Assembly (NCBI GenBank): GCA_046727575.1
Contig: JBKPCV010000054.1
Location: 21-64,020, forward strand
DNA length: 64,000 bases
Direction of reading: 5' to 3'
Source: Actinomycetota bacterium
GTDB taxonomy: Bacteria > Actinomycetota > Acidimicrobiia > IMCC26256 > DASPTH01
Of this stretch, positions 1 through 64,000 are shown piece by piece. The position numbers were made by a program, and so were the translations under genes. Numbering within the stretch: position 1 is the stretch's first letter; each line of letters begins with the position of its first letter. A model generated the notes under the pieces. It was not told the DNA's origin. It saw only the letters and a program-made list of their open reading frames with translations, and did not search any database.

Positions 1-396
<396 letters not shown>

Positions 397-754
397 GATC
401 ACGGACCTCGCCGGCGAACCGACTCGGTACAGATCCAAGAGAGCCGCCGGATCGGGTCACAGGCCCGGCCCGGCAACATGCGCGGACAACCCGAGGGTCA
501 CCCGCGCGGAATTGATTGGTGACGTGTCTCGCGACACGCCCGCACTGGCTTTTGGCGTCAACTATTCCGTTTTCAAGGAGCCGCTGCTCGACAGAGTGGA
601 CCGCAGCACGAACACGAGTCGTGGGGTTTCCAACGAGCGTCGAGCCGACACTCACCTCTCGCCTCGGTCGGCCTCGCACCCACGGCAAGGCCGAAGTGCG
701 GCCGGCGAGAGGCGTCCGTGTCAATCCGCGCTGGTCGCCCAGGGCGGACCAACG

Positions 755-783
755 ATCCTATGGGCCGAAAAGCGTGTCTGCAA
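755..783 (-). promoter_or_regulatory. candidate rRNA operon promoter TTGCAG-N17-TAGGAT
   Basis: Minus strand reads TTGCAG (783-778), a 17-nt spacer, then TAGGAT (760-755), ~355 nt upstream of the 16S 5' end. Pattern evidence only. Confidence 0.3.
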
Positions 784-918
784 GCCGACTGGCAGCTTTC
801 GCAGAACACTCGTCCCGACGATTTCGCAGAATTTGCAACCCGATCGCGGCGCAGGGACTTCCCGCAGATCCCCGATTTCTGCCGTCCGGCTAGGGTGGCT
901 TGTGTGGGTTCGAGCGGT

Positions 919-1113
919 ATGAAACGCAGAGGCCGGCGACGCCAGCCCAAGGTGGGCACGCGACCCGAACGCGAGTACGCGCTCCACGAGGAACAGCGCG
1001 CCGTGGCTGCCCAGTTCGGGCTGGCGGGCAAGGGCTGGATGTTCTGGACCGCGCTCGCGGTGGTCGTTGCGCTGGTCGCGTTCGGGGTGCTCGGGCTCGC
1101 GTTCTTCTTCTAG
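919..1113 (+). CDS. small (64 aa) basic protein with C-terminal transmembrane helix, hypothetical
   Basis: ATG at 919 in the frame of ORF 718..1113. Strong G/C third-position bias. C-terminus is WMFWTALAVVVALVAFGVLGLAFFF. Convergent with tyrS. Confidence 0.45.
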   Translation: MKRRGRRRQPKVGTRPEREYALHEEQRAVAAQFGLAGKGWMFWTALAVVVALVAFGVLGLAFFF

Positions 1114-1134
1114 CGGTTCGGCGCCGATCGATCC

Positions 1135-2343
1135 TCAGGCCCGTAGGCGCGCCCAGTTGCGGCGGCCGAGTTGGAGGAGCTTGCCGTCGGCCTCGGCGCC
1201 GTCGACCTCGAGGTCGGGATCGGTCACCTCTTCACCGCCGAGGCGAACACCGCCTTGCACGATCTTGCGCCGGCCCTCCTTGTTCGACGACACCGCGTCG
1301 GGGAACGCGACCCGCAGCAACGTGGCGACGCGGATCGGAGAGGACGGCACCTGCACCTCCGGGACGTCGGATGGCGCCTCGTGGGCGACGAATACGCGGT
1401 CGAACTCAGCCTCCGCCGCGCGCCCGGCGCCCACGCCGTGATAGAGGTCGACAACGGTGCGCGCAAGCAGGCGTTTGGCGTCGACCGGTCGCATGTCGCC
1501 GCGCTCCAGGGCGTGCTCGACCTCCCGGGCCCGCTCCAGCGGCCAGGCGGTGGCGAGCTCGAAGTACTGAGGCATCAGGTGATCGGGAAGCGACATCAAC
1601 TTGCCGAACTGCTCGCCGGCAGGCTCGGCGATGCCCACGTAGTTGCCGAGCGACTTGGACATCTTTTGCACCCCGTCGAGCCCGACGAGCAACGGCATCG
1701 TGAGCACCACTTGCGGCTCGAGCCCTTCCTGCTCCATGAGTGGCCGCGCCATCAAGAAGTTCCAGAGCTGGTCACTGCCGCCGAGCTCGATGTCGGCCTC
1801 GACCATCACCGAGTCCCACCCCTGGAGCAGCGGATACAGGAACTCCATCACCGAGATGGCCTCACCGCTTGCGTAGCGCTTGGCGAAGTCGTCGCGCTCG
1901 AGCATGCGCGCGACCGTCGTGCGCGACGTGAGGCGCAACACGTCCTCGATGTCCATCGTGGCAAGCCATTCCGAGTTGCGACGAATCTCCAACGGTTCGG
2001 GCAGCAGGATCTGGTGGAGCTGGTCGACGTAGGTGGCGGCGTACTCCTCGACCTGTTCCTTCGACAAGCGCGGGCGCGTGACCGAACGTCCGGAGGGGTC
2101 GCCGATCTGCGCGGTGTAGTCGCCGAGGATGAGCACCGCGGCGTGGCCCCGTTCCTGGAACTGCCGGAGCTTGCGCAACACGACGGCGAAGCCCAAGTGG
2201 ATATCGGACGCGGTGGGGTCGATGCCGAGCTTCACTCGCAGCGGCCGTTGATTCGCCAGCTTCGTCTGCAGCTCGTCGAGGCTGATGAGCTTGTCGTACG
2301 CCTCGTCGAGCACGAAGTCGACCGTCGCCGGCCCGCCGCCCAC
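1135..2343 (-). CDS. tyrS: tyrosine--tRNA ligase
   Basis: Class I motifs DIHLG and KMSKSLGN. The ORF 5' extension is Arg/Pro-rich and overlaps mpg, so the in-frame GTG at 2343 is chosen (start uncertain). Confidence 0.9.
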   Translation of the reverse strand: MGGGPATVDFVLDEAYDKLISLDELQTKLANQRPLRVKLGIDPTASDIHLGFAVVLRKLRQFQERGHAAVLILGDYTAQIGDPSGRSVTRPRLSKEQVEEYAATYVDQLHQILLPEPLEIRRNSEWLATMDIEDVLRLTSRTTVARMLERDDFAKRYASGEAISVMEFLYPLLQGWDSVMVEADIELGGSDQLWNFLMARPLMEQEGLEPQVVLTMPLLVGLDGVQKMSKSLGNYVGIAEPAGEQFGKLMSLPDHLMPQYFELATAWPLERAREVEHALERGDMRPVDAKRLLARTVVDLYHGVGAGRAAEAEFDRVFVAHEAPSDVPEVQVPSSPIRVATLLRVAFPDAVSSNKEGRRKIVQGGVRLGGEEVTDPDLEVDGAEADGKLLQLGRRNWARLRA

Positions 2344-2373
2344 CTCTACGCTCCACGCGCCGGCGCGGGGCCG

Positions 2374-2427
2374 CTCGGACCACGGCTCGTTGCGGCGCAG
2401 GCTACCTTCGCCGCGGCCACTCGCCTC
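2374..2427. repeat. GC-rich hairpin repeat, copy in the tyrS 5' region / mpg 3' region
   Basis: ctcggaccacggctcgttGCGGCGCAGGctaCCTTCGCCGCggccactcgcctc; ~85% identical to copies at 5761 and 23283. Confidence 0.7.
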
Positions 2428-2440
2428 ATGCCGGGGGACG

Positions 2441-3052
2441 CTACCCGGTGGGCCGGCGCGGTCCGCGGCTGGTATAGGGGCTGTCGGGCACGACGAAGCG
2501 GAAGGCCGACTCGTCACCCTCGCCGGGCCGGAGACCGACGCGCGGGGTTACGAGCGGGGCGGCGGGAGGTGGCACGCCATCGTCGACAATGCGCACCTCG
2601 CCGCGCTTCTGGTCGACACCGTCATGTTCACGGGTGAGGCCGAACGCCTGGCAGAGCCGCGCGGGACCCGCGCACAACTCGCGATCCGACCGCGCCCTCA
2701 CACGACGCGCCCGCATCGCGTCGAGCCCGGCGACCGGCGCTGCGGCACGCAACAACACCGCCGACGCGTCCCCGTCGGCGTGCCCAACGACGTTCGCGCA
2801 CCAGTGCATGCCGTACGTGAAGTACACGTAGAGATGCCCGGGCGGCCCGAACATCGTGGCGTTCCGCCGTGTCATACCGCGGTACGCATGGCTGCCGGGA
2901 TCCTCAGAGCCGCAGTACGCCTCTGCTTCCACGATGCGCGCCGCGATGCGAGGCACGCGCGGTTCGGCCCGCACGAGCAGCTTGTTGAGCAGCAGCGGTG
3001 CGAGCTCGCGCGAGTCGCGCCGATAGAACGAGCGCGGAAGGGTTCGGCTCAA
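2441..3052 (-). CDS. mpg: DNA-3-methyladenine glycosylase (Mpg/AAG family)
   Basis: RIVEAEAYCG..DPGSHAYRGMTRRNATMFGPPGHLYVYFTYGMHWCANVV. TTG at 3052 lies 2 nt after the argH stop; the ORF-track start at 3130 would overlap argH by 77 nt. Confidence 0.85.
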   Translation of the reverse strand: MSRTLPRSFYRRDSRELAPLLLNKLLVRAEPRVPRIAARIVEAEAYCGSEDPGSHAYRGMTRRNATMFGPPGHLYVYFTYGMHWCANVVGHADGDASAVLLRAAAPVAGLDAMRARRVRARSDRELCAGPARLCQAFGLTREHDGVDQKRGEVRIVDDGVPPPAAPLVTPRVGLRPGEGDESAFRFVVPDSPYTSRGPRRPTG

Positions 3053-3053
3053 C

Positions 3054-4436
3054 TCAACGCTCGAGCCAACGCGCCTGTTCGTCGAGCCGCTGCTTGGCGG
3101 CGTCGAGTTGCTCGGCGACCGAATCGGCACCGGCCCCGCCGGCGCTCGTCCGGCGCGCGACGGCGGCGCCGGGCTCGAGGAGCGCGAGGGCGTCAGGACC
3201 GAGGTCGGGCTCGGTCATCACCAGCTCGTCGAGCGGCACCCGCCGCTCTTCGGACTGTCGCACAAGTACCCCGACGCGCCTGTGCGCCTCGCGGAACGGG
3301 ACGCCGCGCTCTACGAGCCATTCGGCGAGGTCGACGGCCGCGGACGTGGGGGTGTCCGCAGCCGCCCGCATGCGTTCAGGCAGGAACTCGGCGGTGGCGA
3401 TCAGGCCGGTCATGGCAGCGAGCGCGCGCCGATTCTGGTCGAGCGCGTCGAACAGTGGCTCCTTGTCTTCCTGGAGGTCGCGGTTGTACGCGAGCGGGAG
3501 GCCCTTGAGCGTCGCGAGGAATCCCGCGAGGTCGCCGATCAAGCGGCCGGCCTTGCCGCGCGCGAGCTCGGCGATGTCGGGATTCTTCTTCTGGGGCAAC
3601 ATCGACGATCCGGTGCTGTATGCGTCGGCGAGTCGTACGAACCCGAACTCTTCGGTGGACCAGAGCACGATCTCCTCGCCGAGGCGCGAAAGGTGGACCT
3701 GCGTGAGCGCGAGCACGAACAGCGCCTCCGCGACGAAATCGCGGTCGGACACGGCATCGAGCGAGTTGTCGAAACGACGCGCGAAGCCGAGCACGTCCGC
3801 GGTGTGGTCGGGATCGATCGGCAGGCTCGACCCGGCGAGCGCGCCGGCGCCGAGCGGCGACACGTCGACGCGCGTCAGCGTGTCGCGCCAGCGGTCGACG
3901 TCGCGGGCGAACGCCCAGAAATGCGCGAGGTGGTGGTGCGCCAGGAGAACGGGCTGCGCGCGCTGGAGGTGCGTGTAACCGGGCAGGTAGACGTCGGGTC
4001 CCGCGGCCTGCGCGCGATCCCACAGCACCTGCTGCAGCCCGTGGATCCGCCGCGCCGCATCGGTGCCCTCGCGGCGGAGGAACAGCCGCAGAGCAGTTGC
4101 GACCTGGTCGTTGCGGCTGCGCCCGGTGTGCAGCTTGGCACCGGCCGCGCCTGCGAGCTCGGTGACCCGACGTTCGATCGCGGTGTGGATGTCTTCGTCG
4201 TCCGGCGCGAAGGTGAACGTGCCCTCGACGAGCTCGACCTCGACGCGGCCGAGTGCGGCCGTGACCAGCGCCGCCTCCTCGTTCGTGAGCAGACCGACGC
4301 GTGCCAGCATCGCGACGTGCGCGCGCGAGCCCGTGACGTCGTCGGGGCCGAGGCGCCGATCGAACGGGAGACTCTCGGTGAACGCGATGAGCTCGTCGGC
4401 GGGACCATCGCCGAAACGACCGTGCCAGAGCGTCAT
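3054..4436 (-). CDS. argH: argininosuccinate lyase
   Basis: N-terminus MTLWHGRFGDGPADELIAFTESLPFDRRL, 460 aa. ATGA overlap with the argG stop. Confidence 0.97.
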   Translation of the reverse strand: MTLWHGRFGDGPADELIAFTESLPFDRRLGPDDVTGSRAHVAMLARVGLLTNEEAALVTAALGRVEVELVEGTFTFAPDDEDIHTAIERRVTELAGAAGAKLHTGRSRNDQVATALRLFLRREGTDAARRIHGLQQVLWDRAQAAGPDVYLPGYTHLQRAQPVLLAHHHLAHFWAFARDVDRWRDTLTRVDVSPLGAGALAGSSLPIDPDHTADVLGFARRFDNSLDAVSDRDFVAEALFVLALTQVHLSRLGEEIVLWSTEEFGFVRLADAYSTGSSMLPQKKNPDIAELARGKAGRLIGDLAGFLATLKGLPLAYNRDLQEDKEPLFDALDQNRRALAAMTGLIATAEFLPERMRAAADTPTSAAVDLAEWLVERGVPFREAHRRVGVLVRQSEERRVPLDELVMTEPDLGPDALALLEPGAAVARRTSAGGAGADSVAEQLDAAKQRLDEQARWLER

Positions 4437-5704
4437 CCGGCCTCCGGGCCGCCCTGCTCGCGCGCCCAGGTCTCCACGGAGAGGCCCCAGAGGCGGACGA
4501 ACCCTTCGGAGTCCTGGTGGCGGAACGTGTCCGACGCGTCATAGGTCGCCAGGTCGTAGCGGTAGAGGCCGTGCTCGGCGCGGCGGCCGGCAACGGTGCA
4601 GCTCCCCGGTTCGAGCCGCAGTCGCACATCGCCGGTGACGTGTTGTTGTGACGCCGTTATGAACGCGTCGAGCGCCTCGCGCAGCGGCGAGAACCACAGG
4701 CCGTCGTAGACGAGCTCCGCGTAACGCGGCTCCAGCCGGGACTTCTCGCGCATGAGGTCGCGCTCGAGGGTGATCGATTCGAGATCCGCGTGTGCGAGCA
4801 TCAGCGCGAGCGCGCCGGGACATTCGTAGTTCTCACGGCTCTTGATGCCGACGCGACGGTTCTCCACCATGTCGACGCGCCCCCAGCCGTACGGTCCGAC
4901 ACGAGCGGTCGTCTCGAGAACGAGCTCGTCGAGCGGCATCGCTTCACCATCGAGCGCGACCGGGACACCCTCCTCGAAGCCGACGACGAGCTCCCACGGC
5001 TCGAGCGCGCGCCCGTCGGGGTTAGTGGTGAGCGTGTAGATCTCGACGGGCGGTGCGGCCCACGGGTCCTCCAGCACGCCGCACTCGATGGCGCGGCCCC
5101 ATAGGTTCTCGTCGATCGAGAAGGGATTGTCCTTGCGCACCTTGATCGGGATGTTGTGCCGCGCCGCGTAGTCGATCGAGTCCTCACGAGTGAAGCCCCA
5201 CACACGGACCGGCGCGAGCACGTCGAGGTCGGGCGCCAGCGCGCGCACCGACACCTCGAAGCGCACCTGGTCGTTTCCCTTCCCGGTGCAACCATGGGCA
5301 ACGGCGTCGGCATTGAACGCGCGCGCCGCGCGGACGAGGTGACGCGCGATCACCGGACGCGACAACGCCGACACGAGCGGATACTTGGCCTCGTAGAGCG
5401 CGTTGGCACGAATCACGGGCGCGACGTAGCCGTCGGCGAATTCGCGCTTCGCGTCGACAACGATCGCTTCCACCGCGCCGGCGGCGAGCGCGCGGTCGCG
5501 GATCGTGTCCCAGTGACCGTCCTGTTGATGGTCGCGCTCGCTGCGGGCCGGGAAACCCGGCCCGCTCACGCTCGGCCACTCCTGCGGCTGCCCGACGTCG
5601 ACGGACAGCGCGATGACCTCGGCGCCCCACTCCTCCTGGATCCACTTCACCGCCACTGAGGTGTCGAGGCCACCCGAATATGCGAGCACCACACGCTTCG
5701 CCAT
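4433..5704 (-). CDS. argG: argininosuccinate synthase (carries a ~21-aa in-frame insertion derived from a repeat element)
   Basis: MAKRVVLAYSGGLDTSV ATP-binding N-terminus. ATG at residue 23 of ORF 4433..5770. Confidence 0.95.
   Translation of the reverse strand: MAKRVVLAYSGGLDTSVAVKWIQEEWGAEVIALSVDVGQPQEWPSVSGPGFPARSERDHQQDGHWDTIRDRALAAGAVEAIVVDAKREFADGYVAPVIRANALYEAKYPLVSALSRPVIARHLVRAARAFNADAVAHGCTGKGNDQVRFEVSVRALAPDLDVLAPVRVWGFTREDSIDYAARHNIPIKVRKDNPFSIDENLWGRAIECGVLEDPWAAPPVEIYTLTTNPDGRALEPWELVVGFEEGVPVALDGEAMPLDELVLETTARVGPYGWGRVDMVENRRVGIKSRENYECPGALALMLAHADLESITLERDLMREKSRLEPRYAELVYDGLWFSPLREALDAFITASQQHVTGDVRLRLEPGSCTVAGRRAEHGLYRYDLATYDASDTFRHQDSEGFVRLWGLSVETWAREQGGPEAG
5531..5575. 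repeat. GC-rich hairpin repeat copy embedded in frame in argG
   Basis: gtcgcgctcgctGCGGGCCGGGaaaCCCGGCCCGCtcacgctcgg, a 10-bp perfect stem. On the minus strand it encodes SVSGPGFPARSER. Confidence 0.75.
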
Positions 5705-5760
5705 GCGTTCTTCCCTTACCCTCCTACCCTCCGCTCTCGGCGGCTTTTGCCGCCGGGCTG

Positions 5761-5814
5761 CTCGGGCCACGCCTCGCTGCGGCGCAGGGTACCTGCGCCG
5801 CGAGACGCTCGGCT
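5761..5814. repeat. GC-rich hairpin repeat directly after the argR stop
   Basis: ctcgggccacgcctcgctGCGGCGCAGGgtaCCTGCGCCGCgagacgctcggctc, a 10-bp perfect stem. It abuts the argR stop at 5815. Confidence 0.8.
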
Positions 5815-6282
5815 CTAGAGACCGGCCAGACCAGCAAGCTCACCAGCGACTTGAGAACCGCGGGCGTTCTCCGAGCACACGACGAGGATGGTGTCGTCGC
5901 CGGCGACGGTACCGAGGACGTCGGGAAGACCGGCCCGGTCGATGGCGGACGCGACGACGTGCGCGGAGCCGGGCGGAGTGCGCAGCACAACGAGGTTGGT
6001 GCTGTGGGCGACCTCCACCACGAAGTCGCCCATCACCCGACGGAGATGGTCGTCGGGCGCGCTGCCCTCCTTGGCGTGCTCGGGGATCGCATACGCCGTG
6101 GCGCCGCCGGGGATGCGCACCTTGACCGCGCCGAGGTCCTCGAGGTCGCGGCTCACGGTCGCCTGCGTGGCGACGACGCCGTCGGATGCGAGGAGCTCGA
6201 CGAGCTGCACCTGGCTCGAGATCGCCTGCTCCTCGAGCAGGCGTGCGATGCGGTGCTGTCGTTGCGGCTTGCCGAGCGTCAC
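5815..6282 (-). CDS. argR: arginine repressor
   Basis: [50 protein letters not shown]. The GTG start forms a GTGA overlap with the argF stop. Confidence 0.9.
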
Positions 6283-7187
6283 GTCGCCGCTCCCACGAGC
6301 TGCGCGAGCAACGCACGCGCCGCGTGCATGCGGTTGGCGGCCTGCTGCCACACCCCGGACCGGGGCCCGTCGATGACGCCGGCCGACACCTCCTCGCCGC
6401 GGTGCGCCGGCAGACAGTGCAGGAACCACGCCTGTGGCCCGGCGGCGGCCATGAGCTCCTCGTCGACCGTGTAGCCCTCGAACGCGGCGCGCCGGGCCGC
6501 GGCCTCTTCTTCTTGCCCCATCGACGTCCACACGTCGGTGTAGACGGCGTCGGCAGCGCGCACGGCTTCGTACGGATCGGCGGTGAGCTCGATGGCGCCA
6601 CCGAGGTTGCGCGCCCGCTCGACCGTGTCGTCGTCGAGCTCGTAGCCCGCCGGGGACGCGACCGTGAGCTCGACACCCGACAGCGCGGCTGCAAACGCGA
6701 GTGATGCGGCGACATTGTTGCCGTCCCCGACGAACACCAACCGACGGCCTTCGAGGTCACCGAGCAATTCCTCCAGCGTGAGGAAGTCCGCAAGGGCCTG
6801 GCAGGGATGCGCGCGGTCGGACAGCAGGTTGACGACCGGCACGTCGGCGGCTGCCACCATCTCCTCGAGGGTTTCGTGGTGGAACACGCGCGCTGCGATC
6901 ACCGAGCAGTAGCACGCGAGCGTCCGGGCGACGTCGGCAACGGGCTCCCGCACACCCAAGCCGACCTCCTCGGGCCGAATGTAGATCGGGTGGCCGCCGA
7001 GCCCGACGACCGCCATCTCGGTGGACGTGCGTGTCCGCGTCGACGGCTTCTGGAACAGCAGCGCGACGCCCCGGCCGTCGAGGACCTTGGGCACCTGCGT
7101 GGGCTCGCGCTTCCAACACGCGGCCGCGTCGAGCACGGCAGCGAACTGGGCCGGCGTGAGGTCGTCGACCTCGAGGAACCGCTTCAT
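6279..7187 (-). CDS. argF: ornithine carbamoyltransferase
   Basis: [32 protein letters not shown]. The ATG is residue 186 of ORF 6279..7742. Confidence 0.95.
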
Positions 7188-8383
7188 CCGGAGCGCTCCG
7201 CCAGCACCCGTTCGAGGATCGCCACCGCCTCGTCGATCTCCTCGTCGGTGACCAGCAGCGGCGGCTCGAACCGCAACGCGGTCGGCGTGACCGCGTTCAC
7301 CACCAGGCCCGCGTGGAGGCACGCGTTCGCGACGGCGCCCGATTCGAGCCCCGGCGCGAGCTCGGCGGCGACGAGGAGCCCGGCCCCCCGCACGTCCGCG
7401 ACACCGGGGACGGCGAGGAGCGCCTTCATGAGCCGTTCCCCGGCGCGCCGCGCGAGCGCGGGGACGTCCTCGCTCTGCATGACCTCGAGGACCGCGAGCG
7501 CCGCGCGCGCGGCGAGCGGCTGCCCGCCGAAAGTCGTCGCGTGGTCCCCGGGCTTGAACGCAGCGGCGACGTCGCGGCGCGCCCAGCACGCGCCGATCGG
7601 CACGCCGTTGCCGAGGGCCTTGGCCATCGTCACGATGTCGGGTCGGACCCCGTCGGCATGCTGGAACGCGAACCACCTCCCGGTGCGACCGAGCCCGGCC
7701 TGCACCTCGTCGACGATCATCAGCGCCTCGCGTTCGTCGCACAACGCGCGCACCGCGGCGAGGTATCCGTCGGGCGCGGGGATCACACCGCCTTCACCCT
7801 GGATCGCCTCGAGCAGCACCGCGGTGACGCGACCGTCCATTGCGGCGGCGAGCGAGTCGACGTCGCCGAAGGTCACTTGTCGGAAGCCCGCGGGCAACGG
7901 CTGGAACACTTCCTGCTTCTGCGGCTGCCCGGTGGCTGCGAGCGTCGTGAGCGTGCGCCCGTGAAAGGAGCCGTACGCGGAGACAACGTGGTAGCGCTCG
8001 GGGCCACCGTTGGCCTGGCCATGACGCCGGGCGAGCTTGATCGCGCACTCGTTGGCCTCAGCGCCCGAGTTGGCGAAGAACACACGGCCGCCGCCGCCGA
8101 GCAGGTGGTCGAGCTGTTGCGCAACTCGGGGCTGCACGTCGTTGTAGTAGAGGTTCGACACGTGGAGGAGCGTGCGCGCCTGCTCGGCAATCGCGTCGGC
8201 CACTGCGGGATGTGCGTGCCCGAGCGAGGTCACCGCGAGCCCGCCGAGGAAGTCGAGGTACTCCCGACCCGCGCTGTCCCACAGGCGCGTTCCTTCACCC
8301 CGTACGAACGCGACCGGGAGCCGGCCGTACGTCTGCATGACGTAGTCGGCGTCGAGCGTCTGGATGTCCTCGAAGGGCGTCAT
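7184..8383 (-). CDS. argD: acetylornithine aminotransferase
   Basis: MTPFEDIQTLDADYVMQTYGRLPVAFVRGEGTRLWD, class III aminotransferase. ATGA overlaps at both ends. Confidence 0.95.
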   Translation of the reverse strand: MTPFEDIQTLDADYVMQTYGRLPVAFVRGEGTRLWDSAGREYLDFLGGLAVTSLGHAHPAVADAIAEQARTLLHVSNLYYNDVQPRVAQQLDHLLGGGGRVFFANSGAEANECAIKLARRHGQANGGPERYHVVSAYGSFHGRTLTTLAATGQPQKQEVFQPLPAGFRQVTFGDVDSLAAAMDGRVTAVLLEAIQGEGGVIPAPDGYLAAVRALCDEREALMIVDEVQAGLGRTGRWFAFQHADGVRPDIVTMAKALGNGVPIGACWARRDVAAAFKPGDHATTFGGQPLAARAALAVLEVMQSEDVPALARRAGERLMKALLAVPGVADVRGAGLLVAAELAPGLESGAVANACLHAGLVVNAVTPTALRFEPPLLVTDEEIDEAVAILERVLAERSG

Positions 8384-9261
8384 GAGGACTCCCACCTTGG
8401 TGGCTCCGCTTCGATCATCGTCCCGATGCCCTCGCGCGTGAAGAACTCGAGCAGCAGCGCGTGCGGGACGCGCCCGTCGAGAATGTGCGCGCGGCGTACG
8501 CCGTTGCGCAACGCGTCGGCGCACGACCGGACCTTCGGGATCATCCCCTCCGAGAGCTTTCCGTCGGCCTCGAGTCGCTCGAGCCCATGCGCGTCGATCC
8601 GGGAGATCAACGTTGCCTCGTCGGGATAGTCGGCGTACAGGCCGGCGACGTCCGTGAGGTACACGAGCTTCTCGGCGTCGACCGCACGGGCGATCGCGCC
8701 GGCTGCAGTGTCGGCATTGATGTTGTAGGCCTGCCCGGCGTCGTCCACGCCGATCGTGGCGATCACCGGGATGAGCTCCTCGTTGACGAGGCGTTGCACG
8801 ATCGAGGGGTCGACGCTGGCAACATCGCCGACGAACCCGAGACGCTGGTCGCGCATCGAAACCGTGATCAGGCCGGCGTCTTCGCCGGACAACCCGACCG
8901 CGTAGGAGCCGTGGCGGTTCACGCATGCGACGACCTCGCGGTTCACCTTGCCGACGAGCGCCATGCGGACGATGTCAACGGTCTCGGCGTCCGTCACGCG
9001 CAGGCCGTCGACGAATTGCGGCTTCTTGCCGAGCCGCTGCATCAGGTCGCTGATCTGCGGGCCGCCGCCGTGCACGATCACCGGGTTCATTCCTACGTGT
9101 CGCATCAGCACGACGTCCTGGGCGAACAGATCCGCGAGCGTCGGGTCGTCCATCGCGTGCCCGCCGTACTTCACCACGACCGTCTTGCCGGCGAACTCCT
9201 GGATGTACGGAAGAGCCTCGGCGAGGATCGCCGCCTTCTCCAGCACTCTTGCGTCGCTCAC
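8380..9261 (-). CDS. argB: acetylglutamate kinase
   Basis: LPYIQEFAGKTVVVKYGGHAM..VIVHGGGPQI; GTG start. Confidence 0.95.
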   Translation of the reverse strand: MSDARVLEKAAILAEALPYIQEFAGKTVVVKYGGHAMDDPTLADLFAQDVVLMRHVGMNPVIVHGGGPQISDLMQRLGKKPQFVDGLRVTDAETVDIVRMALVGKVNREVVACVNRHGSYAVGLSGEDAGLITVSMRDQRLGFVGDVASVDPSIVQRLVNEELIPVIATIGVDDAGQAYNINADTAAGAIARAVDAEKLVYLTDVAGLYADYPDEATLISRIDAHGLERLEADGKLSEGMIPKVRSCADALRNGVRRAHILDGRVPHALLLEFFTREGIGTMIEAEPPRWESS

Positions 9262-9292
9262 GACGTCCTCATTTTTCGTCCAGCACCATGGC

Positions 9293-9366
9293 GTCGCTCG
9301 CTGCGCCCGGGGATACCCCGACCGCAGTCGCTCGCTCCGCGTGCTCGCTCGACTTCGCTCGCTCCC
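9293..9366. repeat. GC-rich hairpin repeat plus CGCTCGCT-rich tail inserted between argJ and argB
   Basis: gtcgctcgctgcgCCCGGGGataCCCCGaccgcagtcgctcgctcc, followed by gtgctcgctcgacttcgctcgctccc. Confidence 0.8.
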
Positions 9367-10563
9367 TCACGAGGTCCTCATGTTCTCGTCCACATACGCG
9401 TTCGTGAGATCCGTGAACGTCACCGTCGCGGACCCAGTGCCGGCGTGCAGGTCGGCCTCGATCAGGATCTCGCGGTCCTCCATCAGCGCCGCGAGCGCGG
9501 CGTCGTCGTGCGCGGCGGCGACGCCGTCCCGGCAGACCGGGATGCCCTGGTAGGAGATGTCGGCCCGCTCGGGGTCGAACCGGGCGCCGCTCGCGCCCAG
9601 CTCGGACAGCACCCGACCCCAGTACGGGTCGTTCCCGTAGAGGGAGCACTGCACGAGCTGGCTCCCGGCGACGGCGCGCGCTGCGGTACGGGCCTCGGCC
9701 GCCGAACGTGCACCGTGCACCACGATGGTGGCGAGCTTCGTCGCGCCCTCGGCGTCCGCCGCCATCTGCCGGGCGAGGTCGGAACACGCGGCCGCGAGCG
9801 CATCGCCGAACGCTTCGTAGCCGCGGCCGGTGCGGGCAATCGGCTCGTTTCCGAGTGCTCCATTCGCGAGCACCAGCACGGTGTCGTTGGTGCTCGTGCA
9901 GTCGTCGACGATCAGGCTGTTGAACGAATCGGTCACTGCGCGCGTGAGCATGGCGTGGAGAGCGGTGGCGTCGACCGCGGCGTCCGTCGTGAGGACCGCG
10001 AGCATCGTGGCCATCGCGGGAGACAGCATGGCCGCGCCCTTAGCCATCCCACCGACAGTGGCGGTCACGCCGCGTGCGATCTCGACGCGCTGCACCGTCT
10101 CCTTGCGCACTGTATCGGTGGTGAGAATGGCGTCGGCAGCCGCTTGCCCATGCCCGCTCGAGTCGAGGGCAGCGACCAGCTTCGGGATGCCGGCCTTCAC
10201 CGGCCCCATCGGCATCGGGATGCCGATCAGACCGGTCGAGCAGACGAGCACGTCGCGCGTGGCGCAGCCCAGTCCTTCCGCAGTGAGCTCTGCCATTCGC
10301 AGCGCGTCACGCCGGCCGGCTTCGCCGGTCGCCGCATTCGCGTTGCCCGAGTTGAGCACCACCGCGGCGGCGCGCCCGTCGTGGAGGTGACGGCGGCTGA
10401 CCTGGACGGGTGCGGCCGCGACCAGATTGGACGTGAAGACACCGGCGGCGCTGACCGCCGCGTGGTCGGCCGTGGCGACGATCGCGAGGTCGGGCGCGCC
10501 CGACGGTTTGATGCCGCACGCGAGCCCGCCGGCAACGAAGCCCGCGGCCGCGGTCACGCTCAC
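9367..10563 (-). CDS. argJ: bifunctional glutamate N-acetyltransferase / amino-acid acetyltransferase
   Basis: MSVTAAAGFVAGGLACGIKPSGAPDLAIV..., 398 aa. Confidence 0.95.
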   Translation of the reverse strand: MSVTAAAGFVAGGLACGIKPSGAPDLAIVATADHAAVSAAGVFTSNLVAAAPVQVSRRHLHDGRAAAVVLNSGNANAATGEAGRRDALRMAELTAEGLGCATRDVLVCSTGLIGIPMPMGPVKAGIPKLVAALDSSGHGQAAADAILTTDTVRKETVQRVEIARGVTATVGGMAKGAAMLSPAMATMLAVLTTDAAVDATALHAMLTRAVTDSFNSLIVDDCTSTNDTVLVLANGALGNEPIARTGRGYEAFGDALAAACSDLARQMAADAEGATKLATIVVHGARSAAEARTAARAVAGSQLVQCSLYGNDPYWGRVLSELGASGARFDPERADISYQGIPVCRDGVAAAHDDAALAALMEDREILIEADLHAGTGSATVTFTDLTNAYVDENMRTS

Positions 10564-10591
10564 GCTTTCCCGCCCTCGGTGCCAGCTGACC

Positions 10592-11629
10592 TCACGGCAT
10601 GAGTCCCGTGACGGGCAGCGCGGTCGTCTCGGGCAGACCGAGGAGGAGGTTCGCGCACTGGATCGCCTGACCCGACGCGCCCTTCACGAGGTTGTCGAGC
10701 GCGCCCAACGCGAGCACGGTATTGGTCCGCGCGTCGTACCGCACCGTGACGTGCTCGGCGTTCGACCCGAGTGTGGCCTTCGTCGCAGGCGAGCCGTCGG
10801 TGACGACGACGAACGGTTCCCGGTCGTAGAACGTCCGGTAACGGCCGAGCAGCTCCTCGGTGTCGAGCTCGTCGACGGCGGGGCGCGCGTAACACGTCGC
10901 GAGGATCCCGCGCGTCATCGGCACCAGGTGCGGAGTGAACAGCACCTGCACCGTTTCCCCGGCGACGTGCGCGAGCGCCATCTCCATCTCGGCCGTGTGA
11001 CGGTGCGTCAGCAATCCGTAAGCGGCGACGTTCTCGTTGACCTCTGAGAACAAGCTCGTCACCTTCGCGCCCCGGCCCGCACCCGACACGCCCGACGCTG
11101 CATCGACCACGATCCCGCCACACTCGACGAGACCATCGCGTAGGAGCGGTGCCAGCGCGAGCGCCGCCGCCGTCGGGTAGCACCCGGGTGCGGCGACGTG
11201 GCGCGCCGCGGCCACCTCGGACCGGTACAGCTCCGGCAGCCCGTACGCGAAGCGCTCGAGCAGGTCGGGGGCGGAGTGGGCCTCGCGGTACCACTGCTCG
11301 TAGTCGGCCTGCGGGAGACGGAAGTCGGCGCCGAGGTCGACCACGTGCCCCACCGCGTCGACGAGGTCGGCCGCCATCGCCTGGGACTGGCCGTGCGGCA
11401 GCGCGAGGAAGACGACGTCGAGACCGGCGAGCTCGTCGGTCGCGAGCGGCGCGTAGACGAGCCGCGGGTAGGCCGCGGCGAGGGACGGAAACTGCTCGGC
11501 GACCGCGCTCCCCACGTTCGACTCCGCGGTGACGCTGACCACCTCGATGTCGGGATGGTCGGCGAGGAGGCGGAGCAGCTCCGCGCCGGTGTAGCCCGAT
11601 CCACCGACGACCGCGGCTCGATACGCCAT
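10592..11629 (-). CDS. argC: N-acetyl-gamma-glutamyl-phosphate reductase
   Basis: MAYRAAVVGGSGYTGAELLRLL..HPD..; active-site context PGCYPTA. The ATG is residue 50 of ORF 10592..11776. Confidence 0.95.
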   Translation of the reverse strand: MAYRAAVVGGSGYTGAELLRLLADHPDIEVVSVTAESNVGSAVAEQFPSLAAAYPRLVYAPLATDELAGLDVVFLALPHGQSQAMAADLVDAVGHVVDLGADFRLPQADYEQWYREAHSAPDLLERFAYGLPELYRSEVAAARHVAAPGCYPTAAALALAPLLRDGLVECGGIVVDAASGVSGAGRGAKVTSLFSEVNENVAAYGLLTHRHTAEMEMALAHVAGETVQVLFTPHLVPMTRGILATCYARPAVDELDTEELLGRYRTFYDREPFVVVTDGSPATKATLGSNAEHVTVRYDARTNTVLALGALDNLVKGASGQAIQCANLLLGLPETTALPVTGLMP

Positions 11630-11636
11630 GCCGCAT

Positions 11637-11656
11637 ACTATACAGGTTGCTGTATA
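11637..11656 (-). promoter_or_regulatory. candidate leaderless argC promoter (-10 TATAGT) overlapping an 18-bp palindrome (candidate ArgR operator)
   Basis: The minus strand carries TATAGT (11642-11637) 7 nt before the argC ATG. Palindrome TATACAG-GTTG-CTGTATA lies at 11639-11656. This is the only AT-rich patch in the region. Confidence 0.4.
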
Positions 11657-11657
11657 G

Positions 11658-12302
11658 CTAGCCGGCTCGGTCGCGGGACGCCTTCGTCGGGCGCCGGGCG
11701 CTCCGCCGGGGCAGCAGGGAGAAGCCGGAGGCCAGTTGGTCGAAGACCTCGTCGAACAGGTCGGGCAGCGACCCATGGCGCTCGCGCTCCTGCCACACCG
11801 TGAGCGCCACGCGCGAGGCCGCCATCGCTGCGCTCACGACGACCGCGGGGTAGGTGTCGATCTCCGGATCGAGTCGGGTACGACGAGCGATCTCCAGCAC
11901 GAGCTCGTGCTCGACTGCCGCGAGGCGGGCGGCGTAACGGACGCCGAGCGCGGGGTAGCGACCGACGAGGCGGTGCCGGATGAGCCAGTCGTCAGGATCG
12001 GTCTGCAGGTGGTCGGCACTCGCGTGGATGGCGGCGCGCAACGCGTCGATCGGTGCCTCCCTCGCCGGGCGCGCCGCGAGCTCCTGAACCACGCGTGCCG
12101 CGCTCGACTCGGAGCTGCCGACGATCGCGTCCTCCTTCGAGGCGAAGTAGTTGAAGAAGGTGCGCGGCGACACGCCCGCGGCGCTCGCGATGTCGTCGAC
12201 CGTGACGCGGTCGGGCCCCAGCTCGTCGGCGAGACGCAGCGCAGCCGACGCGAGCGCGTCGCGTGTCTCGGCTTTCTTCCGTTCCCGGAGCCCCTGCGTC
12301 AT
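11658..12302 (-). CDS. TetR/AcrR family transcriptional regulator
   Basis: N-terminal HTH: [55 protein letters not shown]. Confidence 0.9.
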
Positions 12303-13933
12303 GGCGATCTCCCTGTCGCGCGTTGCACGGGCTCCGTCGCCTCCTGGTAGCCGCTGCCCACGCTCGGCACTGGCAGCGCCGGGTCGGCGATCGAGATGAG
12401 CGGGTCCTCGGCGAAGTCGATCTCGAGCGCGGCGGTCGCGCGTCGGATGTCACCCGATGTCGTCCGCAGTGGCGTCTCCTTCAAAAAGCACGTGAGCACG
12501 AGACCGAGCAACAGTAATGGCACCGCCAACGCGAATACCCGCGTGATGGCGTCGGCGAATGCGGCCTGCGTCGTCGCGCGCGCGGCAGGCGGAAGCTGAC
12601 GGATTGCCCCGGGCGTGATGTTCAGGTCTGCGGTCGGACCGAGCAGCTCCGTGATCCGGCTCGCGAAGAGGGCCCCAAACGCGGCGACTCCGATCGAGCC
12701 GCCAACCGCGCGGAAGAAGCCGACCGTCGACGTCGCAACGCCCAGATCATCGATCGGCGCCTCGTTCTGGGTCGCGAGCACGAGAATCTGCATCACCATG
12801 CCGACGCCCACGCCCAGGATGGCCATGTAGAGACCCGACTCGACGCGGCTGCTCCCCGTGCCGAGTGTGGACAGCAGGTACATGCCGACCGCCGCGGTCG
12901 CCATGCCGCAGATCGGGAACACACGGTAGCGACCGGTGCGGCTGATGATCTGGCCGGCAATGATCGAAGAGCCGAACACACCGGTCATCAGCGGCACGAG
13001 CAGCAGTCCTGCGTTCGAGGCGGACGCGCCGTTGGCGACCTGGAGCAGTGTCGGGAGGTATGCGATCGCGCCGAACATGCACAGGCCGACCGCCAGGAGC
13101 ACCGCACACGAGAGCGCGAGGGTGCGAATGCGGAACAGCCGCAGCGGGATGGCGGGCTCCTCGACGCTCCGCTCCACCAGCACGAACGCGACGCCGAGCA
13201 AGAGCGTGACGACCCCGAGACCGACGATCACCGGCGAGCCCCACGCGTACTCGGTGCCCGCCCACGACGTGAGCAGCACCAGCGTCGAGATGCCAGCTGC
13301 CAGCAGGGCGTTCCCCACCCAGTCGATGCGCACCTCTGTGCGGCGCCGGCTCGGCGGGAGCACGGCGATCGTGACGACCAGTGCGACGATACCGATCGGG
13401 ATGTTCACGAAGAAGATCCACCGCCACGAGAGGTTGTCCGTGAGGAACCCGCCGATCAGGGGCCCGAGCACACTGGCCGCGCCGAAGACCGCACCGAAGA
13501 ACCCCTGGTAGCGGCCGCGCTCGCGCGGGCTCACCACGTCGGCGATGATCGCCTGGGCGACAATGAACAGCCCGCCGGCGCCGAAGCCCTGGATCGCCCG
13601 GCACACGATCAGCTGCAGCATCGTGACGGAGAACCCTGCGAACAGGCTGCCCAACACGAACAGGCCGATGCCGAGCTGGAAGAGGATCTTCCGCCCGTAG
13701 AGGTCGCCGAGCTTGCCGAAGATCGGGGTCGCGATCGTCTGGGCGAGCAGGTACGCGGTGATCACCCAGGAGAGCTGGTCGAGGCCACCCAGGTCGCCGA
13801 CGATCGTCGGTAGCGCGGTTGCCACGATCGTCTGGTCGACCGCAGCGATGAGCATCCCGAGCACGAGCCCGGTGAAGATGATCAGCACCTGACGGCGAGG
13901 CAGCTCGCCCGTCGTTTCCGACGACACCCTCAT
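12299..13933 (-). CDS. MFS transporter, DHA2 (EmrB/QacA-like, 14-TMS) family
   Basis: [32 protein letters not shown]; ~14 hydrophobic segments. ATGA overlap with the TetR start. Confidence 0.9.
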
Positions 13934-13935
13934 CC

Positions 13936-13970
13936 GTGCAGATTGTGCAATTTTTCAGTCTGCGCAGCAA
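13936..13970 (-). promoter_or_regulatory. candidate promoter/operator of the MFS-TetR operon
   Basis: AT-rich stretch gtgcagattgtgcaatttttcagtctgcgca, directly upstream of the MFS ATG. Imperfect inverted repeat GTGCAGA..TCTGCGC. Confidence 0.3.
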
Positions 13971-14025
13971 CTGGCGCGGGCGCGGGTGCGGCCGATGCCG
14001 CGGCGCGTGGCGCGGGAGAGCGTGA

Positions 14026-14772
14026 CTAGACGGAGTGGCGGCGGAGACGGCGGGCCCCGAATACGACGAGCACGCCGCCGCCCACGAGCAGCTTCACCGC
14101 CACGATCCAGAGGGTGATGTCCCGGCCGGTGTGCGACTCGTCCGTCACGATCGTGGTGGGATCGGCCCGGTCGTAGTGGATGGGAACACTGGCGCCGAGG
14201 CCCGGCTGCGCCTCGCCGCTCTTGGTCTGCTCGGCCGTCCTCACGACGCGGCCGGTACGCGTCGTGAACTGCAGGCGGTGGTCACCACCGACGTCGACGA
14301 CCGTGGCGATCGCCGGCACTCCCCGCGCGCGCAGGTCGGCATCGTGGCGTTGGAGCGAGACGACCCACACGACCGCGGCGACGCCCAGCGCGATCAGGGC
14401 GAGTCCGCCCCAGAACATCCAGCGCGCGCCGCGCGGCGTGAGGTGGATGCCGCGCGAGTCCCCGGGGGCGACAGGGATGCGGTGCGACGACGCAGGCGAA
14501 GCCACTGGTCGGCGGCCTCCGACCAACCCGGCGTCGTAGCGTGCCCGCTGCACGGGGTCGCTCAGCACGCCGTAGGCGCGGCTCACCCGCTTGAATCGCT
14601 CCTCCGCTTCCACTGTGTCGGCAGGCCGGGCATCGGGGTGGAGCTCCCGCGCACGACTGCGGAAGGCGGTGACGATCTCCTCGGCCGTTGCAGTCCGCTC
14701 CACGCCGAGCTCCGCGTACAAGTCCCCCACCGGCGATCGCATCACCACGACACCATTGTGCGTCGGGAGCAC
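14026..14772 (-). CDS. J-domain (DnaJ-like) membrane protein with a DUF3592-like C-terminal region
   Basis: DLYAELGV..AFRSRARELHPD (HPD motif), then two TM helices flanking a ~90-aa domain. Confidence 0.75.
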   Translation of the reverse strand: MLPTHNGVVVMRSPVGDLYAELGVERTATAEEIVTAFRSRARELHPDARPADTVEAEERFKRVSRAYGVLSDPVQRARYDAGLVGGRRPVASPASSHRIPVAPGDSRGIHLTPRGARWMFWGGLALIALGVAAVVWVVSLQRHDADLRARGVPAIATVVDVGGDHRLQFTTRTGRVVRTAEQTKSGEAQPGLGASVPIHYDRADPTTIVTDESHTGRDITLWIVAVKLLVGGGVLVVFGARRLRRHSV

Positions 14773-14818
14773 GAGCCCATGCGGTCGGAGCGCGAAGCGG
14801 GCGGTTCGGCGGCGCGGG

Positions 14819-15217
14819 TCAGCCGTACCCGATCAGCTTCTCGCGGACGTCCGCAGGGATCGCCGTCGAGTCGTGCGTACCGGGGATGACCGACACGTAC
14901 GTCACGACGCCCGCGCATGCCGCGGCGCCGTTGCAGGTGGCGGTGTACTCGATGTCGAAGGAGGCAGTGCCGAGACGGGGCAGCGCCACCGCGATGGCAA
15001 CGTCGTCGTCGAAACCGGCCGGACCTTGCCACTCCAAGGTCGCCTTGACCACCATCACGTCGAAGTCGGTGAAGAACGCCTCCTTCGGCTGGAGGCCGAG
15101 CGACTCGAAGAACCGGGTCTGCGTCTCGTCGAAGTACGTGAGCCAGTGCGCGTTGAACACCACCCCCTGAGCATCGACTTCGGCATACCGCGGGCGGATG
15201 TGGTGAACGAACGTCAC
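14819..15217 (-). CDS. acyl-CoA thioesterase, hotdog fold (YbgC/4HBT family)
   Basis: MTFVHHIRPRYAEVDAQGVVFNAHWLTYFDE, 132 aa. Confidence 0.8.
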   Translation of the reverse strand: MTFVHHIRPRYAEVDAQGVVFNAHWLTYFDETQTRFFESLGLQPKEAFFTDFDVMVVKATLEWQGPAGFDDDVAIAVALPRLGTASFDIEYTATCNGAAACAGVVTYVSVIPGTHDSTAIPADVREKLIGYG

Positions 15218-15223
15218 CGCTGA

Positions 15224-17620
15224 CTAGCCGCGCAGCTCGGCACCGTGTGCCGTGCTGACCGCGTCGATCGCCCGCTTCCGCAACTCGCCCACCTCGGTGT
15301 CGTTGAGAGTCCGATCGGGGTCGCGGAATCGCAACGCGAACGCCAGGCTGCGTCGTGCGACGCCCAACGCGTCGGCACGGAACTCGTCGAACAGGCGCAC
15401 GTCCTCGAGCACGTCACCGATGGCGTCGTGGAGCGTGCGCACGACCGCGGCCGCGGGAACGGTGTCGGGAACGACGAACGCGAGGTCGATGGTGGACGCC
15501 GGGAATCGCGACGGGGCACGAAACTGACGATCCCGCCGCGGCGCCGCGAAAAGCGCGTCGAGGAGCACCTCGAACGCGACGACCGGGCGCTCGAGCCCGA
15601 GCGCGCCAATGACCGCGTCGGACACCTCGCCGACGGCACCCGCGTCGGCTCCACCGACGACGACGCGGGCGGCGCGTCCGGGCCGGTACCCGGCTACCTC
15701 AGCCGGTTCGAGCGAGAAGTCCGCGATGTCGAGCGCTTCGACGATCGCACGAAGCGCGTCGACGGCGTCGTAGACGTCGACCGGACGATCGTCCTCGACC
15801 GGCCGGCGCCGCACCGTGCCGGCGAGCACGGCGGCGAGCCGCTCGGGCTCCTCGGGCAACGGGCCCTCCCCCTCGCGCGGCGCGAGGAAGACGTGGCCCT
15901 GCTCGAACAGCGCGACGTCGTGCATCCCGTGCGAGCGGTTGAACGCCACCGCGCGCAAGAGGCCTGGCAGGATGCCCGTTCGAAGGACCGACTCCTCGGC
16001 GCGCAGCGGGTTCGCGGCTCGCACCACGCGATCGAGCGGAGAGCCGGCGCGGTCGAGATCCGCGGGTGAGACCAACGAGAGCGTGATCGCCTCGGACAAG
16101 CCGGCGCCAACGAGCGCGTCGGCCACGAGTCGGCGCTTGCGTTGCACCGCGGTGAGGGCTCCGATCTGTTCGTGCGCGCGCGGGAGCGTGCGTCCGATTC
16201 GGGCGAACCCGATCCGCCGCGCGACTTCTTCGATCAGGTCGATCTCGCGTTCGAGGTCGGGCCGGAACGTCGGGACGGTCGCCACGAGCGTGTCGCCGTC
16301 GCCCGTGTCGTCGATCTCGATCTCGAGCGGCGCGAGCGCGTCCCAGACCTCTTCGGCGTCGAGCTCGGTGCCCAGCACCTGATTGACCCGACTTGTGCGC
16401 AGGCGGATCTGCTGCCTGTTCACCGGGTGCACGTAGATGTCCTCGCTCCCCGGTGCCACCCGCGCCCCGGCCACGAGCGCGAGCAGCTCCATGGCCCGTT
16501 CGGCGCTGAGTGCGACGCCGTTGGGGTCGATGCCGCGTTCGAAGCGCGCGCTGGATTCGCTGCGCAGCTTCAGTCGCTTCGAGGTACGGGCGATCCCCAT
16601 GCGCTCGAAGTACGCCGACTCGAGCAGGATCTCGCTGGTCGAGTCGGACACCTCCGACGTCGATCCGCCCATGATCCCGGCGATCGCCTGCGGCGCGCGC
16701 TCGGCGTCACAGATCAACAGGTCGCTGTCGGTCAGCTCACGCTCGATGCCGTCGAGCGTCGTGATCCGTTCGCCGTCTCGAGCGAGCCGGACGACGACGC
16801 CGCGACCGGCGAGCTTCGACAGGTCGAACGCGTGCAGCGGTTGGTTCCGCTCCAGCAGCACGTAGTTCGTGACGTCGACGACGTTGCTGATCGGTCGCAT
16901 GCCTGCCTTCACCAGCCGTTGCACCATCCACGGAGGTGAGCCGCCCATCTGGACGCGCGCGACGCGTCCGAGGTACCGCGGGCACCGGTCGGGGGCATCG
17001 ATCACCACGGTGATGTCGTTGGCCACCGACGCGTCGACAGGAGCACTCGGCTCCGGAACCTCGAGCGGGAGGCCGAAGTGCGCGGCGAGCTCACGTGCGA
17101 CCCCGATGATGCACATCGCGTCGGGACGGTTCGGGGTGATCGCGAGGTCGAAGATCACGTCGTCGAGGCCCAGGATCTCGCGCACGTCGGCACCGAGCTC
17201 GGCGGTTTCGTCGAGAACGAAGATGCCCGAGTGGTCGTCGCCCAGCGCGAGCTCCGCGGCCGAGCACAACATGCCGTCGGACACCTGGCCGCGGATCGTG
17301 CGCCGCTCCATCGTGCGGCCGCCGGGCAGCGTCGCCCCGACGCCGGCGTAGGGCACCGTCATGCCGGGTTTGACGTTGGGCGCGCCGCAGACCACTCGCG
17401 TCTGCCCGGAGCCGTTGTCGACGTCCACGAGCGTGAGCTTGTCAGCATCGGGATGCCGCACCACATCGAGCACTCGCGCCGCGACGACCCCGCCGATCTC
17501 GGCCCCGGGCTCCTCCACGGCCTCGACTTCCAGCCCGAGCTGGTTCAGTGCCGCGACGATCTCCGCCACCGGCGCGGTGACCTGCGTGAACTCGCGGATC
17601 CAGGACAACGGTGCCAGCAT
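15224..17620 (-). CDS. pheT: phenylalanine--tRNA ligase beta subunit
   Basis: 798 aa. MLAPLSWIREF.. N-terminus with tRNA-binding, B3/4, B5 and FDX-ACB-like regions. Confidence 0.97.
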   Translation of the reverse strand: MLAPLSWIREFTQVTAPVAEIVAALNQLGLEVEAVEEPGAEIGGVVAARVLDVVRHPDADKLTLVDVDNGSGQTRVVCGAPNVKPGMTVPYAGVGATLPGGRTMERRTIRGQVSDGMLCSAAELALGDDHSGIFVLDETAELGADVREILGLDDVIFDLAITPNRPDAMCIIGVARELAAHFGLPLEVPEPSAPVDASVANDITVVIDAPDRCPRYLGRVARVQMGGSPPWMVQRLVKAGMRPISNVVDVTNYVLLERNQPLHAFDLSKLAGRGVVVRLARDGERITTLDGIERELTDSDLLICDAERAPQAIAGIMGGSTSEVSDSTSEILLESAYFERMGIARTSKRLKLRSESSARFERGIDPNGVALSAERAMELLALVAGARVAPGSEDIYVHPVNRQQIRLRTSRVNQVLGTELDAEEVWDALAPLEIEIDDTGDGDTLVATVPTFRPDLEREIDLIEEVARRIGFARIGRTLPRAHEQIGALTAVQRKRRLVADALVGAGLSEAITLSLVSPADLDRAGSPLDRVVRAANPLRAEESVLRTGILPGLLRAVAFNRSHGMHDVALFEQGHVFLAPREGEGPLPEEPERLAAVLAGTVRRRPVEDDRPVDVYDAVDALRAIVEALDIADFSLEPAEVAGYRPGRAARVVVGGADAGAVGEVSDAVIGALGLERPVVAFEVLLDALFAAPRRDRQFRAPSRFPASTIDLAFVVPDTVPAAAVVRTLHDAIGDVLEDVRLFDEFRADALGVARRSLAFALRFRDPDRTLNDTEVGELRKRAIDAVSTAHGAELRG

Positions 17621-17645
17621 CAGAACCCGAACATCAGACCGGACA

Positions 17646-18680
17646 TCAGAATCGGGCGAGGAAGCGCACGTCGTCGTCGAAGAACGTCTTGATCTCGTCG
17701 ATCCCGTGACGGATCATCGCGATCCGGTCGAGCCCGAACCCGAACGCGAACCCCGTGTACTCCTCCGGGCCGATCCCAACCCCCGCGAGGACGTTGGGGT
17801 CGACCATGCCGCAGCCGCCGAGCTCGATCCATCCGGTCTGCGAGCAGACCCGACAGCCGTCACCTCCGCAGAAGATGCAGCTGACGGCGAGCTCCGCCGA
17901 CGGCTCCGTGTAAGGAAAGAAGTCGGGACGGAATCGTGTGCGGAGCGTCTCGTCGCCGAAGAGCGCGCGCACGAACGTCTCGATCGTGCCGAACAGGTCG
18001 GCCAGCGTGATGCCGCGGTCGACGGCGAGCGCCTCCATCTGGTGGAACACCGGTGAGTTGCGCGGACTCGGTGTCTCGTTTCGGTACACGCGACCGGGCG
18101 CGACGATGTAGATGGGCGGCTTCATCTTCTCCATCGTGCGGATCTGCACCGGCGACGTGTGCGTGCGCAGCATCACCTGCTCGGGCTCGCCCAGGTTGAC
18201 GTAGAGCGTGTCCTGCAGGGAGCGCGCGGGGTGCGCAGGCGCCATGTTGAGCGCTTCGAAGTTGTGCCAGTCGTCCTCCACTTCGGGACCCTCCATCACG
18301 AGGTAGCCCATGCCCATGAAGATGTCCTCCAGCTCGCGCTGGACCTGCGTGACGAGGTGGAGGTGCCCGCGCGAGCGGCCGTGCCCGCCAAGCGTGAGGT
18401 CGAGCGCGTCGCGGGGCGCTGCGGATGCGGCGGCGGCTTCGAGCTCGGCCCGTTTGGCTGCGACCGACTCCGCGACTCTCGCCTTGAACCTGCCGACGGA
18501 TTTTCCCGCGGCGGGGCGGTCGGCCGTGTCGAGATCCTTGATCGCTTCGTTGGCGCGCGCCATCGGCGAGCCGCGACCCGTCAACGCGCGTTCAGCAGCC
18601 GCGAGCTCCTCGAGGGTCGTCGCTTGGCGCACTGATTCGAGCGGGACGTCGAGTACAGACTCGATGTCGGACAGGGTCAC
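17646..18680 (-). CDS. pheS: phenylalanine--tRNA ligase alpha subunit
   Basis: HPARSLQDTLY, RTHTSPVQIR, class II core; ends VRFLARF. The GTG at 18680 forms a GTGA overlap with the upstream stop (GTG at 18683 is equally possible). Confidence 0.95.
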   Translation of the reverse strand: MTLSDIESVLDVPLESVRQATTLEELAAAERALTGRGSPMARANEAIKDLDTADRPAAGKSVGRFKARVAESVAAKRAELEAAAASAAPRDALDLTLGGHGRSRGHLHLVTQVQRELEDIFMGMGYLVMEGPEVEDDWHNFEALNMAPAHPARSLQDTLYVNLGEPEQVMLRTHTSPVQIRTMEKMKPPIYIVAPGRVYRNETPSPRNSPVFHQMEALAVDRGITLADLFGTIETFVRALFGDETLRTRFRPDFFPYTEPSAELAVSCIFCGGDGCRVCSQTGWIELGGCGMVDPNVLAGVGIGPEEYTGFAFGFGLDRIAMIRHGIDEIKTFFDDDVRFLARF

Positions 18681-19525
18681 CACGTGGTCTCCCGCGCTCG
18701 CTGGCGGGCTGCCTCGAAGCACAGCACGGTCGCTGCCATCGCCACGTTGAGCGACTCGGCCGCGCCGCGCATTGGGACGGCGACCCATCCGTCGAGGTGC
18801 TGGTGCAGCTCGGGCGGGATCCCGCGGGCCTCGTTCCCCAGCACGACCGCGGTCGGACCGCGGAAGTCGACCTCGTCGTAGGCGGTGCCTGCGCGCGCGT
18901 CGGCTCCGAGCCGTCGGCGTCCTTGCTTGCCCAACGCGTCGAGCGCCTCCACCGCCGAGCACCCCTCTACGACGGGTATTCCGAAGATCGCGCCGGCGGA
19001 GGCGCGAACGACTTTGGGATTGTAGGCATCGACCGATCCCGCGCTCAGCACGATTCCCTCTGCACCGGACGCCTCGGCGCTGCGCACCAGCGTGCCGAGG
19101 TTGCCCGGATCGGCGAGCGCGAGTCCGACGAGCACGAGGCCGTTGCCGTTCAGGTCACGGAGCAATGGTGACGGCATCGCCACCACCGCGAGCACGGGTT
19201 GCGGCGTCACGGTCGTACCGAGCTTCTCGAGGACGCCCTCCTTGAGCAGCACCACCGTGATGCCCGCCGCCTCGACTCGTGATCGCAACGACGCGAACGC
19301 GACGTCGGCGAACGTGGAGAAGAAGACGGCTTCGAGCACCGCACCGCGGTCGAGCGCGGCTTCGATCGCGCGCGGCCCCTCGACCACGAACGCGCGCTCG
19401 GCTTCTCGGGTACGCCGGTCGCGCAGCAATGCGCGGAGCCGCCGAACCGCCGTGTGCCGCGGACCCAGTTCCTGTCGGTGAACTCGGTCAGGCAGCGTCG
19501 AGCGCTTCCCGCGCCACGCCGACAA
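18677..19525 (-). CDS. TrmH/SpoU family RNA 2'-O-methyltransferase
   Basis: [14 protein letters not shown] and [15 protein letters not shown] motifs. The TTG start at 19525 overlaps the rplT 3' end, so the start is uncertain. Confidence 0.8.
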
Positions 19526-19850
19526 GTGCGGAAAACGCGGCGGCGTCGCGCACGGCGAGGTCGGCGAGGATCTTGCGGTCGACGTCGATCTCCGCCGCCT
19601 TCAGTCCCGAGATGAAACGCGAGTAGCTGATGTCGTTCTGACGGCACGCCGCGTTGATGCGCACGATCCAGAGCTTGCGGAACTCGCCTTTTCGCGCGCG
19701 GCGATCGCGGTACGCGTAGTTGCCGGAGTGCATGACTTGTTCGTTGGCCTTGCGGAAGCTCCGACTGCGCGAACCGCGGTAACCCGACGCCGACTCCAGG
19801 ACCTTGCGGTGCCGCTTCTTGCTGTGGACGGATCGTTTGACCCTGGCCAT
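19488..19850 (-). CDS. rplT: 50S ribosomal protein L20
   Basis: [30 protein letters not shown]. Confidence 0.97.
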
Positions 19851-19896
19851 CGGGTGGGACTCCTCGATTCGTGAGTAGCGAAGACGGCGCGAGCCG

Positions 19897-20091
19897 TCAG
19901 CGGCCGAGTAGCCGCTTCGCCTTCTTCTTGTCGGCGCCGACGAGCTCGGCGGGGCGTGCCAGCCGACGCGTCCGCTTGCTGGGCTTCTTCTCGAGCAGGT
20001 GCGAGCGATTCTGCTTGCGGCGGAAGACCTTGCCGGTCCCCGTCACCTTGAAGCGCTTCGCCGCACCTCTATGCGCTTTCTGCTTGGGCAT
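19897..20091 (-). CDS. rpmI: 50S ribosomal protein L35
   Basis: [36 protein letters not shown], from residue 11 of ORF 19897..20121. Confidence 0.95.
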
Positions 20092-20665
20092 CACGTACTC
20101 CGTTGACTTCAGCTGAGGCAACGGCGCCGTTGTCCCTCGCCTTGCGTCCGTCCTTCCTCGTCGGGTGCAGGACCATCGTCATGTTCCGGCCGTCCTGCCG
20201 CGGCTGCGACTCGATGACCGCGAGGTCGCCGACGTCGTCTGCGATGCGGCGTAAGATCCGCATGCCGAGCTCCGGATGAGCGATCTCTCGTCCGCGCAGC
20301 CAGATCGTGAGCTTGACCTTGTTGCCCTCGTCGAGGAAGCGGATCACGTGCTTCATCTTCGTGGCGTAGTCGTGCTCGTCGATCTTCGGCTTGAACTTCA
20401 TCTCCTTGATGACGACCTTCGTGGCCTTCCGTTTCGACTGGCGGCGCCGCTGCTCTTGTTCGTAGACGTATCGGCCGTAGTCCATGATCCGGGCAACGGG
20501 CGGGTTGGCGTTGGGCGCCACCTCGACCAGATCGAGCTGGAGGTCACGAGCTCGAGCGAGCGCCTCCGGCAGCGGCTTCACGCCGAGCTGCTCCCCGTCG
20601 GAACCGACGAGGAAGACCTCCCGGGCTCGGATGCGGTCGTTGATCCTGACCTCGTGGGCGGCTAT
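20069..20665 (-). CDS. infC: translation initiation factor IF-3, non-canonical ATA start
   Basis: The conserved N-domain [22 protein letters not shown] lies upstream of the first canonical start (GTG at 20581). An in-frame TGA sits at ~20699-20701. The non-canonical in-frame candidates upstream of the conserved domain are ATA at 20665 and, 18 nt downstream, ATC. Confidence 0.88.
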
Positions 20666-20744
20666 CTGGTCACCTGCTTCATCGGGCCATTGGCTCCCTC
20701 ACTCTTTCTCACAATGGGTACGGCGTGCCTCGGAACGCGAAAAT

Positions 20745-20767
20745 GGCGGACACGGGAAGCGTCCGCC
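20745..20767 (-). promoter_or_regulatory. terminator-like hairpin in the infC leader (possible attenuator)
   Basis: Minus strand reads GGCGGAC-GCTTCCCGT-GTCCGCC followed by ATTTTCGCGTT, ~80 nt upstream of the infC start. Confidence 0.3.
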
Positions 20768-20923
20768 ACACCGGTGCCGCTCGAGCATCGCCCTCGCGGT
20801 CACGACGCGAACCCGGACGCACGCGCACGCATGCGGTGGCCGGGCGGGGACAACGGGTATCAAGCTCCTGCCATCAAGCCGCGGAGTCCCACTTCCCTTG
20901 GTTGATCCTGAAAGGATACCAGC

Positions 20924-21349
20924 GTGAGCACACTGTGGACACCCTCGGGCGAATACGACCCGACGGAACGGACCGACGAGCCCGGTGCGACCGAGCGCGC
21001 TCCGCAGGCGGCCGGCGGGGCCGAGCGCGAACCGACCCCCGAGGAGCTCGAGGAGATGCTGCGGGCTCGCGCCGAGCTCGCGTCGGTGCCGGTCACCGAC
21101 ATCATCGCCAATCACGCCGTCGGGCTCTGGCAGCTGGCGCTGCTGCATCTCGTCCCTGACCCCGGACCCGACGGCACGCCGACGCCGCCGCGCCTGCAGG
21201 ACGCCGCCCTCGCCATCGATGCGCTGGCCGCGCTCGTCGACGGGTTGGGTGCGCGCCTCGCGCCGAACGACGAGGCGCTCCGGGAGGCCCTGGCCCAACT
21301 GCGTCTCGCCTACGTCCAGGTCTCGAGCAACGAGACTGCACCTTCGTGA
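20924..21349 (+). CDS. DUF1844-like conserved hypothetical protein
   Basis: GTG start; VTDIIANHAVGLWQLALLHL..LQDAALAIDALAALVDGLG. From memory, this family is divergent from infC in actinobacteria. Confidence 0.6.
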   Translation: MSTLWTPSGEYDPTERTDEPGATERAPQAAGGAEREPTPEELEEMLRARAELASVPVTDIIANHAVGLWQLALLHLVPDPGPDGTPTPPRLQDAALAIDALAALVDGLGARLAPNDEALREALAQLRLAYVQVSSNETAPS

Positions 21350-21376
21350 GACCGTCAGCGTGGTGAACTCCTCGTC

Positions 21377-23179
21377 GTGAGCTCACTCATCGAGCAGTAC
21401 GCGCTCATCGGCGACACACAGACGGCCGCGCTCGTCGGCAACGACGGGTCGATCGACTGGCTGTGCGTGCCCCGGTTCGACTCGGAGGCGTGTTTCGCCG
21501 CGTTGCTCGGCGACGAACGCGACGGCCGCTGGCTCATCGGTCCAGCAAGTGGCGCGCGCGCGACGCGCCGGCGGTACCGCGACGACACGCTCGTGCTCGA
21601 GACCGAGTACGAGACTCCCGACGGGATCGTTCGCGTCACGGACTGCATGCCGATCCGAGACCGCACCATCGACATCGTGCGCGTGGTCAAAGGAGTGCGC
21701 GGTACCGTACCCATGAAACTAGAACTGTGGGTGCGATTCGACTACGGGAACGTGGTGCCATGGGTGCGCTCCACCGACCATACGGTCCTCATGATCGCGG
21801 GCCCCGACGCCCTCCGGCTCGTCTCGCCGTTCAAGATCACCGGACACGAGTTTCGCCACGACGCTCAATTCGTCGTGGGCGAGGGCGACAGCGTGCCGTT
21901 CGTCCTCACGTGGTACCCCTCGTACCACAAGGAACCTCCGGGGATCGATCCAGTGCGCGCTGTCGCACGCACGACCGCATGGTGGCAGGACTGGTCGGCG
22001 CGGTCCACGTTCAAGGGCGAGTGGCGCGACGCGGTGCACCGTTCGCTCATCACGCTCAAGGCCCTCACCTACGCGCCGACCGGCGGCATCGTCGCCTCGC
22101 CCACGACGTCACTGCCCGAGTGGCCCGGCGGAGTTCGGAACTGGGACTACCGCTACTGCTGGCTGCGCGATGCGACGTTCACGCTCTACTCGCTGATGAT
22201 GGCCGGCTACGTCAAGGAAGCCGTCGAATGGCGTGACTGGCTGCTGCGCGCGGTCGCGGGTGACCCCTCGCATCTCCAGATCATGTACGGGCCGGCTGGC
22301 GAGCGACGCCTCGACGAGTACGAACTCGACTGGCTCGCTGGTTACGAGGGCTCGAAACCGGTGCGCGTCGGCAACGCCGCATCGAGTCAGTTCCAACTCG
22401 ACGTCTTCGGCGAGGTGTTCGACGCGTTGCACCAGGCACGCCACATGGAGGTACACGAGGACGCGAGTGCGTGGTCACTCCAACTCGCCATTCTCGAATT
22501 TCTCGAGTCGGCGTGGCAACAACCCGACGAGGGAATCTGGGAGGTGCGCGGCGGCCGCAAGGACTTCACCCACTCGAAGGTGATGGCGTGGGTGGCATTC
22601 GACCGCGCCGTACGAGGGGTCGAAGAATTCGGGCTCGAAGGCCCGGTCGACAAGTGGCGCGCCCGCCGCGATGAAGTGCACCGTGAGGTGCTCGACGAGG
22701 GTTTTGACCCCGACCGCAACACGTTCACCCAGTACTACGGATCGAAGTCGATCGACGCGAGCAGCCTCATGATCCCGTTGGTCGGCTTCCTTCCTCCCGA
22801 CGACGAACGAGTCAAGGGCACCGTTGCTGCCATCGAACGCGAGCTCGTCCTCGACGGTTTCGTGATGCGCTACGCAACCGAGGAGGGTGTCGACGGCCTC
22901 CCGCCCGGTGAGGGACTCTTCCTCCCCTGCTCCTTCTGGCTCGCCGACAACCTCTGCTTGATCGGACGTGTGGCCGACGGCCAAGCGCTGTTCGAGCGTC
23001 TGCTCGAGCTGCGCAACGACGTGGGACTGTTGTCGGAGGAGTACGACCCGAAGACGCGGCGGATGCTCGGAAATTTCCCACAGGCGTTCACACACGTGTC
23101 GCTCGTGAACACCGCCTGCAACCTCGCGCACATCACCAGTCCCGCGTCACACCGCGCCACCGGTCGGCACCGGCAGTAG
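21377..23179 (+). CDS. glycoside hydrolase family 15 (glucoamylase/trehalase-like)
   Basis: IEQYALIGDTQTAALVGNDGSIDWLCVPRFDSEACFAALLG, WDYRYCWLRDATFTL, 600 aa. Confidence 0.9.
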   Translation: MSSLIEQYALIGDTQTAALVGNDGSIDWLCVPRFDSEACFAALLGDERDGRWLIGPASGARATRRRYRDDTLVLETEYETPDGIVRVTDCMPIRDRTIDIVRVVKGVRGTVPMKLELWVRFDYGNVVPWVRSTDHTVLMIAGPDALRLVSPFKITGHEFRHDAQFVVGEGDSVPFVLTWYPSYHKEPPGIDPVRAVARTTAWWQDWSARSTFKGEWRDAVHRSLITLKALTYAPTGGIVASPTTSLPEWPGGVRNWDYRYCWLRDATFTLYSLMMAGYVKEAVEWRDWLLRAVAGDPSHLQIMYGPAGERRLDEYELDWLAGYEGSKPVRVGNAASSQFQLDVFGEVFDALHQARHMEVHEDASAWSLQLAILEFLESAWQQPDEGIWEVRGGRKDFTHSKVMAWVAFDRAVRGVEEFGLEGPVDKWRARRDEVHREVLDEGFDPDRNTFTQYYGSKSIDASSLMIPLVGFLPPDDERVKGTVAAIERELVLDGFVMRYATEEGVDGLPPGEGLFLPCSFWLADNLCLIGRVADGQALFERLLELRNDVGLLSEEYDPKTRRMLGNFPQAFTHVSLVNTACNLAHITSPASHRATGRHRQ

Positions 23180-23200
23180 GAGACGAAGCGGAGCCGTGCA

Positions 23201-23246
23201 CGAGCGAGCGGCCGCGAGCCGGGTATCCCGGCGAGCAGCGAGCGAC
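23201..23246. repeat. GC-rich hairpin repeat, inverted orientation
   Basis: cgagcgagcggccgcgaGCCGGGtatCCCGGCgagcagcgagcgac. Its reverse complement aligns with the 9293 and 26101 copies. Confidence 0.75.
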
Positions 23247-23282
23247 CCGGTATCCGGATGAGCGGGACGGCGCAGCGGGCCG

Positions 23283-23335
23283 CTCGGGCCACGCCTCCCT
23301 GGCGCAGGATACCTGCGGCGCGGTCGCTCGGCTCA
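23283..23335. repeat. GC-rich hairpin repeat directly after the hisG stop
   Basis: ctcgggccacgcctccctgGCGCAGGataCCTGCGgcgcggtcgctcggctc. A short CCGGtatCCGG hairpin lies between the two copies at 23247-23257. Confidence 0.8.
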
Positions 23336-23337
23336 GG

Positions 23338-24213
23338 TCAGTGCACGATCTTGGCGATCGGGAGCTCGATGATCCCGGCCCCACCCGCGTCCTTCAGGGC
23401 TGGGATGAGCGTGTTGATCTCCTGCTTCGACACGACGGTCTCGACGGCGTAGCCGTCTTCGCCCGACAACTTCGACACGGTCGGGGCCTTCAATGCCGGG
23501 AGCAGCGCAATGACCGCATCGAGGTTCGCAGCGTCGACGTTGAGCTTCAGGAGCACGCGACCGCGCGCTTCGAGCACACCCGTGAGCAGGCTCTGCAGCT
23601 GTTCCATCGCCTTGCGCTTGTCGGCATGCTGGTACGACTGCGGATTCGCGATCAACTCGGTGTGCGACACCATGAGCGTGTCGATGACCCTGAGGCCTGC
23701 CGCACGCAGCGCGCGTCCCGTCTCGGTGAGCTCGACGACCGCGTCGGCGATGTCAGGCACCTTCGCTTCCGTGGCGCCGTACGACAGGTGGACGTCGGCG
23801 TCGACGCCGCGCTTCGCGAAGTAGCGGCGAGTCAGGTCGGGATACTCGGTGTGCACGACGACACCATTCGGGAGGTCCGTGACCGCCCGAGCCGGCGAAT
23901 CGGCGGCGACTGCCAGAACGATCTGCACCGGACGCGCCGTCGCTTTCGAATAATGCAGCTCCGAGAGCGTCACGACGTCGACGTTGCGTTCCTCGATCCA
24001 GTCGCGCCCGGTGATCCCGAGGTCGAAGCGACCCTCCGCAACGTATTGCGGGATCTCTTGGGGGCGCAGGATCCGCACCTCGACGACGCGCGGGTCGTCG
24101 ATGGTGCCGCGGTAGTCGACGTCGGACCCGCGGTTCACCGCGAGGTCGGCGTCCTCGAAGAGCTGGAGGGTCTGGCGTTCGAGGCTGCCCTTGGGGAGCA
24201 CGAGGCGGAGCAT
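23338..24213 (-). CDS. hisG: ATP phosphoribosyltransferase (long form)
   Basis: [24 protein letters not shown]..., 291 aa. The ATG shares one nt with the ribH stop (TGATG). Confidence 0.93.
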   Translation of the reverse strand: MLRLVLPKGSLERQTLQLFEDADLAVNRGSDVDYRGTIDDPRVVEVRILRPQEIPQYVAEGRFDLGITGRDWIEERNVDVVTLSELHYSKATARPVQIVLAVAADSPARAVTDLPNGVVVHTEYPDLTRRYFAKRGVDADVHLSYGATEAKVPDIADAVVELTETGRALRAAGLRVIDTLMVSHTELIANPQSYQHADKRKAMEQLQSLLTGVLEARGRVLLKLNVDAANLDAVIALLPALKAPTVSKLSGEDGYAVETVVSKQEINTLIPALKDAGGAGIIELPIAKIVH

Positions 24214-24686
24214 CACTGGTCCCTTCGAGGGAATTGGCCGAGGAGGCTCACCATCTCGACCGCGGTACGTGCGGCCTCGCTCCCCTTGTGACCGCGCTCT
24301 CCCCCTGCACGGGCCATGGCCTGGTCGAGGTTGTCGGTGGTGAGCACCCCGAAGATGACCGGCGTGCCGCTGTCGAGCGCCACTCGCTGGATCCCCGCCG
24401 CGCACTCGCCCGCGACGTACTCGAAGTGCGCGGTGTCGCCGCGGATCACGGCTCCGAGACAGATCACGGCGTCGTAGGACGGCGCGAGGCGCTGCGCGAG
24501 GAGCGGAATCTCGAACGCGCCGGGGACCCAGTACACGGGCACCTCGTCGGCGCCGAAGTCGCGGAGCGTGTCGAGCGCGCCCTCGAGCAGCGGCTTGGTG
24601 ACGTGGTCGTTGAACCGGCCGGCGACGATCGCGAGGCGCATGCCACTGGCGTCGAGCTCGCCTTCGAATTCCTTGTACTCACCCAT
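24213..24686 (-). CDS. ribH: 6,7-dimethyl-8-ribityllumazine synthase
   Basis: [38 protein letters not shown]; ATG at residue 35 of the ORF. Confidence 0.95.
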
Positions 24687-24693
24687 CTCTCTG

Positions 24694-24730
24694 GTCGCAC
24701 TCACTCGGCGCCGGGATACGCCATCGTCAT
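24694..24730. repeat. truncated hairpin-repeat copy
   Basis: gtcgcactcactcggcgccgggatacgccatcgtcatgg: left flank plus half a hairpin. Confidence 0.5.
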
Positions 24731-24731
24731 G

Positions 24732-24783
24732 GTTCGCTCCCTGCGCACCGGGATACCCGGTGCGCGGCCGTTCGCTCACTGCC
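24732..24783. repeat. GC-rich hairpin repeat (full copy) between ribBA and ribH
   Basis: gttcgctccctGCGCACCGGGataCCCGGTGCGCggccgttcgctcactgcc, a 10-bp perfect stem. Confidence 0.8.
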
Positions 24784-24785
24784 AC

Positions 24786-24855
24786 CACAACGGGTACGTT
24801 CGCTCTGCTCCTGCGAGTTCACTCGCTCGCGCCGCTCACTCGCTCACCGCCCTGC
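24786..24855. repeat. degenerate repeat debris (CGCTC-rich) between ribBA and ribH
   Basis: aacgggtacgttcgctctgctcctgcgagttcactcgctcgcgccgctcactcgctcaccgcc. Confidence 0.45.
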
Positions 24856-24860
24856 CGGAC

Positions 24861-26078
24861 CTAGCTCGTGCTCTCGTCGATCTCCAGGAGATGACCGAGC
24901 TTCTGCTGCTTCGTGCGGAGGTAGCGGATGTTCTCGGTGTTCGGGAGCACGTGCAGGGGCACGCGCTCCACGATCTCGAGACCGTAGCCGTCGAGGCCGC
25001 CGTACTTGTCCGGATTGTTGGTCATCACGCGCATCGTCGAGACTCCGAGGTCGACGAGGATCTGCGCACCGATGCCGTACTCCCGGGAGTCAGGCGGGAA
25101 CCCGAGCTCCACATTGGCTTCCACGGTGTCGAGGCCCTGATCCTGCAGGGTGTACGCGCGGAACTTGTGGCCCAAGCCGATGCCCCGTCCCTCGTGCCCG
25201 CGGAGATACACCACGACCCCCGTGCCTTCCTCGGCGATGAGCCGCAGCGCCAGATCCAGCTGCAGACCACAGTCGCAGCGCATCGAACCGAACACGTCGC
25301 CGGTCAGGCACTCGGAGTGGACCCGCACGAGCACGTCGTCCTTGCCCGCCACCTCGCCGCGCACGAACGCCATGTGCTCGGTGCCGTCGAGCAACGACTC
25401 GAATACGTACGCGGTGAAGTCGCCGTAGCTCGTGGGGATGCGCGCCTCGGAGACCCGCCGCACCAGCTTCTCGCGGTGCCGGCGGTAGCGGACGAGATCC
25501 GCGATCGAGATCACCAGCAGACCGTGCTCGCGGGCAAAACGCTCGAGCTCCGGCAGACGGGCCATCGAACCGTCGTCGTTCACCACCTCCGCCAGCACCC
25601 CCGCCGGCCGCAACCGTGCCATGCGGGCGAGATCGACGGAAGCCTCGGTGTGGCCCGCGCGGGTGAGCACTCCACCTTCGCGGTAGCGCAACGGGAAGAT
25701 GTGCCCGGGTCGGGCGAGGTCTTCGGGTCGGGTGTCCTCGTCGAGGATCGCGTGGACGGTCGCGCACCGGTCGGCGGCAGAGATGCCCGTGGACGTGCCG
25801 TGCTTGGCGTCGACCGAGACCGTGAAGGCCGTCCGCTGCGACTCGGTGTTCTCGGCGACCATCAGCGGGATACGGAGCTCGTCGAGGCGGTGCCCTTCGA
25901 CCGGCATGCAGATGACGCCGCTCGTGTGACGGATCATGAACGCCATCGTCTCCGGCGTCATCTTCTCGGCGGCGATGATCAGGTCGCCCTCGTTCTCGCG
26001 GTCGACGCTGTCGACCACGATCACCATCTCCCCCCGCGCGATGGCCTCGATGGCCTCTTCGATCTTCGTGAAGGGCAT
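24861..26078 (-). CDS. ribBA: bifunctional 3,4-dihydroxy-2-butanone-4-phosphate synthase / GTP cyclohydrolase II
   Basis: VVDSVDRENEGDLIIAAEK.., HTEASVDLARMA, RVHSECLTGDVFGSMRCDCG. Confidence 0.96.
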   Translation of the reverse strand: MPFTKIEEAIEAIARGEMVIVVDSVDRENEGDLIIAAEKMTPETMAFMIRHTSGVICMPVEGHRLDELRIPLMVAENTESQRTAFTVSVDAKHGTSTGISAADRCATVHAILDEDTRPEDLARPGHIFPLRYREGGVLTRAGHTEASVDLARMARLRPAGVLAEVVNDDGSMARLPELERFAREHGLLVISIADLVRYRRHREKLVRRVSEARIPTSYGDFTAYVFESLLDGTEHMAFVRGEVAGKDDVLVRVHSECLTGDVFGSMRCDCGLQLDLALRLIAEEGTGVVVYLRGHEGRGIGLGHKFRAYTLQDQGLDTVEANVELGFPPDSREYGIGAQILVDLGVSTMRVMTNNPDKYGGLDGYGLEIVERVPLHVLPNTENIRYLRTKQQKLGHLLEIDESTS

Positions 26079-26083
26079 GCTCC

Positions 26084-26737
26084 TCAGCCTTCTGCATTGG
26101 GTCGCTCGCTACGGCCGGGGGTACCCCGGCCGCTCACGCTCGCTTCCCCTCTCGTCACCAAACGTTCCACATACTTCGCCACGATGTCGACTTCGAGGTT
26201 CACGGGGTCTCCGACTGTCTTTGAACCCAGCGTCGTGACCGCGAGCGTGTGCGGGATGACCGCGACAGCGAACCCGTCGTCGAGAACGTCCGCGACGGTG
26301 AGGCTGATGCCGTCGACGGTCACCGAACCCTTCTCCACGATGTAGCGCAGCACGTACGGCGGCGCGGCGAACTCCACACGGCGTGATCCGTCGGCCAGGG
26401 GCTCCCGTGCTCGAATATGCCCGACCGCGTCCACATGGCCTTGCACGAGGTGTCCGCCGAGACGGTCCTCGAGGCGCACCGGGCGTTCGAGGTTCACCGC
26501 GTCACCAGCCTCCAGATCCCCGAGCTCGGTCCGGGTGAGTGTCTCCGTGACCGCGTCGGCCGCGAAGCCACCCTCGCCGAGCTCGACCACTGTGAGGCAG
26601 CAACCGTTCACCGCGATGGACGCCCCGATCGCCAGGTCCGTGAGCACCTGAGTCGCCGCGATCTCGATGCGCGCCCCGCCGCCGATCGGATGCACCCCGC
26701 GCACGGTGCCGACCTCCTCGACGATGCCGGTGAACAC
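26084..26737 (-). CDS. ribE: riboflavin synthase alpha chain with a repeat-derived C-terminal extension
   Basis: MFTGIVEEVGTV.. (GTG start), two lumazine-binding repeats. The tail after KYVERLV reads through the 26101 repeat. Confidence 0.93.
   Translation of the reverse strand: MFTGIVEEVGTVRGVHPIGGGARIEIAATQVLTDLAIGASIAVNGCCLTVVELGEGGFAADAVTETLTRTELGDLEAGDAVNLERPVRLEDRLGGHLVQGHVDAVGHIRAREPLADGSRRVEFAAPPYVLRYIVEKGSVTVDGISLTVADVLDDGFAVAVIPHTLAVTTLGSKTVGDPVNLEVDIVAKYVERLVTRGEASVSGRGTPGRSERPNAEG
26101..26147. repeat. GC-rich hairpin repeat inside the 3' end of ribE
   Basis: gtcgctcgctaCGGCCGGGGgtaCCCCGGCCGctcacgctcgcttcc, a 9-bp perfect stem. Confidence 0.8.
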
Positions 26738-27868
26738 CTACGCCTGCTTCTCGTTCAGCCACGAAGGCGGCTCCTCGTTCAGCCACGAAGGCGGCCGCTC
26801 GTATTCCAGGCGCACGTCGTCGCCCAACGGCCTCACGTCGACGAGCTCGAAGCGCCTCGTGTCGGCGATCGTCGCGGGCCCGGCGAGCTCGAACGCGGCG
26901 AGGCCGTCACGACCGAGCACCGTCGGCGCGACGTACGCGACGAAGCGGTCGACCAGATCGGCCTCGTGCAACGCACCGGCGACGTGAGCGCCGCCCTCGA
27001 CCAGCGCCTGCAGCACACCCAGTCCGGCGAGCAGCTCCAGCGCCTCCCGCAGGTCGACGCCATGACCGGTTGCTGAGCGGGACACCGTCTTCACCTTCGC
27101 GCCCGCGGCTACCCAGGCGTCGGTCGCGACGGCGGGAGCCAGCGCGGTGGTGACGACAAGCGTGGGGGCGAGCATTGCGTCGAACAGCGGACCCTGCGCG
27201 GGCACACGTCCCCGCGCATCGAGCAGCACACGAAGTGGTTGCCGCGCCACCGGCTCCCGCGCCTCGCGCACGGTCAAGGCGGGCTCGTCGGCGAGGACGG
27301 TCCCCGCGCCGACCACCACCGCCTGGGAGTCCGCGCGCAGCTCGTGCGCATCGGCTCGTGCTGCCGCGCCGGTGATCCAGCGGGACGATCCGTCTCGGGC
27401 TGCGATCCGCCCATCGAGGCTCATCGCCGTCTTCAACACGACCGCCGGCCGACCGAGCGTGCGGTGGGTGAGATACGGCGCGAGCAGCCGCCGCGCCGCC
27501 TCGTCCCCGATCCCGACGTCGACGGGGACCCCGTGCTCACGGAGCCACGCCATGCCTGCGCCTCTCGCGCGGCGATCGGGGTCGGCGATCGCCACGACCA
27601 CGCGTGCGACGCCTGCCTCGACCAGCGCGTCGACGCACGGAGGCGTCCGTCCGTGGTGGGCGCAGGGCTCGAGCGTGACGTACGCCGTCGCTCCCCGGGC
27701 GAGGCCAGCTGCGGCCCGCAACGCCTCGATTTCGGCATGGGGCCCGCCGGGAGGCTGGGTCGCGCCCTCACCGACGATCTGTCCGTCGCGCACGAGCACG
27801 CAGCCAACCCACGGGTTGGGGGCGGTGCGCCGGCGGGCCGCAGCGGAGAGCGTGATCGCACGCTGCAT
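26738..27868 (-). CDS. ribD: bifunctional diaminohydroxyphosphoribosylaminopyrimidine deaminase / 5-amino-6-(5-phosphoribosylamino)uracil reductase
   Basis: MQRAITLSAAARRRTAPNPWVGCVLV..HAEIEAL..TLEPCAHHGRTPPC. Alternative in-frame starts are GTG 27889 and ATG 27934. Confidence 0.9.
   Translation of the reverse strand: MQRAITLSAAARRRTAPNPWVGCVLVRDGQIVGEGATQPPGGPHAEIEALRAAAGLARGATAYVTLEPCAHHGRTPPCVDALVEAGVARVVVAIADPDRRARGAGMAWLREHGVPVDVGIGDEAARRLLAPYLTHRTLGRPAVVLKTAMSLDGRIAARDGSSRWITGAAARADAHELRADSQAVVVGAGTVLADEPALTVREAREPVARQPLRVLLDARGRVPAQGPLFDAMLAPTLVVTTALAPAVATDAWVAAGAKVKTVSRSATGHGVDLREALELLAGLGVLQALVEGGAHVAGALHEADLVDRFVAYVAPTVLGRDGLAAFELAGPATIADTRRFELVDVRPLGDDVRLEYERPPSWLNEEPPSWLNEKQA
26751..26798. 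repeat. 24-bp tandem duplication at the ribD 3' end
   Basis: tcgttcagccacgaaggcggctcc / tcgttcagccacgaaggcggccgc, encoding PPSWLNE(E/K) twice. Confidence 0.85.
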
Positions 27869-27922
27869 CAGCTCGGCCTCTGCGTCCACGGCGGCACGTT
27901 CCTTCCCGTCGGAACCCCTAGT

Positions 27923-27951
27923 AATGTAATGCATTACTTCAGGGGTGTCCA
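27923..27951 (-). promoter_or_regulatory. candidate rib operon promoter TGGACA-N17-TACATT with embedded palindrome GTAATGCATTAC
   Basis: The only AT-rich patch between the ADH stop and ribD. Pattern evidence only. Confidence 0.3.
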
Positions 27952-28001
27952 GGGACCCAGACGATCGGTTCGCCTGCGAATTCTCCCAGAGCCGGCCGCT
28001 C

Positions 28002-28018
28002 CCCTGCGAACCGCAGGG
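28002..28018 (-). terminator. hairpin just after the ADH stop (no U-tract)
   Basis: Minus strand reads CCCTGCG-GTT-CGCAGGG, 6 nt after the TAG. Confidence 0.25.
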
Positions 28019-28023
28019 CTCCG

Positions 28024-29115
28024 CTACAGCTCGAGGACCGTGCGGATGCCACGGCCGGCCTCCACGTCCGCGAAGGCATCGTTGATGTCGTCGAGCGGCC
28101 GCCGGTTCGTGATCAGACCGTCGAGGTCGAGCTGGCCGGCGCGCCACAGCCCGACCATGCGCGGGATGTCGCGCAGCGAGTTGCAGCTCCCGAGGAAGCA
28201 GCCCTTCACCTGCTTCTCCTCGATGCCGAAGAGCACGGCCGGCGCGATCGTGATGGCCTGGTCGGCCGACGGTGCACCGACGAGCACGGTCATCCCACCG
28301 GGGCGGGTCGCGGCGATGCCGGCCTGGGCGAGCGCCGTGATCCCGGCGCACTCGAACGCGTAGTCGGGCCCGACCACGGTGATGGCACGGGCGCGCGAGG
28401 CGACGTCGTCACGGTCGGGATCGACCACGTCGGTGGCGCCGAGTGCCAATGCAGCCTCGCGGCGCGCAGCGATCGGGTCACTGGCGATGATGCGCGACGC
28501 GCCGGCGACGCGAGCACCCTGGACGACCGACTGGCCGATTCCACCCAGGCCGAGGACGAGGACGGTCGCCCCGGGCTCGACCTTCGCGGTGTTCAGGACC
28601 GCACCGACACCGGTCTGCACCGCGCAGCCGATGACACACACCACGTCGAGCGGTACGTCGTCGGGCACGCGCACCGCGCCGGTCTCGGTCGTCAGCGCGT
28701 ACTCCGCGAACCCGCCGACCCCGAGACCCCGGTACACGATCTCGCCGTTGCGCGAGAGCCCGGTGGAGCCGTCGGCGAACGTGTTGGTGAGGATCGCGCG
28801 GTTGTTCACGCAACACCCGGCTTCGCCCCGCAGGCAGAAGTAGCACTGCCCGCACGGCGCGATCGGCGTGAGGACGACCTGGTCACCGGGCGTCAGGGAG
28901 GTGACCCCATTCCCGACGGCGTCGACCACGCCTGCCGCTTCGTGGCCGAGCACGATCGGCGTGGTCGAGGCGACGTGCGCCACCGTCAGGTCGGAGTGGC
29001 AGATGCCGCAGTGCGACACCTTGACCCTCACGTACCCCGGACCAGGGTCGTCGATCTTGACGGTGTCGTCGATGACGAACGGTTCGTTCGCAGCCTCGAG
29101 CACTGCGGCGCGCAC
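28024..29115 (-). CDS. zinc-dependent alcohol dehydrogenase (class III / NDMA-dependent-like)
   Basis: VSHCGICHSDL, GHEAAGVV, GLGGIGQSVVQGA Rossmann motif. Confidence 0.9.
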   Translation of the reverse strand: MRAAVLEAANEPFVIDDTVKIDDPGPGYVRVKVSHCGICHSDLTVAHVASTTPIVLGHEAAGVVDAVGNGVTSLTPGDQVVLTPIAPCGQCYFCLRGEAGCCVNNRAILTNTFADGSTGLSRNGEIVYRGLGVGGFAEYALTTETGAVRVPDDVPLDVVCVIGCAVQTGVGAVLNTAKVEPGATVLVLGLGGIGQSVVQGARVAGASRIIASDPIAARREAALALGATDVVDPDRDDVASRARAITVVGPDYAFECAGITALAQAGIAATRPGGMTVLVGAPSADQAITIAPAVLFGIEEKQVKGCFLGSCNSLRDIPRMVGLWRAGQLDLDGLITNRRPLDDINDAFADVEAGRGIRTVLEL

Positions 29116-29127
29116 GGCACTCCCCTC

Positions 29128-30801
29128 TCAGCGCCAGCGCTTCGAAGAGCGCACGACGTGACCGGGGCGGGCCTTGCCGTTGACACGCGCGCCGTCGACC
29201 TGCACCGGCGTGCCGTTCACGACGACGTGGCGCATGCCGGTGGGTTGGTCGGCCGTCAATCGCTCGGCGTCGGCCGGGAAGTCGCGCACCCTGCGGAGCG
29301 GCCCCGGCGCGACGGTCTTCGGGTCGAACACCGTGACGTCCGCCCACGCGCCTTCCCGTAAGTAGCCGCGGTCAGTGAGCCCGAGGAAGTCGGCCTGCGT
29401 GCCGGTGAGCTTGCGCACCGCGGTCTCGATGGGCATGAGGTCGCGGTCGCGCACCCAGTTCCCGAGGAAGTCGGTGGGCTCCGGAGCATCGCAGAGCTGG
29501 CCGACGTGCGCGCCGGCATCGGACAGCCCGAGCGTGCAGTGCTCGTCGACGAGCAGCTTCGCGACCTCGTCGGCGTCGTCGTTGAGCACGACCGTGCGCA
29601 CGCGGAGCTCGAGGTCGGGCTCCTCGAGCGCGAGGTCGAGCATGGCGTCGAACGGCTTCTGGCCGCGATCGGCCGCGACGTCGGGGAGCGGGCGCTCCAG
29701 CAGCTCGGGATGCTTCGTGCTGGCCACGATCGTGTACTTGTTCCAGTCGGGTACGCCGAAGCCCGCACGTCCCTCCCACGCGGCCTGTGTCCGCGCCCGC
29801 CACTCGGGGTCGGCGTACGCACGCCGGCGGTCGTCGAGCGACCCGGCCATCAGCTCCGCGAACTCCGGGCTCAGGTTGAGCATGAACGGCGATGCGAGCG
29901 TCATCGCGAACATCAGCGGTCGCGGGCTCACCTGCGGCCACACTTCGGCGCCGCGCGCCCACCCCTCGTTGTTGATCTCGACGCTCCGGCGGTGACCACC
30001 CTGCGAGCTCGTGAGGAGCGCGCCATACGTGAACGGCACCCCGACACGCGGTTGCAGGTCGTACAGGTCGTCGATGCGGCACTGATCGCCCGGCGCGATC
30101 GCGAACACGCCACGTCCGGCGTCGCGCAGCGCGTCGAGGAGCGCGTCGAGCTCTTTGCGCTCGGCGAACCGGCTCGGGACCGGGAGGCCGTCGACGCCAC
30201 GGTGCGTCATCGCGAAGCTGGTCGCGAAGCCGGCGGCGCCCGCCTCCATCGCCTCACGCAACACGGCCTGCATCTCGATGATCTCGTCGTCGGTCGCGGC
30301 GCGCTCGTAGGCGGCGTCGCCCATGACGAACAGCCGGAGCGCAGTGTGGCCGATGTACGCGGCGAAGTTCATCGCGGTGCCGCGCCGTTCGACCGACGCG
30401 AGGTACTCGGGAAAGGTGGAGAAGTCCCACGGGATCCCGGCGCCGAGAGTGTCGACGTTCATGTCCTCGACGTTCTCGAGCGTGCGGGCGATCACGTCGT
30501 GGTGCTCCGTTCGCGTCGGCGCAATCGAGAACCCGCAGTTGCCGGCGACGACCGTCGTGACGCCGTGGAAGCACGACGGTGTGAGCGCGGGGTCCCAGAA
30601 GACCTGCGCGTCGTAGTGCGTGTGGATGTCGATGAAACCGGGAGCGACGATGTGGTCGCCGGCGTCGAGCACGCGCTCGCCGTCGAGGTTCGGGCCGATT
30701 CCCACGATCGTGCCGTCGACGATCGCGACGTCGGCGCGCACCCCGGCGCCGCCGGTGCCGTCGACCACGGTGCCGCCCTTGATGACGAGATCGGCGCTCA
30801 T
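29128..30801 (-). CDS. amidohydrolase, N-acyl-D-amino-acid deacylase (D-aminoacylase) family
   Basis: LVIKGGTVVDGTG..VAPGFIDIHTHYDAQVFWDP, 557 aa. Confidence 0.85.
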   Translation of the reverse strand: MSADLVIKGGTVVDGTGGAGVRADVAIVDGTIVGIGPNLDGERVLDAGDHIVAPGFIDIHTHYDAQVFWDPALTPSCFHGVTTVVAGNCGFSIAPTRTEHHDVIARTLENVEDMNVDTLGAGIPWDFSTFPEYLASVERRGTAMNFAAYIGHTALRLFVMGDAAYERAATDDEIIEMQAVLREAMEAGAAGFATSFAMTHRGVDGLPVPSRFAERKELDALLDALRDAGRGVFAIAPGDQCRIDDLYDLQPRVGVPFTYGALLTSSQGGHRRSVEINNEGWARGAEVWPQVSPRPLMFAMTLASPFMLNLSPEFAELMAGSLDDRRRAYADPEWRARTQAAWEGRAGFGVPDWNKYTIVASTKHPELLERPLPDVAADRGQKPFDAMLDLALEEPDLELRVRTVVLNDDADEVAKLLVDEHCTLGLSDAGAHVGQLCDAPEPTDFLGNWVRDRDLMPIETAVRKLTGTQADFLGLTDRGYLREGAWADVTVFDPKTVAPGPLRRVRDFPADAERLTADQPTGMRHVVVNGTPVQVDGARVNGKARPGHVVRSSKRWR

Positions 30802-30828
30802 GAGACCTCCGTTCGACGCCTTCGAGTA

Positions 30829-31314
30829 TCAGTGTGGACGCCCGCCCGCGAGCAGGTCCAGCGCGTGGGGGATCGCGGGCAGGATCACTTCGATGCACTC
30901 GAGCGCACCGTTGCTCGAGCCGGGCAGGTTGCACACGAGTGCCTGACCGACGGTGCCGCACAGCCCCCGCGACAGCATGCCGAAGGGCATACCGGGCGCG
31001 TCGCTCGCCCGCCGCATCGCCTCCGCCATGCCCGGCGCCTCACGCTCGAGGACCATGCGGGTTCCCTCCGGGGTGAGGTCGCGTGGACCGAACCCGGTGC
31101 CACCGGTCGTGACCACGAGCCCGGCGAACCCGGCGGTGAGGCGGCGGAGCTCCCGGGCGACCTCGTCGACGCCGTCCGGGGTCACCGCGTGCTCGAGCAC
31201 GTCGAACGCCGCCTCGGTGAGACGCGCCGCGATCTTCGGGCCGGCGTTGTCGGTGCGCGTACCGGCGACGACGCCGTCGGACACGACGAGCACCTTCGCC
31301 GCCAGCGTGCTCAC
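30829..31314 (-). CDS. mog: molybdenum cofactor biosynthesis protein MogA/MoaB family
   Basis: VLVVSDGV..GLVVTTGGTGFGPRDLTPE. The GTG start forms a GTGA overlap with the rpe stop. Confidence 0.85.
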   Translation of the reverse strand: MSTLAAKVLVVSDGVVAGTRTDNAGPKIAARLTEAAFDVLEHAVTPDGVDEVARELRRLTAGFAGLVVTTGGTGFGPRDLTPEGTRMVLEREAPGMAEAMRRASDAPGMPFGMLSRGLCGTVGQALVCNLPGSSNGALECIEVILPAIPHALDLLAGGRPH

Positions 31315-31979
31315 CGGTGGACCGCCGCCTCGGCCACCGCCCGGATCTCCCGCGCGGCTGCGAGCGGGTCGGGAGCACCGAAGATCGCGCTGCCGGCCAC
31401 GAGGATGTCGACACCGGCGGCGGCCGCCCGGGGGGCGGTCTCGACGTTGATCCCACCGTCGATCTCGAGCTCGACGTCGAGCCCGCGTTCGTCGATCTCC
31501 TTGCGCACCATGCGCACCTTGTCGAGCGCGTCGGGGATGAACGGCTGCCCACCCCAACCTGGGTGCACGCTCATCACCAGCAGCAGGTCGATGTCGGCCA
31601 GATACGGGAGCACCGCGTCGACGGGCGTCTCGGGGTTGAGCACGAGACCCACACCCAACTCACGGTCGCGCAGCTCACGGAAGAGCGTCCGCGGATCGCC
31701 GAGCTCGATGTGCACGATGCAGCGGTCGGCCCCGGCTTCGGTGAAGTCGTCGAGGAGGACCTGCGGGTTGTCGACCATGAGGTGACAGTCGAGGAACAGC
31801 TCGGTGTGCTTGCGCAATGCCTGCACCACGGGCGGACCGATGGTGAGGTTCGGCACGAAGTGGCCGTCCATCACGTCGACGTGCAAGAGGTCGGCGGCGT
31901 CGGCCACGCGGTCGACCTCCGCACCGAGCTGCGCGAAGTCGGCGGAGAGGATCGACGGCGACAGTTTCACCGTCGTCAC
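31311..31979 (-). CDS. rpe: ribulose-phosphate 3-epimerase
   Basis: LSPSILSADFAQLG..LHVDVMDGHFVPNLTIGPP..MSVHPGWGGQPF. Confidence 0.95.
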   Translation of the reverse strand: MTTVKLSPSILSADFAQLGAEVDRVADAADLLHVDVMDGHFVPNLTIGPPVVQALRKHTELFLDCHLMVDNPQVLLDDFTEAGADRCIVHIELGDPRTLFRELRDRELGVGLVLNPETPVDAVLPYLADIDLLLVMSVHPGWGGQPFIPDALDKVRMVRKEIDERGLDVELEIDGGINVETAPRAAAAGVDILVAGSAIFGAPDPLAAAREIRAVAEAAVHR

Positions 31980-32018
31980 CGTACCCGCCGCATCCGCTCG
32001 GTCGGCGCGTCGCCGGGG

Positions 32019-33305
32019 CTACTCCTCCATTCGCCGCAGCGCGAGCACGAACATTCCGTCCGTACCCGCAGTCTGTGGGAGCAGCAGCGCACCCCGGCCG
32101 CGCGGCTGCCACGGTGTGCCGGGTGGCGGGAGCGCATCGAAGGATGCGAGGTGCTCCGCCGCCCACGCGTCGACGTCGGCCGTCTCGGCTCGGGTCAGCG
32201 TGCAGACCGAGTACAGAAGGACTCCGCCGGGTCGCACGACCGTCGCGGCCGCCGCGAGCAGCTCACGTTGGAGTGCGGCGAGCTCGTCGATCGACGTCTC
32301 GGTGACACGCCAACGGGCGTCCGGACGCCGACGGAGGACGCCGAGGCCGCTGCACGGGGCGTCGAGCAGCACGCGGTCGAACGGTGCATCGCACACCGGC
32401 GGCGCACGGCCGTCGGCGACGACCGGATGCACGTTGCGCAGCGCGAGCCGCGCGGATGCGTCTGCCACGAGCCGCACGCGCCCGGCGTCGATGTCGAACG
32501 CGACGACCTCACCGTCGGCACCGACGCGCTCGGCGGCGGCAGTGGCCTTCCCGCCGGGCGCGGCGGCGACGTCGGCGATCCGTTCGTGCGGTTGGGGGTC
32601 GAGGAACGCTACGAGCGCCTGGCTCGCCTGGTCCTGTGGTGTCGCCCGTCCCCGTTGGACGGCAGCGGCCACGGTGGGGTCACCGATGCCGCGAACCACG
32701 AGCGCGTCTCGAACCAGCGCGCCGCGCTCGACCTGCGCCCCTCCTTGCACGAGCTCCGTCGCGACCGCCTCCGGTGTCTCAGTACGCAGCGTGACCGCGG
32801 CAGGCTCGTTCATCGCGACCAGCGCGGCGCGCGCATCCGCCGCGCCGAGGTCCTGTGTCATACGGGCGACGAGCCAGTCGGGGTACGAGAGCGCGATGGC
32901 ATCGCTCGGGGCCTCCGGCCACGGTGGCCCGAGACGCGTCAGACCGCGCAGTACCGCGTTGACGAAGCCCGTCGCGCGCCGCGAGCGAGCCGCCAGCGCG
33001 TCGACCGTCTCCGAGACCGCGGCGTGCGGCGACACGTCATGGAGGAGCTGGTAGGCGCCGAGCCGGAGTGCGGCGCGCACGGGCCGATCCAGCCGGTGCA
33101 CGGGGCGCGTGGAGACGCGCCCGATCAGATCGTCGAGTCGCCGTTGCGCGCGCACGGTGCCGTACACCAGGTTGGTGACGAACGCGCGGTCGCGATCGCG
33201 CAGACGCGAGCCCCGCAACATGACGGGAAGCAGGACATGCGCGTATGCGCCGTCCTCGATGCGAACGAGCGCGTCGAGCGCGACGAGTCGCGGCGACGCG
33301 CTCAC
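32019..33305 (-). CDS. rsmB: 16S rRNA (cytosine-C5)-methyltransferase RsmB/Sun family
   Basis: NusB-like N-domain, then DVAAAPGGKA and DRVLLDAPCSGLGVLRRRPD. GTG 33305 forms a GTGA overlap with the fmt stop (the ORF-track start is 33323). Confidence 0.88.
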   Translation of the reverse strand: MSASPRLVALDALVRIEDGAYAHVLLPVMLRGSRLRDRDRAFVTNLVYGTVRAQRRLDDLIGRVSTRPVHRLDRPVRAALRLGAYQLLHDVSPHAAVSETVDALAARSRRATGFVNAVLRGLTRLGPPWPEAPSDAIALSYPDWLVARMTQDLGAADARAALVAMNEPAAVTLRTETPEAVATELVQGGAQVERGALVRDALVVRGIGDPTVAAAVQRGRATPQDQASQALVAFLDPQPHERIADVAAAPGGKATAAAERVGADGEVVAFDIDAGRVRLVADASARLALRNVHPVVADGRAPPVCDAPFDRVLLDAPCSGLGVLRRRPDARWRVTETSIDELAALQRELLAAAATVVRPGGVLLYSVCTLTRAETADVDAWAAEHLASFDALPPPGTPWQPRGRGALLLPQTAGTDGMFVLALRRMEE

Positions 33306-34123
33306 CGCCGCCCGCGTGACCACGCGTCACCCGACATGCGCGCCTTGCCTTCGGGTTGCACCTCGACGAGCTCGAACGCGCGGTTCTCCGCGACGCGCGC
33401 GCGCCAGACCTTGATCCGCTTTCCGTCGACCGTCGTCCACGCGCCCGGTCGCGGGTTCCCGGCGCGCACGACACGCACCAGTTCGGCGGGTGGTCTCGAG
33501 AAGTCGAGCTCGAACTCCTCCACGGTCAGCTTGTCGGCGTACGTGGGTTCGCCGACCTGGGGCTCCGGCGTGATCGTCGGGATGTCGGGCAAGGTGCGGA
33601 GCAGGAGATCCGTGCCGACCGCCACCAGCCGTGCGCGCAGCTCGCCCGCGGTCTCCTCGTCGCCGATCGGCGTCGTCGCGCGCGCGAATACGGCGCCGGC
33701 GTCGAGCTGCTTCTCGACCTGCATGATGCAGACGCCCGTTTCCGAGTCGCCGGCCAGGATCGCGCGCTCGACCGGCGCCGCACCGCGCCAACGCGGCAAG
33801 AGGGAGAAGTGCACGTTCACGAAGCCGAGTGGGAGCGCGGTGATGAGCGACTCGGGGAGCAGCTGCCCGAAGGCGACGACGACGCCGAGGTCCGCGCCAC
33901 TCGCCGCGACCTCGTCGGTGACTTCGCGCGCGCGCTCCGGTGTGCGGACCGTGAGGCCGAGTTCGGCGGCGGCGGCCTTGACCGGGCTCGGCTCGGTGGC
34001 GCCACCACGCCCTCGCCTTCGATCGGGCTGGGTGACGACGATCGGGATGTCGTGCCCGGCGGCGTGGAGCGCGCGGAGCGCAGGCACCGCGTCGTCGGGC
34101 GTACCGAAGAACACCAGGCGCAC
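33302..34123 (-). CDS. fmt: methionyl-tRNA formyltransferase
   Basis: MRLVFFGTPDDAV..VVTQPDRRRGRG..VNVHFSLLPRWRGAAPV. Confidence 0.93.
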   Translation of the reverse strand: MRLVFFGTPDDAVPALRALHAAGHDIPIVVTQPDRRRGRGGATEPSPVKAAAAELGLTVRTPERAREVTDEVAASGADLGVVVAFGQLLPESLITALPLGFVNVHFSLLPRWRGAAPVERAILAGDSETGVCIMQVEKQLDAGAVFARATTPIGDEETAGELRARLVAVGTDLLLRTLPDIPTITPEPQVGEPTYADKLTVEEFELDFSRPPAELVRVVRAGNPRPGAWTTVDGKRIKVWRARVAENRAFELVEVQPEGKARMSGDAWSRGRR

Positions 34124-34163
34124 CGGGGAGTCCTCTCGACGCCCGCTCCGGGCGACGGGTCGC

Positions 34164-34688
34164 CTAGAGGCCCGGGTCGCCGGCGGGATGGGTCGCCGCG
34201 AGCTGGCGGTTCCGGAGCTCCGCCAGGGCCGCTCGTCGCACGTCGGGCTCCAGCCGGTCGAGCAGGAGCACGCCGTCGAGGTGGTCGATCTCGTGCTGGA
34301 CCATCCGCGCGAGCAGGTCGTCGCCCTCGAGCACGACCTCCTCGCCGTCGAGGTCGACGCCGCGCATCGTGACGTGCTCGGCGCGCACGATCTCGAACCG
34401 GAAGCCCGGCACCGAGAGACAGCCCTCCTCCGACTGCACCTCGCCGGCGGTCTCGACGATCTCGGGATTGATGACGACGCCCGGCCCGTCGCCCTCGTGC
34501 AGGTCGTAGGTGAACAACCGCTTGCGGACGCCGACTTGCGGTGCCGCCAGCCCGACGCCTTCGGCGCGCGCCATGGTCTCGTACATACCGTGAACGAGTG
34601 GGACGAGGTCGGGGGTGATCTCGTCGACGGCGCGCGCGGGCTGTTTCAACACGGGGTCGCCGAACAGGCGCAGGACGTAGCTCGACAC
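34164..34688 (-). CDS. def: peptide deformylase
   Basis: GVGLAAPQVG, EGCLSVPG, QHEIDHLDG. Confidence 0.95.
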   Translation of the reverse strand: MSSYVLRLFGDPVLKQPARAVDEITPDLVPLVHGMYETMARAEGVGLAAPQVGVRKRLFTYDLHEGDGPGVVINPEIVETAGEVQSEEGCLSVPGFRFEIVRAEHVTMRGVDLDGEEVVLEGDDLLARMVQHEIDHLDGVLLLDRLEPDVRRAALAELRNRQLAATHPAGDPGL

Positions 34689-34718
34689 GACGCCCAGGTT
34701 ACCCGCGGGAGTTCGCGG

Positions 34719-36557
34719 CTACGCCCGTCGCGGATCGACGTCGACACGCAGACGGCCCAGCGCGTGCGCGCGATTCACCGCCGGCGCGGCGAGCGCGTCG
34801 CAGAGCTTCGCCAACGTCGCGGCGCGCACGAGCGCGCGTCGGCCGTCGTCGACCGGACCAAGCACCGCGAGCCCGCCGGCGGCTCCGAGCGCATCGCACG
34901 CCGCGGTGACTGCCACCTTGTCGCCGCTCAGCTCCGCGGCGCCGCCGAACGGCGGCCAGCCGATCGCGAGCCGCCGGACGCGTTCGGCGGTGGCGACGAC
35001 CATCGGCGTGCCGTCGCGCGCCGCCCGCACGACCTCGTGGTCCGGGATGCGGGTCTGGAGCAGGAGGGGGCCGCCGTCGCGCAAGAGGCGGACTGCCCGC
35101 ACGAGGAGCCAGAGCGCCTGCTCCGCCGCACGAACCCGCGCGGCCAGGAGCTCCTGGTCGAGCTCGAGCACCGCGACGAGCCCTACGGGAGGCGCGACAC
35201 GGTGTAGGACCGCTTCAGTGCCGATCACCACCTGGGCATCAGGGACGCGCTGCGCGGTCGCATCGACCGACGCAACGGTCACGCGCGGCAACAGCGCCGC
35301 GAGGTCGTCACGAACTCCCTTCACGCCGGCTCGCAACCTGCGCAGCCGCGTGCCGTGGCAGTGCAGGCAGACGACCGGCCGTGACGCGTCGCACCGAGGG
35401 CACACGAGTGCCTCGTCACGCTGCACGACGGTCGCACCACAACGTTCGCAGCGCGCGAGTTCGTGGCACGCGCGGCACACCAGCAGGCGCGCCCGTCCCC
35501 GACGATTCAGGACACACACCGCACGCTGGCTTCGGTCGAGACAACGACGGAGCTCGGTTGCCAACGCGTCGGTCAGTAGCCCGTGGCCGGGTTCCTCGTC
35601 GCGCTGATCGACCACGACGACGCGTGGCCACCGAAGTCGCGCGTCACCGGCGGGCTCCTCGAGCGCCACGAGCACGTCGACGGTCGGGGCGGGGGTGAGC
35701 ACGCGCACCGACGCACCGTCTCGTGCGGCCCGTTCGAGCGCGACGTCGCGCGCGTTCCACGTCGGCGCCCGCTCCTGCTCGAGCGCCTCGTCGGCTTCGT
35801 CGAGGACCACGATCCGGGACAGGTCGGGCACCGGCGCCCAGACCGCCGTGCGGCCGCCGACCACGACGTGTGCGCCGGCGCGCGCCCGGTCCCACGCCCC
35901 GGTCAACGTCGCCGCGGACTCGCCGGAACGCATCACCAGCACCTCGCGCCCGTGGCGTTCCAGCTCAGCGACGAGCCGCGCGCCGCGCGCCGCGTCCGGG
36001 TCGACCACGATCGTCGACCCCTCCGCGGCGACAAGGGTCGCACCCACGGAACCGAGATCGACCCCCGGCGACGTCAGGATCAGCGGCCCGTCGTCAGCAG
36101 CGAACTCTGGATACACAGCGCTCTCGCGCTCGGGCATCGAGCCGGCCGGCACGACGTTGGGCGGCGACGCCGCGCGCAGGAACGTCGCCAGAGGCCCAGC
36201 CCAGCGCCACGCCGCCCATCGGCACAACGCCACGACGTCGGCCGGCGGCCCCGCCGACACCACCGCGGCGATGTCACGCAGACGCGCGCCGTCGACGTCC
36301 GGCTCCGCGACGTCGTAGTCGAGCACCCAACCGCGCACGCGGCGCCCGTGCAACGGGACGCGGACGATCGTGCCGACGTGCACGGCGCGCGCGAGCTCGT
36401 CGGGAAGCGAGTAGTCGAACGCGCGGTGGACCGCGGGCAGGTCGGGTTGGACGCGGCAGACGCGCGTGGTCAGGTTACGCGAGCGCTTTCGCCGCCGACG
36501 CGAGCTCGTCGGCCGCGTCCGTGCGTTCCCACGTGAAGTCGCGCTCGGAGCGTCCAA
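34719..36557 (-). CDS. priA: primosomal protein N' (PriA); start uncertain
   Basis: [24 protein letters not shown] and Cys-rich [25 protein letters not shown]. The TTG at 36557 overlaps metK by 83 nt. A CTG at 36473, just after the metK stop, would fit homologue N-termini better. Confidence 0.8.
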
Positions 36558-37674
36558 AGTGCCCGTACGCGGCGGTGCCGCGAAAGATGGGCCGTCGCAG
36601 GTCGAAGCGTTCGATGATGGCGGCAGGCCGGAGGTCGAAGTGCTCCTGGAGCAGCGCCGGCAACTTCAGCGGGTCGATTTCGGACGTGCCGAAGGTCTCC
36701 ACCATCATCGACACCGGGCGCGCGACCCCGATCGCGTACGCCACTTGGACTTCGCACCGCCCGGCGATCCCGGCCGCGACGACGTTCTTCGCCACGTTGC
36801 GCGCCGCGTATGCGGCGGAGCGGTCGACCTTGGTGGGATCCTTCCCGCTGAACGCGCCACCGCCGTGGCGCGCCATGCCGCCGTAGGTGTCGACGATGAT
36901 CTTGCGGCCCGTGAGCCCGCAGTCGGCGTGCGGTCCGCCGAGCTCGAACGCGCCCGTCGGGTTCACGAGCACCTCGAAGTCGTCGTCGAGAAACTGCTCG
37001 GGCAACGTCGGTCGGATCACGTACTCGATCAGGTCTGCCTTCATCACGCCGTTGATGTCGACGCCGGGGGCGTGCTGGCTCGAGATCAACACCGTCGACA
37101 GCGCCTTTGGGTCGCCGTCTTCGTAGAGGATGCTCACCTGCGTCTTGCCGTCGGGCCGCAGGTAGTCGAGCGCGCCGTCCTTGCGCACCGCCGCCAGGCG
37201 AGCTGCCATCCGGTGCGCGAGCCAGATCGGCATCGGCATGAGGTCGGGCGTGTCCCCGCAGGCGTACCCGAACATCATGCCCTGGTCGCCGGCACCGACC
37301 TCGTCGAACCGGTCGCCGACTCCGTCGCGAACCTCTCTGGCCTTGTCGACGCCTTGCGCGATGTCGGACGACTGCTCGTCGATCGAAGTGATGACCGCGC
37401 ACGTCTTTGCATCGAACCCGTACGACGCGTCCGTGTAACCGATGCTCTGCACGGTGTCGCGCACCACGCGCTGGAAGTCGACGTACGCGTGCGTCGAGAT
37501 CTCGCCCGCGACCACGACCAGGCCGGTGGTGCACAGCGACTCGCACGCGACGCGACTCTGCGGATCCTGCTCGATGATGGCGTCGAGGATCGCGTCGCTG
37601 ATCTGATCGCACATCTTGTCGGGATGGCCCTCGGTGACCGACTCGGATGTGAAGGTGTAGTGCTCAGCGCCCAA
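36475..37674 (-). CDS. metK: S-adenosylmethionine synthase
   Basis: [56 protein letters not shown]; TTG start. Confidence 0.96.
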
Positions 37675-38914
37675 CCGCCCGCCTCTCCTCCAGGAGCGCC
37701 CGCACCCTATCGAGGATCACTCCCGCAAGTTCGATCTTGGACTGCAAGGGCAGCGGCGCGACGCCGCCCTCGGCGTCGAGGATGACGGCGCGGTTGGTGT
37801 CAACCTCGAAGCCGGCGTCGGGCTCGGCGACGTTGTTCGCGACCATGAGATCGAGGTGCTTCGCAGCGAGCTTCCGCGCGGCGTTCGCGAGCACGTCGTC
37901 CGTCTCGGCGGCGAACCCCACGAGCACCTGACCGGGCCGCTTGTCGCGGCCGAGGTCGACGGAGAAGTCGTAGGTGGGCTCGAGCACGATCTCGGGAATG
38001 CCTTCGTCCTTCTTCAGCTTGCGAGCGGGTGGCTCCTTGGGCCGGAAGTCGGCCACCGCGGCTGCTTGGACGATGACATCCACGTCATCGGCACGCGCGA
38101 GCACCGCGTCCTGCATCTCGGCGGCCGTCTGCACGCTGACGATCTCGACGGCTGCGGGCGCGGGCCGGCCGATGGTGGTCACGAGGGTGACCGCCGCGCC
38201 CCGGCGCGCCGCGACCTCCGCCACTGCGTAGCCCTGCTTCCCCGACGAGCGGTTCGTGATGACGCGTACGGCATCGATCGGTTCGCGGGTCCCACCCGCG
38301 GTGACGAGCACCCGGTAGCCGCCGAGGTCGCCGGCCCGGGCGAGAACGTCGGCCGCGGCGGCGACGATCGCTCCGGGCTCGGCCAGGCGACCCGCACCCG
38401 AGTCACCGCCGGCGAGTCGACCGGTCTCCGGCCCGACGACGTATACCCCGCGGCGTCGCAGCGTCGTGATGTTGTCCTGCACCGCGGCGTGCTCCCACAT
38501 CTCGGTGTGCATTGCCGGTGCCACGATTACCGGCGCGCGGGTGGCGAGCAGCGTCGCGGTCAGGAGGTCGTCGGAGATACCCGCTGCGTACTTACCGAGC
38601 ACCTTGGCGGTGGCGGGCGCCACGATCACCAGGTCGGCCGTCTGGCCGAGGCGCGTGTGCGGGATCGGCTCGGGCGCGTCGAAGAGCGACGTGCGCGCCG
38701 GCTCCGACGCGAGCGCCGAGAACGTGAGCGCGCCGACGAAGCGCTGCGCGTCGTCGGTGAGCACCGGCGACACGTACGCGCCCGCGTCGACGAGCTGGCG
38801 GCAGACCTCGACCGCCTTGTACGCGGCGATGCCGCCGCTCACACCGAGTACGACGCGTCGGCCGCGGAGCGCCGGCACGGTGCCCGAAACGGTTGACAGA
38901 TCGTCGGAGGCCAT
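37664..38914 (-). CDS. coaBC: bifunctional phosphopantothenoylcysteine decarboxylase / phosphopantothenate--cysteine ligase
   Basis: [41 protein letters not shown]. Confidence 0.95.
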
Positions 38915-38935
38915 CGGCTCGTTCCGCCGGTCGGC

Positions 38936-39265
38936 TCAGGCCTCGATCGGCTCGTCTGACTCGTCAGCGTCGGCTTCGGCTTCGGGTCGCGCTTCGGCGT
39001 CGGGCTCCTCCGACTCGTCGGGGAGCGGTACCGCCTCGATCTTCCCGACCTCGATCTCCTCGAGCGAGATCGACAGCGGCTTGCGCGACACGGAGTTGAC
39101 CTGTGGGGGGACGATCTTGCCGAGGCCCTCGCCGAGCTGGTTGTAGTAGTCATTGATCTCACGAGCACGCATCGCCGAGAGCGTGACGAGGGTGAACTTC
39201 GAGTCGACGCGCTCGAGCAGGCTCTCCATGCGCGGCGTCATGAGCGACGTGCGGCGCTCGGCCAT
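38936..39265 (-). CDS. rpoZ: DNA-directed RNA polymerase subunit omega
   Basis: LLERVDSKFTLVTLSAMRAREINDYYNQLGEG. ATG 39265 has GGAG upstream; a GTG at 39301 is also in frame. Confidence 0.9.
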   Translation of the reverse strand: MAERRTSLMTPRMESLLERVDSKFTLVTLSAMRAREINDYYNQLGEGLGKIVPPQVNSVSRKPLSISLEEIEVGKIEAVPLPDESEEPDAEARPEAEADADESDEPIEA

Positions 39266-39316
39266 GTAGCGGCTCCGGACTTCGGGGACGGGTGACGACA
39301 CGGGTCGGGAGCGTGC

Positions 39317-39877
39317 TCAGCCCCGAGCCCGGCAGGCAACCAGGATATCAGCCACCCTTGCCACCGTTGCATCCACGTCGTCGTTGACGACGACGTGGTC
39401 GAACTCCTGCGCGTGCGCCTCTTCGTCGACGGCGGCCGCGAGCCGCCGCGTGATCTCGGACGGATCGTCGAGGCCGCGATCCACGAGGCGGCGGCGCTGT
39501 TCCTCACGAGACGGCGGCCGGACGAACACGAGCACGGCCTCGGGGAATGCCCGCTTCACCGCGAGGGCTCCCTGGACGTCGATCTCGAGCACGACGTCCT
39601 GTCCGGCGCGCAGGTGCTCGACGACGGGCCCCCGCGGCGTGCCCTTGAACTCGCCATAGACGTCGAACCACTCGAGGAACCCGTCGGCGTCACGCGTCGC
39701 AACGAAGCCGTCCCGGTCGACGAAGTGGTAGTCGACACCGTCGCGCTCCCCCGGTCGCGGTGAGCGCGTCGTGGTCGACACCGAGAGCCACAGCGACGGT
39801 TCTCGCTCGAGCAACTTCCGGACGATGGTCCCCTTGCCGACCCCTGACGGACCGGCGATGACGAGCAGGACGCCCAG
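39317..39877 (-). CDS. gmk: guanylate kinase (apparent CTG start or upstream frameshift)
   Basis: The P-loop GPSGVGKG lies upstream of the ORF-track start. An in-frame TGA at ~39896-39898 leaves only CTG 39877 as an initiator. TTTRSPRPGERDGVDYHF. Confidence 0.85.
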   Translation of the reverse strand: MGVLLVIAGPSGVGKGTIVRKLLEREPSLWLSVSTTTRSPRPGERDGVDYHFVDRDGFVATRDADGFLEWFDVYGEFKGTPRGPVVEHLRAGQDVVLEIDVQGALAVKRAFPEAVLVFVRPPSREEQRRRLVDRGLDDPSEITRRLAAAVDEEAHAQEFDHVVVNDDVDATVARVADILVACRARG

Positions 39878-39944
39878 GTCAGGCCCCCACCCCGGTCACT
39901 CCGCTCTCGGTTCTGCGGCCTCCGGCAAGCGAACCTCCGCTCCG

Positions 39945-40274
39945 TCAGCTACCGCGCACGATCTTCGGATGGCAGAGCAGACCGTCGCGCTGGTTGCGCC
40001 CCAGACCGCGCAGTCGACGGCTCTCGCTGATGTCGAGCTCTTCCATGATCCGGCGCGCTTGCACCTTACCCACACCCGGGAGCGACTCGAGCACGCTGAC
40101 GACCTTCAACTTCGCGAGCGCGTCGTCACGCGTGCCCTGGTCGAACAGGTCCTCGAGCCCCATGGATCCCTGCTTCAACTTTGCCTTCACCTCTGCACGC
40201 TGACGACGGGCCTCCGCCGCCTTTTCGAGCGCAGCTTGACGCTGCTCGGGGGTGAGCGCAGGGGGCAAGGGCAT
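39945..40274 (-). CDS. mihF: integration host factor, actinobacterial type (mIHF)
   Basis: LTPEQRQAALEKAAEARRQRAEVKAKLK..ESLPGVGKVQARRIMEEL. Confidence 0.9.
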   Translation of the reverse strand: MPLPPALTPEQRQAALEKAAEARRQRAEVKAKLKQGSMGLEDLFDQGTRDDALAKLKVVSVLESLPGVGKVQARRIMEELDISESRRLRGLGRNQRDGLLCHPKIVRGS

Positions 40275-40305
40275 GCGACGACCTCCGGGACAGACAGCGG
40301 CGCTC

Positions 40306-40333
40306 AGTATACGCAGGTGCCTTGTTCGTGCAA
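40306..40333 (-). promoter_or_regulatory. candidate mIHF promoter TTGCAC-N16-TATACT
   Basis: Near-consensus hexamers on the minus strand, ~30 nt upstream of the GGAGG SD and ATG of mIHF. Confidence 0.4.
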
Positions 40334-40337
40334 CTGG

Positions 40338-41033
40338 TCAGGCCGAGTCGCGGGCGAGCGCGGCCGCAACGTCGCGCGTAATCTTGTCGGCCGCTCTTTC
40401 CGGCTCGTCCGACGCGGCGACTGCACGACCGATCACGAGCCAGTCAGCGCCGCTCGTGATCGCGCCGCCCGGCGTGTCGACCCGAGCCTGGTCGTGGGCG
40501 TCGTCTCCGGGCAGGCGAATGCCGGGCACCATCGTTCGCAAGTCGCGTCGACGCGCGAGTACCACGTCGCGCGCCGCGCACACCACGCCGTCACAGCCTG
40601 CTCCTGCCGCGACATCCATCCGCGACTCGAGCGCATGCACGTCGGGGTCACTCGTGAGCACGGTGACCGCGAGCGCGACTGGCCGCGCGTGCCCGACATC
40701 GCGCGCGCCGTCGCGTAAACCGTGGACTCCCGCGCGCAACATCGCGTCACCACCCGCCGCATGGAAGTTCAGGAAGTCGACGCCGCGCCGCCCGATCGAC
40801 CGCGCGCCGCGTTCGACCGTCGTCGGGATGTCGTAGAGCTTGAGGTCGGCGAAAACCCGGAAACCCTTGTGCCGCAAGGCCTCAAAGGCATCGGGGCCAG
40901 CCGCCGCGTACAGCTCGTAGCCCACCTTCACGGTGCCGAACCACGGGGCCAGGCGCTCCGCGAACGCAACCGCGTCGTCGAGATTGTCGACGTCGAGTGC
41001 GAGCACGAGCCGGTCGCGCGCTGACGTCGTCAT
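40338..41033 (-). CDS. pyrF: orotidine 5'-phosphate decarboxylase
   Basis: LVLALDVDNLDDAVAFAERL..VKVGYELY..FADLKLYDIPTTV. The ATG shares one nt with the pyrD stop. Confidence 0.93.
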   Translation of the reverse strand: MTTSARDRLVLALDVDNLDDAVAFAERLAPWFGTVKVGYELYAAAGPDAFEALRHKGFRVFADLKLYDIPTTVERGARSIGRRGVDFLNFHAAGGDAMLRAGVHGLRDGARDVGHARPVALAVTVLTSDPDVHALESRMDVAAGAGCDGVVCAARDVVLARRRDLRTMVPGIRLPGDDAHDQARVDTPGGAITSGADWLVIGRAVAASDEPERAADKITRDVAAALARDSA

Positions 41034-41947
41034 CACGCGTCTCTCATCGCACCGACGAGCTCGGTCACGTGCGCGACCTCGTGACGCGCGCACCACTCCA
41101 CGAGCTCCTCGAGTACGCGGTGTGGCGCGCGCGGATCGAGGAAGCTCGCGGTGCCAACCGACACCGCGCTCGCGCCGGCCAGCAGCATTTCGACCGCGTC
41201 CTCGCCCGACTGCACACCGCCCGTACCGATCACTGGTATTCCAGGAAGCGCGCGCGTGACGTCGTACACGGCGCGCAGCGCGACGGGTTTGATGGCGGGG
41301 CCGGAGAGACCGCCCCCTCCACCACCTAATGCGGGTCTTCGCGTCTCGGCATTCACGAGCAGGCCCATCAGCGTGTTGACGAGCGTGAGCCCGTCCGCGC
41401 CGGCGTCGACCGCGGCACGCGCGATGACCACGAGGTCGGTCACATTCGGTGACAACTTTACGAACACCGGCAACCCGAGTCGTGTATCGACGACGGCGCG
41501 AACCGCGTCCGCCGTCGCGCGCGAGTCGTGCGCGAACATCTCGGAGCGCTGGTGCAAGTTCGGGCAACTCACGTTGACTTCGACGGCGACAAGGTCTTCG
41601 CGCGCGGTGCGGAGTTGGTCGGCCACGCATCCGAACTCTTCGGTCGTGCGGCCCCAGATCGACGCGATGACACGCGCGCCCTGTGCACGTAGCGCGCACA
41701 GATCGTGCTCGATCCACGATGTCACGCCCGGACCCTCGAGCCCGACCGCGTTGAGCATGCCGGCCGCGGTCGTGTGCAGGCGGGGCGCCGGCTTGCCCGG
41801 CCAGGGGTCCGCGCAGACCGATTTCGCGGTGACGGCGCCCAAGCGGCTCGCGTCGCTGTGGCGTGCCACCTCGGCGCCGTGCCCGTACGTGCCTGACGCG
41901 GTCACGATCGGGTTCGGCAGCCTCAGTGGGCCGAGTTGCACCTCCAT
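41033..41947 (-). CDS. pyrD: dihydroorotate dehydrogenase, class 1
   Basis: LRLPNPIVTASGTYG..NAVGLEGPG..EVNVSCPN..GTGGV. No pyrK-like gene is adjacent. Confidence 0.9.
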   Translation of the reverse strand: MEVQLGPLRLPNPIVTASGTYGHGAEVARHSDASRLGAVTAKSVCADPWPGKPAPRLHTTAAGMLNAVGLEGPGVTSWIEHDLCALRAQGARVIASIWGRTTEEFGCVADQLRTAREDLVAVEVNVSCPNLHQRSEMFAHDSRATADAVRAVVDTRLGLPVFVKLSPNVTDLVVIARAAVDAGADGLTLVNTLMGLLVNAETRRPALGGGGGGLSGPAIKPVALRAVYDVTRALPGIPVIGTGGVQSGEDAVEMLLAGASAVSVGTASFLDPRAPHRVLEELVEWCARHEVAHVTELVGAMRDA

Positions 41948-42018
41948 CCCTCTCGAACCGGCGTCGACGGTTGGGGTAGAACCCTGCTGCCTGACGCCGG
42001 ATCGCTCGGGGCGGCGCA

Positions 42019-45327
<3,309 letters not shown>

Positions 45328-45336
45328 CGCTCGGCG

Positions 45337-46416
45337 TTACCCGTTGTGTTCCGTCATGAGCGCCACGAAGTCGTCGAAGAGGTAGCGCGCGTCGTGCGGA
45401 CCGGGTCCGGCTTCGGGGTGGTACTGCACGGAATACGCGGACGCGCCTAGCACGCGCAAGCCTTCCAGCACGCCGTCGTTGAGGTTCACGTGCGTGCGCT
45501 CGACGCGGCCGGCCAGCGAGTCGGCGTCGACCGCGTAGTTGTGGTTCTGGCTCGTGATCTCAACCCTGCCGGTCGCCTCGTGCCGGACCGGATGATTGGC
45601 GCCGTGGTGCCCGAAGCGCAGCTTGTAGGTGCGGCCGCCGAGCGCGAGACCGAGGACGTGGTGGCCCATGCAGATGCCGAAAACCGGCACTTCGCCGACG
45701 AGCTGCGCGACCGCCTCGGCCGCGCCGGTGAGCGGCGCGGGGTCGCCCGGCCCGTTGGACAGGAAGACTCCATCGGGCTCGCGGGCCAGCACGTCGGCCG
45801 CGCCCGTCGACGCCGGGACCACTTCCACCCGGCAGCCTGCGCCCACCAGGTGCCGCAGGATCGTGCGCTTCACGCCGAAGTCGTACGCGACGACAAGGAA
45901 CGGCGCGTCGGCGTCACCGATGCCGTACGGCTCCGGCGTGGTGACGGTCGCCACGAGGTCGACCCCGTCGGTGGAGCGCGCAGTGGCAGCAGCGGCTCGC
46001 ACCGCGGCTTCGTCGGTGCCGAATGCGCCGGGTAGCGCGCCTTCGTCGCGCAGGTGACGTGTGAGACGTCGGGTGTCGATGCCGGCGATGCCCGCGACGT
46101 TGTGCGCACGGAGCAGGCCATCGAGGGTGCGTTCGGCGCGCCAGTTGCTCGCGCGACGCGCGAGGTCACGGACGATCACGCCCGAGCAGAACGGGCGGCG
46201 GCTCTCGTCGTCGGCTTCGTTCACGCCGTAGTTGCCGATGTGCGGGTAGGTGAACGTGATGACCTGCCCCGCGTACGACGGATCGGTGATGATCTCCTGG
46301 TAGCCCGCGAGTGCGGTGTTGAACACGATCTCGCCGGTGGTGACCGGGGCGTCCGCACCGATCGCCTCGCCCTCGAAGGTGGCGCCGTCACTGAGGACGA
46401 GCAATGCGTCGGTCAT
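45337..46416 (-). CDS. carA: carbamoyl-phosphate synthase small (glutaminase) subunit
   Basis: MTDALLVLSDGATFEGEAIG..FGICMGHHVL..HHGANHPV. Confidence 0.96.
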   Translation of the reverse strand: MTDALLVLSDGATFEGEAIGADAPVTTGEIVFNTALAGYQEIITDPSYAGQVITFTYPHIGNYGVNEADDESRRPFCSGVIVRDLARRASNWRAERTLDGLLRAHNVAGIAGIDTRRLTRHLRDEGALPGAFGTDEAAVRAAAATARSTDGVDLVATVTTPEPYGIGDADAPFLVVAYDFGVKRTILRHLVGAGCRVEVVPASTGAADVLAREPDGVFLSNGPGDPAPLTGAAEAVAQLVGEVPVFGICMGHHVLGLALGGRTYKLRFGHHGANHPVRHEATGRVEITSQNHNYAVDADSLAGRVERTHVNLNDGVLEGLRVLGASAYSVQYHPEAGPGPHDARYLFDDFVALMTEHNG

Positions 46417-46430
46417 GAGCGACTCCCCGG

Positions 46431-46479
46431 ATTCATGGGCGCGTGAGGTCCGCTGAGCGAGAAAATCGCGCCCATGAAT
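46431..46479. other. perfect 13-bp inverted repeat (hairpin) between pyrC and carA
   Basis: ATTCATGGGCGCG-N23-CGCGCCCATGAAT. Confidence 0.85.
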
Positions 46480-46492
46480 GCGCGCAGCCGGA

Positions 46493-47806
46493 TCATCGCT
46501 GCGCCTCGCCGTCGACGACGACGGGCTGGCCGCGCAGGATGGTGTGACGCACACGGCCGGTCAGCTTGCGGCCGGCGTACGGCGTGTTGCGGGCCTTGCT
46601 GGCGAGACGTGACGGGTCGACCTCCCAGGTGGCGCCGCGATCGATGACGCACAGGTTGGCGACTTGGCCGGGCGCGATCGGCCGACCGTGGTGGCTGAGC
46701 CCGGCGATGGCGGCGGGGCGCCACGAGAGGAGTGCGAGCGCGTCCGCGAGCGCGAGCACGCCCGACTCGACGAGCTCGGTCAGCGTGAGCGCGAGCGCGG
46801 TCTCGAGCCCGAGCATCCCCGGCGGCGCCTCCTCGAACGGTCGCTCCTTCTGTTCCACGGGATGCGGTGCGTGGTCGGTGGCGATGGCGTCGATCGTGCC
46901 GTCGGCGAGGCCGCGTCTGATCGCGTCGACGTCCGCGGCCGTGCGCAGGGGTGGATGCACCTTGAACACGGGGTCGAAGGTCGCGCAGCACTCGTCGGTG
47001 AGCGTGAAGTGGTGAGGCGCGGCCTCGGCCGTCACCGCGACGCCGCGTGCCTTGGCGGCGCGCACCTGCTCGACCGCGCCCGCGGTCGACACGTGCAGGA
47101 AGTGCACACGCGCGCCGGTCAGCTCGGCGAGGATCAGGTCGCGTGCGACGATCACCTCCTCGGCGGCGGCGGGGCGACCCGGGATACCGAGCCGGCTCGA
47201 CCACGCGCCTTCGTGCATGGCACCGCGGCCCGCGAGCTGCGCGTCTTCTGCGTGCTGGGCGACGACTGCGCCGGGCAGGGCGCGCGAGTATTCGAGCGCA
47301 CGCCGCATGACGTCGGCGTTGGCAACACACGATCCGTCGTCGGTGAACACCCGGACGCCGAGGTCGTGCAACTCGCCCATCGGCGCGAGGGCCTCCCCGG
47401 CACGCCCTTTCGTGATGCACCCGGACGACACGACGTTGCAGCACGCACGCTCCCCCGCCGCGAGCACCGACGCCACTACTGCGGGGTCGTCGAGCGGCGG
47501 TTCGGTGTTGGGCATCGCGACGACCGCGGTGAACCCTCCGAGCGCGGCGGCGCGGCTGCCGGTCGCGATGGTCTCAGCGTCCTCCATGCCCGGTTCGCGC
47601 AGGTGCACGTGCAGGTCGACGAGGCCCGGGGCGACGACGCAGCCCGCCGCGTCGAGCGTCTCGTCGCCCGAGAGCCGATGGCCGACCTCGACGACCCGGC
47701 CGCCGCGAACGAGCACGTCGGCGGTGCGCTCCCCGGCCGGATCGACGACCCGGCCGCCGCGGATCACGAGTTCCACCACCGTTGTTCCGCTCCCAGCTCG
47801 CTCCAT
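46493..47806 (-). CDS. pyrC: dihydroorotase
   Basis: APGLVDLHVHLREPG..; ATG at residue 27 of the ORF, 13 nt after the pyrB stop. Confidence 0.93.
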   Translation of the reverse strand: MERAGSGTTVVELVIRGGRVVDPAGERTADVLVRGGRVVEVGHRLSGDETLDAAGCVVAPGLVDLHVHLREPGMEDAETIATGSRAAALGGFTAVVAMPNTEPPLDDPAVVASVLAAGERACCNVVSSGCITKGRAGEALAPMGELHDLGVRVFTDDGSCVANADVMRRALEYSRALPGAVVAQHAEDAQLAGRGAMHEGAWSSRLGIPGRPAAAEEVIVARDLILAELTGARVHFLHVSTAGAVEQVRAAKARGVAVTAEAAPHHFTLTDECCATFDPVFKVHPPLRTAADVDAIRRGLADGTIDAIATDHAPHPVEQKERPFEEAPPGMLGLETALALTLTELVESGVLALADALALLSWRPAAIAGLSHHGRPIAPGQVANLCVIDRGATWEVDPSRLASKARNTPYAGRKLTGRVRHTILRGQPVVVDGEAQR

Positions 47807-47819
47807 CCGCTCCGTTCGC

Positions 47820-49432
<1,613 letters not shown>

Positions 49433-49523
49433 TCACGGTCGCGGCCCAGGCTACCCGCGACGGCGGGCGTATGGGAGCATCAACGGCACGATCGGAGCGA
49501 ACACGGCAGAAAAGAGGACGCCC

Positions 49524-50007
49524 ATGGCCCTCGCAGATGCGCTCGACCACTACTTCGACGCGTGGAATGCGCGCGACGGCGATGCCGTGGTGGCGGCGTT
49601 GACCGTCGACGGCACCTATGAAGACCCCACGACCGGCGGACCGCTCAATGGTGACGCGCTCGCTGCCAACGTTGCCGGCCTCGTCGCGGGTTTCCCGGAC
49701 TTGCGCGGAGGCGACGGAGAAGATCGTCGTCGAGCAGCTCGAGAACGCGGCGTACTTGGGCTCCTGCTTCGCAACGGTGGGGAAACGCAACTGGACCTTC
49801 TCGGCATGGGAGAGCGTGGAGGCGCTCGAGACGGCGCTCGGCGGCGGCGCACACGCGCAGGCGCAGCGGCGGATCCGCGAGGGTGGCCTGGGCGAGGACG
49901 CGCACGGCCTCACGAGCATCTGGCAGCCGGTGCGGCTCAACAACTTCGTGTGCCCCGCCGAAGGCGGCTCGGTCGACCTGTCCGAGCTCGACGGCCAGTG
50001 GCTCTGA
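49524..50007 (+). pseudogene. frameshifted gene: NTF2/SnoaL-like N-terminus joined to an ABM-like C-terminus
   Basis: Frame 0 reads MALADALDHYFDAWNARDGDAVVAALTVDGTYEDP..AGFPDL. It then becomes Arg-rich junk, while the +1 frame continues EKIVVEQLENAAYLGSCFATVGKRNWTFSAWESVEALETAL to the stop at 50007. Both parts show a G/C third-position bias. Confidence 0.4.
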
Positions 50008-50011
50008 GCCG

Positions 50012-52312
50012 GTGGCTGTAGGCGAACGCCTCGCGCGGGTCGAGGACCCGCGGCTGCTCACCGGGCGCGGGCGCTTCGTCGACGATCTCCAGCGCCCCGG
50101 CCTGCTGCATGCCGCGTTCGTCCGCAGCCATCTCGCGCACGGCCGGATCCGGTCCATCGAGGCCGACGCCGCGCGCGACACAGCCGGGGTCGCGCTCGTA
50201 CTGACCGCCGCCGACCTCGACGGCGTCGTCGGCGCACTGCGACCTTTCGCCCCGCCCGGGCTCGCCGCGCCCGCATACTCCGCCTTGGCCGACGGCAGGG
50301 TGCGGTGCGTCGGCGAGCCGATCGCGATCGTGATCGCAGAGAGCCGCGCGGTCGCCGAGGACGCGTGTGAGCTCGTCGCAGTGGACATCGCCGACCTGAC
50401 TCCCGTGACGACGGTAGCCGAAGCCCTCGACGCGGAACGGCCCGCGTTGTTCGACGAGCTCGGCACGAACGTGCTGTACCGCACTTCGCACGAGTACGGC
50501 GACGTCGACGACGCCTTCTCGCGCGCCGATCGCGTGGTGACGGCACGCTTGACGCAGCAGCGGATGGCGAACGTGCCGATCGAGGGGCGTGCGTGCCTCG
50601 CGGAGTACGACGTCGCGACCGGCGACCTCGTGATCGACATCGCGCACCAGAACCCGCACGCGGTCCGCGAGGCGGTCGCACAGCTCCTCGACGTTCCTCG
50701 CGACCGCGTGACGGTGCGCTGCGGCGACATCGGCGGTTCCTTCGGACAGAAGGCCTACACGAGCCGTGAGGAGCTGGTCCTCTGCGCAGCGGCGCGCATG
50801 CTCGGTCGGCCGGTCAAGTGGATCGAGGATCGATCGGAGAACCTGCTGGCAGCGGGGCACGCGCGCGACGACCATCTCGAGGCCGAGCTCGCGGTCACGA
50901 GCGACGGCGCGATCCTCGGCGCGCGGGTCCGCATGATCGTGAACGCGGGCGCGTACCAGACCACGTCGGTGCCGCCGTCGATCTACCTCGACCTCGTGCG
51001 GGTGCTGTTTCCGAACGCGTATCGCATCGAGAACTTCGCGTTCGAGGGGACGGTCGTCGCGACGAACACCGCGACCTACATCGCGTTCCGAGGACCGTGG
51101 GAGTCGGAGAGCTGGGTCCGCGAACGCATGATCGACCTTGTGGCGCGGGAGCTGGGTCTGGAGCCGGCGTCGGTGCGACAGCGCAACCTCGTCACCCGCG
51201 TCGAGCAGCCGACGCGGATGGTGACCGGGCCGACCATCGATCACATGACTGCGCACGAGACGTTCGAACGCGCGTGCGAGCTCGCCGACATCCCGGCGTT
51301 CCGCCGCGCCCAGGCGGAGGCACGTGCACACGGCCGTCATCTCGGCTTCGGCATGTGCGTGTTCGCGGAGGCGGCGCCCGGGCCCCCCGACTACAGCGAG
51401 GCACTCGGCGCGGGATCGTCGTCGCGGTCCGCGCAGGAAGCGTGGGCGCGCCTCGAGGCGGACGGCACCGTCACCGTGTTCACCAGCCAACAGCCGCACG
51501 GGCAGGGCCACGAGACGACGCTGGCGCAACTCGCGGCCGACGGGCTCGGGCTGCCGGTCGACCAGGCGCGCGTCGTGCATGGCGACACTGCGCACACGCC
51601 GTTCAACGCCATCGGTACCGGTGGCAGCCGTGCGGCGACGCTGGCGAGCGGCGCCGTCGTCGGCGCGGTCGAGACACTGCGCGCGCGGATCGCGGAGGAG
51701 TTCGCGGGCAGGCACGAGCTCGACGCCCGCGACGTCGAGGTGAGCGGTGGCCGCGTGTACGCGCGCGGCGTGCCGTCGTCGGCCTGGAGCCTTGCGCGGG
51801 TGGCGGCCGAGGCCGACGGCGCGCTGGAGGCGACTCACGACTATGCGATCCCCGACGGCGGCTGGACCCAGGCGACCCACTGCTGCTGGGTCGAGGTCGA
51901 GGCCGCGACCGGCATCGTCACCATCACCCGGTACGTGGTGGTCGAGGACTGCGGCCGCATGATCAACCCTACGATCGTCGATGGCCAGATCAGCGGCGGT
52001 GTCGCGCAGGGGCTCGCGACCGTGCTGCTCGAGAGCGTCGTGTACGACGAATCGGGCCAGCTCCGCACCAGCACACTGCTCGACTATCTCCTTCCGACCG
52101 CTGCCGAGATCCCGGACATCGAGATCGAGCACCTCGCCTCTCCCCCGCAGGGCCCGATCGATTTCCGCGGCGTCGGCGAGAGCGGCGCGATCGGAGCGCC
52201 CGCGGCACTCACCAACGCGATCGCGGACGCGCTCGCGCCGTTCGGCGTGACGGTGACGCACAAGCATCTCCCGCCCGACCGCATTCTCGCGTTGATCCGC
52301 GGAGACGCGTGA
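50012..52312 (+). CDS. xanthine dehydrogenase family molybdopterin-binding subunit (CoxL-like)
   Basis: ERLARVEDPRLLTGRGRFVDD, GGSFGQK, 766 aa. It lacks the CODH AYRCSFR/AYRGAGR loop as far as I can see. Confidence 0.88.
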   Translation: MAVGERLARVEDPRLLTGRGRFVDDLQRPGLLHAAFVRSHLAHGRIRSIEADAARDTAGVALVLTAADLDGVVGALRPFAPPGLAAPAYSALADGRVRCVGEPIAIVIAESRAVAEDACELVAVDIADLTPVTTVAEALDAERPALFDELGTNVLYRTSHEYGDVDDAFSRADRVVTARLTQQRMANVPIEGRACLAEYDVATGDLVIDIAHQNPHAVREAVAQLLDVPRDRVTVRCGDIGGSFGQKAYTSREELVLCAAARMLGRPVKWIEDRSENLLAAGHARDDHLEAELAVTSDGAILGARVRMIVNAGAYQTTSVPPSIYLDLVRVLFPNAYRIENFAFEGTVVATNTATYIAFRGPWESESWVRERMIDLVARELGLEPASVRQRNLVTRVEQPTRMVTGPTIDHMTAHETFERACELADIPAFRRAQAEARAHGRHLGFGMCVFAEAAPGPPDYSEALGAGSSSRSAQEAWARLEADGTVTVFTSQQPHGQGHETTLAQLAADGLGLPVDQARVVHGDTAHTPFNAIGTGGSRAATLASGAVVGAVETLRARIAEEFAGRHELDARDVEVSGGRVYARGVPSSAWSLARVAAEADGALEATHDYAIPDGGWTQATHCCWVEVEAATGIVTITRYVVVEDCGRMINPTIVDGQISGGVAQGLATVLLESVVYDESGQLRTSTLLDYLLPTAAEIPDIEIEHLASPPQGPIDFRGVGESGAIGAPAALTNAIADALAPFGVTVTHKHLPPDRILALIRGDA

Positions 52313-54249
52313 TGCCCGACGATGCCGCCCCGCTCTGGACGCCCACGCCCGAGCGTGCCGACGCCACCCGGCTCGCGGCCTTCCGTCGCCGTGCGGGCTT
52401 GGCCGACTACGAAGCGCTGCACGAGTGGTCGGTTGACGCGGGCGCGGAGTTCTGGCCACTCGTATGGACCGACTGCGGCATCCTCGGCGACCCCGGTGCA
52501 CGAGTGATCGAGCACGGCGACCACTTCTGGGAGACGCGCTTCTTCCCGGACGCGCACCTCTCGGTCGCGGAGAACTTACTGGCGACGCGTTCCGGTGTGG
52601 ATCCCGACGACGACGCGATCGTCGCGCTCGACGAAGAGGGCACCCGGACCGTCCGCTCGTGGGCATCGTTGACCTCCGAAGTGGGTGCGGCGGCGGCCGC
52701 GCTGCGCACGCACGGCGTTCGTCCTGGCGACCGCGTCGTCGCATGGTTGCCCAACGCGACCGAGGCGGTCGTGGTGATGCTCGCGGCGGCTTCGATCGGT
52801 GCCGTCTTCTCGTCGACGTCGCCCGACTTCGGGACCCGCGGTGTGCTCGACCGGTTCGGCCAGATCGAACCCGTCGTGCTCGTCGCCGCCGACAGCTACG
52901 CCTACGGCGGCAGACGCTTCGATTGTCTCGAGCGCCTCGCCGAGATCGGCGCGGGGCTGCCGACGCTCCGGGCGACGGTCGTGGTGGGTGACGCGCCCCA
53001 GGGCACCATCCCCTGGGACGACTTCCTCGCACCGCATCGCGGCACGCCGGTGCCACGCGAGCGGTTCGCGTTCGACCACCCGTGGTACGTGCTGTATTCC
53101 TCGGGCACCACCGGAGTTCCGAAGTGCATCGTGCACCGCGCCGGGGGCGTGCTGCTCCAGCACGTGAAGGAGCACCAGCTCCATTGCGACGTCCGACCCG
53201 GCGACCGGATCCTCTACTTCACGACCACCGGTTGGATGATGTGGAACTGGCTGATCAGCACGCTCGCGTCCGGCGCGACCGCGGTGCTCTACGACGGCTC
53301 ACCGTTCTACCCCGGACCGGAGGCGCTGTTCGACGTGGCCGAGGCAGACCGGATCACGCTCCTCGGCGTGTCCGCCAAGTTCATCGACACGGTCGGCAAG
53401 GCGGGCGTCGAGCCGCGACGGACACACGACCTCGAGCCGCTGCGCACGATCTGCTCCACGGGCTCGGCCCTCTCGCCCGAGGGGTTCCGCGTCGTGTACG
53501 AGCGTGTGAAGCGCGACGTGCACCTCGCGTCGATCTCCGGCGGTACCGACCTGTGCGGCTGCCTGGTCGGTGGCGATCCCACGGGGCCGGTCTACGCCGG
53601 CGAGCTCCAGCGGCCGGCACTCGGCCTGGCCACCGACGTCGCCGACGCCGAAGGCGGAAGCCTTCGCGACTCTCCTGGTGTCGCCGGCGAGCTGGTGTGC
53701 CGTGCACCGTTCCCGTCGATGCCGCTCGGTTTCTGGAACGACACGGACGGTTCCCGCTACCACGCGGCGTACTTCGACCGCTTCCCCGAGACGTGGTGGC
53801 ACGGAGACTTCGCGTCGTGGACCGTGCACAGCGGCATGGTCATCCTCGGACGCAGCGACGCCACGCTGAACCCGGGGGGTGTGCGCATCGGAACCGCCGA
53901 GGTCTACCGCGTCGTGGAGGCGATGCCGACGGTGCTCGAGGCGCTGGCCTTCGGTCAGGACCGGGACGGCGACGTGCGCGTCGTGCTGCTCGTGCAGCTG
54001 GCGCCTGGTGCGCAGTTGACCGACGAGCTGCAGGCCGAGATCCGCGCCCGCATCCGGACGGAGTGCTCACCGCGTCACGTTCCGGCCGTGATCGCTGCGG
54101 TCGACGACCTGCCGAGGACCCGGAGCAACAAGCTCGTGGAACTGGCGGTGGCCGACGCGGTCCACGGGCGACCGGTGCGGAACCGCGAAGCGCTCGCCAA
54201 TCCCGAGGCGATCGACGCGATCGTCCGCTTGCCCGAGCTGGCGCAGTAG
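52312..54249 (+). CDS. acetoacetate--CoA ligase (acetoacetyl-CoA synthetase)
   Basis: LWTPTPERADATRLAAFRR.., YSSGTTGVPKCIVH, PRTRSNKLVE. The ATG shares one nt with the upstream stop. Confidence 0.92.
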   Translation: MPDDAAPLWTPTPERADATRLAAFRRRAGLADYEALHEWSVDAGAEFWPLVWTDCGILGDPGARVIEHGDHFWETRFFPDAHLSVAENLLATRSGVDPDDDAIVALDEEGTRTVRSWASLTSEVGAAAAALRTHGVRPGDRVVAWLPNATEAVVVMLAAASIGAVFSSTSPDFGTRGVLDRFGQIEPVVLVAADSYAYGGRRFDCLERLAEIGAGLPTLRATVVVGDAPQGTIPWDDFLAPHRGTPVPRERFAFDHPWYVLYSSGTTGVPKCIVHRAGGVLLQHVKEHQLHCDVRPGDRILYFTTTGWMMWNWLISTLASGATAVLYDGSPFYPGPEALFDVAEADRITLLGVSAKFIDTVGKAGVEPRRTHDLEPLRTICSTGSALSPEGFRVVYERVKRDVHLASISGGTDLCGCLVGGDPTGPVYAGELQRPALGLATDVADAEGGSLRDSPGVAGELVCRAPFPSMPLGFWNDTDGSRYHAAYFDRFPETWWHGDFASWTVHSGMVILGRSDATLNPGGVRIGTAEVYRVVEAMPTVLEALAFGQDRDGDVRVVLLVQLAPGAQLTDELQAEIRARIRTECSPRHVPAVIAAVDDLPRTRSNKLVELAVADAVHGRPVRNREALANPEAIDAIVRLPELAQ

Positions 54250-54274
54250 GCAGCCGAACTCCGCGAGCGCTCGA

Positions 54275-55414
54275 TCAGACGTAGCCCCCGAGGCGTTGCG
54301 GCGACGTGGCATCGCGGAGCAAGCCGTTGCAGCCGTCGCGCCGCTCGTAGAGCTCGGCCAGCGTCGGCTGGTCCTTGACCGAGTCGTCGGCGAGCCACGC
54401 GCGCGCCTCCGCGGTGCTGAAGCGTTCGAACTCGATGAGGCACAGGCAACGTCCCGGGCGCACGACCGCGGGGTGCAGACGCGTGATTTCCTCGTTCGTC
54501 GTGAGCAGCACCAGTGTGTTGAGACCCTGTCCCAGCATGCCGTCGGCGACGTTCAGCAGCCGACCGAGTGACGCGCCGGCGCGCCGGCGCGCGTCGCTCC
54601 GCACGTACTCGTCCGCGTCTTCGGCGATGACGAGCTTCCAGCGATCGCTCGGGACCATCACGCCGGGACCGCCCGGCCGCAGCTCGCGACGATCCGACGC
54701 GAGCAGGACGTCGAGCATGTAGTTCGCTTCGTTGAAGAACCGCTCGGGATCCGTCACGTACTGCGGGTCGCACCAGGCGCGCCACTCGCGGATCAGCGAT
54801 CGGATCGCGGTCGTCTTGCCCGTACCGGGTTCGCCGTGCCACAGCAGGAGCTTGCCGCCGCCGGAGGGAGCCTCGACCTTCATCAGCTCGTCGAGACGCG
54901 ACCGGACGCCGCCCGTGTAGTTCGCGCGGATGTCGGGCCAGCCGGGCGCGTCGAGCGCGCGGGTGGTCTCGTGCGCGCCGTGGTCACCCCACCGCCAGAA
55001 CGCGACCTGCACCGCGTCGGTCAGGTCGGGCTCAGGGCTCCGATCGTGCACGATCGCTCGCGCGGCTTCGACGAGCTCGCGCGTCGGTGCGGTGATCGTG
55101 ACGCGCGCGCCACCCGCGTACGCCTCGACGAACAGCGTCACGTCGCGCCAGCGCGCCGCCGCGCTCGTCGACCAGTTGGTTTCGACCCACCGGTCGATCT
55201 CCGCCCCCTCTGGCAGGATGTCGAGCGGTGCGACCTCCGCGTCGACGCGGAGCTTCGCCATCCACGGCTCGTCGCCGCGCACGAACGGCGAGAGGGCGAG
55301 CATTGCGACGATCTCCGACTCGCGCGCTGCACGATCGATCAGGAATCGCTCGTGCAGCGCGCGCTCGCTCAGCGACTCCGCGAGGATCGGCTCCAGCACG
55401 TTCGAGTCGTTCAT
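54275..55414 (-). CDS. AAA+ family ATPase with an uncharacterised ~190-aa N-terminal domain
   Basis: Walker A GEPGTGKT, Walker B VIAEDADE, RPGR. The N-domain has no motif I recognise. Confidence 0.8.
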   Translation of the reverse strand: MNDSNVLEPILAESLSERALHERFLIDRAARESEIVAMLALSPFVRGDEPWMAKLRVDAEVAPLDILPEGAEIDRWVETNWSTSAAARWRDVTLFVEAYAGGARVTITAPTRELVEAARAIVHDRSPEPDLTDAVQVAFWRWGDHGAHETTRALDAPGWPDIRANYTGGVRSRLDELMKVEAPSGGGKLLLWHGEPGTGKTTAIRSLIREWRAWCDPQYVTDPERFFNEANYMLDVLLASDRRELRPGGPGVMVPSDRWKLVIAEDADEYVRSDARRRAGASLGRLLNVADGMLGQGLNTLVLLTTNEEITRLHPAVVRPGRCLCLIEFERFSTAEARAWLADDSVKDQPTLAELYERRDGCNGLLRDATSPQRLGGYV

Positions 55415-55491
55415 GGGACCCACCTCTGCTCCGTCCCCTCGAGTGCAGATCGACGCGAGGCTACGCGCGTCGCATCTTCGGTGCGCGGACC

Positions 55492-56339
55492 TCACGGGCG
55501 GAGCAACGATTCGAGGTCGAACGTCGCAGGCTCCTCACCGTGCATCCATGCGAGACGTTGCTCCGTCGTCAGACGCGCGGCACGCGGATGGGGAAGGACG
55601 AAGAAACGCCCGTCACGCACGGCGTCGAACACCGCGTCGGCCGCGACGGCCGCTGGTATTCGAGGGCGGCGATCGCTCGCTGCGCGTCGTCAGCAGCAGC
55701 GCCGGCACCGGTCGTGATCGTGACGCGTACGTGGTCGGGCATGTTGCGTTCCGACTCGAAGATGCGCGTCCGCACGAACCCCGGGCACAGCACGGACACG
55801 CCGACGTGCGAGCCGCGGCCGACGAGGTCGTGATGGAGCGATTCGCTCAGCCCGACGACCGCGAACTTGCTCGTGCAGTACACGCCGAGACCGGCCGCGC
55901 CGCCCAGACCGGCCATGGAGGCGGTGTTCACGACGTGCCCCTCGTCCTGCTCCAGCAGGATCGGCAGAAAGACGGTGCACCCGTGGATGACGCCCCACAG
56001 GTTCACACCGAGCACCCACTGCCACACTTCGATCGGCGAGTCGATCACCGAACCCCCCGCCACGCCGGCGTTGTTGCAGACGACGTGTACGGCGCCGAAC
56101 TGGCTGAGCGTCGTGTCGGCCAGCGCGCGAACGTCGTCGAGCTGCGACACGTCTGCGCGGACGCCGATCACCTCCGCTCCCGCGGCGGCGAGCTCCTCGA
56201 CGGTGCGGGCCAACGCCGGCTCCTCCACGTCGGCGAGCGCGAGCCGCATCCCCTCGGCCGCGAACCGACCCGCGATCGCGCGCCCGATGCCGCTCGCGCC
56301 ACCGGTGATCACCGCGACCTTGCGCCGGAGCGAACGCAT
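55492..56339 (-). pseudogene. SDR family oxidoreductase with an apparent 1-nt frameshift near 55650
   Basis: N-terminus VAVITGGASGIGRA.., YCTSK. The annotated frame ends in atypical PSRPTRCSTPCVTGVSSSFPIRVPRV. The adjacent frame reads AVAADAVFDAVRDGRFFVLPHPRAARLTTEQRLAWMHGEEPATFDLESLLRP, stop at 55492. Confidence 0.7.
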
Positions 56340-56379
56340 CGCCGAAGACTACGGGCGCGGCAGCTGAGCAGCGGACCCG

Positions 56380-57000
56380 TCAGTTGCAGGCTGCTTCGTC
56401 GACGACGATGTAGTTGGTCGCGCCGCGAGAGCTGCTACCGATGAGCTCGATGGAGTGGAGGTCGGACTCGTTCTGGATGATCCGTGCGTCGACGAGTCCC
56501 TCTTCGTCCGTGTAGTGCCCATGGTCACGGAAGTAGAGCCGTTCGGCGGCTCTGAGCACCGCGCGGTCGTTCCGGCACTCCTCGGGTGTCGCGCTGTCGA
56601 TGACACCGGCTGCTGCAAGCACGATGACGAGCGCGAGCGTCGCCACGCCGACGTAGCCGAGCACGAGCCCGGCAATCGCCAGACCCCGCCCAGCGATCGT
56701 GCCCATCGACCGCTTGATCTGGCTCAACGCGACATGCCCGAAGATCACCGCGAGAATCGAGCCGACCCAGAAGATCCAGATGATCCCGAGCACCAGCGAC
56801 GCGATCGCCAGGCCGTTCGTGCGCACCGGGGTCGTCGGCGTGTACTGCGGAAAGGGCCCGGACCCGTAGGGCGGCGCCGGGGGCGTGATCGGCGGAGGCG
56901 CCGATGGAGGAGGTGAGTGCGGCGCACCCGCGGAAGGAGACGGCGCGGCCCAGCCCCCGCGAGGCTCGTCACTGCCGGGCGGACGTCCGCCGTTGGTCAT
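56380..57000 (-). CDS. DUF4190-like membrane protein: Pro-rich N-terminus and Cys-bracketed C-terminal domain
   Basis: GLAIASLVLGIIWIFWVGSILAVIFGHVALSQIK, then a second TM helix, then ~70 aa from ECRND to AACN. Confidence 0.7.
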   Translation of the reverse strand: MTNGGRPPGSDEPRGGWAAPSPSAGAPHSPPPSAPPPITPPAPPYGSGPFPQYTPTTPVRTNGLAIASLVLGIIWIFWVGSILAVIFGHVALSQIKRSMGTIAGRGLAIAGLVLGYVGVATLALVIVLAAAGVIDSATPEECRNDRAVLRAAERLYFRDHGHYTDEEGLVDARIIQNESDLHSIELIGSSSRGATNYIVVDEAACN

Positions 57001-57060
57001 CGCACCACTCTTCCACGGAGCGGACGCCGATGTGCGCGTTCGCGAGCCGCAGCCGCCGCG

Positions 57061-57561
57061 TCAACCGAGGAGCACCTCGATGAGGTCACCCTGCAGTTGG
57101 GTGACCCAGTAGTAGATCGCGAACGCGCGCGCATCCGGATGCTCGGCGTCGATCACCTGCTCCTCCTCGGTGACTCCGAGACGGGTCCCGAGCACGAGGC
57201 GGGTGTCGTTCAGCACACCGAGCCACGCCTGCACGTCGTCGGGTGTGAGAGCGACCTCGCGCCATTCCTTGTTGTGGGTCGCGCGCGCCAGCGAGCTCGT
57301 GACCATCTCCAACGCGTCGAGGCGTTGACGGAGCAGATCGGGATGCACCATCGCTTCCCACTCCTGCTCGGCTTCCTCCTCGTGCGGATCGAGGTAGGCG
57401 GGTGGGAACAGTCGACGCGCGCCAGGGTCGTCCAGGGGTGCCTCGAACGCTCCGCGTAGCTCGTGGGGAAGATCCTGCAGGAGCGCGAGCTCCTCGGGCG
57501 CGAGCGAGACGATGAGACTGTCGTCCGGACCCGAGCGAAACCGGCGCCAGCGTGGGCTCAC
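57061..57561 (-). CDS. DUF2017-like protein (conserved ClpS neighbour)
   Basis: The GTG start forms a GTGA overlap with the clpS stop. [30 protein letters not shown]. Confidence 0.7.
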
Positions 57562-57848
57562 GCGTCGTGTTCCATCGTCGCCCAGAGGCCGTGCGCGTGC
57601 AGCCGGGCGACGTCGGCCTCGCACTTCTCGCGGCTGCCGTCGGCGACGACGGCTCGACCCTCCTCGTGCACCTGCCGCATCAACTTCGTGGCTTTGGCCC
57701 GCGAGTAGCCGAAGAGCTTCTGGAACACGTACACCACGTACGTCATCAGGTTCACGGGATCGTTCCACACGATGACCATCCACGGACGATCGCTCGTGGT
57801 CTCCTCGCCGATCTCCGGCTCGCGGATCTCGACCGGTGCAGTGGTCAC
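57558..57848 (-). CDS. clpS: ATP-dependent Clp protease adaptor ClpS
   Basis: [49 protein letters not shown] start with a GTGA overlap on the nusB stop. Confidence 0.9.
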
Positions 57849-58273
57849 GGCCGTTCGTCCCGCGCCGCAGGGGGACGGAGCTCTTCGGCAATCCGGCTCA
57901 GCAAGCCGTTGACGAAGCGGCCCGAGTCCTTCGTCGAGTACTGCTTGGCCAGCTCCACGGCTTCGCTGATCACCACGGCCGTCGGCATCTCGGGTTCCCA
58001 CCCCAACTCGTAGGCACCGAGGCGGAGGACAGCGCGGTCGACGGCGGGCATCCGCTCCAGTGCCCAGTGCTCCGAGAACTTGCGCAGCAATGTGTCGACC
58101 TCGTCGTGGTGCTCCTGCACCCCGTGGAGGAGGTGCGCGGCGTACTCGTCGGGTGGTGCCGGCTGCTGCTCGAGGAGCTCGTCCGCGGTGAGGTCACGCA
58201 CTTCGAGCTCGTAACAGAGGCTGAGCGCCCGCTCGCGTGCCTCACGACGGCTCCCGGTGGCGGCCATCAGCAC
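57845..58273 (-). CDS. nusB: transcription antitermination factor NusB
   Basis: [39 protein letters not shown]-like..FVNGLL. Confidence 0.92.
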
Positions 58274-58282
58274 ACTGCGCGC

Positions 58283-58846
58283 TCAAGCCCGCGCCAGGTA
58301 GTCCCCGGTGCGGGTGTCGACCTTCACGCGCTCGCCGGGCTCCACGAACAGCGGAACCTGCACGACGAGACCGGTTTCGAGCGTCGCCGGCTTGCGCGCG
58401 CCCGACACACGGTCGCCCTGCACACCGGGTTCGGTCTCGGTGACCGCGAGCTCGACCGCCGCCGGCAGCTCGACGCCCACGACGCGACCCGAGTACATCA
58501 TCAGGACGACCGTATCGCCTTCCTTCATGTACTGCGCGGAGCCGCCGAGATCGGTGATCTCGACGTGGAGCTGGTCGTAGGTCTCGGTATCCATGAACAC
58601 CAACGCGTTGCTCTCGCGGTAGAGGTACTGCATCTCGCGCTTGTCGATGACCGCGAGCGGCACCTTCTCGTCGGCGCGGAACGTACGGTCGACGACGGCG
58701 CCGCCGGCGACCTTCTTGAGCTTCGTGCGCACGAACGCGCCGCCCTTGCCCGGCTTCACGTGCTGGAACTCGACCACCGTGACGAGACCCTCCTGCGGCA
58801 GGTGGAGCGCCATGCCGTTCTTCAGATCGTTGGTGGAGACGCTCAC
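58283..58846 (-). CDS. efp: elongation factor P
   Basis: STNDLKNGMAL..VEFQHVKPGKGGAFVRTKLK. Confidence 0.97.
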   Translation of the reverse strand: MSVSTNDLKNGMALHLPQEGLVTVVEFQHVKPGKGGAFVRTKLKKVAGGAVVDRTFRADEKVPLAVIDKREMQYLYRESNALVFMDTETYDQLHVEITDLGGSAQYMKEGDTVVLMMYSGRVVGVELPAAVELAVTETEPGVQGDRVSGARKPATLETGLVVQVPLFVEPGERVKVDTRTGDYLARA

Positions 58847-59955
58847 AAGACGAGTTCCTTCGGGAATGCGGTGAGGGGATACGACCCGTCAGGGGTGACG
58901 ACGACCGTGTCCTCGATGCGCACTCCGCCCACCCCGGGGAGGTACACGCCGGGCTCGACCGTGACGACCGATCCGGGTTCCAACGTATCACGGGCACTCG
59001 CCGCGACCCGCGGCGCCTCGTGGATCTCGAGACCGACGCCGTGGCCGGTGCCGTGCACGAATGCGTCGGCCCACCCTGCGGCCGCGATGACGTCGCGGCA
59101 CGCGCGATCGACGGCCGCGCACTCGGCACCGGCGCGGACCGCGTCCCGCCCCGCCGACTGGCTCTCGCGCACGACATCCCAGAGTTGACGCGCGTCCGCT
59201 CCGGGATCGCCGGCGCTCACCGTACGGGTCATGTCGGAGCAATAGCCGTCGACGACGCAGCCGAAGTCGATGACGACGAGCTCGCCGCGTCCAATCTGCC
59301 GCGAGCTGGGACGGGCGTGTGGCAACGCCCCGTTGGGACCAGACGCGACGATCGGGTCGAAGCTGTTGCCGCTCGCGCCGCGCGTCCGCATCTCGATCTC
59401 CAGCTCGAGTGCGAAGTCGCGCTCCGGAAGTTCGTCGAACAGACGCGGCAGCATGGACGCGAGCGCATCGTCGGCGATCGCGCACGCGGCGCGGATGCGC
59501 GCCACCTCGCCCGGTTCCTTGACGCGACGCAGCCGCTCGACGAGTCCCTCGGTCGGCACGAGGTCGTGGCCCTCGAATGTCTCCGCGAGCGCGCGCTGCT
59601 GCGACCAGGTGACCGCGTGTGCCTCGAGCCCGACGCGGACCCCCGGATCGAGTGCACGCGCCAACGCGCTGCGCTGCTCGGCGACGGTCGCGCCGATCTC
59701 GATCGCGGCGTCTACGCCCGCCGCCACGAGCTGCTCCGTGGCCTGGGTGCGGTACCGCCCGTCGCTGGTGAAGACGACCGCGTCGCCGGTGACCAGCAGC
59801 ATGGCCGCACTGCCGGAGAACCCGGCGAGGTAGCGGACGTTGGGAAGGAACGTGACCAGCAGCGCGTCGACTCCCGCGTGCTCGAACTGTTCACGCAACC
59901 GGCCGGTTCGGCCGCGGATGTCCATCGTGGGTAACGAGTCGGTCGTCGACGTCAC
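58843..59955 (-). CDS. Xaa-Pro aminopeptidase/dipeptidase, M24B family
   Basis: DFGCVVDGYCSDMTRT, HGTGHGVGLEIHE, VEPGVY. GTG 59955 forms a GTGA overlap with the aroQ stop (ATG 59925 is the alternative). Confidence 0.88.
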   Translation of the reverse strand: MTSTTDSLPTMDIRGRTGRLREQFEHAGVDALLVTFLPNVRYLAGFSGSAAMLLVTGDAVVFTSDGRYRTQATEQLVAAGVDAAIEIGATVAEQRSALARALDPGVRVGLEAHAVTWSQQRALAETFEGHDLVPTEGLVERLRRVKEPGEVARIRAACAIADDALASMLPRLFDELPERDFALELEIEMRTRGASGNSFDPIVASGPNGALPHARPSSRQIGRGELVVIDFGCVVDGYCSDMTRTVSAGDPGADARQLWDVVRESQSAGRDAVRAGAECAAVDRACRDVIAAAGWADAFVHGTGHGVGLEIHEAPRVAASARDTLEPGSVVTVEPGVYLPGVGGVRIEDTVVVTPDGSYPLTAFPKELVL

Positions 59956-60395
59956 GCTTCGGCTCCCAACAAGGCGGTGGCGGCCTCGATCGCGAGGCGG
60001 TACCCCGCCCGCCCGAGGCCCATGATCGACCCCGTGACCACGGCCGCGATCACGGAGTGGCGCCGCCATTCCTCGCGCGCCGCGGTGTTCGACACGTGCA
60101 ACTCGATCTTCACGCCGTCGTAAGTCTCGAGCGCGTCCGCGATGGCGTAGCTCGAGTGCCCGAGGGCTCCCGGGTTGATGACGATGGCGTCGCAACGGTT
60201 GCGGGCGTCGTGGATCGCGTCCACCAGGTCGCCCTCGTGGTTGGACTGGACGTGCTCGAGGTCGTAGCCGTGTTCCGACGCGGCCTTCCGAGCGTCCCCC
60301 ACCATGTCGTCGAGGGTCGCGGTGCCATACACCGCCGGGTCGCGCTGCCCGAACAGGTTCAAGTTCGGGCCCGACAGCAGAAGGATGGTTGGCAT
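59952..60395 (-). CDS. aroQ: type II 3-dehydroquinate dehydratase
   Basis: ILLLSGPNLNLFGQRDPAVYG..QSNHEG..INPGALGHSSYA. Confidence 0.95.
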   Translation of the reverse strand: MPTILLLSGPNLNLFGQRDPAVYGTATLDDMVGDARKAASEHGYDLEHVQSNHEGDLVDAIHDARNRCDAIVINPGALGHSSYAIADALETYDGVKIELHVSNTAAREEWRRHSVIAAVVTGSIMGLGRAGYRLAIEAATALLGAEA

Positions 60396-60402
60396 GTGAT
60401 CC

Positions 60403-61482
60403 TCAGCTTTCCACGCCGACGGCCGCGAACGCGACGTCCAGCGTGCGGGGATCGGGGTCGTGGACGGTCTCGAGACCCGCGGCGGCGGGCAACACGAACG
60501 TGAGGCCGCCCTCCGATTTCTTGTCGCGCCGCATCACCCCGAGGAGCGTGGCCGCGTCCACATCACCCGGAACCCGGGTCGGGAGGCCGAGCGCCTCGAC
60601 GGTCGAGCGGTGACGCTCGACGGTGGCTTGGTCGAGCCGTCCGAGCGCGCCGGCGAGCACGCCGGCGAAGACGAGCCCGACCGCGACCGCCTCGCCGTGC
60701 AGCAGCTCGTAGCCGCCGGCGGTCTCGAGCGCGTGCGCCAACGTATGGCCGTAGTTGAGGGACGCACGGACGCCAGTGCGCTCTTCCGGGTCGGCGACGA
60801 CCACCGCGGCCTTCATTCGCACGCACGCCGCGACCAGCGCGGTCAGCGTCGTCGCGTCGCGCGCGAGCACTTGTGCGGATCGGTCACCGACGATGGCGGC
60901 CACCGATTCTCCTCCGGGCATCAGCGCGTACTTCGCGACCTCGCCGAGGCCGGCGCGGTACTCACGAGGAGGCAGGGTCGTCAGCGTGGTGACGTCGGCG
61001 AGCACCCCGACCGGCTGGTGGAACGCGCCGACGAGGTTCTTGCCCTCGGGCAGGTTCACGGCGGTCTTGCCGCCAATCGCGGCGTCGACCTGCGCCAGCA
61101 GCGTGGTGGGCGCCTGCACCACCGCGATGCCGCGGTGGTAGATCGCGGCAGCGAAGCCCGCGGTGTCGCCGACGACGCCACCACCGAGTGCCACGATGGC
61201 GTCGCCACGGAGCAGCCCCCATTGCGCGAGCCGGGAGCACAGCTCGTCGACCGTCGCGAGCGTCTTCGCTTCCTCCCCGTCGCCGATCAGGAAGACGTCG
61301 GTCTCGGCGCCGGCGGCGTGGAGCGCGGCCGTCAGCGGCGGCGCGTGCCAGTCGGCCACGCCGGGCTGGCTGACCACCGCAACCTTGCGGCGCCCGCGCA
61401 CGACGTCGCCGACTCCGCCGAGCGCGCCCTCCCCGACGACGACGTCGTAGGGCTCGGCGAGCGCGACCGTCACCCGCTCCAC
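60403..61482 (-). CDS. aroB: 3-dehydroquinate synthase
   Basis: GGGVVGDTAGFAAA.., AIGGKTAVN, NYGHTLAHALE. Confidence 0.95.
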   Translation of the reverse strand: MERVTVALAEPYDVVVGEGALGGVGDVVRGRRKVAVVSQPGVADWHAPPLTAALHAAGAETDVFLIGDGEEAKTLATVDELCSRLAQWGLLRGDAIVALGGGVVGDTAGFAAAIYHRGIAVVQAPTTLLAQVDAAIGGKTAVNLPEGKNLVGAFHQPVGVLADVTTLTTLPPREYRAGLGEVAKYALMPGGESVAAIVGDRSAQVLARDATTLTALVAACVRMKAAVVVADPEERTGVRASLNYGHTLAHALETAGGYELLHGEAVAVGLVFAGVLAGALGRLDQATVERHRSTVEALGLPTRVPGDVDAATLLGVMRRDKKSEGGLTFVLPAAAGLETVHDPDPRTLDVAFAAVGVES

Positions 61483-61994
61483 GACTCGAACTCCTCGATC
61501 ACTCGGTACGCGACGTCGTCGACCGAGAGCGCGTCGGTGTCGACCGTGACATCGGCCGCCGCTTCGTAGGCCGGCGCGCGGGTGTCACCCAGCCGCGTGA
61601 GCGTGACGGTGCGGTCACCACCGGCCAGGAGCGGGCGCGAGTCGTCACCCGTCAGGCGCGACGCGAGCACGGCAGGTGGCGCGTCGAGCCACACGACCAA
61701 GCCGGCACCGCGCAGTACGCGACGGTTGTCAGGATCCAGGACCGCGCCGCCACCGCACGCGATGACGAGGGGCTCCGGCGACGAGGCGGCGTCCGCGACC
61801 GCGACGCGCTCTCGCGCGCGAAAGCCCGATTCGCCCTCCGCCGCCCACAGTTCGGCGAACGGGACGCCGGCCGCAGCTACGACGAGCTCGTCGGTGTCGA
61901 CGAGCGGCCGGCCGAGCAGCTCGGCGCACCGATGCCCCACGGTGGTCTTGCCCGCGCCCATCAGGCCGACCAGTACGAGGTGTCTCCCCCGCAC
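61470..61994 (-). CDS. aroK: shikimate kinase
   Basis: LVGLMGAGKTTVG..LVDTD. Confidence 0.93.
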   Translation of the reverse strand: MRGRHLVLVGLMGAGKTTVGHRCAELLGRPLVDTDELVVAAAGVPFAELWAAEGESGFRARERVAVADAASSPEPLVIACGGGAVLDPDNRRVLRGAGLVVWLDAPPAVLASRLTGDDSRPLLAGGDRTVTLTRLGDTRAPAYEAAADVTVDTDALSVDDVAYRVIEEFESWSG

Positions 61995-61998
61995 GCGT

Positions 61999-63153
61999 CT
62001 AATGCAACGACGCGGCGTAGGCCGCGTAGTTGCGCGTCAGCTCGGCCATCGAGTCGCCGCCGAACTTGCGGGTCGCCTCCTGAGCGAGCACCAGCGCGAC
62101 CATCGTCTCCGCCACGACACCCGCGGCCGGCACCGCGGTGACGTCGGTGCGTTCCTTGAAGGAGACGGTCTCTACCTTCGTTTCGACATCGACGGTGCGC
62201 AACACCGGACGGTTCAACGTGGATAGCGGTTTCATCGCCACCCGCGCCACCAGGAGGCCACCCGTCGTCATGCCACCTTCGGTGCCACCGGCCCGTGTCG
62301 AAGTGCGGACGTACTCGTCGGCGTCGGCGTCCCAGACGATCTCGTCGTGCGCGACGCTCCCGCGCTTGCCCGCGATCTCGAACCCGTCGCCGATCTCGAC
62401 GCCCTTCATCGCCTGGATGCTCATGAGCGCCTGCGCGAGGAGGCCGTCGATCTTGCGGTCCCAGTGCACGTGCGAACCGAGACCCGGCGGGACGCCGTAG
62501 CCGAGCACTTCGACGACACCGCCGAGCGAGTCGCCCACCTTGGCGGCCGCTTCCACCTCGGCGATCATCGCCGCCTCGGCGACGGGGTCGAAGCACCGCA
62601 CCGGTGACTCGTCGACCATCGGGAGATCGGAGGGGGTCGGGCGCACCTCCGTGCTCGCCCGCGCCGCGCCCATCTGGATCACGTGGCTGATCACCTGGGT
62701 GCCGAGCTCGGCGAGCAGGAGCTTCGCGAGCGTCCCGGCGGCAACGCGGGCCGCAGTCTCACGCGCGCTGGCGCGTTCGAGGACGTTGCGGGCGTCGTCG
62801 AAGCCGTACTTCTGCATGCCGACGAGGTCGGCGTGCCCGGGCCGCGGTTGGTGCAGCGGCTTCTCCGTGACGCCGGGCGCCGGCGACATCTCGTCCTGCC
62901 ACTTCGGCCATTCGGTGTTGTGGATCACGATCGACACGGGCGAGCCGAGCGTGACACCGTGCCGGATCCCGCCGAGGATCTCGACGTCGTCGCGCTCGAA
63001 GCGCATGCGCGGGCCACGGCCGAACCCGAGCCGACGGCGCGCGAGCTCGTCGCCGAGCTGCTCACTGGTCACGCGCAGACCGGCCGGGAGCCCCTCCACG
63101 ACGAGCGCGAGCGCGGGCCCGTGCGACTCTCCCGCGGTCAGGTACCGCAACAC
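61999..63153 (-). CDS. aroC: chorismate synthase
   Basis: [30 protein letters not shown]. Confidence 0.96.
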
Positions 63154-63157
63154 GGAG

Positions 63158-63192
63158 TCAGGATACCGGCATCAATCTGTTCGCTCGCGATC
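63158..63192. repeat. degenerate hairpin-repeat fragment upstream of aroC
   Basis: tcaggataccggcatcaatctgttcgctcgcga aligns with ccgggatacgccatcgtcatggttcgctcc at 24711-24740. Confidence 0.35.
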
Positions 63193-63207
63193 CATTGCCG
63201 CTGACCA

Positions 63208-63903
63208 CTATCCACCGCGGTACCACGTGATGAGCGTGGCGCCGATGAGGATCGCGGTGAGCGCGCCAGCGGCGAGGAACGGCCCGAACGGCAGCGGCTC
63301 GCTGCGTTGACGGACGTGCAGCACGATCAACGCGACACCGACGAGCGCTCCGTACAGGAAGCCCAGGAAGAACCCGAGCAGGAGCTCATCCCACCCGAGC
63401 CAGCCGAGCGACAGTCCGAGCACGAACGCGAGCTTCACGTCGCCGAAGCCCATACTCCGCGGCGAGACGAGGTGCAGGACGAAGAAGACCGCGAACGCGA
63501 CCACCCCGCACACGAGCCCGCGTGCGAGCGCTCCGAAGTCGTCGTCGCCGAGTGATGCCACGGCGAGGAGCGCGACCATCGCGAGGGCGAGCGGGTACAC
63601 GATTCGATTCGGGAGGATGTAGTGCTGGAGGTCGATCGCGGAGAGCGCGACCAGAGCGGCTGCGAGCACGAGATAGGCAGGGAGCGCCCATGACCCGTCG
63701 AAGCGCGCGGCCAACCCGCCGAACAACACACCGCACACGGCGCTCACCACTGCTCGTCCCGTGTCCGAGGACGGCGCGATCGATTCGTCGTCGACCGGCC
63801 CCGAGACGGGTTGCCGGTGCGGCACGCGCGTGATCACCGGATCCAGCAGCCATCCCACCGCGAGGCCGACCGCGCCCAGCGCGAACGCCAGCGTCGCGGT
63901 CAC
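63208..63903 (-). CDS. prepilin peptidase (A24 family)
   Basis: Polytopic membrane protein with ILPNRIVYP and MGFGDVKL motifs. GTG 63903 forms a GTGA overlap with the upstream stop (the ORF-track start is 63966). Confidence 0.8.
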   Translation of the reverse strand: MTATLAFALGAVGLAVGWLLDPVITRVPHRQPVSGPVDDESIAPSSDTGRAVVSAVCGVLFGGLAARFDGSWALPAYLVLAAALVALSAIDLQHYILPNRIVYPLALAMVALLAVASLGDDDFGALARGLVCGVVAFAVFFVLHLVSPRSMGFGDVKLAFVLGLSLGWLGWDELLLGFFLGFLYGALVGVALIVLHVRQRSEPLPFGPFLAAGALTAILIGATLITWYRGG

Positions 63904-64000
63904 GAGCCGGGTTGGCGTGATGCTGCGGCGCGCATGGCCTCGAGCGGCGCGTCGACGCCCGTCCACAGCTCGAACGCCAGCGCGGCCTGGTGCACGAGCA
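63900..64000 (-). CDS. aroE: shikimate dehydrogenase, C-terminal fragment (partial at window end)
   Basis: The minus strand encodes LVHQAALAFELWTGVDAPLEAMRAAAASRQPGS then a stop, the typical AroE C-terminus. Position upstream of the aro genes fits. Confidence 0.55.
   Translation of the reverse strand, partial: LVHQAALAFELWTGVDAPLEAMRAAASRQPGS

Follow-up and report, generated by a model that had tools for sequence, protein, structure and literature searches.

The window, that is, the whole stretch of 64,000 nucleotides of Actinomycetota DNA that was analysed, contains eight full-length copies of a hairpin repeat, each at the place where a preliminary description of this DNA had located it. 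With a probability of roughly 0.6, these copies belong to a family of short non-coding repeats that propagate themselves across the whole lineage of Acidimicrobiia, a family comparable to REP elements, MIRUs and Rickettsia palindromic elements. The hairpin is conserved in its pairing, the repeat recurs in many related genomes, and its sites of insertion differ between close relatives.

Architecture of the repeat

Read on the gene strand, a copy consists of GAGCGAGCG-NN, an arm of 10-11 nt, TAY, the complementary arm and GCGAGCGA. The core of the unit is thus a G+C-rich hairpin of 10-11 bp with a TAY loop and with the direct motif GCGAGCG on either side, to which sub-family-specific extensions are added. 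Units measure 55-120 nt, longer than the 45-55 bp initially proposed. They fall into three sub-families, the third of which has three covarying hairpins (the core and two further small ones). These sub-families go beyond the preliminary description, as do the copies inside the ArgG and RibE reading frames and the embedded translation signals. The palindrome is central and the unit ends are direct repeats of the GAGCG type; no terminal inverted repeats were found there. The consensus adjoining the stem is GCAG-CGAGCG, with GTAG at this position in a few copies only. Downstream of every hairpin stands (A)GCGAGCG, and no U-tract or T run, as expected of a Rho-independent terminator, followed any copy examined. 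The copies in the window are:

Copy A, 2346..2429, minus strand: degenerate unit of the three-hairpin sub-family at the tyrS start; 66.6 bits
Copy B, 5513..5587, minus strand: inside the argG ORF (4433-5704, minus strand); loop TTT, not TAY
Copy C, 5727..5814, minus strand: three-hairpin sub-family, between the argR stop (TAG 5817-5815) and the argG Shine-Dalgarno sequence and ATG (5704); z -4.4
Copy D, 9269..9370, minus strand: core with a GAGCGAGC-rich 5' extension, occupying the argJ-argB spacer
Copy E, 23180..23278, plus strand: directly after the stop codon (23177-23179) of the GH15 gene (21377-23179, plus strand)
Copy F, 23277..23337, minus strand: truncated unit of the three-hairpin sub-family directly after the hisG stop (23340-23338); 57.7 bits
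Composite G, 24699..24853, minus strand: in the ribBA-ribH spacer; 68.3 bits
Copy H, 26090..26143, minus strand: within the 3' end of the ribE ORF (26084-26737, minus strand); z -3.6

A pattern built from the eight copies had six matches in the window (five distinct copies) against 0.00 in 100 dinucleotide-preserving shuffles of it. Generic hairpins with 3-nt loops numbered 34, barely more than in shuffled sequence (mean 24.6) and within the range found there (13-35); therefore, it is the repeat family itself that stands out. In the alignment of the eight copies, the 10-bp core stem is 93.6% paired and both sides have changed, in a compensatory manner, at five of the ten pairs, a pairing or covariation score reached by none of 500 shuffles. 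This bears out the earlier claim that the hairpin is conserved and not one sequence. The three hairpins of sub-family 3 are 91.6% paired, with compensation at 10 of 19 pairs and again none of 500 shuffles as high. Among the matches listed, 1261 of 1400 stem cells are Watson-Crick, spread over 65 distinct stems, and mismatches on the sense strand are more often G.T (25) than A.C (8). The arm letters vary freely at the middle stem positions, and the hairpins of intact copies are stable, with z between -2 and -4.4.

A covariance model gave the eight copies 58-68 bits and the rest of the window less than 19 bits, which leaves a truncated copy formerly proposed at 63158-63192 unsupported. Three other stretches that had been taken for separate truncated copies (23247-23257, 24694-24730 and 24786-24855) turned out to be parts of larger composite units. 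Composite G, for example, combines a long-form unit that has decayed with an intact core (24722-24786) and the remaining half of a hairpin.

Distribution and turnover

The repeat was found at least 132 further times, as covariance-model matches in at least 113 genome stretches. Such a search in other genomes had been set beforehand as a check on the idea of a dispersed element resembling REP/BIME, MIRU and Rickettsia palindromic elements, and its outcome favours that idea. The scan covered one genome per species, and the search pattern that brought up these stretches contained GGTAYCC and GAGCG as invariable letters, so that conservation of these letters in the large set is partly by construction. 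Among the matches listed, the hosts are about 50 MAGs, nearly all of Acidimicrobiia, scores reach 71.5 bits, and copies mostly stand alone or in direct tandem. Tandem arrays occur in five of the stretches (L050, L061, L076, L100 and L115). Viral contigs gave only one match in 2.9 million. Extrapolation to whole genomes would give about one copy per 8-15 kb.

Orthologous junctions were compared in relatives whose proteins are 85-90% identical. Sites were found empty, filled, filled in reverse orientation, with a tandem duplication of the unit or with its hairpin lost, and some junctions are filled by a different sub-family. Occupancy differs at the argR-argG, argJ-argB, ribE-ribBA, ribBA-ribH and tyrS junctions and downstream of hisG. 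The argR-argG junction is empty in L121, L122 and L123 (CTCTAGGAGGAACTCATG), and the tyrS junction of L120 and L121 is element-free, with TAG, 11 nt and the ATG of tyrS. At argJ-argB, L120 has a copy with other stem letters and L121 a unit in the opposite orientation. The site of copy F is empty in L125 and carries a different copy in L124; the ribBA-ribH spacer, about 175 nt long in the window, measures only 10 nt and 27 nt in these two relatives, respectively. ArgG exists in empty, filled, doubled and hairpin-deleted forms. At copy E, the variable unit is about 117 nt long, and contigs of the same species (L001-L006) have two tandem units against one in the window. Within the time that separates species with 85-90% identical proteins, units appear, disappear, become inverted, multiply in tandem and decay. 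Since orthologous junctions are often empty or differently occupied, the repeats are not conserved local regulatory hairpins, an alternative that the preliminary description had raised.

Two insertion sites have 3-nt duplications: TAG flanks the insert of copy C on either side, and GAA that of copy H. The ATGAGCGA repeats at unit ends may represent a target duplication or a part of the element, and the ArgG and tyrS sites are ambiguous in this respect. Empty sites are without GCGAGCG; the GCGAGCG flanks are therefore element and not duplicated target.

Orientation, translation signals and copies within reading frames

All eight copies in the window are sense to their own upstream gene. Seven had already been assigned a common orientation, which stands, while the eighth (23201-23246 as then delimited) had been regarded as inverted. 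This is copy E, which starts right after the GH15 stop, so that eight copies, not seven, are sense to the upstream gene. Copies E and F face each other between the convergent GH15 and hisG genes, each being oriented as its own upstream gene. Among the matches listed, copies that lie between genes of the same direction are sense in 53 cases and antisense in 15 (p = 4e-6). Units accumulate where they do least harm: directly after stop codons, at starts, between cistrons and, in frame, at the RibE C-terminus and in an ArgG loop that is predicted, at low confidence, to be unstructured.

The signals seen in copies at junctions are overlaps of the ATGA or GTGA type, a mini-ORF that stays open, a stop codon, and a Shine-Dalgarno sequence with a start codon. 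Copy A starts at the ATG that serves as tyrS start codon in relatives and forms a mini-ORF of 28 codons (27 sense codons and the stop, TAG at 2348-2346), followed by a tyrS restart GTG at 2343-2341. The mini-ORF of copy D runs from a GTG overlapping the argJ stop (GTGA 9370-9367) to a TGA at 9271-9269, 7 nt before the argB GTG at 9261. Judged by these signals, junction copies bring or restore translation signals that would let the neighbouring genes still be translated. Of the 16 units with (A/G)TGAG at their boundaries among the matches listed, 10 are 2 modulo 3 in length, as befits a mini-ORF coupled at both ends via ATGA. This excess is modest and these units are not independent, because some are tandem, and at a G+C content of about 75% chance already makes an open mini-ORF likely.

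Within reading frames, the units leave the frame intact. Copy B lengthens ArgG in frame by some 60-63 nt (20-21 residues); the divergent stretch is residues 40-64, between DVGQ and WDTIR. The insert is missing in most ArgG proteins of Acidimicrobiia and in PDB 4u7j and 1j1z, and in a structural model it is a loop without secondary structure, predicted at low confidence (pLDDT <50 at residues 40-63). Most RibE homologues finish in ...AKYVERLLTREG* at 198 aa; copy H adds a C-terminal extension of 19 residues and leaves the original final ribE codons (GAA GGC TGA) and the ribBA start intact. Elsewhere, copies lie in ORFs resembling DnaE2 (two inserts), NadA and acyl-CoA dehydrogenase and in one other ORF. 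All insert lengths in reading frames are multiples of three, among them 63, 2x60, 36 and 57 nt at the ArgG and RibE sites. About 5% of copies are in ORFs among the matches listed. From their reading frames, these copies are predicted to be read through in frame and translated.

Origin of the family and comparison with known systems

How such units spread can be considered in several ways. They might be REP/REPIN elements mobilised by a single RAYT, an IS200/IS605-type Y1 transposase elsewhere in each genome, with the hairpin as single-stranded recognition site. The core is indeed a short G+C-rich palindrome whose arms vary yet remain complementary, copy number is high, the copies are chromosomal and not phage-borne, and GTAG adjoins the stem in some of them. 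Moreover, REPINs are described in two publications as non-autonomous elements replicated by single-copy RAYTs (PMC3337134, PMC3116915). However, most copies have GCAG, not GTAG, they are mostly single and sense-oriented without inverted pairing, and many lie within operons and some within ORFs. A phmmer search of about 8,000 ORFs in about 1 Mb around the copies, which followed up the RAYT/IS200 link suggested in the preliminary description, gave no IS200/RAYT-like ORF. This is a weak test, as the query proteins (IS200, RayT, IS608) are unverified and a RAYT could lie outside those stretches. Altogether, this origin seems unlikely. It is even less probable that the central palindrome consists of two terminal inverted repeats placed end to end and that GCGAGCG is a duplication of the target site. 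The units are short, non-coding and present or absent at orthologous sites, and there are short duplications at two of these. On the other hand, GCGAGCG is missing from empty sites, which makes the flanks part of the element, the unit ends are direct and not inverted repeats, and 65 distinct stems fit poorly with an inverted repeat bound by a transposase. The recurrent genes beside copies are housekeeping genes, and neither a parent IS nor a transposase or other mobilising gene was seen in the stretches around the copies. This possibility can hardly be maintained.

A role in the mRNA has to be weighed as well. The hairpins could be cis-regulatory RNAs selected by the host and kept for their effect on the mRNA: factor-independent terminators without a U-tract, operon attenuators or barriers to 3' exonucleases. 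The sense-strand bias, the excess of G.U-type over A.C-type mismatches, the stable hairpins (z -2 to -4.4) with covarying stems, and the positions of sub-family 3 directly after stop codons and of copies E and F between convergent genes are all in line with such a function. Nevertheless, junctions of close relatives are empty or have another sub-family or the opposite orientation, tandem number varies within a species, and about a fifth of the copies listed are antisense. The hairpins are followed by GCGAGCG, with no U-tract, and copies lie within essential ORFs, where termination would be lethal. As a full account of the family, host selection is therefore doubtful, somewhat more so than mobilisation by a RAYT. 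In the favoured reading, that of a self-propagating family, sense hairpins in mRNA probably act as stabilisers or insulators and not as terminators. The units would spread as hairpin DNA in single-stranded form is copied and inserted, and the target would show duplications or microhomology of no more than 3-8 nt. The mobilising factor would act in trans, and tandem arrays would arise by slippage between the terminal direct repeats.

Among known repeats, those of the MITE-like kind, such as Correia/NEMIS and ERIC, end in inverted repeats and have a defined target duplication, which is TA in the case of Correia. The Acidimicrobiia repeat shares with them its small size, its dispersal, co-transcription with neighbouring genes and possible RNA hairpins; unlike them, it has direct-repeat flanks and lacks terminal inverted repeats. 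The hallmarks of REP/REPIN elements are GTAG beside the stem, an inverted REP pair as mobile unit and a RAYT gene usually flanked by REPs. Like the Acidimicrobiia repeat, the REP, BIME and REPIN sequences of Enterobacteria and Pseudomonas are numerous short imperfect palindromes, rich in G+C, which lie dispersed in the chromosome and whose stems stay complementary even where copies have diverged, and a role as mRNA 3' stabiliser is plausible for both. The differences are that the Acidimicrobiia repeat has no conserved GTAG and no inverted-pair organisation, and that no RAYT was found for it in the weak test of about 1 Mb. Furthermore, it is not strictly extragenic, unlike REP, because many copies lie between coupled cistrons or inside ORFs.

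Rickettsia palindromic elements reportedly occur in frame in protein-coding genes and measure roughly 100-150 nt. The likeness lies in palindromic in-frame inserts that add a peptide segment, essential genes included, with orthologues that have no insert. The in-ORF units of Acidimicrobiia are shorter (57-63 nt), only about 5% of copies are seen in ORFs, the sequence is unrelated, and the host belongs to another phylum; membership is implausible given this host and 70% G+C. As for MIRUs, two blastn-short queries, a 23-mer from a published mycobacterial repeat and an unverified MIRU unit, found no similarity beyond that of a reversed-sequence control. No Rfam family was found on any copy, either in a gathering-threshold scan of the window or in a scan of positions 1-27000 at E-values up to 5. 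The repeat is previously unnamed, as had been supposed. It also differs from MIRUs in its covarying 10-11-bp hairpin with TAY loop, its GCGAGCG direct repeats, its in-frame entry into ORFs and its hosts, which are Acidimicrobiia and not Mycobacterium. The MIRU, in the account of Supply et al. 1997 given by PMC12548453, carries a small ORF overlapping the stop and start codons of its neighbours and inserts at start codons. Insertion at start/stop junctions and a small ORF with ATGA overlaps are common to both, on modest statistics here. Both are also units of 50-120 nt inside operons of a high-G+C actinobacterial lineage, mostly co-oriented with transcription (here eight of eight copies in the window and 53:15 among the matches listed) and single or in variable-number tandem, with one or two units here at hisG-GH15 and in ArgG.

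Copies in the window and their common structure

Eight full-length hairpin repeats had been proposed for the window in a preliminary description, and all eight are present where it had placed them, as units with these spans:

2346-2429, minus strand: copy A
5513-5587, minus strand: copy B, within argG
5727-5814, minus strand: copy C
9269-9370, minus strand: copy D
23180-23278, plus strand: copy E
23277-23337, minus strand: copy F
24699-24853, minus strand: copy G, composite
26090-26143, minus strand: copy H, within ribE

When centred on the loop and read on the gene strand, they form the gapless alignment GAGCGAGCG-NN-arm-TAY-arm-GCGAGCGAC, in which the 3-nt loop TAY occurs in six of the eight, a set that is free of retrieval bias. 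The stem is 93.6% paired, five of its ten pairs being changed on both sides, and pairing falls to 36-49% when the partner is slid by one to three columns. A covariance model of the eight copies scores them at 58-68 bits and the rest of the window at 19 bits or less. A truncated copy suggested earlier at 63158-63192 is not recovered by this model; the site is the leader of a chorismate-synthase-like gene. Palindromes rich in G+C are, as such, ruled out as the signal: hairpins of any kind with a 3-nt loop number 34 in the window, a slight excess over a shuffled mean of 24.6 (range 13-35), whereas the family pattern has six matches with 0.00 expected from shuffles. Furthermore, intact window copies fold far better than shuffled sequences (z -2.1 to -4.4), while eroded copies do not. 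No Rfam family matches any window copy at gathering or permissive thresholds.

The window has a G+C content of 70% and carries almost all of its genes on the minus strand. In the first 30 kb these are ribD-ribE-ribBA-ribH-hisG, infC-rpmI-rplT and pheS-pheT, together with argC-J-B-D-F-R-G-H, a DNA glycosylase gene and tyrS, named after the Pfam families listed for identical or orthologous contigs. Positions 1-396 (minus strand) hold the 5' portion of a bacterial 16S rRNA gene (Rfam, 377 bits), so that the window breaks off within an rRNA operon just downstream of tyrS. In a relative (L120:20274-20804; L numbers denote compared stretches of the same species or relatives), the region a few kb downstream of tyrS, where the rRNA operon would be expected, contains a LAGLIDADG homing-endonuclease ORF (PF00961), a possible sign of a group I intron within an rRNA gene. 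The exact RibBA protein of the window is found on 13 JGI metagenome contigs and in 0 isolate genomes; its nearest named relatives are labelled 'MAG: Acidimicrobiia bacterium', which identifies the source as an uncultured organism of the class Acidimicrobiia. None of the copies in the window is associated with a tRNA or tmRNA. The ribD-ribE-ribBA-ribH cluster (24861-28400) is part of a longer co-directional gene run and, despite its presence, Rfam detects no FMN riboswitch anywhere in the window. At 7402-7472 (plus strand), opposite coding sequence, the Guanidine-II riboswitch model gives a sub-threshold match (22.3 bits, gathering score 32, E = 1.3), most likely by chance.

Distribution and sub-families

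The pattern GAGCGN{11,15}GGTAYCCNNNNNNGYAGSGAG, searched in one genome per species (GTDB set), occurs in at least 113 stretches from about 50 assemblies. The existence of further copies is borne out by at least 132 covariance-model matches in the stretches listed, some of which score above the training copies. Among the matches listed, the carriers are nearly all Acidimicrobiia or 'uncultured Actinomycetes' from soil, lake and sediment studies, and the few pattern matches in other phyla either lack a model match or lie on 3-5-kb contigs, which are probably mis-binned. Unbiased stretches of relatives hold two to three copies per 32 kb and the window eight in 64 kb, which suggests, purely by extrapolation, a few hundred per genome. 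Counts of the 7-mer GCGAGCG, the direct flank motif, were rejected as a family marker since it is common in coding sequence of both strands. A phage origin was rejected, with only one match in 2.9 million viral contigs (IMG/VR). The description that fits the element best is that of a hairpin-repeat family spread across the Acidimicrobiia, and nothing relevant was found in the literature on repeat families of this class.

In the window and the matches listed, 140 copies have 65 distinct stems, with Watson-Crick pairing in 1261 of 1400 stem cells. TAT is the loop of 85 copies and TAC that of 52, but the retrieval pattern fixes GGTAYCC and GAGCG, so that these letters are conserved in the large set partly by construction. 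The sense strand shows 25 G.T mismatches against 8 A.C mismatches. Stem pairs 7-8 are replaced by a tandem G.A/A.G mismatch in about 38 of the 140 copies (arms CGCGAGCCGGG, CCCGGCGAGCA); each of their arms contains GCGAG, oriented like the two GCGAGCG flanks, which makes four co-directional GCGAG per unit. The mismatch is symmetric, as at 23213-23237 of the window, and might be the sign of a binding site for a protein or of a sheared-GA motif in RNA.

Three sub-families are set apart by their flanks. In the first, the 3' end GCGAGCGA leads into a Shine-Dalgarno-like, purine-rich stretch, often with CATGG; many of its copies are extended at the 5' side by about 55 nt in which GAGCGAGCG is frequent, and 36 such long forms are counted. 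A hairpin shared by these extensions (GCGAG...CTCGC) was rejected, as it differs between copies. The second, to which the ArgG copy belongs, has CCGGAGCR at the 5' side and GCGAGCGCGACCA at the 3' side. The third, with copies A, C and F in the window, reads (A/G)TGA-GCGAGCG-hairpin 1-GCGAGCGG-hairpin 2 (GGGCC-CGAGC-GGCCC), then hairpin 3 (variable, 5-6 bp)-GAGAGCGG-AAG-(A/G)TGAGC. Over 20 sequences its three helices are 91.6% paired, ten of 19 pairs being changed in both partners; shuffles and slid registers all fall far short of this. A minisatellite version of the family, about eight head-to-tail 55-nt core units (GGAGCGAGCGGCCGCGAGCCGGGTATCCCGGCGAGCAGCGAGCGACCCAGGTGTC), is found at L100:7300-7800.

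Gain and loss at gene junctions and within genes

Orthologous sites have gained and lost copies, and together with the further copies this upholds the preliminary finding as real and its interpretation as a dispersed family. The evolutionary dynamics of the element can be read directly from these sites. Between argR and argG, three relatives are empty, the stop codon TAG overlapping the Shine-Dalgarno sequence (TAGGAGG), and the window has 88 nt with TAG on both sides. The argJ-argB junction is filled in the window, in L120 with other stem letters, where the CCATGG of the element supplies the argB start, and in L121 in the opposite orientation. Between ribBA and ribH, relatives have 10-27 nt and the window about 175 nt. 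Downstream of hisG, where the window carries copies E and F, L125 is empty and L124 has a long-form copy. At tyrS, relatives read TAG-11 nt-ATG(tyrS); the window keeps this ATG with the element after it, forming a 28-codon mini-ORF (27 sense codons and a stop) to a TAG, two bases after which tyrS restarts at GTG. Contigs of the same species (L001-L006) have two 117-nt units where the window has one. The ribH and hisG genes, which overlap by 4 nt in the window, are separated in L125 (7344-7601) by four tandem 69-nt units, antisense to the genes; these units, with GAAGCGGAGGCGTGGCCGGATGGCCGGGACGCCGGAGCGG on the opposite strand, belong to another repeat, one related to the GAGCG type.

Copies within genes tell of similar states. 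Most Acidimicrobiia ArgG proteins have 401-403 aa and represent the empty form, reading VDVGQTADDDWDTIR, and about 21 extra residues occupy this site in the window and in three proteins at 89-90% identity. One protein has two tandem 20-residue units, one lacks the hairpin core only and one is decayed. In the DNA, 63 nt have been inserted in frame at the empty site CAA ACG GCC GAC GAC GAC TGG, the period of the doubled form is 60 nt and the core deletion removed 24 nt between short repeats. The predicted peptides of ArgG include ...PSVSGPGFPARSER..., and the inserted segment is absent from solved ArgG structures. An AlphaFold model of moderate overall quality (mean pLDDT 67) shows residues 40-63, which are flanked by a conserved strand and a conserved helix, without secondary structure and at pLDDT below 50. 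Most RibE homologues end ...AKYVERLLTREG* at 198 aa and the window protein is 19 residues longer: 54-57 nt, bordered by GAA at either end, entered before the last two codons and left the original GAA GGC TGA and the ribBA start in place. A DnaE2/ImuC-like error-prone polymerase ORF (L017:550-4119) has two insertions of roughly 40-50 residues, sense near 833-896 and antisense near 2136-2195, and a NadA-like, an acyl-CoA-dehydrogenase-like and one further ORF are also interrupted. At least two reading frames are used (...PG[IT]PARSER... and ...ERAS...AAASE...). Each measurable insert (63, 2x60, 36 and 57 nt) has a length divisible by three and lacks a stop codon, and is thus presumably read through; translational bypass, as in T4 gene 60 or mitochondrial 'byps', is unlikely for all five. 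A SufB-like ORF (L011:5784-7880) has a large internal insert, starting CVGKSP... and ending ...VVHNS, which looks like an intein with a homing-endonuclease domain.

With coding strands called from the G+C phase at codon positions and tandem neighbours merged, copies between co-directional genes in the window and the matches listed are sense in 53 and antisense in 15 cases (p = 4e-6). The neighbouring copies E and F point towards each other, and each begins right behind the stop codon of the gene upstream of it; orientation thus goes with the gene, not with the local direction of replication. Across copies, the upstream stop codon usually precedes the unit and, in at least 12 copies, is a TGA abutting GCGAGCG. 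Units with (A/G)TGAG at both ends have a length of 2 mod 3 in ten of 16 cases, giving a mini-ORF that opens at an ATG or GTG overlapping the upstream TGA and closes at a TGA that itself overlaps the following start. At such a G+C content chance alone would produce open frames; what is informative is the overlaps and the length class. A passage in a review citing Supply et al. 1997 ascribes the overlapping arrangement to mycobacterial MIRUs (PMC12548453).

Spread of the element and its relation to known repeats

How the element inserts, and any role at the RNA level, is inferred. GCGAGCG was rejected as a target-site duplication because it is missing from empty sites, and thus the flanking motif belongs to the unit; a 3-nt duplication is seen at two insertion sites. 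The unit ends have no terminal inverted repeats. Approximate IS200, RayT and IS608 protein queries, a weak test, matched none of the roughly 8,000 ORFs in some 1 Mb of loci. Among clustered neighbour ORFs no recurrent mobilising gene was found, the recurrent families (acyl-CoA dehydrogenase, SDR, thiolase, ligase, ABC transporter) being housekeeping or ordinary metabolic ones. It is a speculative and rather improbable reading that the family is a distinct selfish element, adapted to or perhaps targeted at translational junctions, that spreads without a classical transposase or terminal inverted repeats. Such junctions would be ATGA overlaps, stop-Shine-Dalgarno-start regions and permissive codons. 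Spread could proceed by hairpin- or microhomology-primed copying during replication or repair, or through a transcript-derived intermediate, which would account for the sense bias. The GAGCG repeats, exposed as single strands between three hairpins, would be putative binding sites of a host or element factor. If this junction-directed, transposase-free spread were true, MIRU-like elements, whose spread is unexplained, could be studied by comparison in a data set that is tractable and far larger.

Most of what is known of small interspersed repeats comes from Proteobacteria (REP/REPIN, ERIC, Correia), Rickettsia (RPE) and mycobacteria (MIRU). The poorly studied and mostly uncultured Acidimicrobiia thus gain an abundant repeat of their own, which joins traits usually found apart. 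These repeats distort gene calls in MAGs through extended or fused ORFs and shifted starts (tyrS, ribE and argB in the window), are likely break points of short-read assemblies and could serve as strain-typing markers. Unusual calls in relatives, with argD as a 178-aa fragment and argF and argR as one 465-aa product (4-Mb long-read contig, L120:7995-9925), and ribH and hisG as one 450-aa product (4-Mb long-read contig, L124:6846-8198), may reflect frameshifts, genuine fusions or an effect of gene calling where junctions overlap. The empty, filled, inverted, doubled and eroded states of one site in public metagenomes open the way to a study of insertion and decay.

In a search for MIRU homology, a published mycobacterial repeat 23-mer (PMC10117815) and an approximate MIRU unit gave nothing above a reversed-sequence control. 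The Acidimicrobiia family, which by its features can be assigned to none of MIRU, RPE and REP, has in common with REP the covarying hairpin core, with RPE the in-frame insertion into essential enzymes, and with MIRU the translationally coupled mini-ORFs, the tandem variation in copy number and the behaviour at operon junctions.

Follow-up and report, generated by a model that had tools for sequence, protein, structure and literature searches.

Results

The argG gene and its insert

The window (the whole 64-kb stretch of DNA that was analysed) contains the arginine operon argC-J-B-D-F-R-G-H, with all of its genes in place. The argG gene lies on the minus strand at 4433..5704. It encodes an ArgG of 423 amino acids, identified from the open reading frame and a match to ArgG in the PDB (E=7e-134), and it is the only argG copy in the 64-kb window. 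The preliminary description of this DNA had already reported a single argG in an otherwise intact operon, and within the window this is true.

The gene hosts a 60-nt repeat unit at 5523..5582 (minus strand). This unit matches the covariance model of the repeat family with 77.6 bits and encodes E42-Q61 (EWPSVSGPGFPARSERDHQQ). In minus-strand direction, its layout is GGAGTGGCCGAGCG-TGA-hairpin-AGCGAGCGCGACCATCAACA. The hairpin core occupies 5543..5565 and consists of a perfect 10-bp G+C stem, as first described, with a 3-nt loop. On the plus strand it reads GCGGGCCGGG-AAA-CCCGGCCCGC, and 0 of 100 shuffles matched. The RNA of the 60-nt element folds with -35.5 kcal/mol (z = -4.4). We set the limits of the unit by the information content around 146 copies, and the exact 60-nt tandem duplication in the argG of relative L002 gives the same unit length. 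The span originally proposed, 5531..5575 (about 45 nt), is thus too narrow. That the copy is full and has both flanks is borne out by the repeat-family search, the covariance model, and the information content.

The minus-strand translation across the insert (...DVGQPQEWPSVSGPGFPARSERDHQQDGHWDTIRDRALAAGAVEA...) keeps the frame with zero stops. The 423-aa open reading frame is uninterrupted, which confirms that the insert brings neither a stop codon nor a frameshift. Stretches of the predicted protein that cover the loop are VGQPQEWPSVSGPGFPAR and SERDHQQDGHWDTIR. Alignments with ArgG entries of the PDB break exactly at the insert, and query residues 43-64 are unmatched in the solved ArgG structures (M. 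thermoresistibile 4u7j, T. thermophilus 1j1z, and 6xnq). The alignment of orthologues delimits the insertion to 20-22 residues after the conserved DVGQ, in agreement with the earlier estimate of about 21 extra amino acids. Close relatives show the net gain to be 20 amino acids, or 60 nt. An in-frame copy adds about 20 residues without breaking the gene because the unit is divisible by three and open in six frames.

In the AF2 model, ArgG residues 40-63 form a coil with pLDDT <50, between a strand (29-36) and a helix (64-74). The run used a 27-sequence alignment and had a mean pLDDT of 57; it was read for local secondary structure and confidence alone. More precisely, the model, of moderate confidence, shows the insert as a disordered loop that links strand 2 to helix 2. 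It begins 1-3 residues past Q39, the counterpart of human ASS Gln40, for which a hydrogen bond to adenine has been proposed (PMC13289927). The loop had been thought of as possibly remote from the ATP site, but it adjoins this adenine-contacting glutamine (PMC13289927). Because the insert abuts this residue, it may affect ArgG catalysis.

The insert-bearing argG is under strong purifying selection, with dN/dS values of 0.05-0.12 against its relatives. The gene looks functional because the operon is intact, dN/dS is low, and carriers are separated by a dS of about 0.6. The proposal that ArgG is probably functional with a repeat-encoded loop is supported by the same operon and dN/dS evidence.

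Other copies in the window

Eight copies, including the one in argG, were located in the 64-kb window with the repeat family D6 and the covariance model. The other seven have the same flanks, and their stems differ but stay complementary. They lie in short spacers beside gene ends, each co-oriented with its upstream gene. A subfamily-B copy with a second hairpin lies between the argR stop codon and the argG ribosome-binding site (5726..5815, minus strand, limits approximate; covariance-model match 5758..5822). This spacer is just TCTCTAGGAGGAACTCATG in L004, L002, L003, and L121, and it is about 90 nt longer in the window and L124. The repeat family and the covariance model also place minus-strand copies in the argJ/argB spacer (9280..9345) and the ribBA/ribH spacer (24721..24785). 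In the orthologous argJ/argB spacer, L001 carries the repeat in sense and L004 in antisense orientation, and L122 retains nothing but flank remnants.

Between ribE and ribBA, a further minus-strand copy (26088..26153; open reading frame, homologue alignment, and covariance model) is read through by the ribE frame (26084..26737, minus strand). The last 20 or so residues of RibE (SVSGRGTPGRSER) are repeat-encoded, in the same frame as in ArgG. Alignments with solved RibE homologues end at about residue 195-202 of 217. The tail of ribE does come, as had been noticed, from the same element frame.

The remaining copies were matched by the covariance model. One is on the plus strand at 23194..23258, just past the stop of the plus-strand gene 21377..23179. 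A subfamily-B copy lies on the minus strand at 23280..23341, just past the hisG stop (23338, minus strand). These two form a tail-to-tail pair, each trailing its own upstream gene. Another subfamily-B copy (2371..2434, minus strand) lies between a DNA glycosylase gene (stop 2441) and tyrS. Rfam gave no match in the whole window at gathering score except SSU rRNA at 1..396, and none in 5450..5850 at E<=1.

The repeat family in Acidimicrobiia

At least 37 Acidimicrobiia/Actinomycetota assemblies contain the core motif, which matched more than 116 stretches in total. Across a clade of uncultured Acidimicrobiia, a copy turns up about every 8-10 kb. The conserved block spans about 60 nt with a G+C content of about 70-75%. 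A 10-bp stem capped by a UAY loop lies between the 5' flank (GGAGCGAGCG-nCC) and the 3' flank (AGCGAGCGAG-nCCAUG...). Directly before the stem, copies read GCCC, GGCC, GTCC, or GACC, with the flank GAGCGAGCG. The stem of the family strongly covaries. Among 103 matches of the covariance model, 97% of stem cells are paired; both sides have changed in 90 stem cells versus 18 expected, a number reached by no shuffle. The stem in argG is the family consensus, found in 50 of 147 copies, and every ArgG copy carries it.

Of the copies that separate co-directional genes, 42 run in the sense orientation and 9 in antisense (p = 3e-6). For many intercistronic copies, the distance from the hairpin to the following start codon is 13-20 nt. 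In L001 and L057, argB starts at the element's own CCATG. Close neighbours (<=250 nt) form 18 direct and 2 inverted pairs, and tandem pairs are spaced 48-63 nt. We considered CRISPR for the tandem copies and rejected it: the spacing is 48-128 nt, there are no regular unique spacers, and copies lie inside operons and genes.

Terminal inverted repeats are absent (the 5' end matches the reverse-complemented 3' end at 2.5 of 12 positions), and the two flanks repeat each other directly, with 6.9 of 8 positions alike. The comparison of filled and empty sites gave possible but ambiguous 3-nt repeats, CGG at argG and TAG at argR-argG, with diverged junctions. No target motif for insertion was identified at the polymorphic sites compared. 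No transposase, RAYT included, was seen in the 64-kb window or in the 8-21 kb pieces of other genomes. As neither a transposase nor terminal inverted repeats nor a clear target-site duplication came to light in this material, it is solely the pattern of presence and absence that points to mobility.

In-frame copies in other proteins

The ArgG insertion is not unique. It is one among many in-frame insertions of this family. Intergenic sites are nevertheless preferred: only 9 of 131 copies pass a strict criterion for lying inside coding sequence. At least 10 proteins besides ArgG host in-frame copies, with four of the six frames in use. The copy has Pfam domains on both sides in a molybdopterin oxidoreductase, NuoL, two acyl-CoA dehydrogenases (ACADs), Mfd, DnaE2, and an ImuB-like protein. 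The same is true of FtsY and Lon, with two in-frame copies each, and of a LipB-LipA open reading frame (a lipB-lipA fusion). In these hosts, the siting in loops or linkers was judged from Pfam domain boundaries, and in ArgG from the moderate AF2 model.

The host families were identified from DNA loci. A doubled 40-aa profile of the element peptide, run against a 5.8-billion-protein database, scored 46 candidates and returned 12 tiny hypothetical open reading frames. Copies near the 5' ends of Ku, LeuA, and GuaA were counted as upstream, not internal. Apparent inside-gene calls in L020 and L036 (minus) had wrong frames and were dismissed by eye and with Pfam.

Filled, empty and altered argG sites

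An empty site in close relatives, which the preliminary description had proposed to look for, was found. Most orthologues, many at 87-91% identity, read GQTADDDW (GQTADDDWDTIR); the site is empty in L004, L121, L122, and about 20 further homologues. The objection raised there, a homologous insert throughout the phylum that lacks the hairpin, does not apply because most orthologues have the empty site. A single copy is present in the window, L124, L001, P0003, and P0005. Two exact tandem copies occur in L002, the copy of L003 has its hairpin deleted, and L123 has a degenerate copy.

The dS between carrier lineages is about 0.6, and most pairs fall within 0.54-0.88. In the NJ tree of ArgG, carriers are interleaved with empty-site sequences. 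The phylogeny is near-star by dS, so the ArgG tree cannot decide between one and several insertion events. Carriers form no clean clade, so one insertion event would explain them only together with subsequent recombination or loss. L003, which bears the remnant, is sister to the empty L121 (dS 0.26), and the differences between them are concentrated just upstream of the insert. A Ser-to-Cys variant, ALCVDVGQ, is present in 5 of 7 carriers versus 0 of 20 insert-free sequences (alignment A2). This linkage and the cluster of L003/L121 differences point to allele transfer by homologous recombination. The ArgG carriers probably descend from one insertion that later spread via recombination.

The element core in argG has 0-1 third-position changes between lineages with about 42% synonymous-site difference (P ~0.001-0.014 per pair). 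With so few changes at this divergence, pure neutrality of the insert is insufficient.

Discussion

Origin of the argG insert

We consider it very likely that the argG insert is an in-frame, tolerated copy of a dispersed palindromic repeat family, G+C-rich and about 60 nt long. The usual site of this family is a short intra-operon spacer or the position immediately after a stop codon, in the direction of transcription. Close relatives differ by gains and losses of copies, and tandem duplication is frequent. In coding sequence, the residues added are hydrophilic and rich in Gly, Pro, Arg, and Ser. Such copies, landed or recombined in, would persist in loops and linkers alone. In argG, the ATP-pyrophosphatase domain would have received its copy directly after DVGQ, in the loop that joins strand 2 to helix 2. 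An ArgG still under strong purifying selection would have carried it ever since, with a loop that is probably neutral or nearly so for catalysis. The family as a whole would move as a non-autonomous element.

The same features can be read differently. The hairpin in argG might be kept for a role as nucleic acid (RNA stabiliser or processing site, translational pause, or protein-binding site), the loop being a dual-use by-product. The core far more conserved between carriers than argG synonymous sites, the covarying stems, the orientation with transcription (42:9), the very stable fold, and the intercistronic hairpins often 13-20 nt before the next start codon would agree with this role. However, many relatives with the empty site manage without the hairpin, and the gene is intact in L003 and L123, where it is deleted and decayed. 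Low divergence would also result from recent copying or gene conversion, given that the argG stem is the family consensus. The strand test for sense RNA is not significant (G.U 13 versus A.C 6, p = 0.17), and we regard this role as unlikely. Repeated site-specific insertion, precise excision, or both, by a dedicated enzyme such as a Y1/HUH transposase acting on single-stranded hairpins, is possible and still rather doubtful. It would account for the interleaving of carriers with empties, the pairing of L003 with L121, empty sites identical to the outgroup state, the opposite orientations in the argJ/argB spacer of different relatives, and the consensus stem of all ArgG copies. Nevertheless, the near-star phylogeny leaves the interleaving weakly supported. 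The linked ALCVDVGQ variant and the clustered L003/L121 differences argue against it as well, as does the failure to find a transposase or target motif in the 64-kb window and the 8-21 kb pieces from elsewhere.

That the loop is an adaptive, lineage-specific feature of ArgG (regulation, oligomerisation, or partner binding), with the likeness to the repeat being secondary, seems very unlikely. The insert does adjoin the ATP pocket (PMC13289927), and its reading frame has been held over a dS of about 0.6. On the other hand, the DNA has the full repeat signature, hairpin and non-coding-type flanks, and the 60-nt unit interrupts unrelated proteins in other frames and orientations. Moreover, the insert is halved in L003, doubled in L002, scrambled in L123, and modelled as disordered. 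An assembly artefact or an argG pseudogene is the least credible explanation and can hardly be entertained. The window and its relatives are metagenome-derived, and the long-read assembly L001 has probable frameshift errors nearby (a truncated argD and a fused argF-argR call). But at least five assemblies, produced independently by different projects, contain the insert; those of JGI and ENA (L124, L001, L002) rule against the artefact that the preliminary description had allowed for. As for a pseudogene, the reading frame is uninterrupted, and a dN/dS of about 0.1 is incompatible with it.

A bolder proposal, which we hold to be improbable, treats the 60-nt unit as both an intercistronic RNA hairpin module and a frame-neutral mobile cassette, precisely inserted and removed by a hairpin-specific enzyme, with dual-coding copies inside genes. 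This proposal would account both for the near-invariant argG hairpin at a synonymous divergence of about 0.6 and for filled sites being interleaved with perfectly empty ones.

Comparison with known repeats

Like the REP/BIME and REPIN-RAYT elements of proteobacteria, the Acidimicrobiia repeat is a short, imperfect palindrome, rich in G+C, whose flanks are conserved; it occurs in hundreds of copies, with a preference for extragenic sites. In both, the stem covaries, and there are mosaic subfamilies that contain additional hairpins. It differs from them in the lack of a 5' GTAG and in neighbours that are direct tandems (18) rather than inverted pairs (2). Copies in coding sequence, rare for REPs, are common here. 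Unlike MITEs, it has no terminal inverted repeats (2.5/12).

MIRUs, attributed to Supply et al. 1997, are reportedly actinobacterial repeats of 50-100 bp that lie inside operons, are oriented with transcription, vary in tandem copy number, and overlap stop and start codons. They are not known to be built around a strong hairpin. To our knowledge, there are no in-frame MIRU insertions into enzymes. By description, the Acidimicrobiia repeat is MIRU-like in its transcription-oriented intra-operon spacers (the seven window copies; 42 versus 9). It is likewise similar in its variable tandem number (two copies in argG of L002, one elsewhere).

Neisseria REP2 and Borrelia IR elements lie directly upstream of genes and supply the ribosome-binding region and the ATG; REP2 has 134-154 nt and also a promoter (PMC3184786). 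The CCATG that starts argB in L001 and L057 is comparable. However, the Acidimicrobiia repeat has no evident promoter, and most of its copies are inside operons. According to PMC3184786, the betaproteobacterial repeat element (BRE, Hot et al. 2011) is about 90 nt long, lies inside about nine protein genes, and extends 5' or 3' gene ends. Compared by description only, in-gene copies and gene-end extension are common to both repeats, whereas phylum, length, and sequence differ.

Rickettsia palindromic elements (RPEs; Ogata et al. 2000) are described in PMC10969869 and PMC3184786 as A+T-rich elements of about 105-150 bp, restricted to obligate intracellular alpha-proteobacteria. In both systems, a dispersed palindrome lies between genes and in frame in unrelated housekeeping genes; the reading frame is kept, a peptide is added, and the host genes are functional. 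In contrast, the Acidimicrobiia unit has 60 nt, 70-75% G+C, and a single REP-like hairpin. Its hosts are free-living, at least four reading frames are in use, and it is often arrayed in tandem. It is RPE-like in behaviour and set apart from the RPE families by length, G+C content, and host; a relationship in sequence is not to be expected. We found no account of an Acidimicrobiia repeat family in the literature. The in-frame pattern is known from Rickettsia and seemingly undescribed for Acidimicrobiia.

Implications

The repeat can mislead annotation through spurious small open reading frames, longer tails (ribE), fusions (lipB-lipA), and apparent lineage-specific loops. The invasion of essential genes in frame by small palindromes is a textbook oddity of Rickettsia. 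Here it occurs at scale in free-living bacteria, the abundant uncultured soil Acidimicrobiia with genomes of 70% G+C. For enzymes such as ArgG, Lon, NuoL, Mfd, and DnaE2, it is a natural experiment on the positions at which insertions of 20 residues are tolerated. Because it is placed strictly beside stop and start codons inside operons, the family is a candidate for an undescribed post-transcriptional module in this little-studied class. If the RNA-module reading is true, its stop-proximal flank and its ribosome-binding/ATG end would set the relative expression of operon genes.

A repeat copy inserted in frame in argG

The argG gene (4433..5704, minus strand) encodes 423 residues. At plus-strand positions 5543..5565, its insert reads GCGGGCCGGG-AAA-CCCGGCCCGC, a perfect 10-bp stem with a 3-nt loop, matched in 0 of 100 shuffles. 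On the coding strand it gives ...SVDVGQPQEWPSVSGPGFPARSERDHQQDGHWDTIRDRALAAGAVEA... with neither stops nor frameshifts. The HMMER alignment of ArgG with solved structures breaks exactly at the insert. Residues 43-64 of the query are unmatched in M. thermoresistibile 4u7j and T. thermophilus 1j1z, and 6xnq shows a 22-residue gap. This agrees with the in-frame insertion proposed in the preliminary description. Likewise, argG was found once in the 64-kb window, within an intact argC-J-B-D-F-R-G-H cluster, so its description as a single gene in an intact operon holds for the window.

A repeat search grouped the argG segment with three others having the same flanks and differing but complementary stems, as expected from its earlier reading as a repeat copy. 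A hairpin scan gave a fifth copy, and the five were then aligned. A covariance model built from seven copies matched eight in the window: inside argG (5520..5585), between argR and argG (5758..5822), between argJ and argB (9280..9345), between ribBA and ribH (24721..24785), between ribE and ribBA (26088..26153), between a DNA-glycosylase gene and tyrS (2371..2434), and as a tail-to-tail pair between two convergent genes (23194..23258, plus strand; 23280..23341, minus strand). All the non-coding copies occupy a short spacer adjoining a gene end, in the orientation of the upstream gene. The ribE ORF runs through its copy in the frame used in ArgG (SVSGRGTPGRSER), and alignments with solved RibE homologues end at about residue 195-202 of 217. 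Both points uphold the proposed origin of the ribE tail from this frame. Downstream of tyrS, a 16S rRNA gene (1-396, minus strand; Rfam SSU_rRNA_bacteria, 377 bits) is truncated by the start of the window, with its 5' part inside.

Length and structure of the unit

We anchored 146 copies on the hairpin and measured the information content along the flanks. It rises from background at about -13 (GGAGCGAGCG-nCC) and returns to it at about +23 (AGCGAGCGAG-nCCA-nnn-AG-nn-GG). Because the information is limited to this interval, the unit is about 60 nt. An exact 60-nt tandem duplication inside argG of the relative L002 has the same size. The flanks are direct repeats of GAGCGAGCG; they present neither terminal inverted repeats nor GTAG. 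As RNA, the 60-nt element folds at -35.5 kcal/mol (z = -4.4), and the opposite strand folds equally well. In our translation of the consensus, all six frames are open.

The subfamilies form a mosaic, BIME-like architecture. Subfamily B copies directly follow stop codons, and the TGA of the upstream gene often lies inside the 5' flank (TGAGCGAGCG). These copies carry a 3' extension, GGCGTGGCCCGAGCGGCCCGG…, with a second hairpin (window 5726-5757; also in loci L011, L032, L058 and L091). In other subfamilies, the extension is on the 5' side and includes a small GCTCGCCAGCGAGC hairpin.

Filled and empty sites

We compared the insert states in 27 ArgG homologues, the closest being annotated Acidimicrobiia. 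Twenty present an empty-type site (GQ-TAD-DDWDTIR or a near variant), including sequences 87-91% identical to the query. The proteins P0001, P0003, P0004 and P0005 have one unit, and P0002 has two. P0006 keeps the flanks and has lost the hairpin (MEQPSGREREHQQV), and P0025 (78% identity) has a degenerate version. The DNA bears out these states codon by codon. The empty site is CAR ACS GCM GAY GAC GAY TGG, and the filled site is CAR nnn nnG GAG CnG CCG AGC G...hairpin...AGC GAG CGC GAC CAT SAA ... TGG. Since the empty site has neither the GAGCG flanks nor the CCATG tail, both flanks and the tail were brought in by the element and do not represent a target duplication. An assembly artefact, considered in the preliminary description, is ruled out as the source because independent JGI and ENA assemblies contain the insert.

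Other sites are also polymorphic. The argR-argG spacer consists of TCTCTAGGAGGAACTCATG in four relatives and is about 90 nt longer in the window and in L124. Between argJ and argB, the copy is sense in the window and in L001 but antisense in L004, and L122 retains no more than remnants of the flanks. In the long-read assembly L001, argD is a 178-aa fragment and argF-argR is one 465-aa product (L001:7995-9925). These anomalies are probably assembly indel errors and not true fusions, and single-base frame calls there need caution. The same locus has a LAGLIDADG_1 homing-endonuclease ORF (L001:20274-20804) in a 5-kb stretch otherwise devoid of called genes. It is downstream of the arg/tyrS region, where the window has the rRNA operon, and could be encoded by an intron within an rRNA gene.

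Selection on ArgG and position of the loop

A pseudogene evolves near neutrally. We estimated dN/dS (Nei-Gojobori) on the codon alignment without the insert. Every pair had values of 0.05-0.12, carriers included, and carrier lineages are about 0.6 apart in dS. This constraint is the sign of a functional enzyme, as had been supposed for an ArgG with a repeat-encoded loop.

The AF2 model, built on a 27-sequence alignment, is moderate in quality (mean pLDDT 57). Residues 40-63 are modelled as coil with pLDDT below 50, between a strand (29-36) and a helix (64-74). The insert starts 1-3 residues after Q39, which aligns with human ASS Gln40. This glutamine is proposed to hydrogen-bond the ATP adenine; in a deep mutational scan, Gln40 and Ala36 belonged to the ATP-site residues that tolerate substitution better (PMC13289927). 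From this alignment, the loop would lie at the rim of the nucleotide pocket. The preliminary description asked whether the loop is away from the ATP site; it is modelled as coil, and by this alignment it is not remote from that site.

History of the ArgG insert

In the NJ tree, carriers and empty-site sequences are interleaved. The remnant-bearing L003 pairs with the empty L121 (98.7% amino-acid identity, dS 0.26), and most other pairs have dS of 0.54-0.88. The tree is nearly star-shaped and so cannot count insertion events; recurrent site-specific insertion or precise excision is possible. Nevertheless, a single insertion followed by allele transfer seems favoured, because the unit is at the same codon in every carrier, a Ser-to-Cys change (ALCVDVGQ) is linked to it (5 of 7 carriers versus 0 of 20 insert-free sequences in the alignment), and the differences between L003 and L121 are concentrated just upstream of the insert. 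That the carriers share the stem GCGGGCCGGG does not argue for a single origin, since this is the consensus stem of the family (50 of 147 copies).

The 36-nt core in argG differs at 0-1 third positions between lineages that have diverged at about 42% of synonymous sites (P ~0.001-0.014 per pair). Possibly, the hairpin is constrained at the nucleotide level. Its deletion in one lineage and decay in another speak against a universal constraint. It is also possible that gene conversion from other copies homogenises the hairpin, or that the copies are more recent than the gene tree would imply.

Distribution and covariation

An exact-pattern scan of GTDB species genomes found the core motif in at least 116 stretches. 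All the matches listed come from Acidimicrobiia/Actinomycetota MAGs, and these 80 stretches represent at least 37 different assemblies. Some carrier MAGs are titled 'uncultured Bifidobacteriaceae bacterium' (L007-L009, L020, L042, L043, L074; binchicken assemblies); this is probably a taxonomic mislabel, the repeat being of the Acidimicrobiia type. The covariance model recovered 103 copies in the 80 loci. The search pattern left four stem positions free. These show both-sided pair changes in 17-26 of 103 sequences (e.g. GC to AU, GC to CG). Overall, 97% of stem cells are paired, versus 86% in shuffles and 35-49% with slid partners. Rfam gave no family match to the element, even at E<=1. The public 35-70-aa 'hypothetical proteins' P0121-P0132 are bare translations of intergenic copies, that is, annotation noise produced by the family.

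Placement and other protein hosts

A gene caller based on GC3 and codon usage, together with a stricter flank test, flagged copies deep inside ORFs. Wrong-frame calls and copies truly upstream of start codons were dropped, and Pfam verified the true hosts, in which domains flank the copy on either side. The strict test places 9 of 131 copies within coding sequences. This is far under coding density, which indicates a strong preference for, or retention at, intergenic sites. Between co-directional genes, sense copies outnumber antisense ones (42 versus 9, p = 3e-6; 36:13 with the first caller). Adjacent copies usually form direct tandems (18, against 2 inverted pairs). About 20 of 57 co-oriented copies are followed, 12-22 nt beyond the stem, by an in-frame start codon. 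In two relatives, the CCATG tail is the argB start codon (…GCGAGCGACGCCATG; L001:6436-6475, MVKAAILAEALP; L057:4626-4670, MEKAVILAEALP). The window counterpart of that ATG opens a 6-codon mini-ORF before the argB GTG start at 9261.

The hosts include a molybdopterin oxidoreductase (L047), an ImuB-like Y-family polymerase (L036), FtsY (L049, two tandem copies) and Lon (L110, two tandem copies immediately before the Walker A motif). NuoL (L054), Mfd (L099) and DnaE2 (L023) contain antisense copies, the last cutting the DNA_pol3_alpha domain in two. Two orthologous acyl-CoA dehydrogenases (L051:58-1338, L027:627-1883) carry the unit at the same position of the N-terminal domain and in different frames (SGREAGIPPRSERD versus ERAPAAGVSPAAASD). 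Either the two insertions were independent, or indels inside the insert compensated each other. Finally, an antisense copy joins LipB and LipA in a continuous ORF (L031:807-2558, plus strand; 583 aa) and lies in the linker between the LplA-B (14-201) and LIAS_N/Radical_SAM (293-505) domains. A gene fusion mediated by the repeat, or the loss of a stop codon, could account for this ORF. The hosts use four frames: GRGPGIPARSER, ERAPAGRVSRPAASE, ERPRAGYPGSQRA and antisense SLAAGRDTRPAGARS. Given these proteins, ArgG is one host among several and not special.

Comparison with known repeat families

The initial observation is confirmed and its interpretation supported. By their descriptions, the Rickettsia palindromic elements (PMC10969869, PMC3184786) and the beta-proteobacterial BRE (PMC3184786) occur between genes and in frame within many genes, and the present repeat works alike. 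It is not an RPE, as it differs in sequence and size. Its build is closer to that of a REP: a single short G+C-rich hairpin between conserved flanks, with mosaic subfamilies that bear extra hairpins. It lacks the features that define REP/RAYT (GTAG, organisation in inverted pairs) and MITE (terminal inverted repeats). Its habitat resembles that described for mycobacterial MIRUs: intercistronic, co-oriented with transcription and with tandem variation. As in Neisseria REP2, the 3' end of the element can supply a start codon. We class it with the small palindromic repeats known to insert in frame into coding sequences.

Clear precedents exist for the phenomenon, but the Acidimicrobiia family itself appears undescribed; our literature searches returned no such family for this class. 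The strict gene-boundary placement and the unusually conserved argG hairpin leave room for a functional role. The finding widens from argG alone to a pattern of the whole repeat family in an actinobacterial clade that is uncultured.

Follow-up and report, generated by a model that had tools for sequence, protein, structure and literature searches.

The argJ and argB genes adjoin on the minus strand of a 64,000-nucleotide stretch of DNA (hereafter the window) from G000, a soil metagenome bin of an uncultured member of the Acidimicrobiia (3.45 Mb in 241 contigs, 82.5% complete). Reading along the minus strand, argJ closes with the codons TAT GTG GAC GAG AAC ATG AGG ACC TCG TGA, giving a protein that ends in ..YVDENMRTS; the stop codon occupies 9367-9369 and the GTG start of argB lies at 9259-9261. 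A preliminary description of the locus held that argJ keeps its C-terminus, and argB its Shine-Dalgarno (SD) sequence and start, on either side of a repeat. Both genes are indeed intact, have the expected frames and match NCBIfam equivalog models. The same description compared the ancestral junction with the other arg junctions, a comparison that holds for argB/argD, which overlap as ATGA, and not for argC/argJ, which has a relay ORF of its own (11 codons).

Table 1. Features of the argJ/argB junction (window coordinates).
Feature	Position	Strand	Remarks
argJ CDS	9367..10563	-	ORF list; NCBIfam ArgJ equivalog, 424 bits
argB CDS	8380..9261	-	ORF list; NCBIfam argB equivalog, 271 bits
Junction copy 1, argJ side (A): TGGACGAGAACATGAGGACCTCGTGAG	9366..9392	-	SD-like ancestral GAGGA and GTGA overlap inside
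Junction copy 1, argB side (T): GAGCGACGCCATGGTGCTGGA	9279..9299	-	also matched by the repeat-family tail
Junction copy 2, argJ-derived (A'): TGGACGAAAAATGAGGACGTCGTGAG	9257..9282	-	24/27 alignment columns identical to A; 1-nt deletion
Junction copy 2, argB side (T'): GAGCGACGCAAGAGTGCTGGA	9239..9259	-	18/21 identical to T
Hairpin repeat body, 69 nt (23 codons)	9297..9365	-	GAGCGA-type direct repeats at bounds
Hairpin core GCGGTCGGGGTATCCCCGGGCGC	9303..9325	.	single match in window; centroid fold
Relay ORF, 33 codons	9269..9370	-	GTG overlaps argJ stop; TGA 9269-9271 overlaps argB SD

The end of argJ occurs twice. When TGGACGAGAACATGAGGACCTCGTGAG (A) is aligned with TGGACGA-AAAATGAGGACGTCGTGAG (A'), there are 24 identities, two mismatches and one gap, precisely the resemblance that had been noticed by eye. 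Pairwise alignment places this similarity above chance: the local score is 19-21, with shuffled sequences averaging 6-9 (sd 1.4-1.8), and it was reached by no shuffle in 5000, 3000 and 1000 trials and by 3 of 20000 random 60-mers drawn from the same genome. A' overlaps the argB start as GTGA, with a GAGGA SD (9266-9270) four nucleotides upstream. A reading of A' as the standard tail of the repeat family was ruled out, there being no other match in the genome to GACGAAAAATGAGGACGTCGTGAG at up to four mismatches.

A second direct repeat, T/T', is found at an offset of 40 and scores above each of 5000 shuffles. T' comprises the first codons of argB (VSDARVLE), and its best match is the local T (score 15); among the other tails of the ~139-copy family the next score is 12 and the median 8. 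T, in turn, matches the tails of other family copies (16, 16 and 15) as well as it matches T' (15), and the margin for a duplication extending beyond 27 nt is therefore modest. With the 69-nt repeat body removed, copy 1 is identical to copy 2 at 35 of 41 positions. Judged by sequence, and by that modest margin, the duplicated unit would measure 41 nt and straddle the junction, joining the terminal 27 nt of argJ to some 14-18 nt of the argB 5' side. On balance, the argJ/argB spacer is probably a tandem pair of one such unit, GAGGA and GTGA included. The preliminary description had the repeat lying between two copies of ~27 bp; with a 41-nt unit the body falls within copy 1, directly after GTGAG.

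Repetition of this kind could arise as a chance match in GC-rich sequence, or as an assembly chimera of two strain alleles. The bin is fragmented, and relatives include alleles with and without the repeat (G001 is repeat-less), as suits a chimera. Against this stand the shuffle and 60-mer scores, the intactness of both genes in their expected frames, and the ArgJ terminus: treating A' as a separate allele would truncate ..DENM(G/R)TS, which is strongly conserved. Moreover, substitutions and an indel distinguish the two copies (A' against A, T' against T), which leaves no repeated k-mer able to form a cycle in the assembly graph. We regard artefact or coincidence as highly improbable.

The length of the repeat body is a multiple of three (3 x 23), and its left arm, GTCGAGCGAGCACGCGGAGCGA, is nearly unique to the argJ/argB locus in G000. 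Across orthologous copies at the locus, 95% of cells in the hairpin core are paired and compensatory changes occur in 5 of 10 pairs. This core hairpin is the only robust RNA structure of the spacer: a long-range fold that would sequester the argB start is not significant (MFE z = -1.6 against shuffles), and an Rfam scan of 8000-11000 at E<=1 returned no match. An intrinsic terminator was considered and rejected, the transcribed strand having no U-tract terminator; a search of the minus strand from 8900 to 9800 for a terminator-like site gave none, and the sequence that follows the hairpin is AGCGAGCGAC. Nor was a promoter found on the transcribed strand of the spacer.

From the GTG that overlaps the argJ stop, a reading frame runs through the repeat, as the preliminary description had it, and encodes the peptide VRERAKSSEHAERATAVGVSPGAASDAMVLDEK. 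This peptide aligns with, and is homologous to, the N-terminal extension of ArgB in the relative L123. The frame ends 7 nt short of the argB GTG because of the 1-nt deletion in A'. The distance from GTGA to GTGA is now 109 nt; at the 110 nt that preceded the deletion (2 mod 3) the frame would have formed a perfect GTGA...GTGA relay. The arrangement had been likened to that of MIRUs. Those sections of the literature that deal with MIRUs describe short (40-100 bp), GC-rich repeats within actinobacterial operons, often in tandem (Supply et al. 1997; PMC12548453, PMC3184786), whose ORF overlaps the upstream stop with its start and the downstream start with its stop, so that coupling is barely disturbed (PMC12548453, PMC3184786). 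At argJ/argB in G000 the start overlap (GTGA) is present and the stop is non-overlapping, while a relay with both overlaps is found at the same junction in G002 and G005. A genome-wide, gene-call-free test for NTGA and ORFs showed NTGA at both ends of the through-repeat ORF in at least 15 other arrays of G000, and the likeness thus holds for the family as a whole. By its position, the 33-codon bridging frame may link translation of argJ and argB.

Using nhmmer, we obtained 139 family matches in 95-97 arrays across the genome. Copies within the window sit where genes meet in the arg and rib operons, and another lies in frame within argG. The inverted repeat of the family is internal; its ends are direct GAGCGAGCG repeats. 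A RAYT Y1 transposase (PF01797) was not found in the 82.5% of the genome that is represented, although positive controls matched. Flanking direct duplications at other genomic copies, for which the preliminary description suggested a search, proved not to characterise the family: the flanks of 95 arrays are as similar to each other as those of shifted controls (median score 9 in both), with the argJ/argB locus the top outlier, and in four comparisons of filled and empty sites the duplications span only 3-5 nt. Long flanking duplications as a family trait are accordingly excluded. At C184, CATGAGTG is present on both flanks.

The same junction in relatives is informative about its history. In 162 of 164 distinct argJ/argB junctions a start codon overlaps the argJ stop, and the ancestral junction therefore overlapped, in agreement with the earlier reading. 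The locus-specific element is present at this junction in G002, G003, G005 and L123, and four of the five genomes of the genus-level clade carry it; GTCGAGCGAGCACGCGGAGCGA itself recurs there in G005 (0 mismatches, the sole match in that genome) and in G002. In six relatives (G003, L123, L018, L059, L129 and L139) the element is in frame with argB, there is no second junction, and the element constitutes an N-terminal extension of ArgB. Three independent tandem amplifications among the in-frame relatives repeat every 48, 57 and 60 nt, each a multiple of three. In G002 and G005 the element is inverted, and each has a second SD and NTGA together with a perfect relay ORF. Alignments of A' in these two genomes to their own argJ ends do not rise above shuffles, and for that reason we do not claim a shared duplication. 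Element-free duplications of the junction occur in L011 (20/21, offset 32), L186 (15/17, offset 17) and L199 (14/16, offset 23), each yielding a perfect relay ORF, and L180 has a junction duplication of 13-15 nt around a different palindrome. A metagenome scan for closer relatives gave a best match only 80% identical, so that metagenomes provide no timing for the duplication.

The presence of an orthologous element at single junctions of relatives suggests, with somewhat better than even confidence, that the element is older than the duplication and separable from it. The preliminary description treated insertion and duplication as one event, and the occurrence of the element elsewhere without detectable duplication (in G003, L123 and others) speaks against this. 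In its fullest form the one-step account has a repeat of ~82 nt, counting its tail, enter an intact GTGA junction a single time and thereby generate a flanking target duplication of ~27 nt. A and A' do bracket the repeat; the end point of the duplication, GTGAG, corresponds to the xTGAG present in duplicate at other filled family sites; variable-length flank duplications around palindromic inserts are seen in L180 and at C184; and the two-junction state recurs in G002 and G005, from which state the fusions and empty sites would follow by single direct-repeat deletions. However, a single insertion leaves the T/T' repeat unexplained and demands a long duplication where the four filled and empty sites of the family have short ones. 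It is further opposed by the lack of a statistically detectable A' in G002 and G005, and by the fact that A and A' differ in just 3 of 27 alignment columns, yet the element is older than the divergence of two genera. We consider a single insertion unlikely.

The reverse order deserves attention also. An element-free GTGA junction might have undergone a 41-nt tandem duplication, the body later entering copy 1 at GTGAG^CGA through gene conversion or through homologous exchange with another allele of the locus that carried the repeat. Recurrent element-free tandem duplications, with offsets of 17, 23 and 32 nt that, like 41, equal 2 mod 3, lend this order some credence, as does the fact that A runs directly into T' only in an allele free of the repeat; T' has AAG like repeat-less G001, where repeat-bearing alleles have ATG (a weak signal of one or two positions), and allelic exchange would explain the locus-specific signature. 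Such a course nevertheless needs a repeat-less ancestor in a clade where most members have the element, followed by an allelic replacement confined to copy 1, and no relative in the clade shows the duplicated, element-free state. Duplication before entry of the body is, we think, improbable.

Our own preference, held a little more firmly than not, is that the repeat was already long resident when the junction was duplicated. In the predecessor, translation from a start overlapping the argJ stop would have continued in frame across the repeat and on into argB, giving an ArgB with an N-terminal extension of ~25-45 residues, a state still present in relatives. Duplication would then have put a repeat-free copy of the junction downstream, slippage or unequal recombination being possible routes where argJ and argB share the microhomology TGGA(C)GA. 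The repeat body could be absent from copy 2 because it was skipped, because it was lost later between the GAGCGA direct repeats, or because the partner allele was repeat-less. Copy 1 still terminates argJ, and copy 2, repeat-free, supplies the argB SD and GTG; the former extension would have been severed to leave the 33-codon relay ORF. Ribosomes completing argJ would re-initiate at the GUG that overlaps its stop, cross the hairpin while translating and terminate over the argB SD, 7 nt before the argB GUG. On this course argB would keep its translational coupling, and its product would lack the tail encoded by the repeat.

Two further points weigh the other way or bear on the order of events. 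The inverted element of G002 and G005 is accompanied by a second junction; an arrangement with two junctions could thus be the old one, from which deletion between A and A' or between T and T' would have produced the in-frame fusions and the empty sites. Second, if the predecessor bore the repeat, forming copy 2 takes either two steps or the presence of two alleles in one cell.

Among known systems MIRUs are the obvious comparison, the family of G000 being likewise a short, many-copy, intra-operon repeat with relay ORFs. It differs in its host class, the Acidimicrobiia, in being built on a conserved hairpin and in its presumably unrelated sequence. The duplication at argJ/argB spans 27-41 nt, in contrast to the 4-nt direct repeats at MIRU filled sites (PMC3184786); the relay stop precedes argB rather than overlapping its start; and the element forms an in-frame portion of ArgB in relatives. 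RPEs, in the account given of them, are palindromic repeats of 105-146 bp that are tolerated in frame within coding sequences of Rickettsia (Ogata et al. 2000, in PMC3184786). The ArgB extensions of the six relatives and the argG copy resemble them in this respect, whereas the argJ/argB copy of G000 is itself not in frame with argB, being cut off by a stop. RPEs have no tie to stop/start junctions, and we know of no junction duplication or relay ORF described for them.

In coupling by overlapping stop and start codons, a short ORF may "deliver" ribosomes to a downstream gene (PMC12548453). The ancestral argJ/argB junction is a classical -4 overlap (A/GTGA) and its duplicated copy has the same SD-to-start geometry; the difference is that here the coupling unit itself is duplicated, with a selfish repeat inside the bridging ORF. 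The family is also short, GC-rich, hairpin-forming, high-copy and situated between genes, features that it shares with two other classes. REP/BIME elements (with RAYT transposases) and MITEs are short, GC-rich, hairpin-forming, high-copy and intergenic. The G000 family is distinguished from the former by the Y1 search reported above, and from the latter by having no terminal inverted repeats and by flank duplications that vary (3-5 nt, 27-41 nt) where a fixed length would be expected. Repeats with MIRU- and RPE-like behaviour thus occur in Acidimicrobiia, a class for which our literature searches yielded no account of such a family, and the junction duplication is a variation on an otherwise familiar kind of repeat.

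Junction duplication may, very tentatively, be a widespread and repeatedly used means by which operons take up selfish palindromic repeats and uncouple overlapped genes, the family being "translationally transparent" and spread or lost without a transposase. If so, the hairpin family of Acidimicrobiia would always stand in frame or form a relay, and would spread and be lost via homology-guided template switching or recombination at GAGCGA direct repeats; this would account for flank duplications of differing length, for inversion in place, for swaps of hairpin cassettes and for scar alleles. The locus offers a sequence-level view of how a compact, coupled operon junction tolerates a selfish repeat. 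Two routes to tolerance are suggested: an in-frame extension of the protein, or duplication of the coupling unit (SD, overlap and first codons), by which the repeat ends up in a bridging mini-ORF. The argJ/argB junction has been duplicated independently in several lineages. The resident repeat, for its part, takes several forms among relatives: it may be read in frame, form a relay, lie inverted, be amplified or have been lost. Nature thus provides a graded set of cases in which to ask how far translational coupling limits the evolution of operons and repeat spread.

The preliminary description held that about 27 nt from the end of argJ recur near the argB start, and this proved correct. Pairwise alignment of the two copies (A and A', see table) gives a score of 19-21 against shuffle means of 6-9, reached by no shuffle in 5000, 3000 or 1000 trials and by only 3 of 20000 random 60-mers from the genome. 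Nothing else in the source genome (G000) matches A'; a standard tail of the high-copy hairpin repeat family, of which the junction element is one copy, is therefore ruled out as its origin.

The duplication is longer than was claimed. Self-comparison of 9220-9420 revealed a further direct repeat, offset throughout by 40 nt: T and T', on the argB side of the junction, are identical at 18 of 21 positions, a match attained in none of 5000 shuffles. T also scores 16, 16 and 15 against the tails of other family copies, compared with 15 against T'; T' is nearest to the local T (15), the next best of about 139 family tails scoring 12 (median 8). The 105-nt argJ-argB spacer contains the hairpin listed in the table and gave no match in Rfam. 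The region as a whole runs in the order A (27 nt), repeat body (69 nt), T, A', T' and then TGGAGAAGGCG, the conserved argB EKA motif. When the body is removed, copy 1 (A plus T) aligns with copy 2 (A' plus T') at 35 of 41 positions; the repeat body is therefore not between the two copies, as first described, but inside copy 1, directly after GTGAG. Copy 2 resembles this junction with the body missing.

Features of the arg locus, which is encoded on the minus strand, and of other repeat sites in the window
Feature	Position	Strand	Detail
argJ	9367-10563	-	NCBIfam ArgJ, 424 bits; C-terminus ..YVDENMRTS then TGA
argB	8380-9261	-	NCBIfam argB, 271 bits; start GTG 9259-9261
Spacer hairpin	9303-9325		GCGGTCGGGGTATCCCCGGGCGC, set among GAGCGAGCG motifs
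A	9392-9366		TGGACGAGAACATGAGGACCTCGTGAG
A'	9282-9257		imperfect copy of TGGACGAGAACATGAGGACCTCGTGAG; 24 identities, 2 mismatches, 1 gap
T	9299-9279		GAGCGACGCCATGGTGCTGGA
T'	9259-9239		GAGCGACGCAAGAGTGCTGGA
argC/argJ relay ORF	10563-10594	-	GTGAGGTCAGCTGGCACCGAGGGCGGGAAAGCGTGA; 11 codons, argC stop to argJ GTG
Repeat copy inside argG	5514-5582		..VDVGQPQEWPSVSGPGFPARSERDHQQDGHWDT..; in frame
Element upstream of argG	5705-5816		TAG on both sides
Element after ATG start	2290-2437		relay ORF ends at TAG, 2 nt before new GTG
Terminator-like site	9251-9276	+	GCGTCGCTCACGACGT then CCTCATTTTT; antisense to operon

We gathered argJ/argB junctions from 30 relatives, 80 species genomes and 80 metagenome contigs; by their record titles, the relatives belong to uncultured Acidimicrobiia. 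Among the 164 distinct junctions the start codon overlaps the argJ stop in 162 (143 NTGA, 18 TGATG and one of TAATG type), in frame with argB in 140 of these. On this comparison the ancestral junction overlapped, as had been proposed. The further claim, that it resembled the other arg junctions here, holds for argB/argD, an empty ATGA in G000, but not for argC/argJ, where the overlap is not a plain GTGA. Perfect relay ORFs, short frames bridging the upstream stop and the downstream start, occur at 16 of the 164 junctions. Three loci from other lineages carry tandem duplications of this junction without any element (L011, 20/21 identical, offset 32 nt; L186, 15/17, 17 nt; L199, 14/16, 23 nt), with a perfect relay ORF from each. 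At a further locus, L180, an unrelated palindrome of about 68 nt (AACCGGTGAC...GTCACCGGTT) sits between the two copies of a 13-15-nt junction duplication (GCGGACCTCGTGACC / GCGGCTCGTGACC), with a perfect relay ORF of 28 codons.

Comparison of relatives indicates an old element, orthologous between genomes at this junction. The left arm, GTCGAGCGAGCACGCGGAGCGA, hardly occurs outside the locus in G000, is found at the same junction in G002, and has its sole genome match there, with 0 mismatches, in G005, a different genus. The ArgJ tree resolves the genus-level clade as ((G000,G002),(G001,G003,L123)), and four of the five members carry the element at argJ/argB. In G003 and loci L123, L018, L059, L129 and L139 it has the same orientation, and the frame that opens at the overlapping start continues through it into argB; three tandem amplifications occur in this group, with period lengths (48, 57 and 60 nt) that are each divisible by 3. 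The ArgB N-terminus of L123, VSERAQSSEHAQRTAVGGVSPPTVSEAMVWEKAAI, can be aligned with the G000 relay peptide, VRERAKSSEHAERATAVGVSPGAASDAMVLDEK. The element is inverted in place in G002 and G005 (loci L002 and L007), each with a second SD plus NTGA and a perfect relay ORF (33 or 36 codons); in neither genome can the second junction be recognised statistically as a copy of that genome's argJ end. Between otherwise identical flanks the G002 element has a different hairpin core, GCGGTGCAGGTACCTTGCACCGC, which suggests cassette exchange between repeat copies. Pairing is kept across the orthologous copies (95% of cells paired, 5 of 10 pairs changed on both sides), a level reached by 0 of 500 shuffles.

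Long flanking duplications are not a trait of the family: flank-to-flank scores of 95 arrays (median 9, 90th percentile 13) match shifted controls, and the top outlier is argJ/argB itself. Comparison with same-genus genomes showed only short duplications at four filled-versus-empty sites. At argC/argJ, G003 is empty (CCGTGAGCGTC) and G001 holds a full element (CCATGAG[...]ACATGAGC); G002 has a 10-nt scar, and the relay ORF of G000 seems to be what is left of the 3' part of a longer repeat subtype. At argB/argD, where G001 is as empty as G000, G003 (L116) carries a two-hairpin subtype of about 95 nt at the ATGA overlap (GCATGAGCGG...GACATGACC); CATGA flanks it on either side, and the relay ORF there is perfect. 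The remaining two lie upstream of argG and directly after an ATG start. The repeat copy within argG is an insert of about 60 nt absent at that place in G001, G002 and G003.

A one-step insertion with a 27-nt target duplication, as originally proposed, is a less probable alternative: it accounts for the T/T' repeat, the survey of the family and the states in relatives less well than does a resident repeat followed by a junction duplication. The most economical account of these sequences would begin with an old resident repeat, at first tolerated as an in-frame ArgB extension (the body is 23 codons). The junction unit would then have been duplicated at a TGGA(C)GA microhomology common to argJ (ATGTGGACGAGAAC) and argB (GTGCTGGAGAAGG). 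The body is flanked by GAGCGA direct repeats, so its precise loss would give GTGAG/CGACGC, exactly what copy 2 shows. With a junction free of the body, argB would thereby have a short N-terminus again, along with a GAGGA-N4-GTG of its own, and the old start and repeat would have become a predicted 33-codon relay ORF. Its stop overlaps the argB SD, 7 nt before GTG. The GTGA-to-GTGA distance is 109 nt in G000; adding back the 1 nt deleted from A' gives 110 nt (2 mod 3), which would have made a perfect GTGA...GTGA relay.

MIRUs insert at start codons, giving an internal ORF coupled at -4 spacing (PMC12548453), and their filled sites bear direct repeats of four nucleotides (PMC3184786). In G000 (3.45 Mb, 68% GC) an HMM built from seed copies found 139 family matches, many in tandem. 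In 26 of 97 arrays an ORF extends across the array and the left edge carries NTGA; another NTGA overlap ends 15 of these ORFs, several being clean relay ORFs of 29-31 codons (for example on contigs C103, C46, C206, C140, C9 and C233). The family as a whole is thus arranged like MIRUs. No Y1/RAYT transposase was found in G000 (82.5% complete). Tandem arrays of a subtype starting TAGGAGCGA (contigs C46, C49, C55, C85, C151, C162 and others) have repeat periods (55-59 nt) that are not divisible by 3, and every unit opens with a stop triplet and then a GGAG motif. At argJ/argB, an A-rich change in A' created the antisense terminator-like site, probably a chance match (1 found, 0.2 expected).
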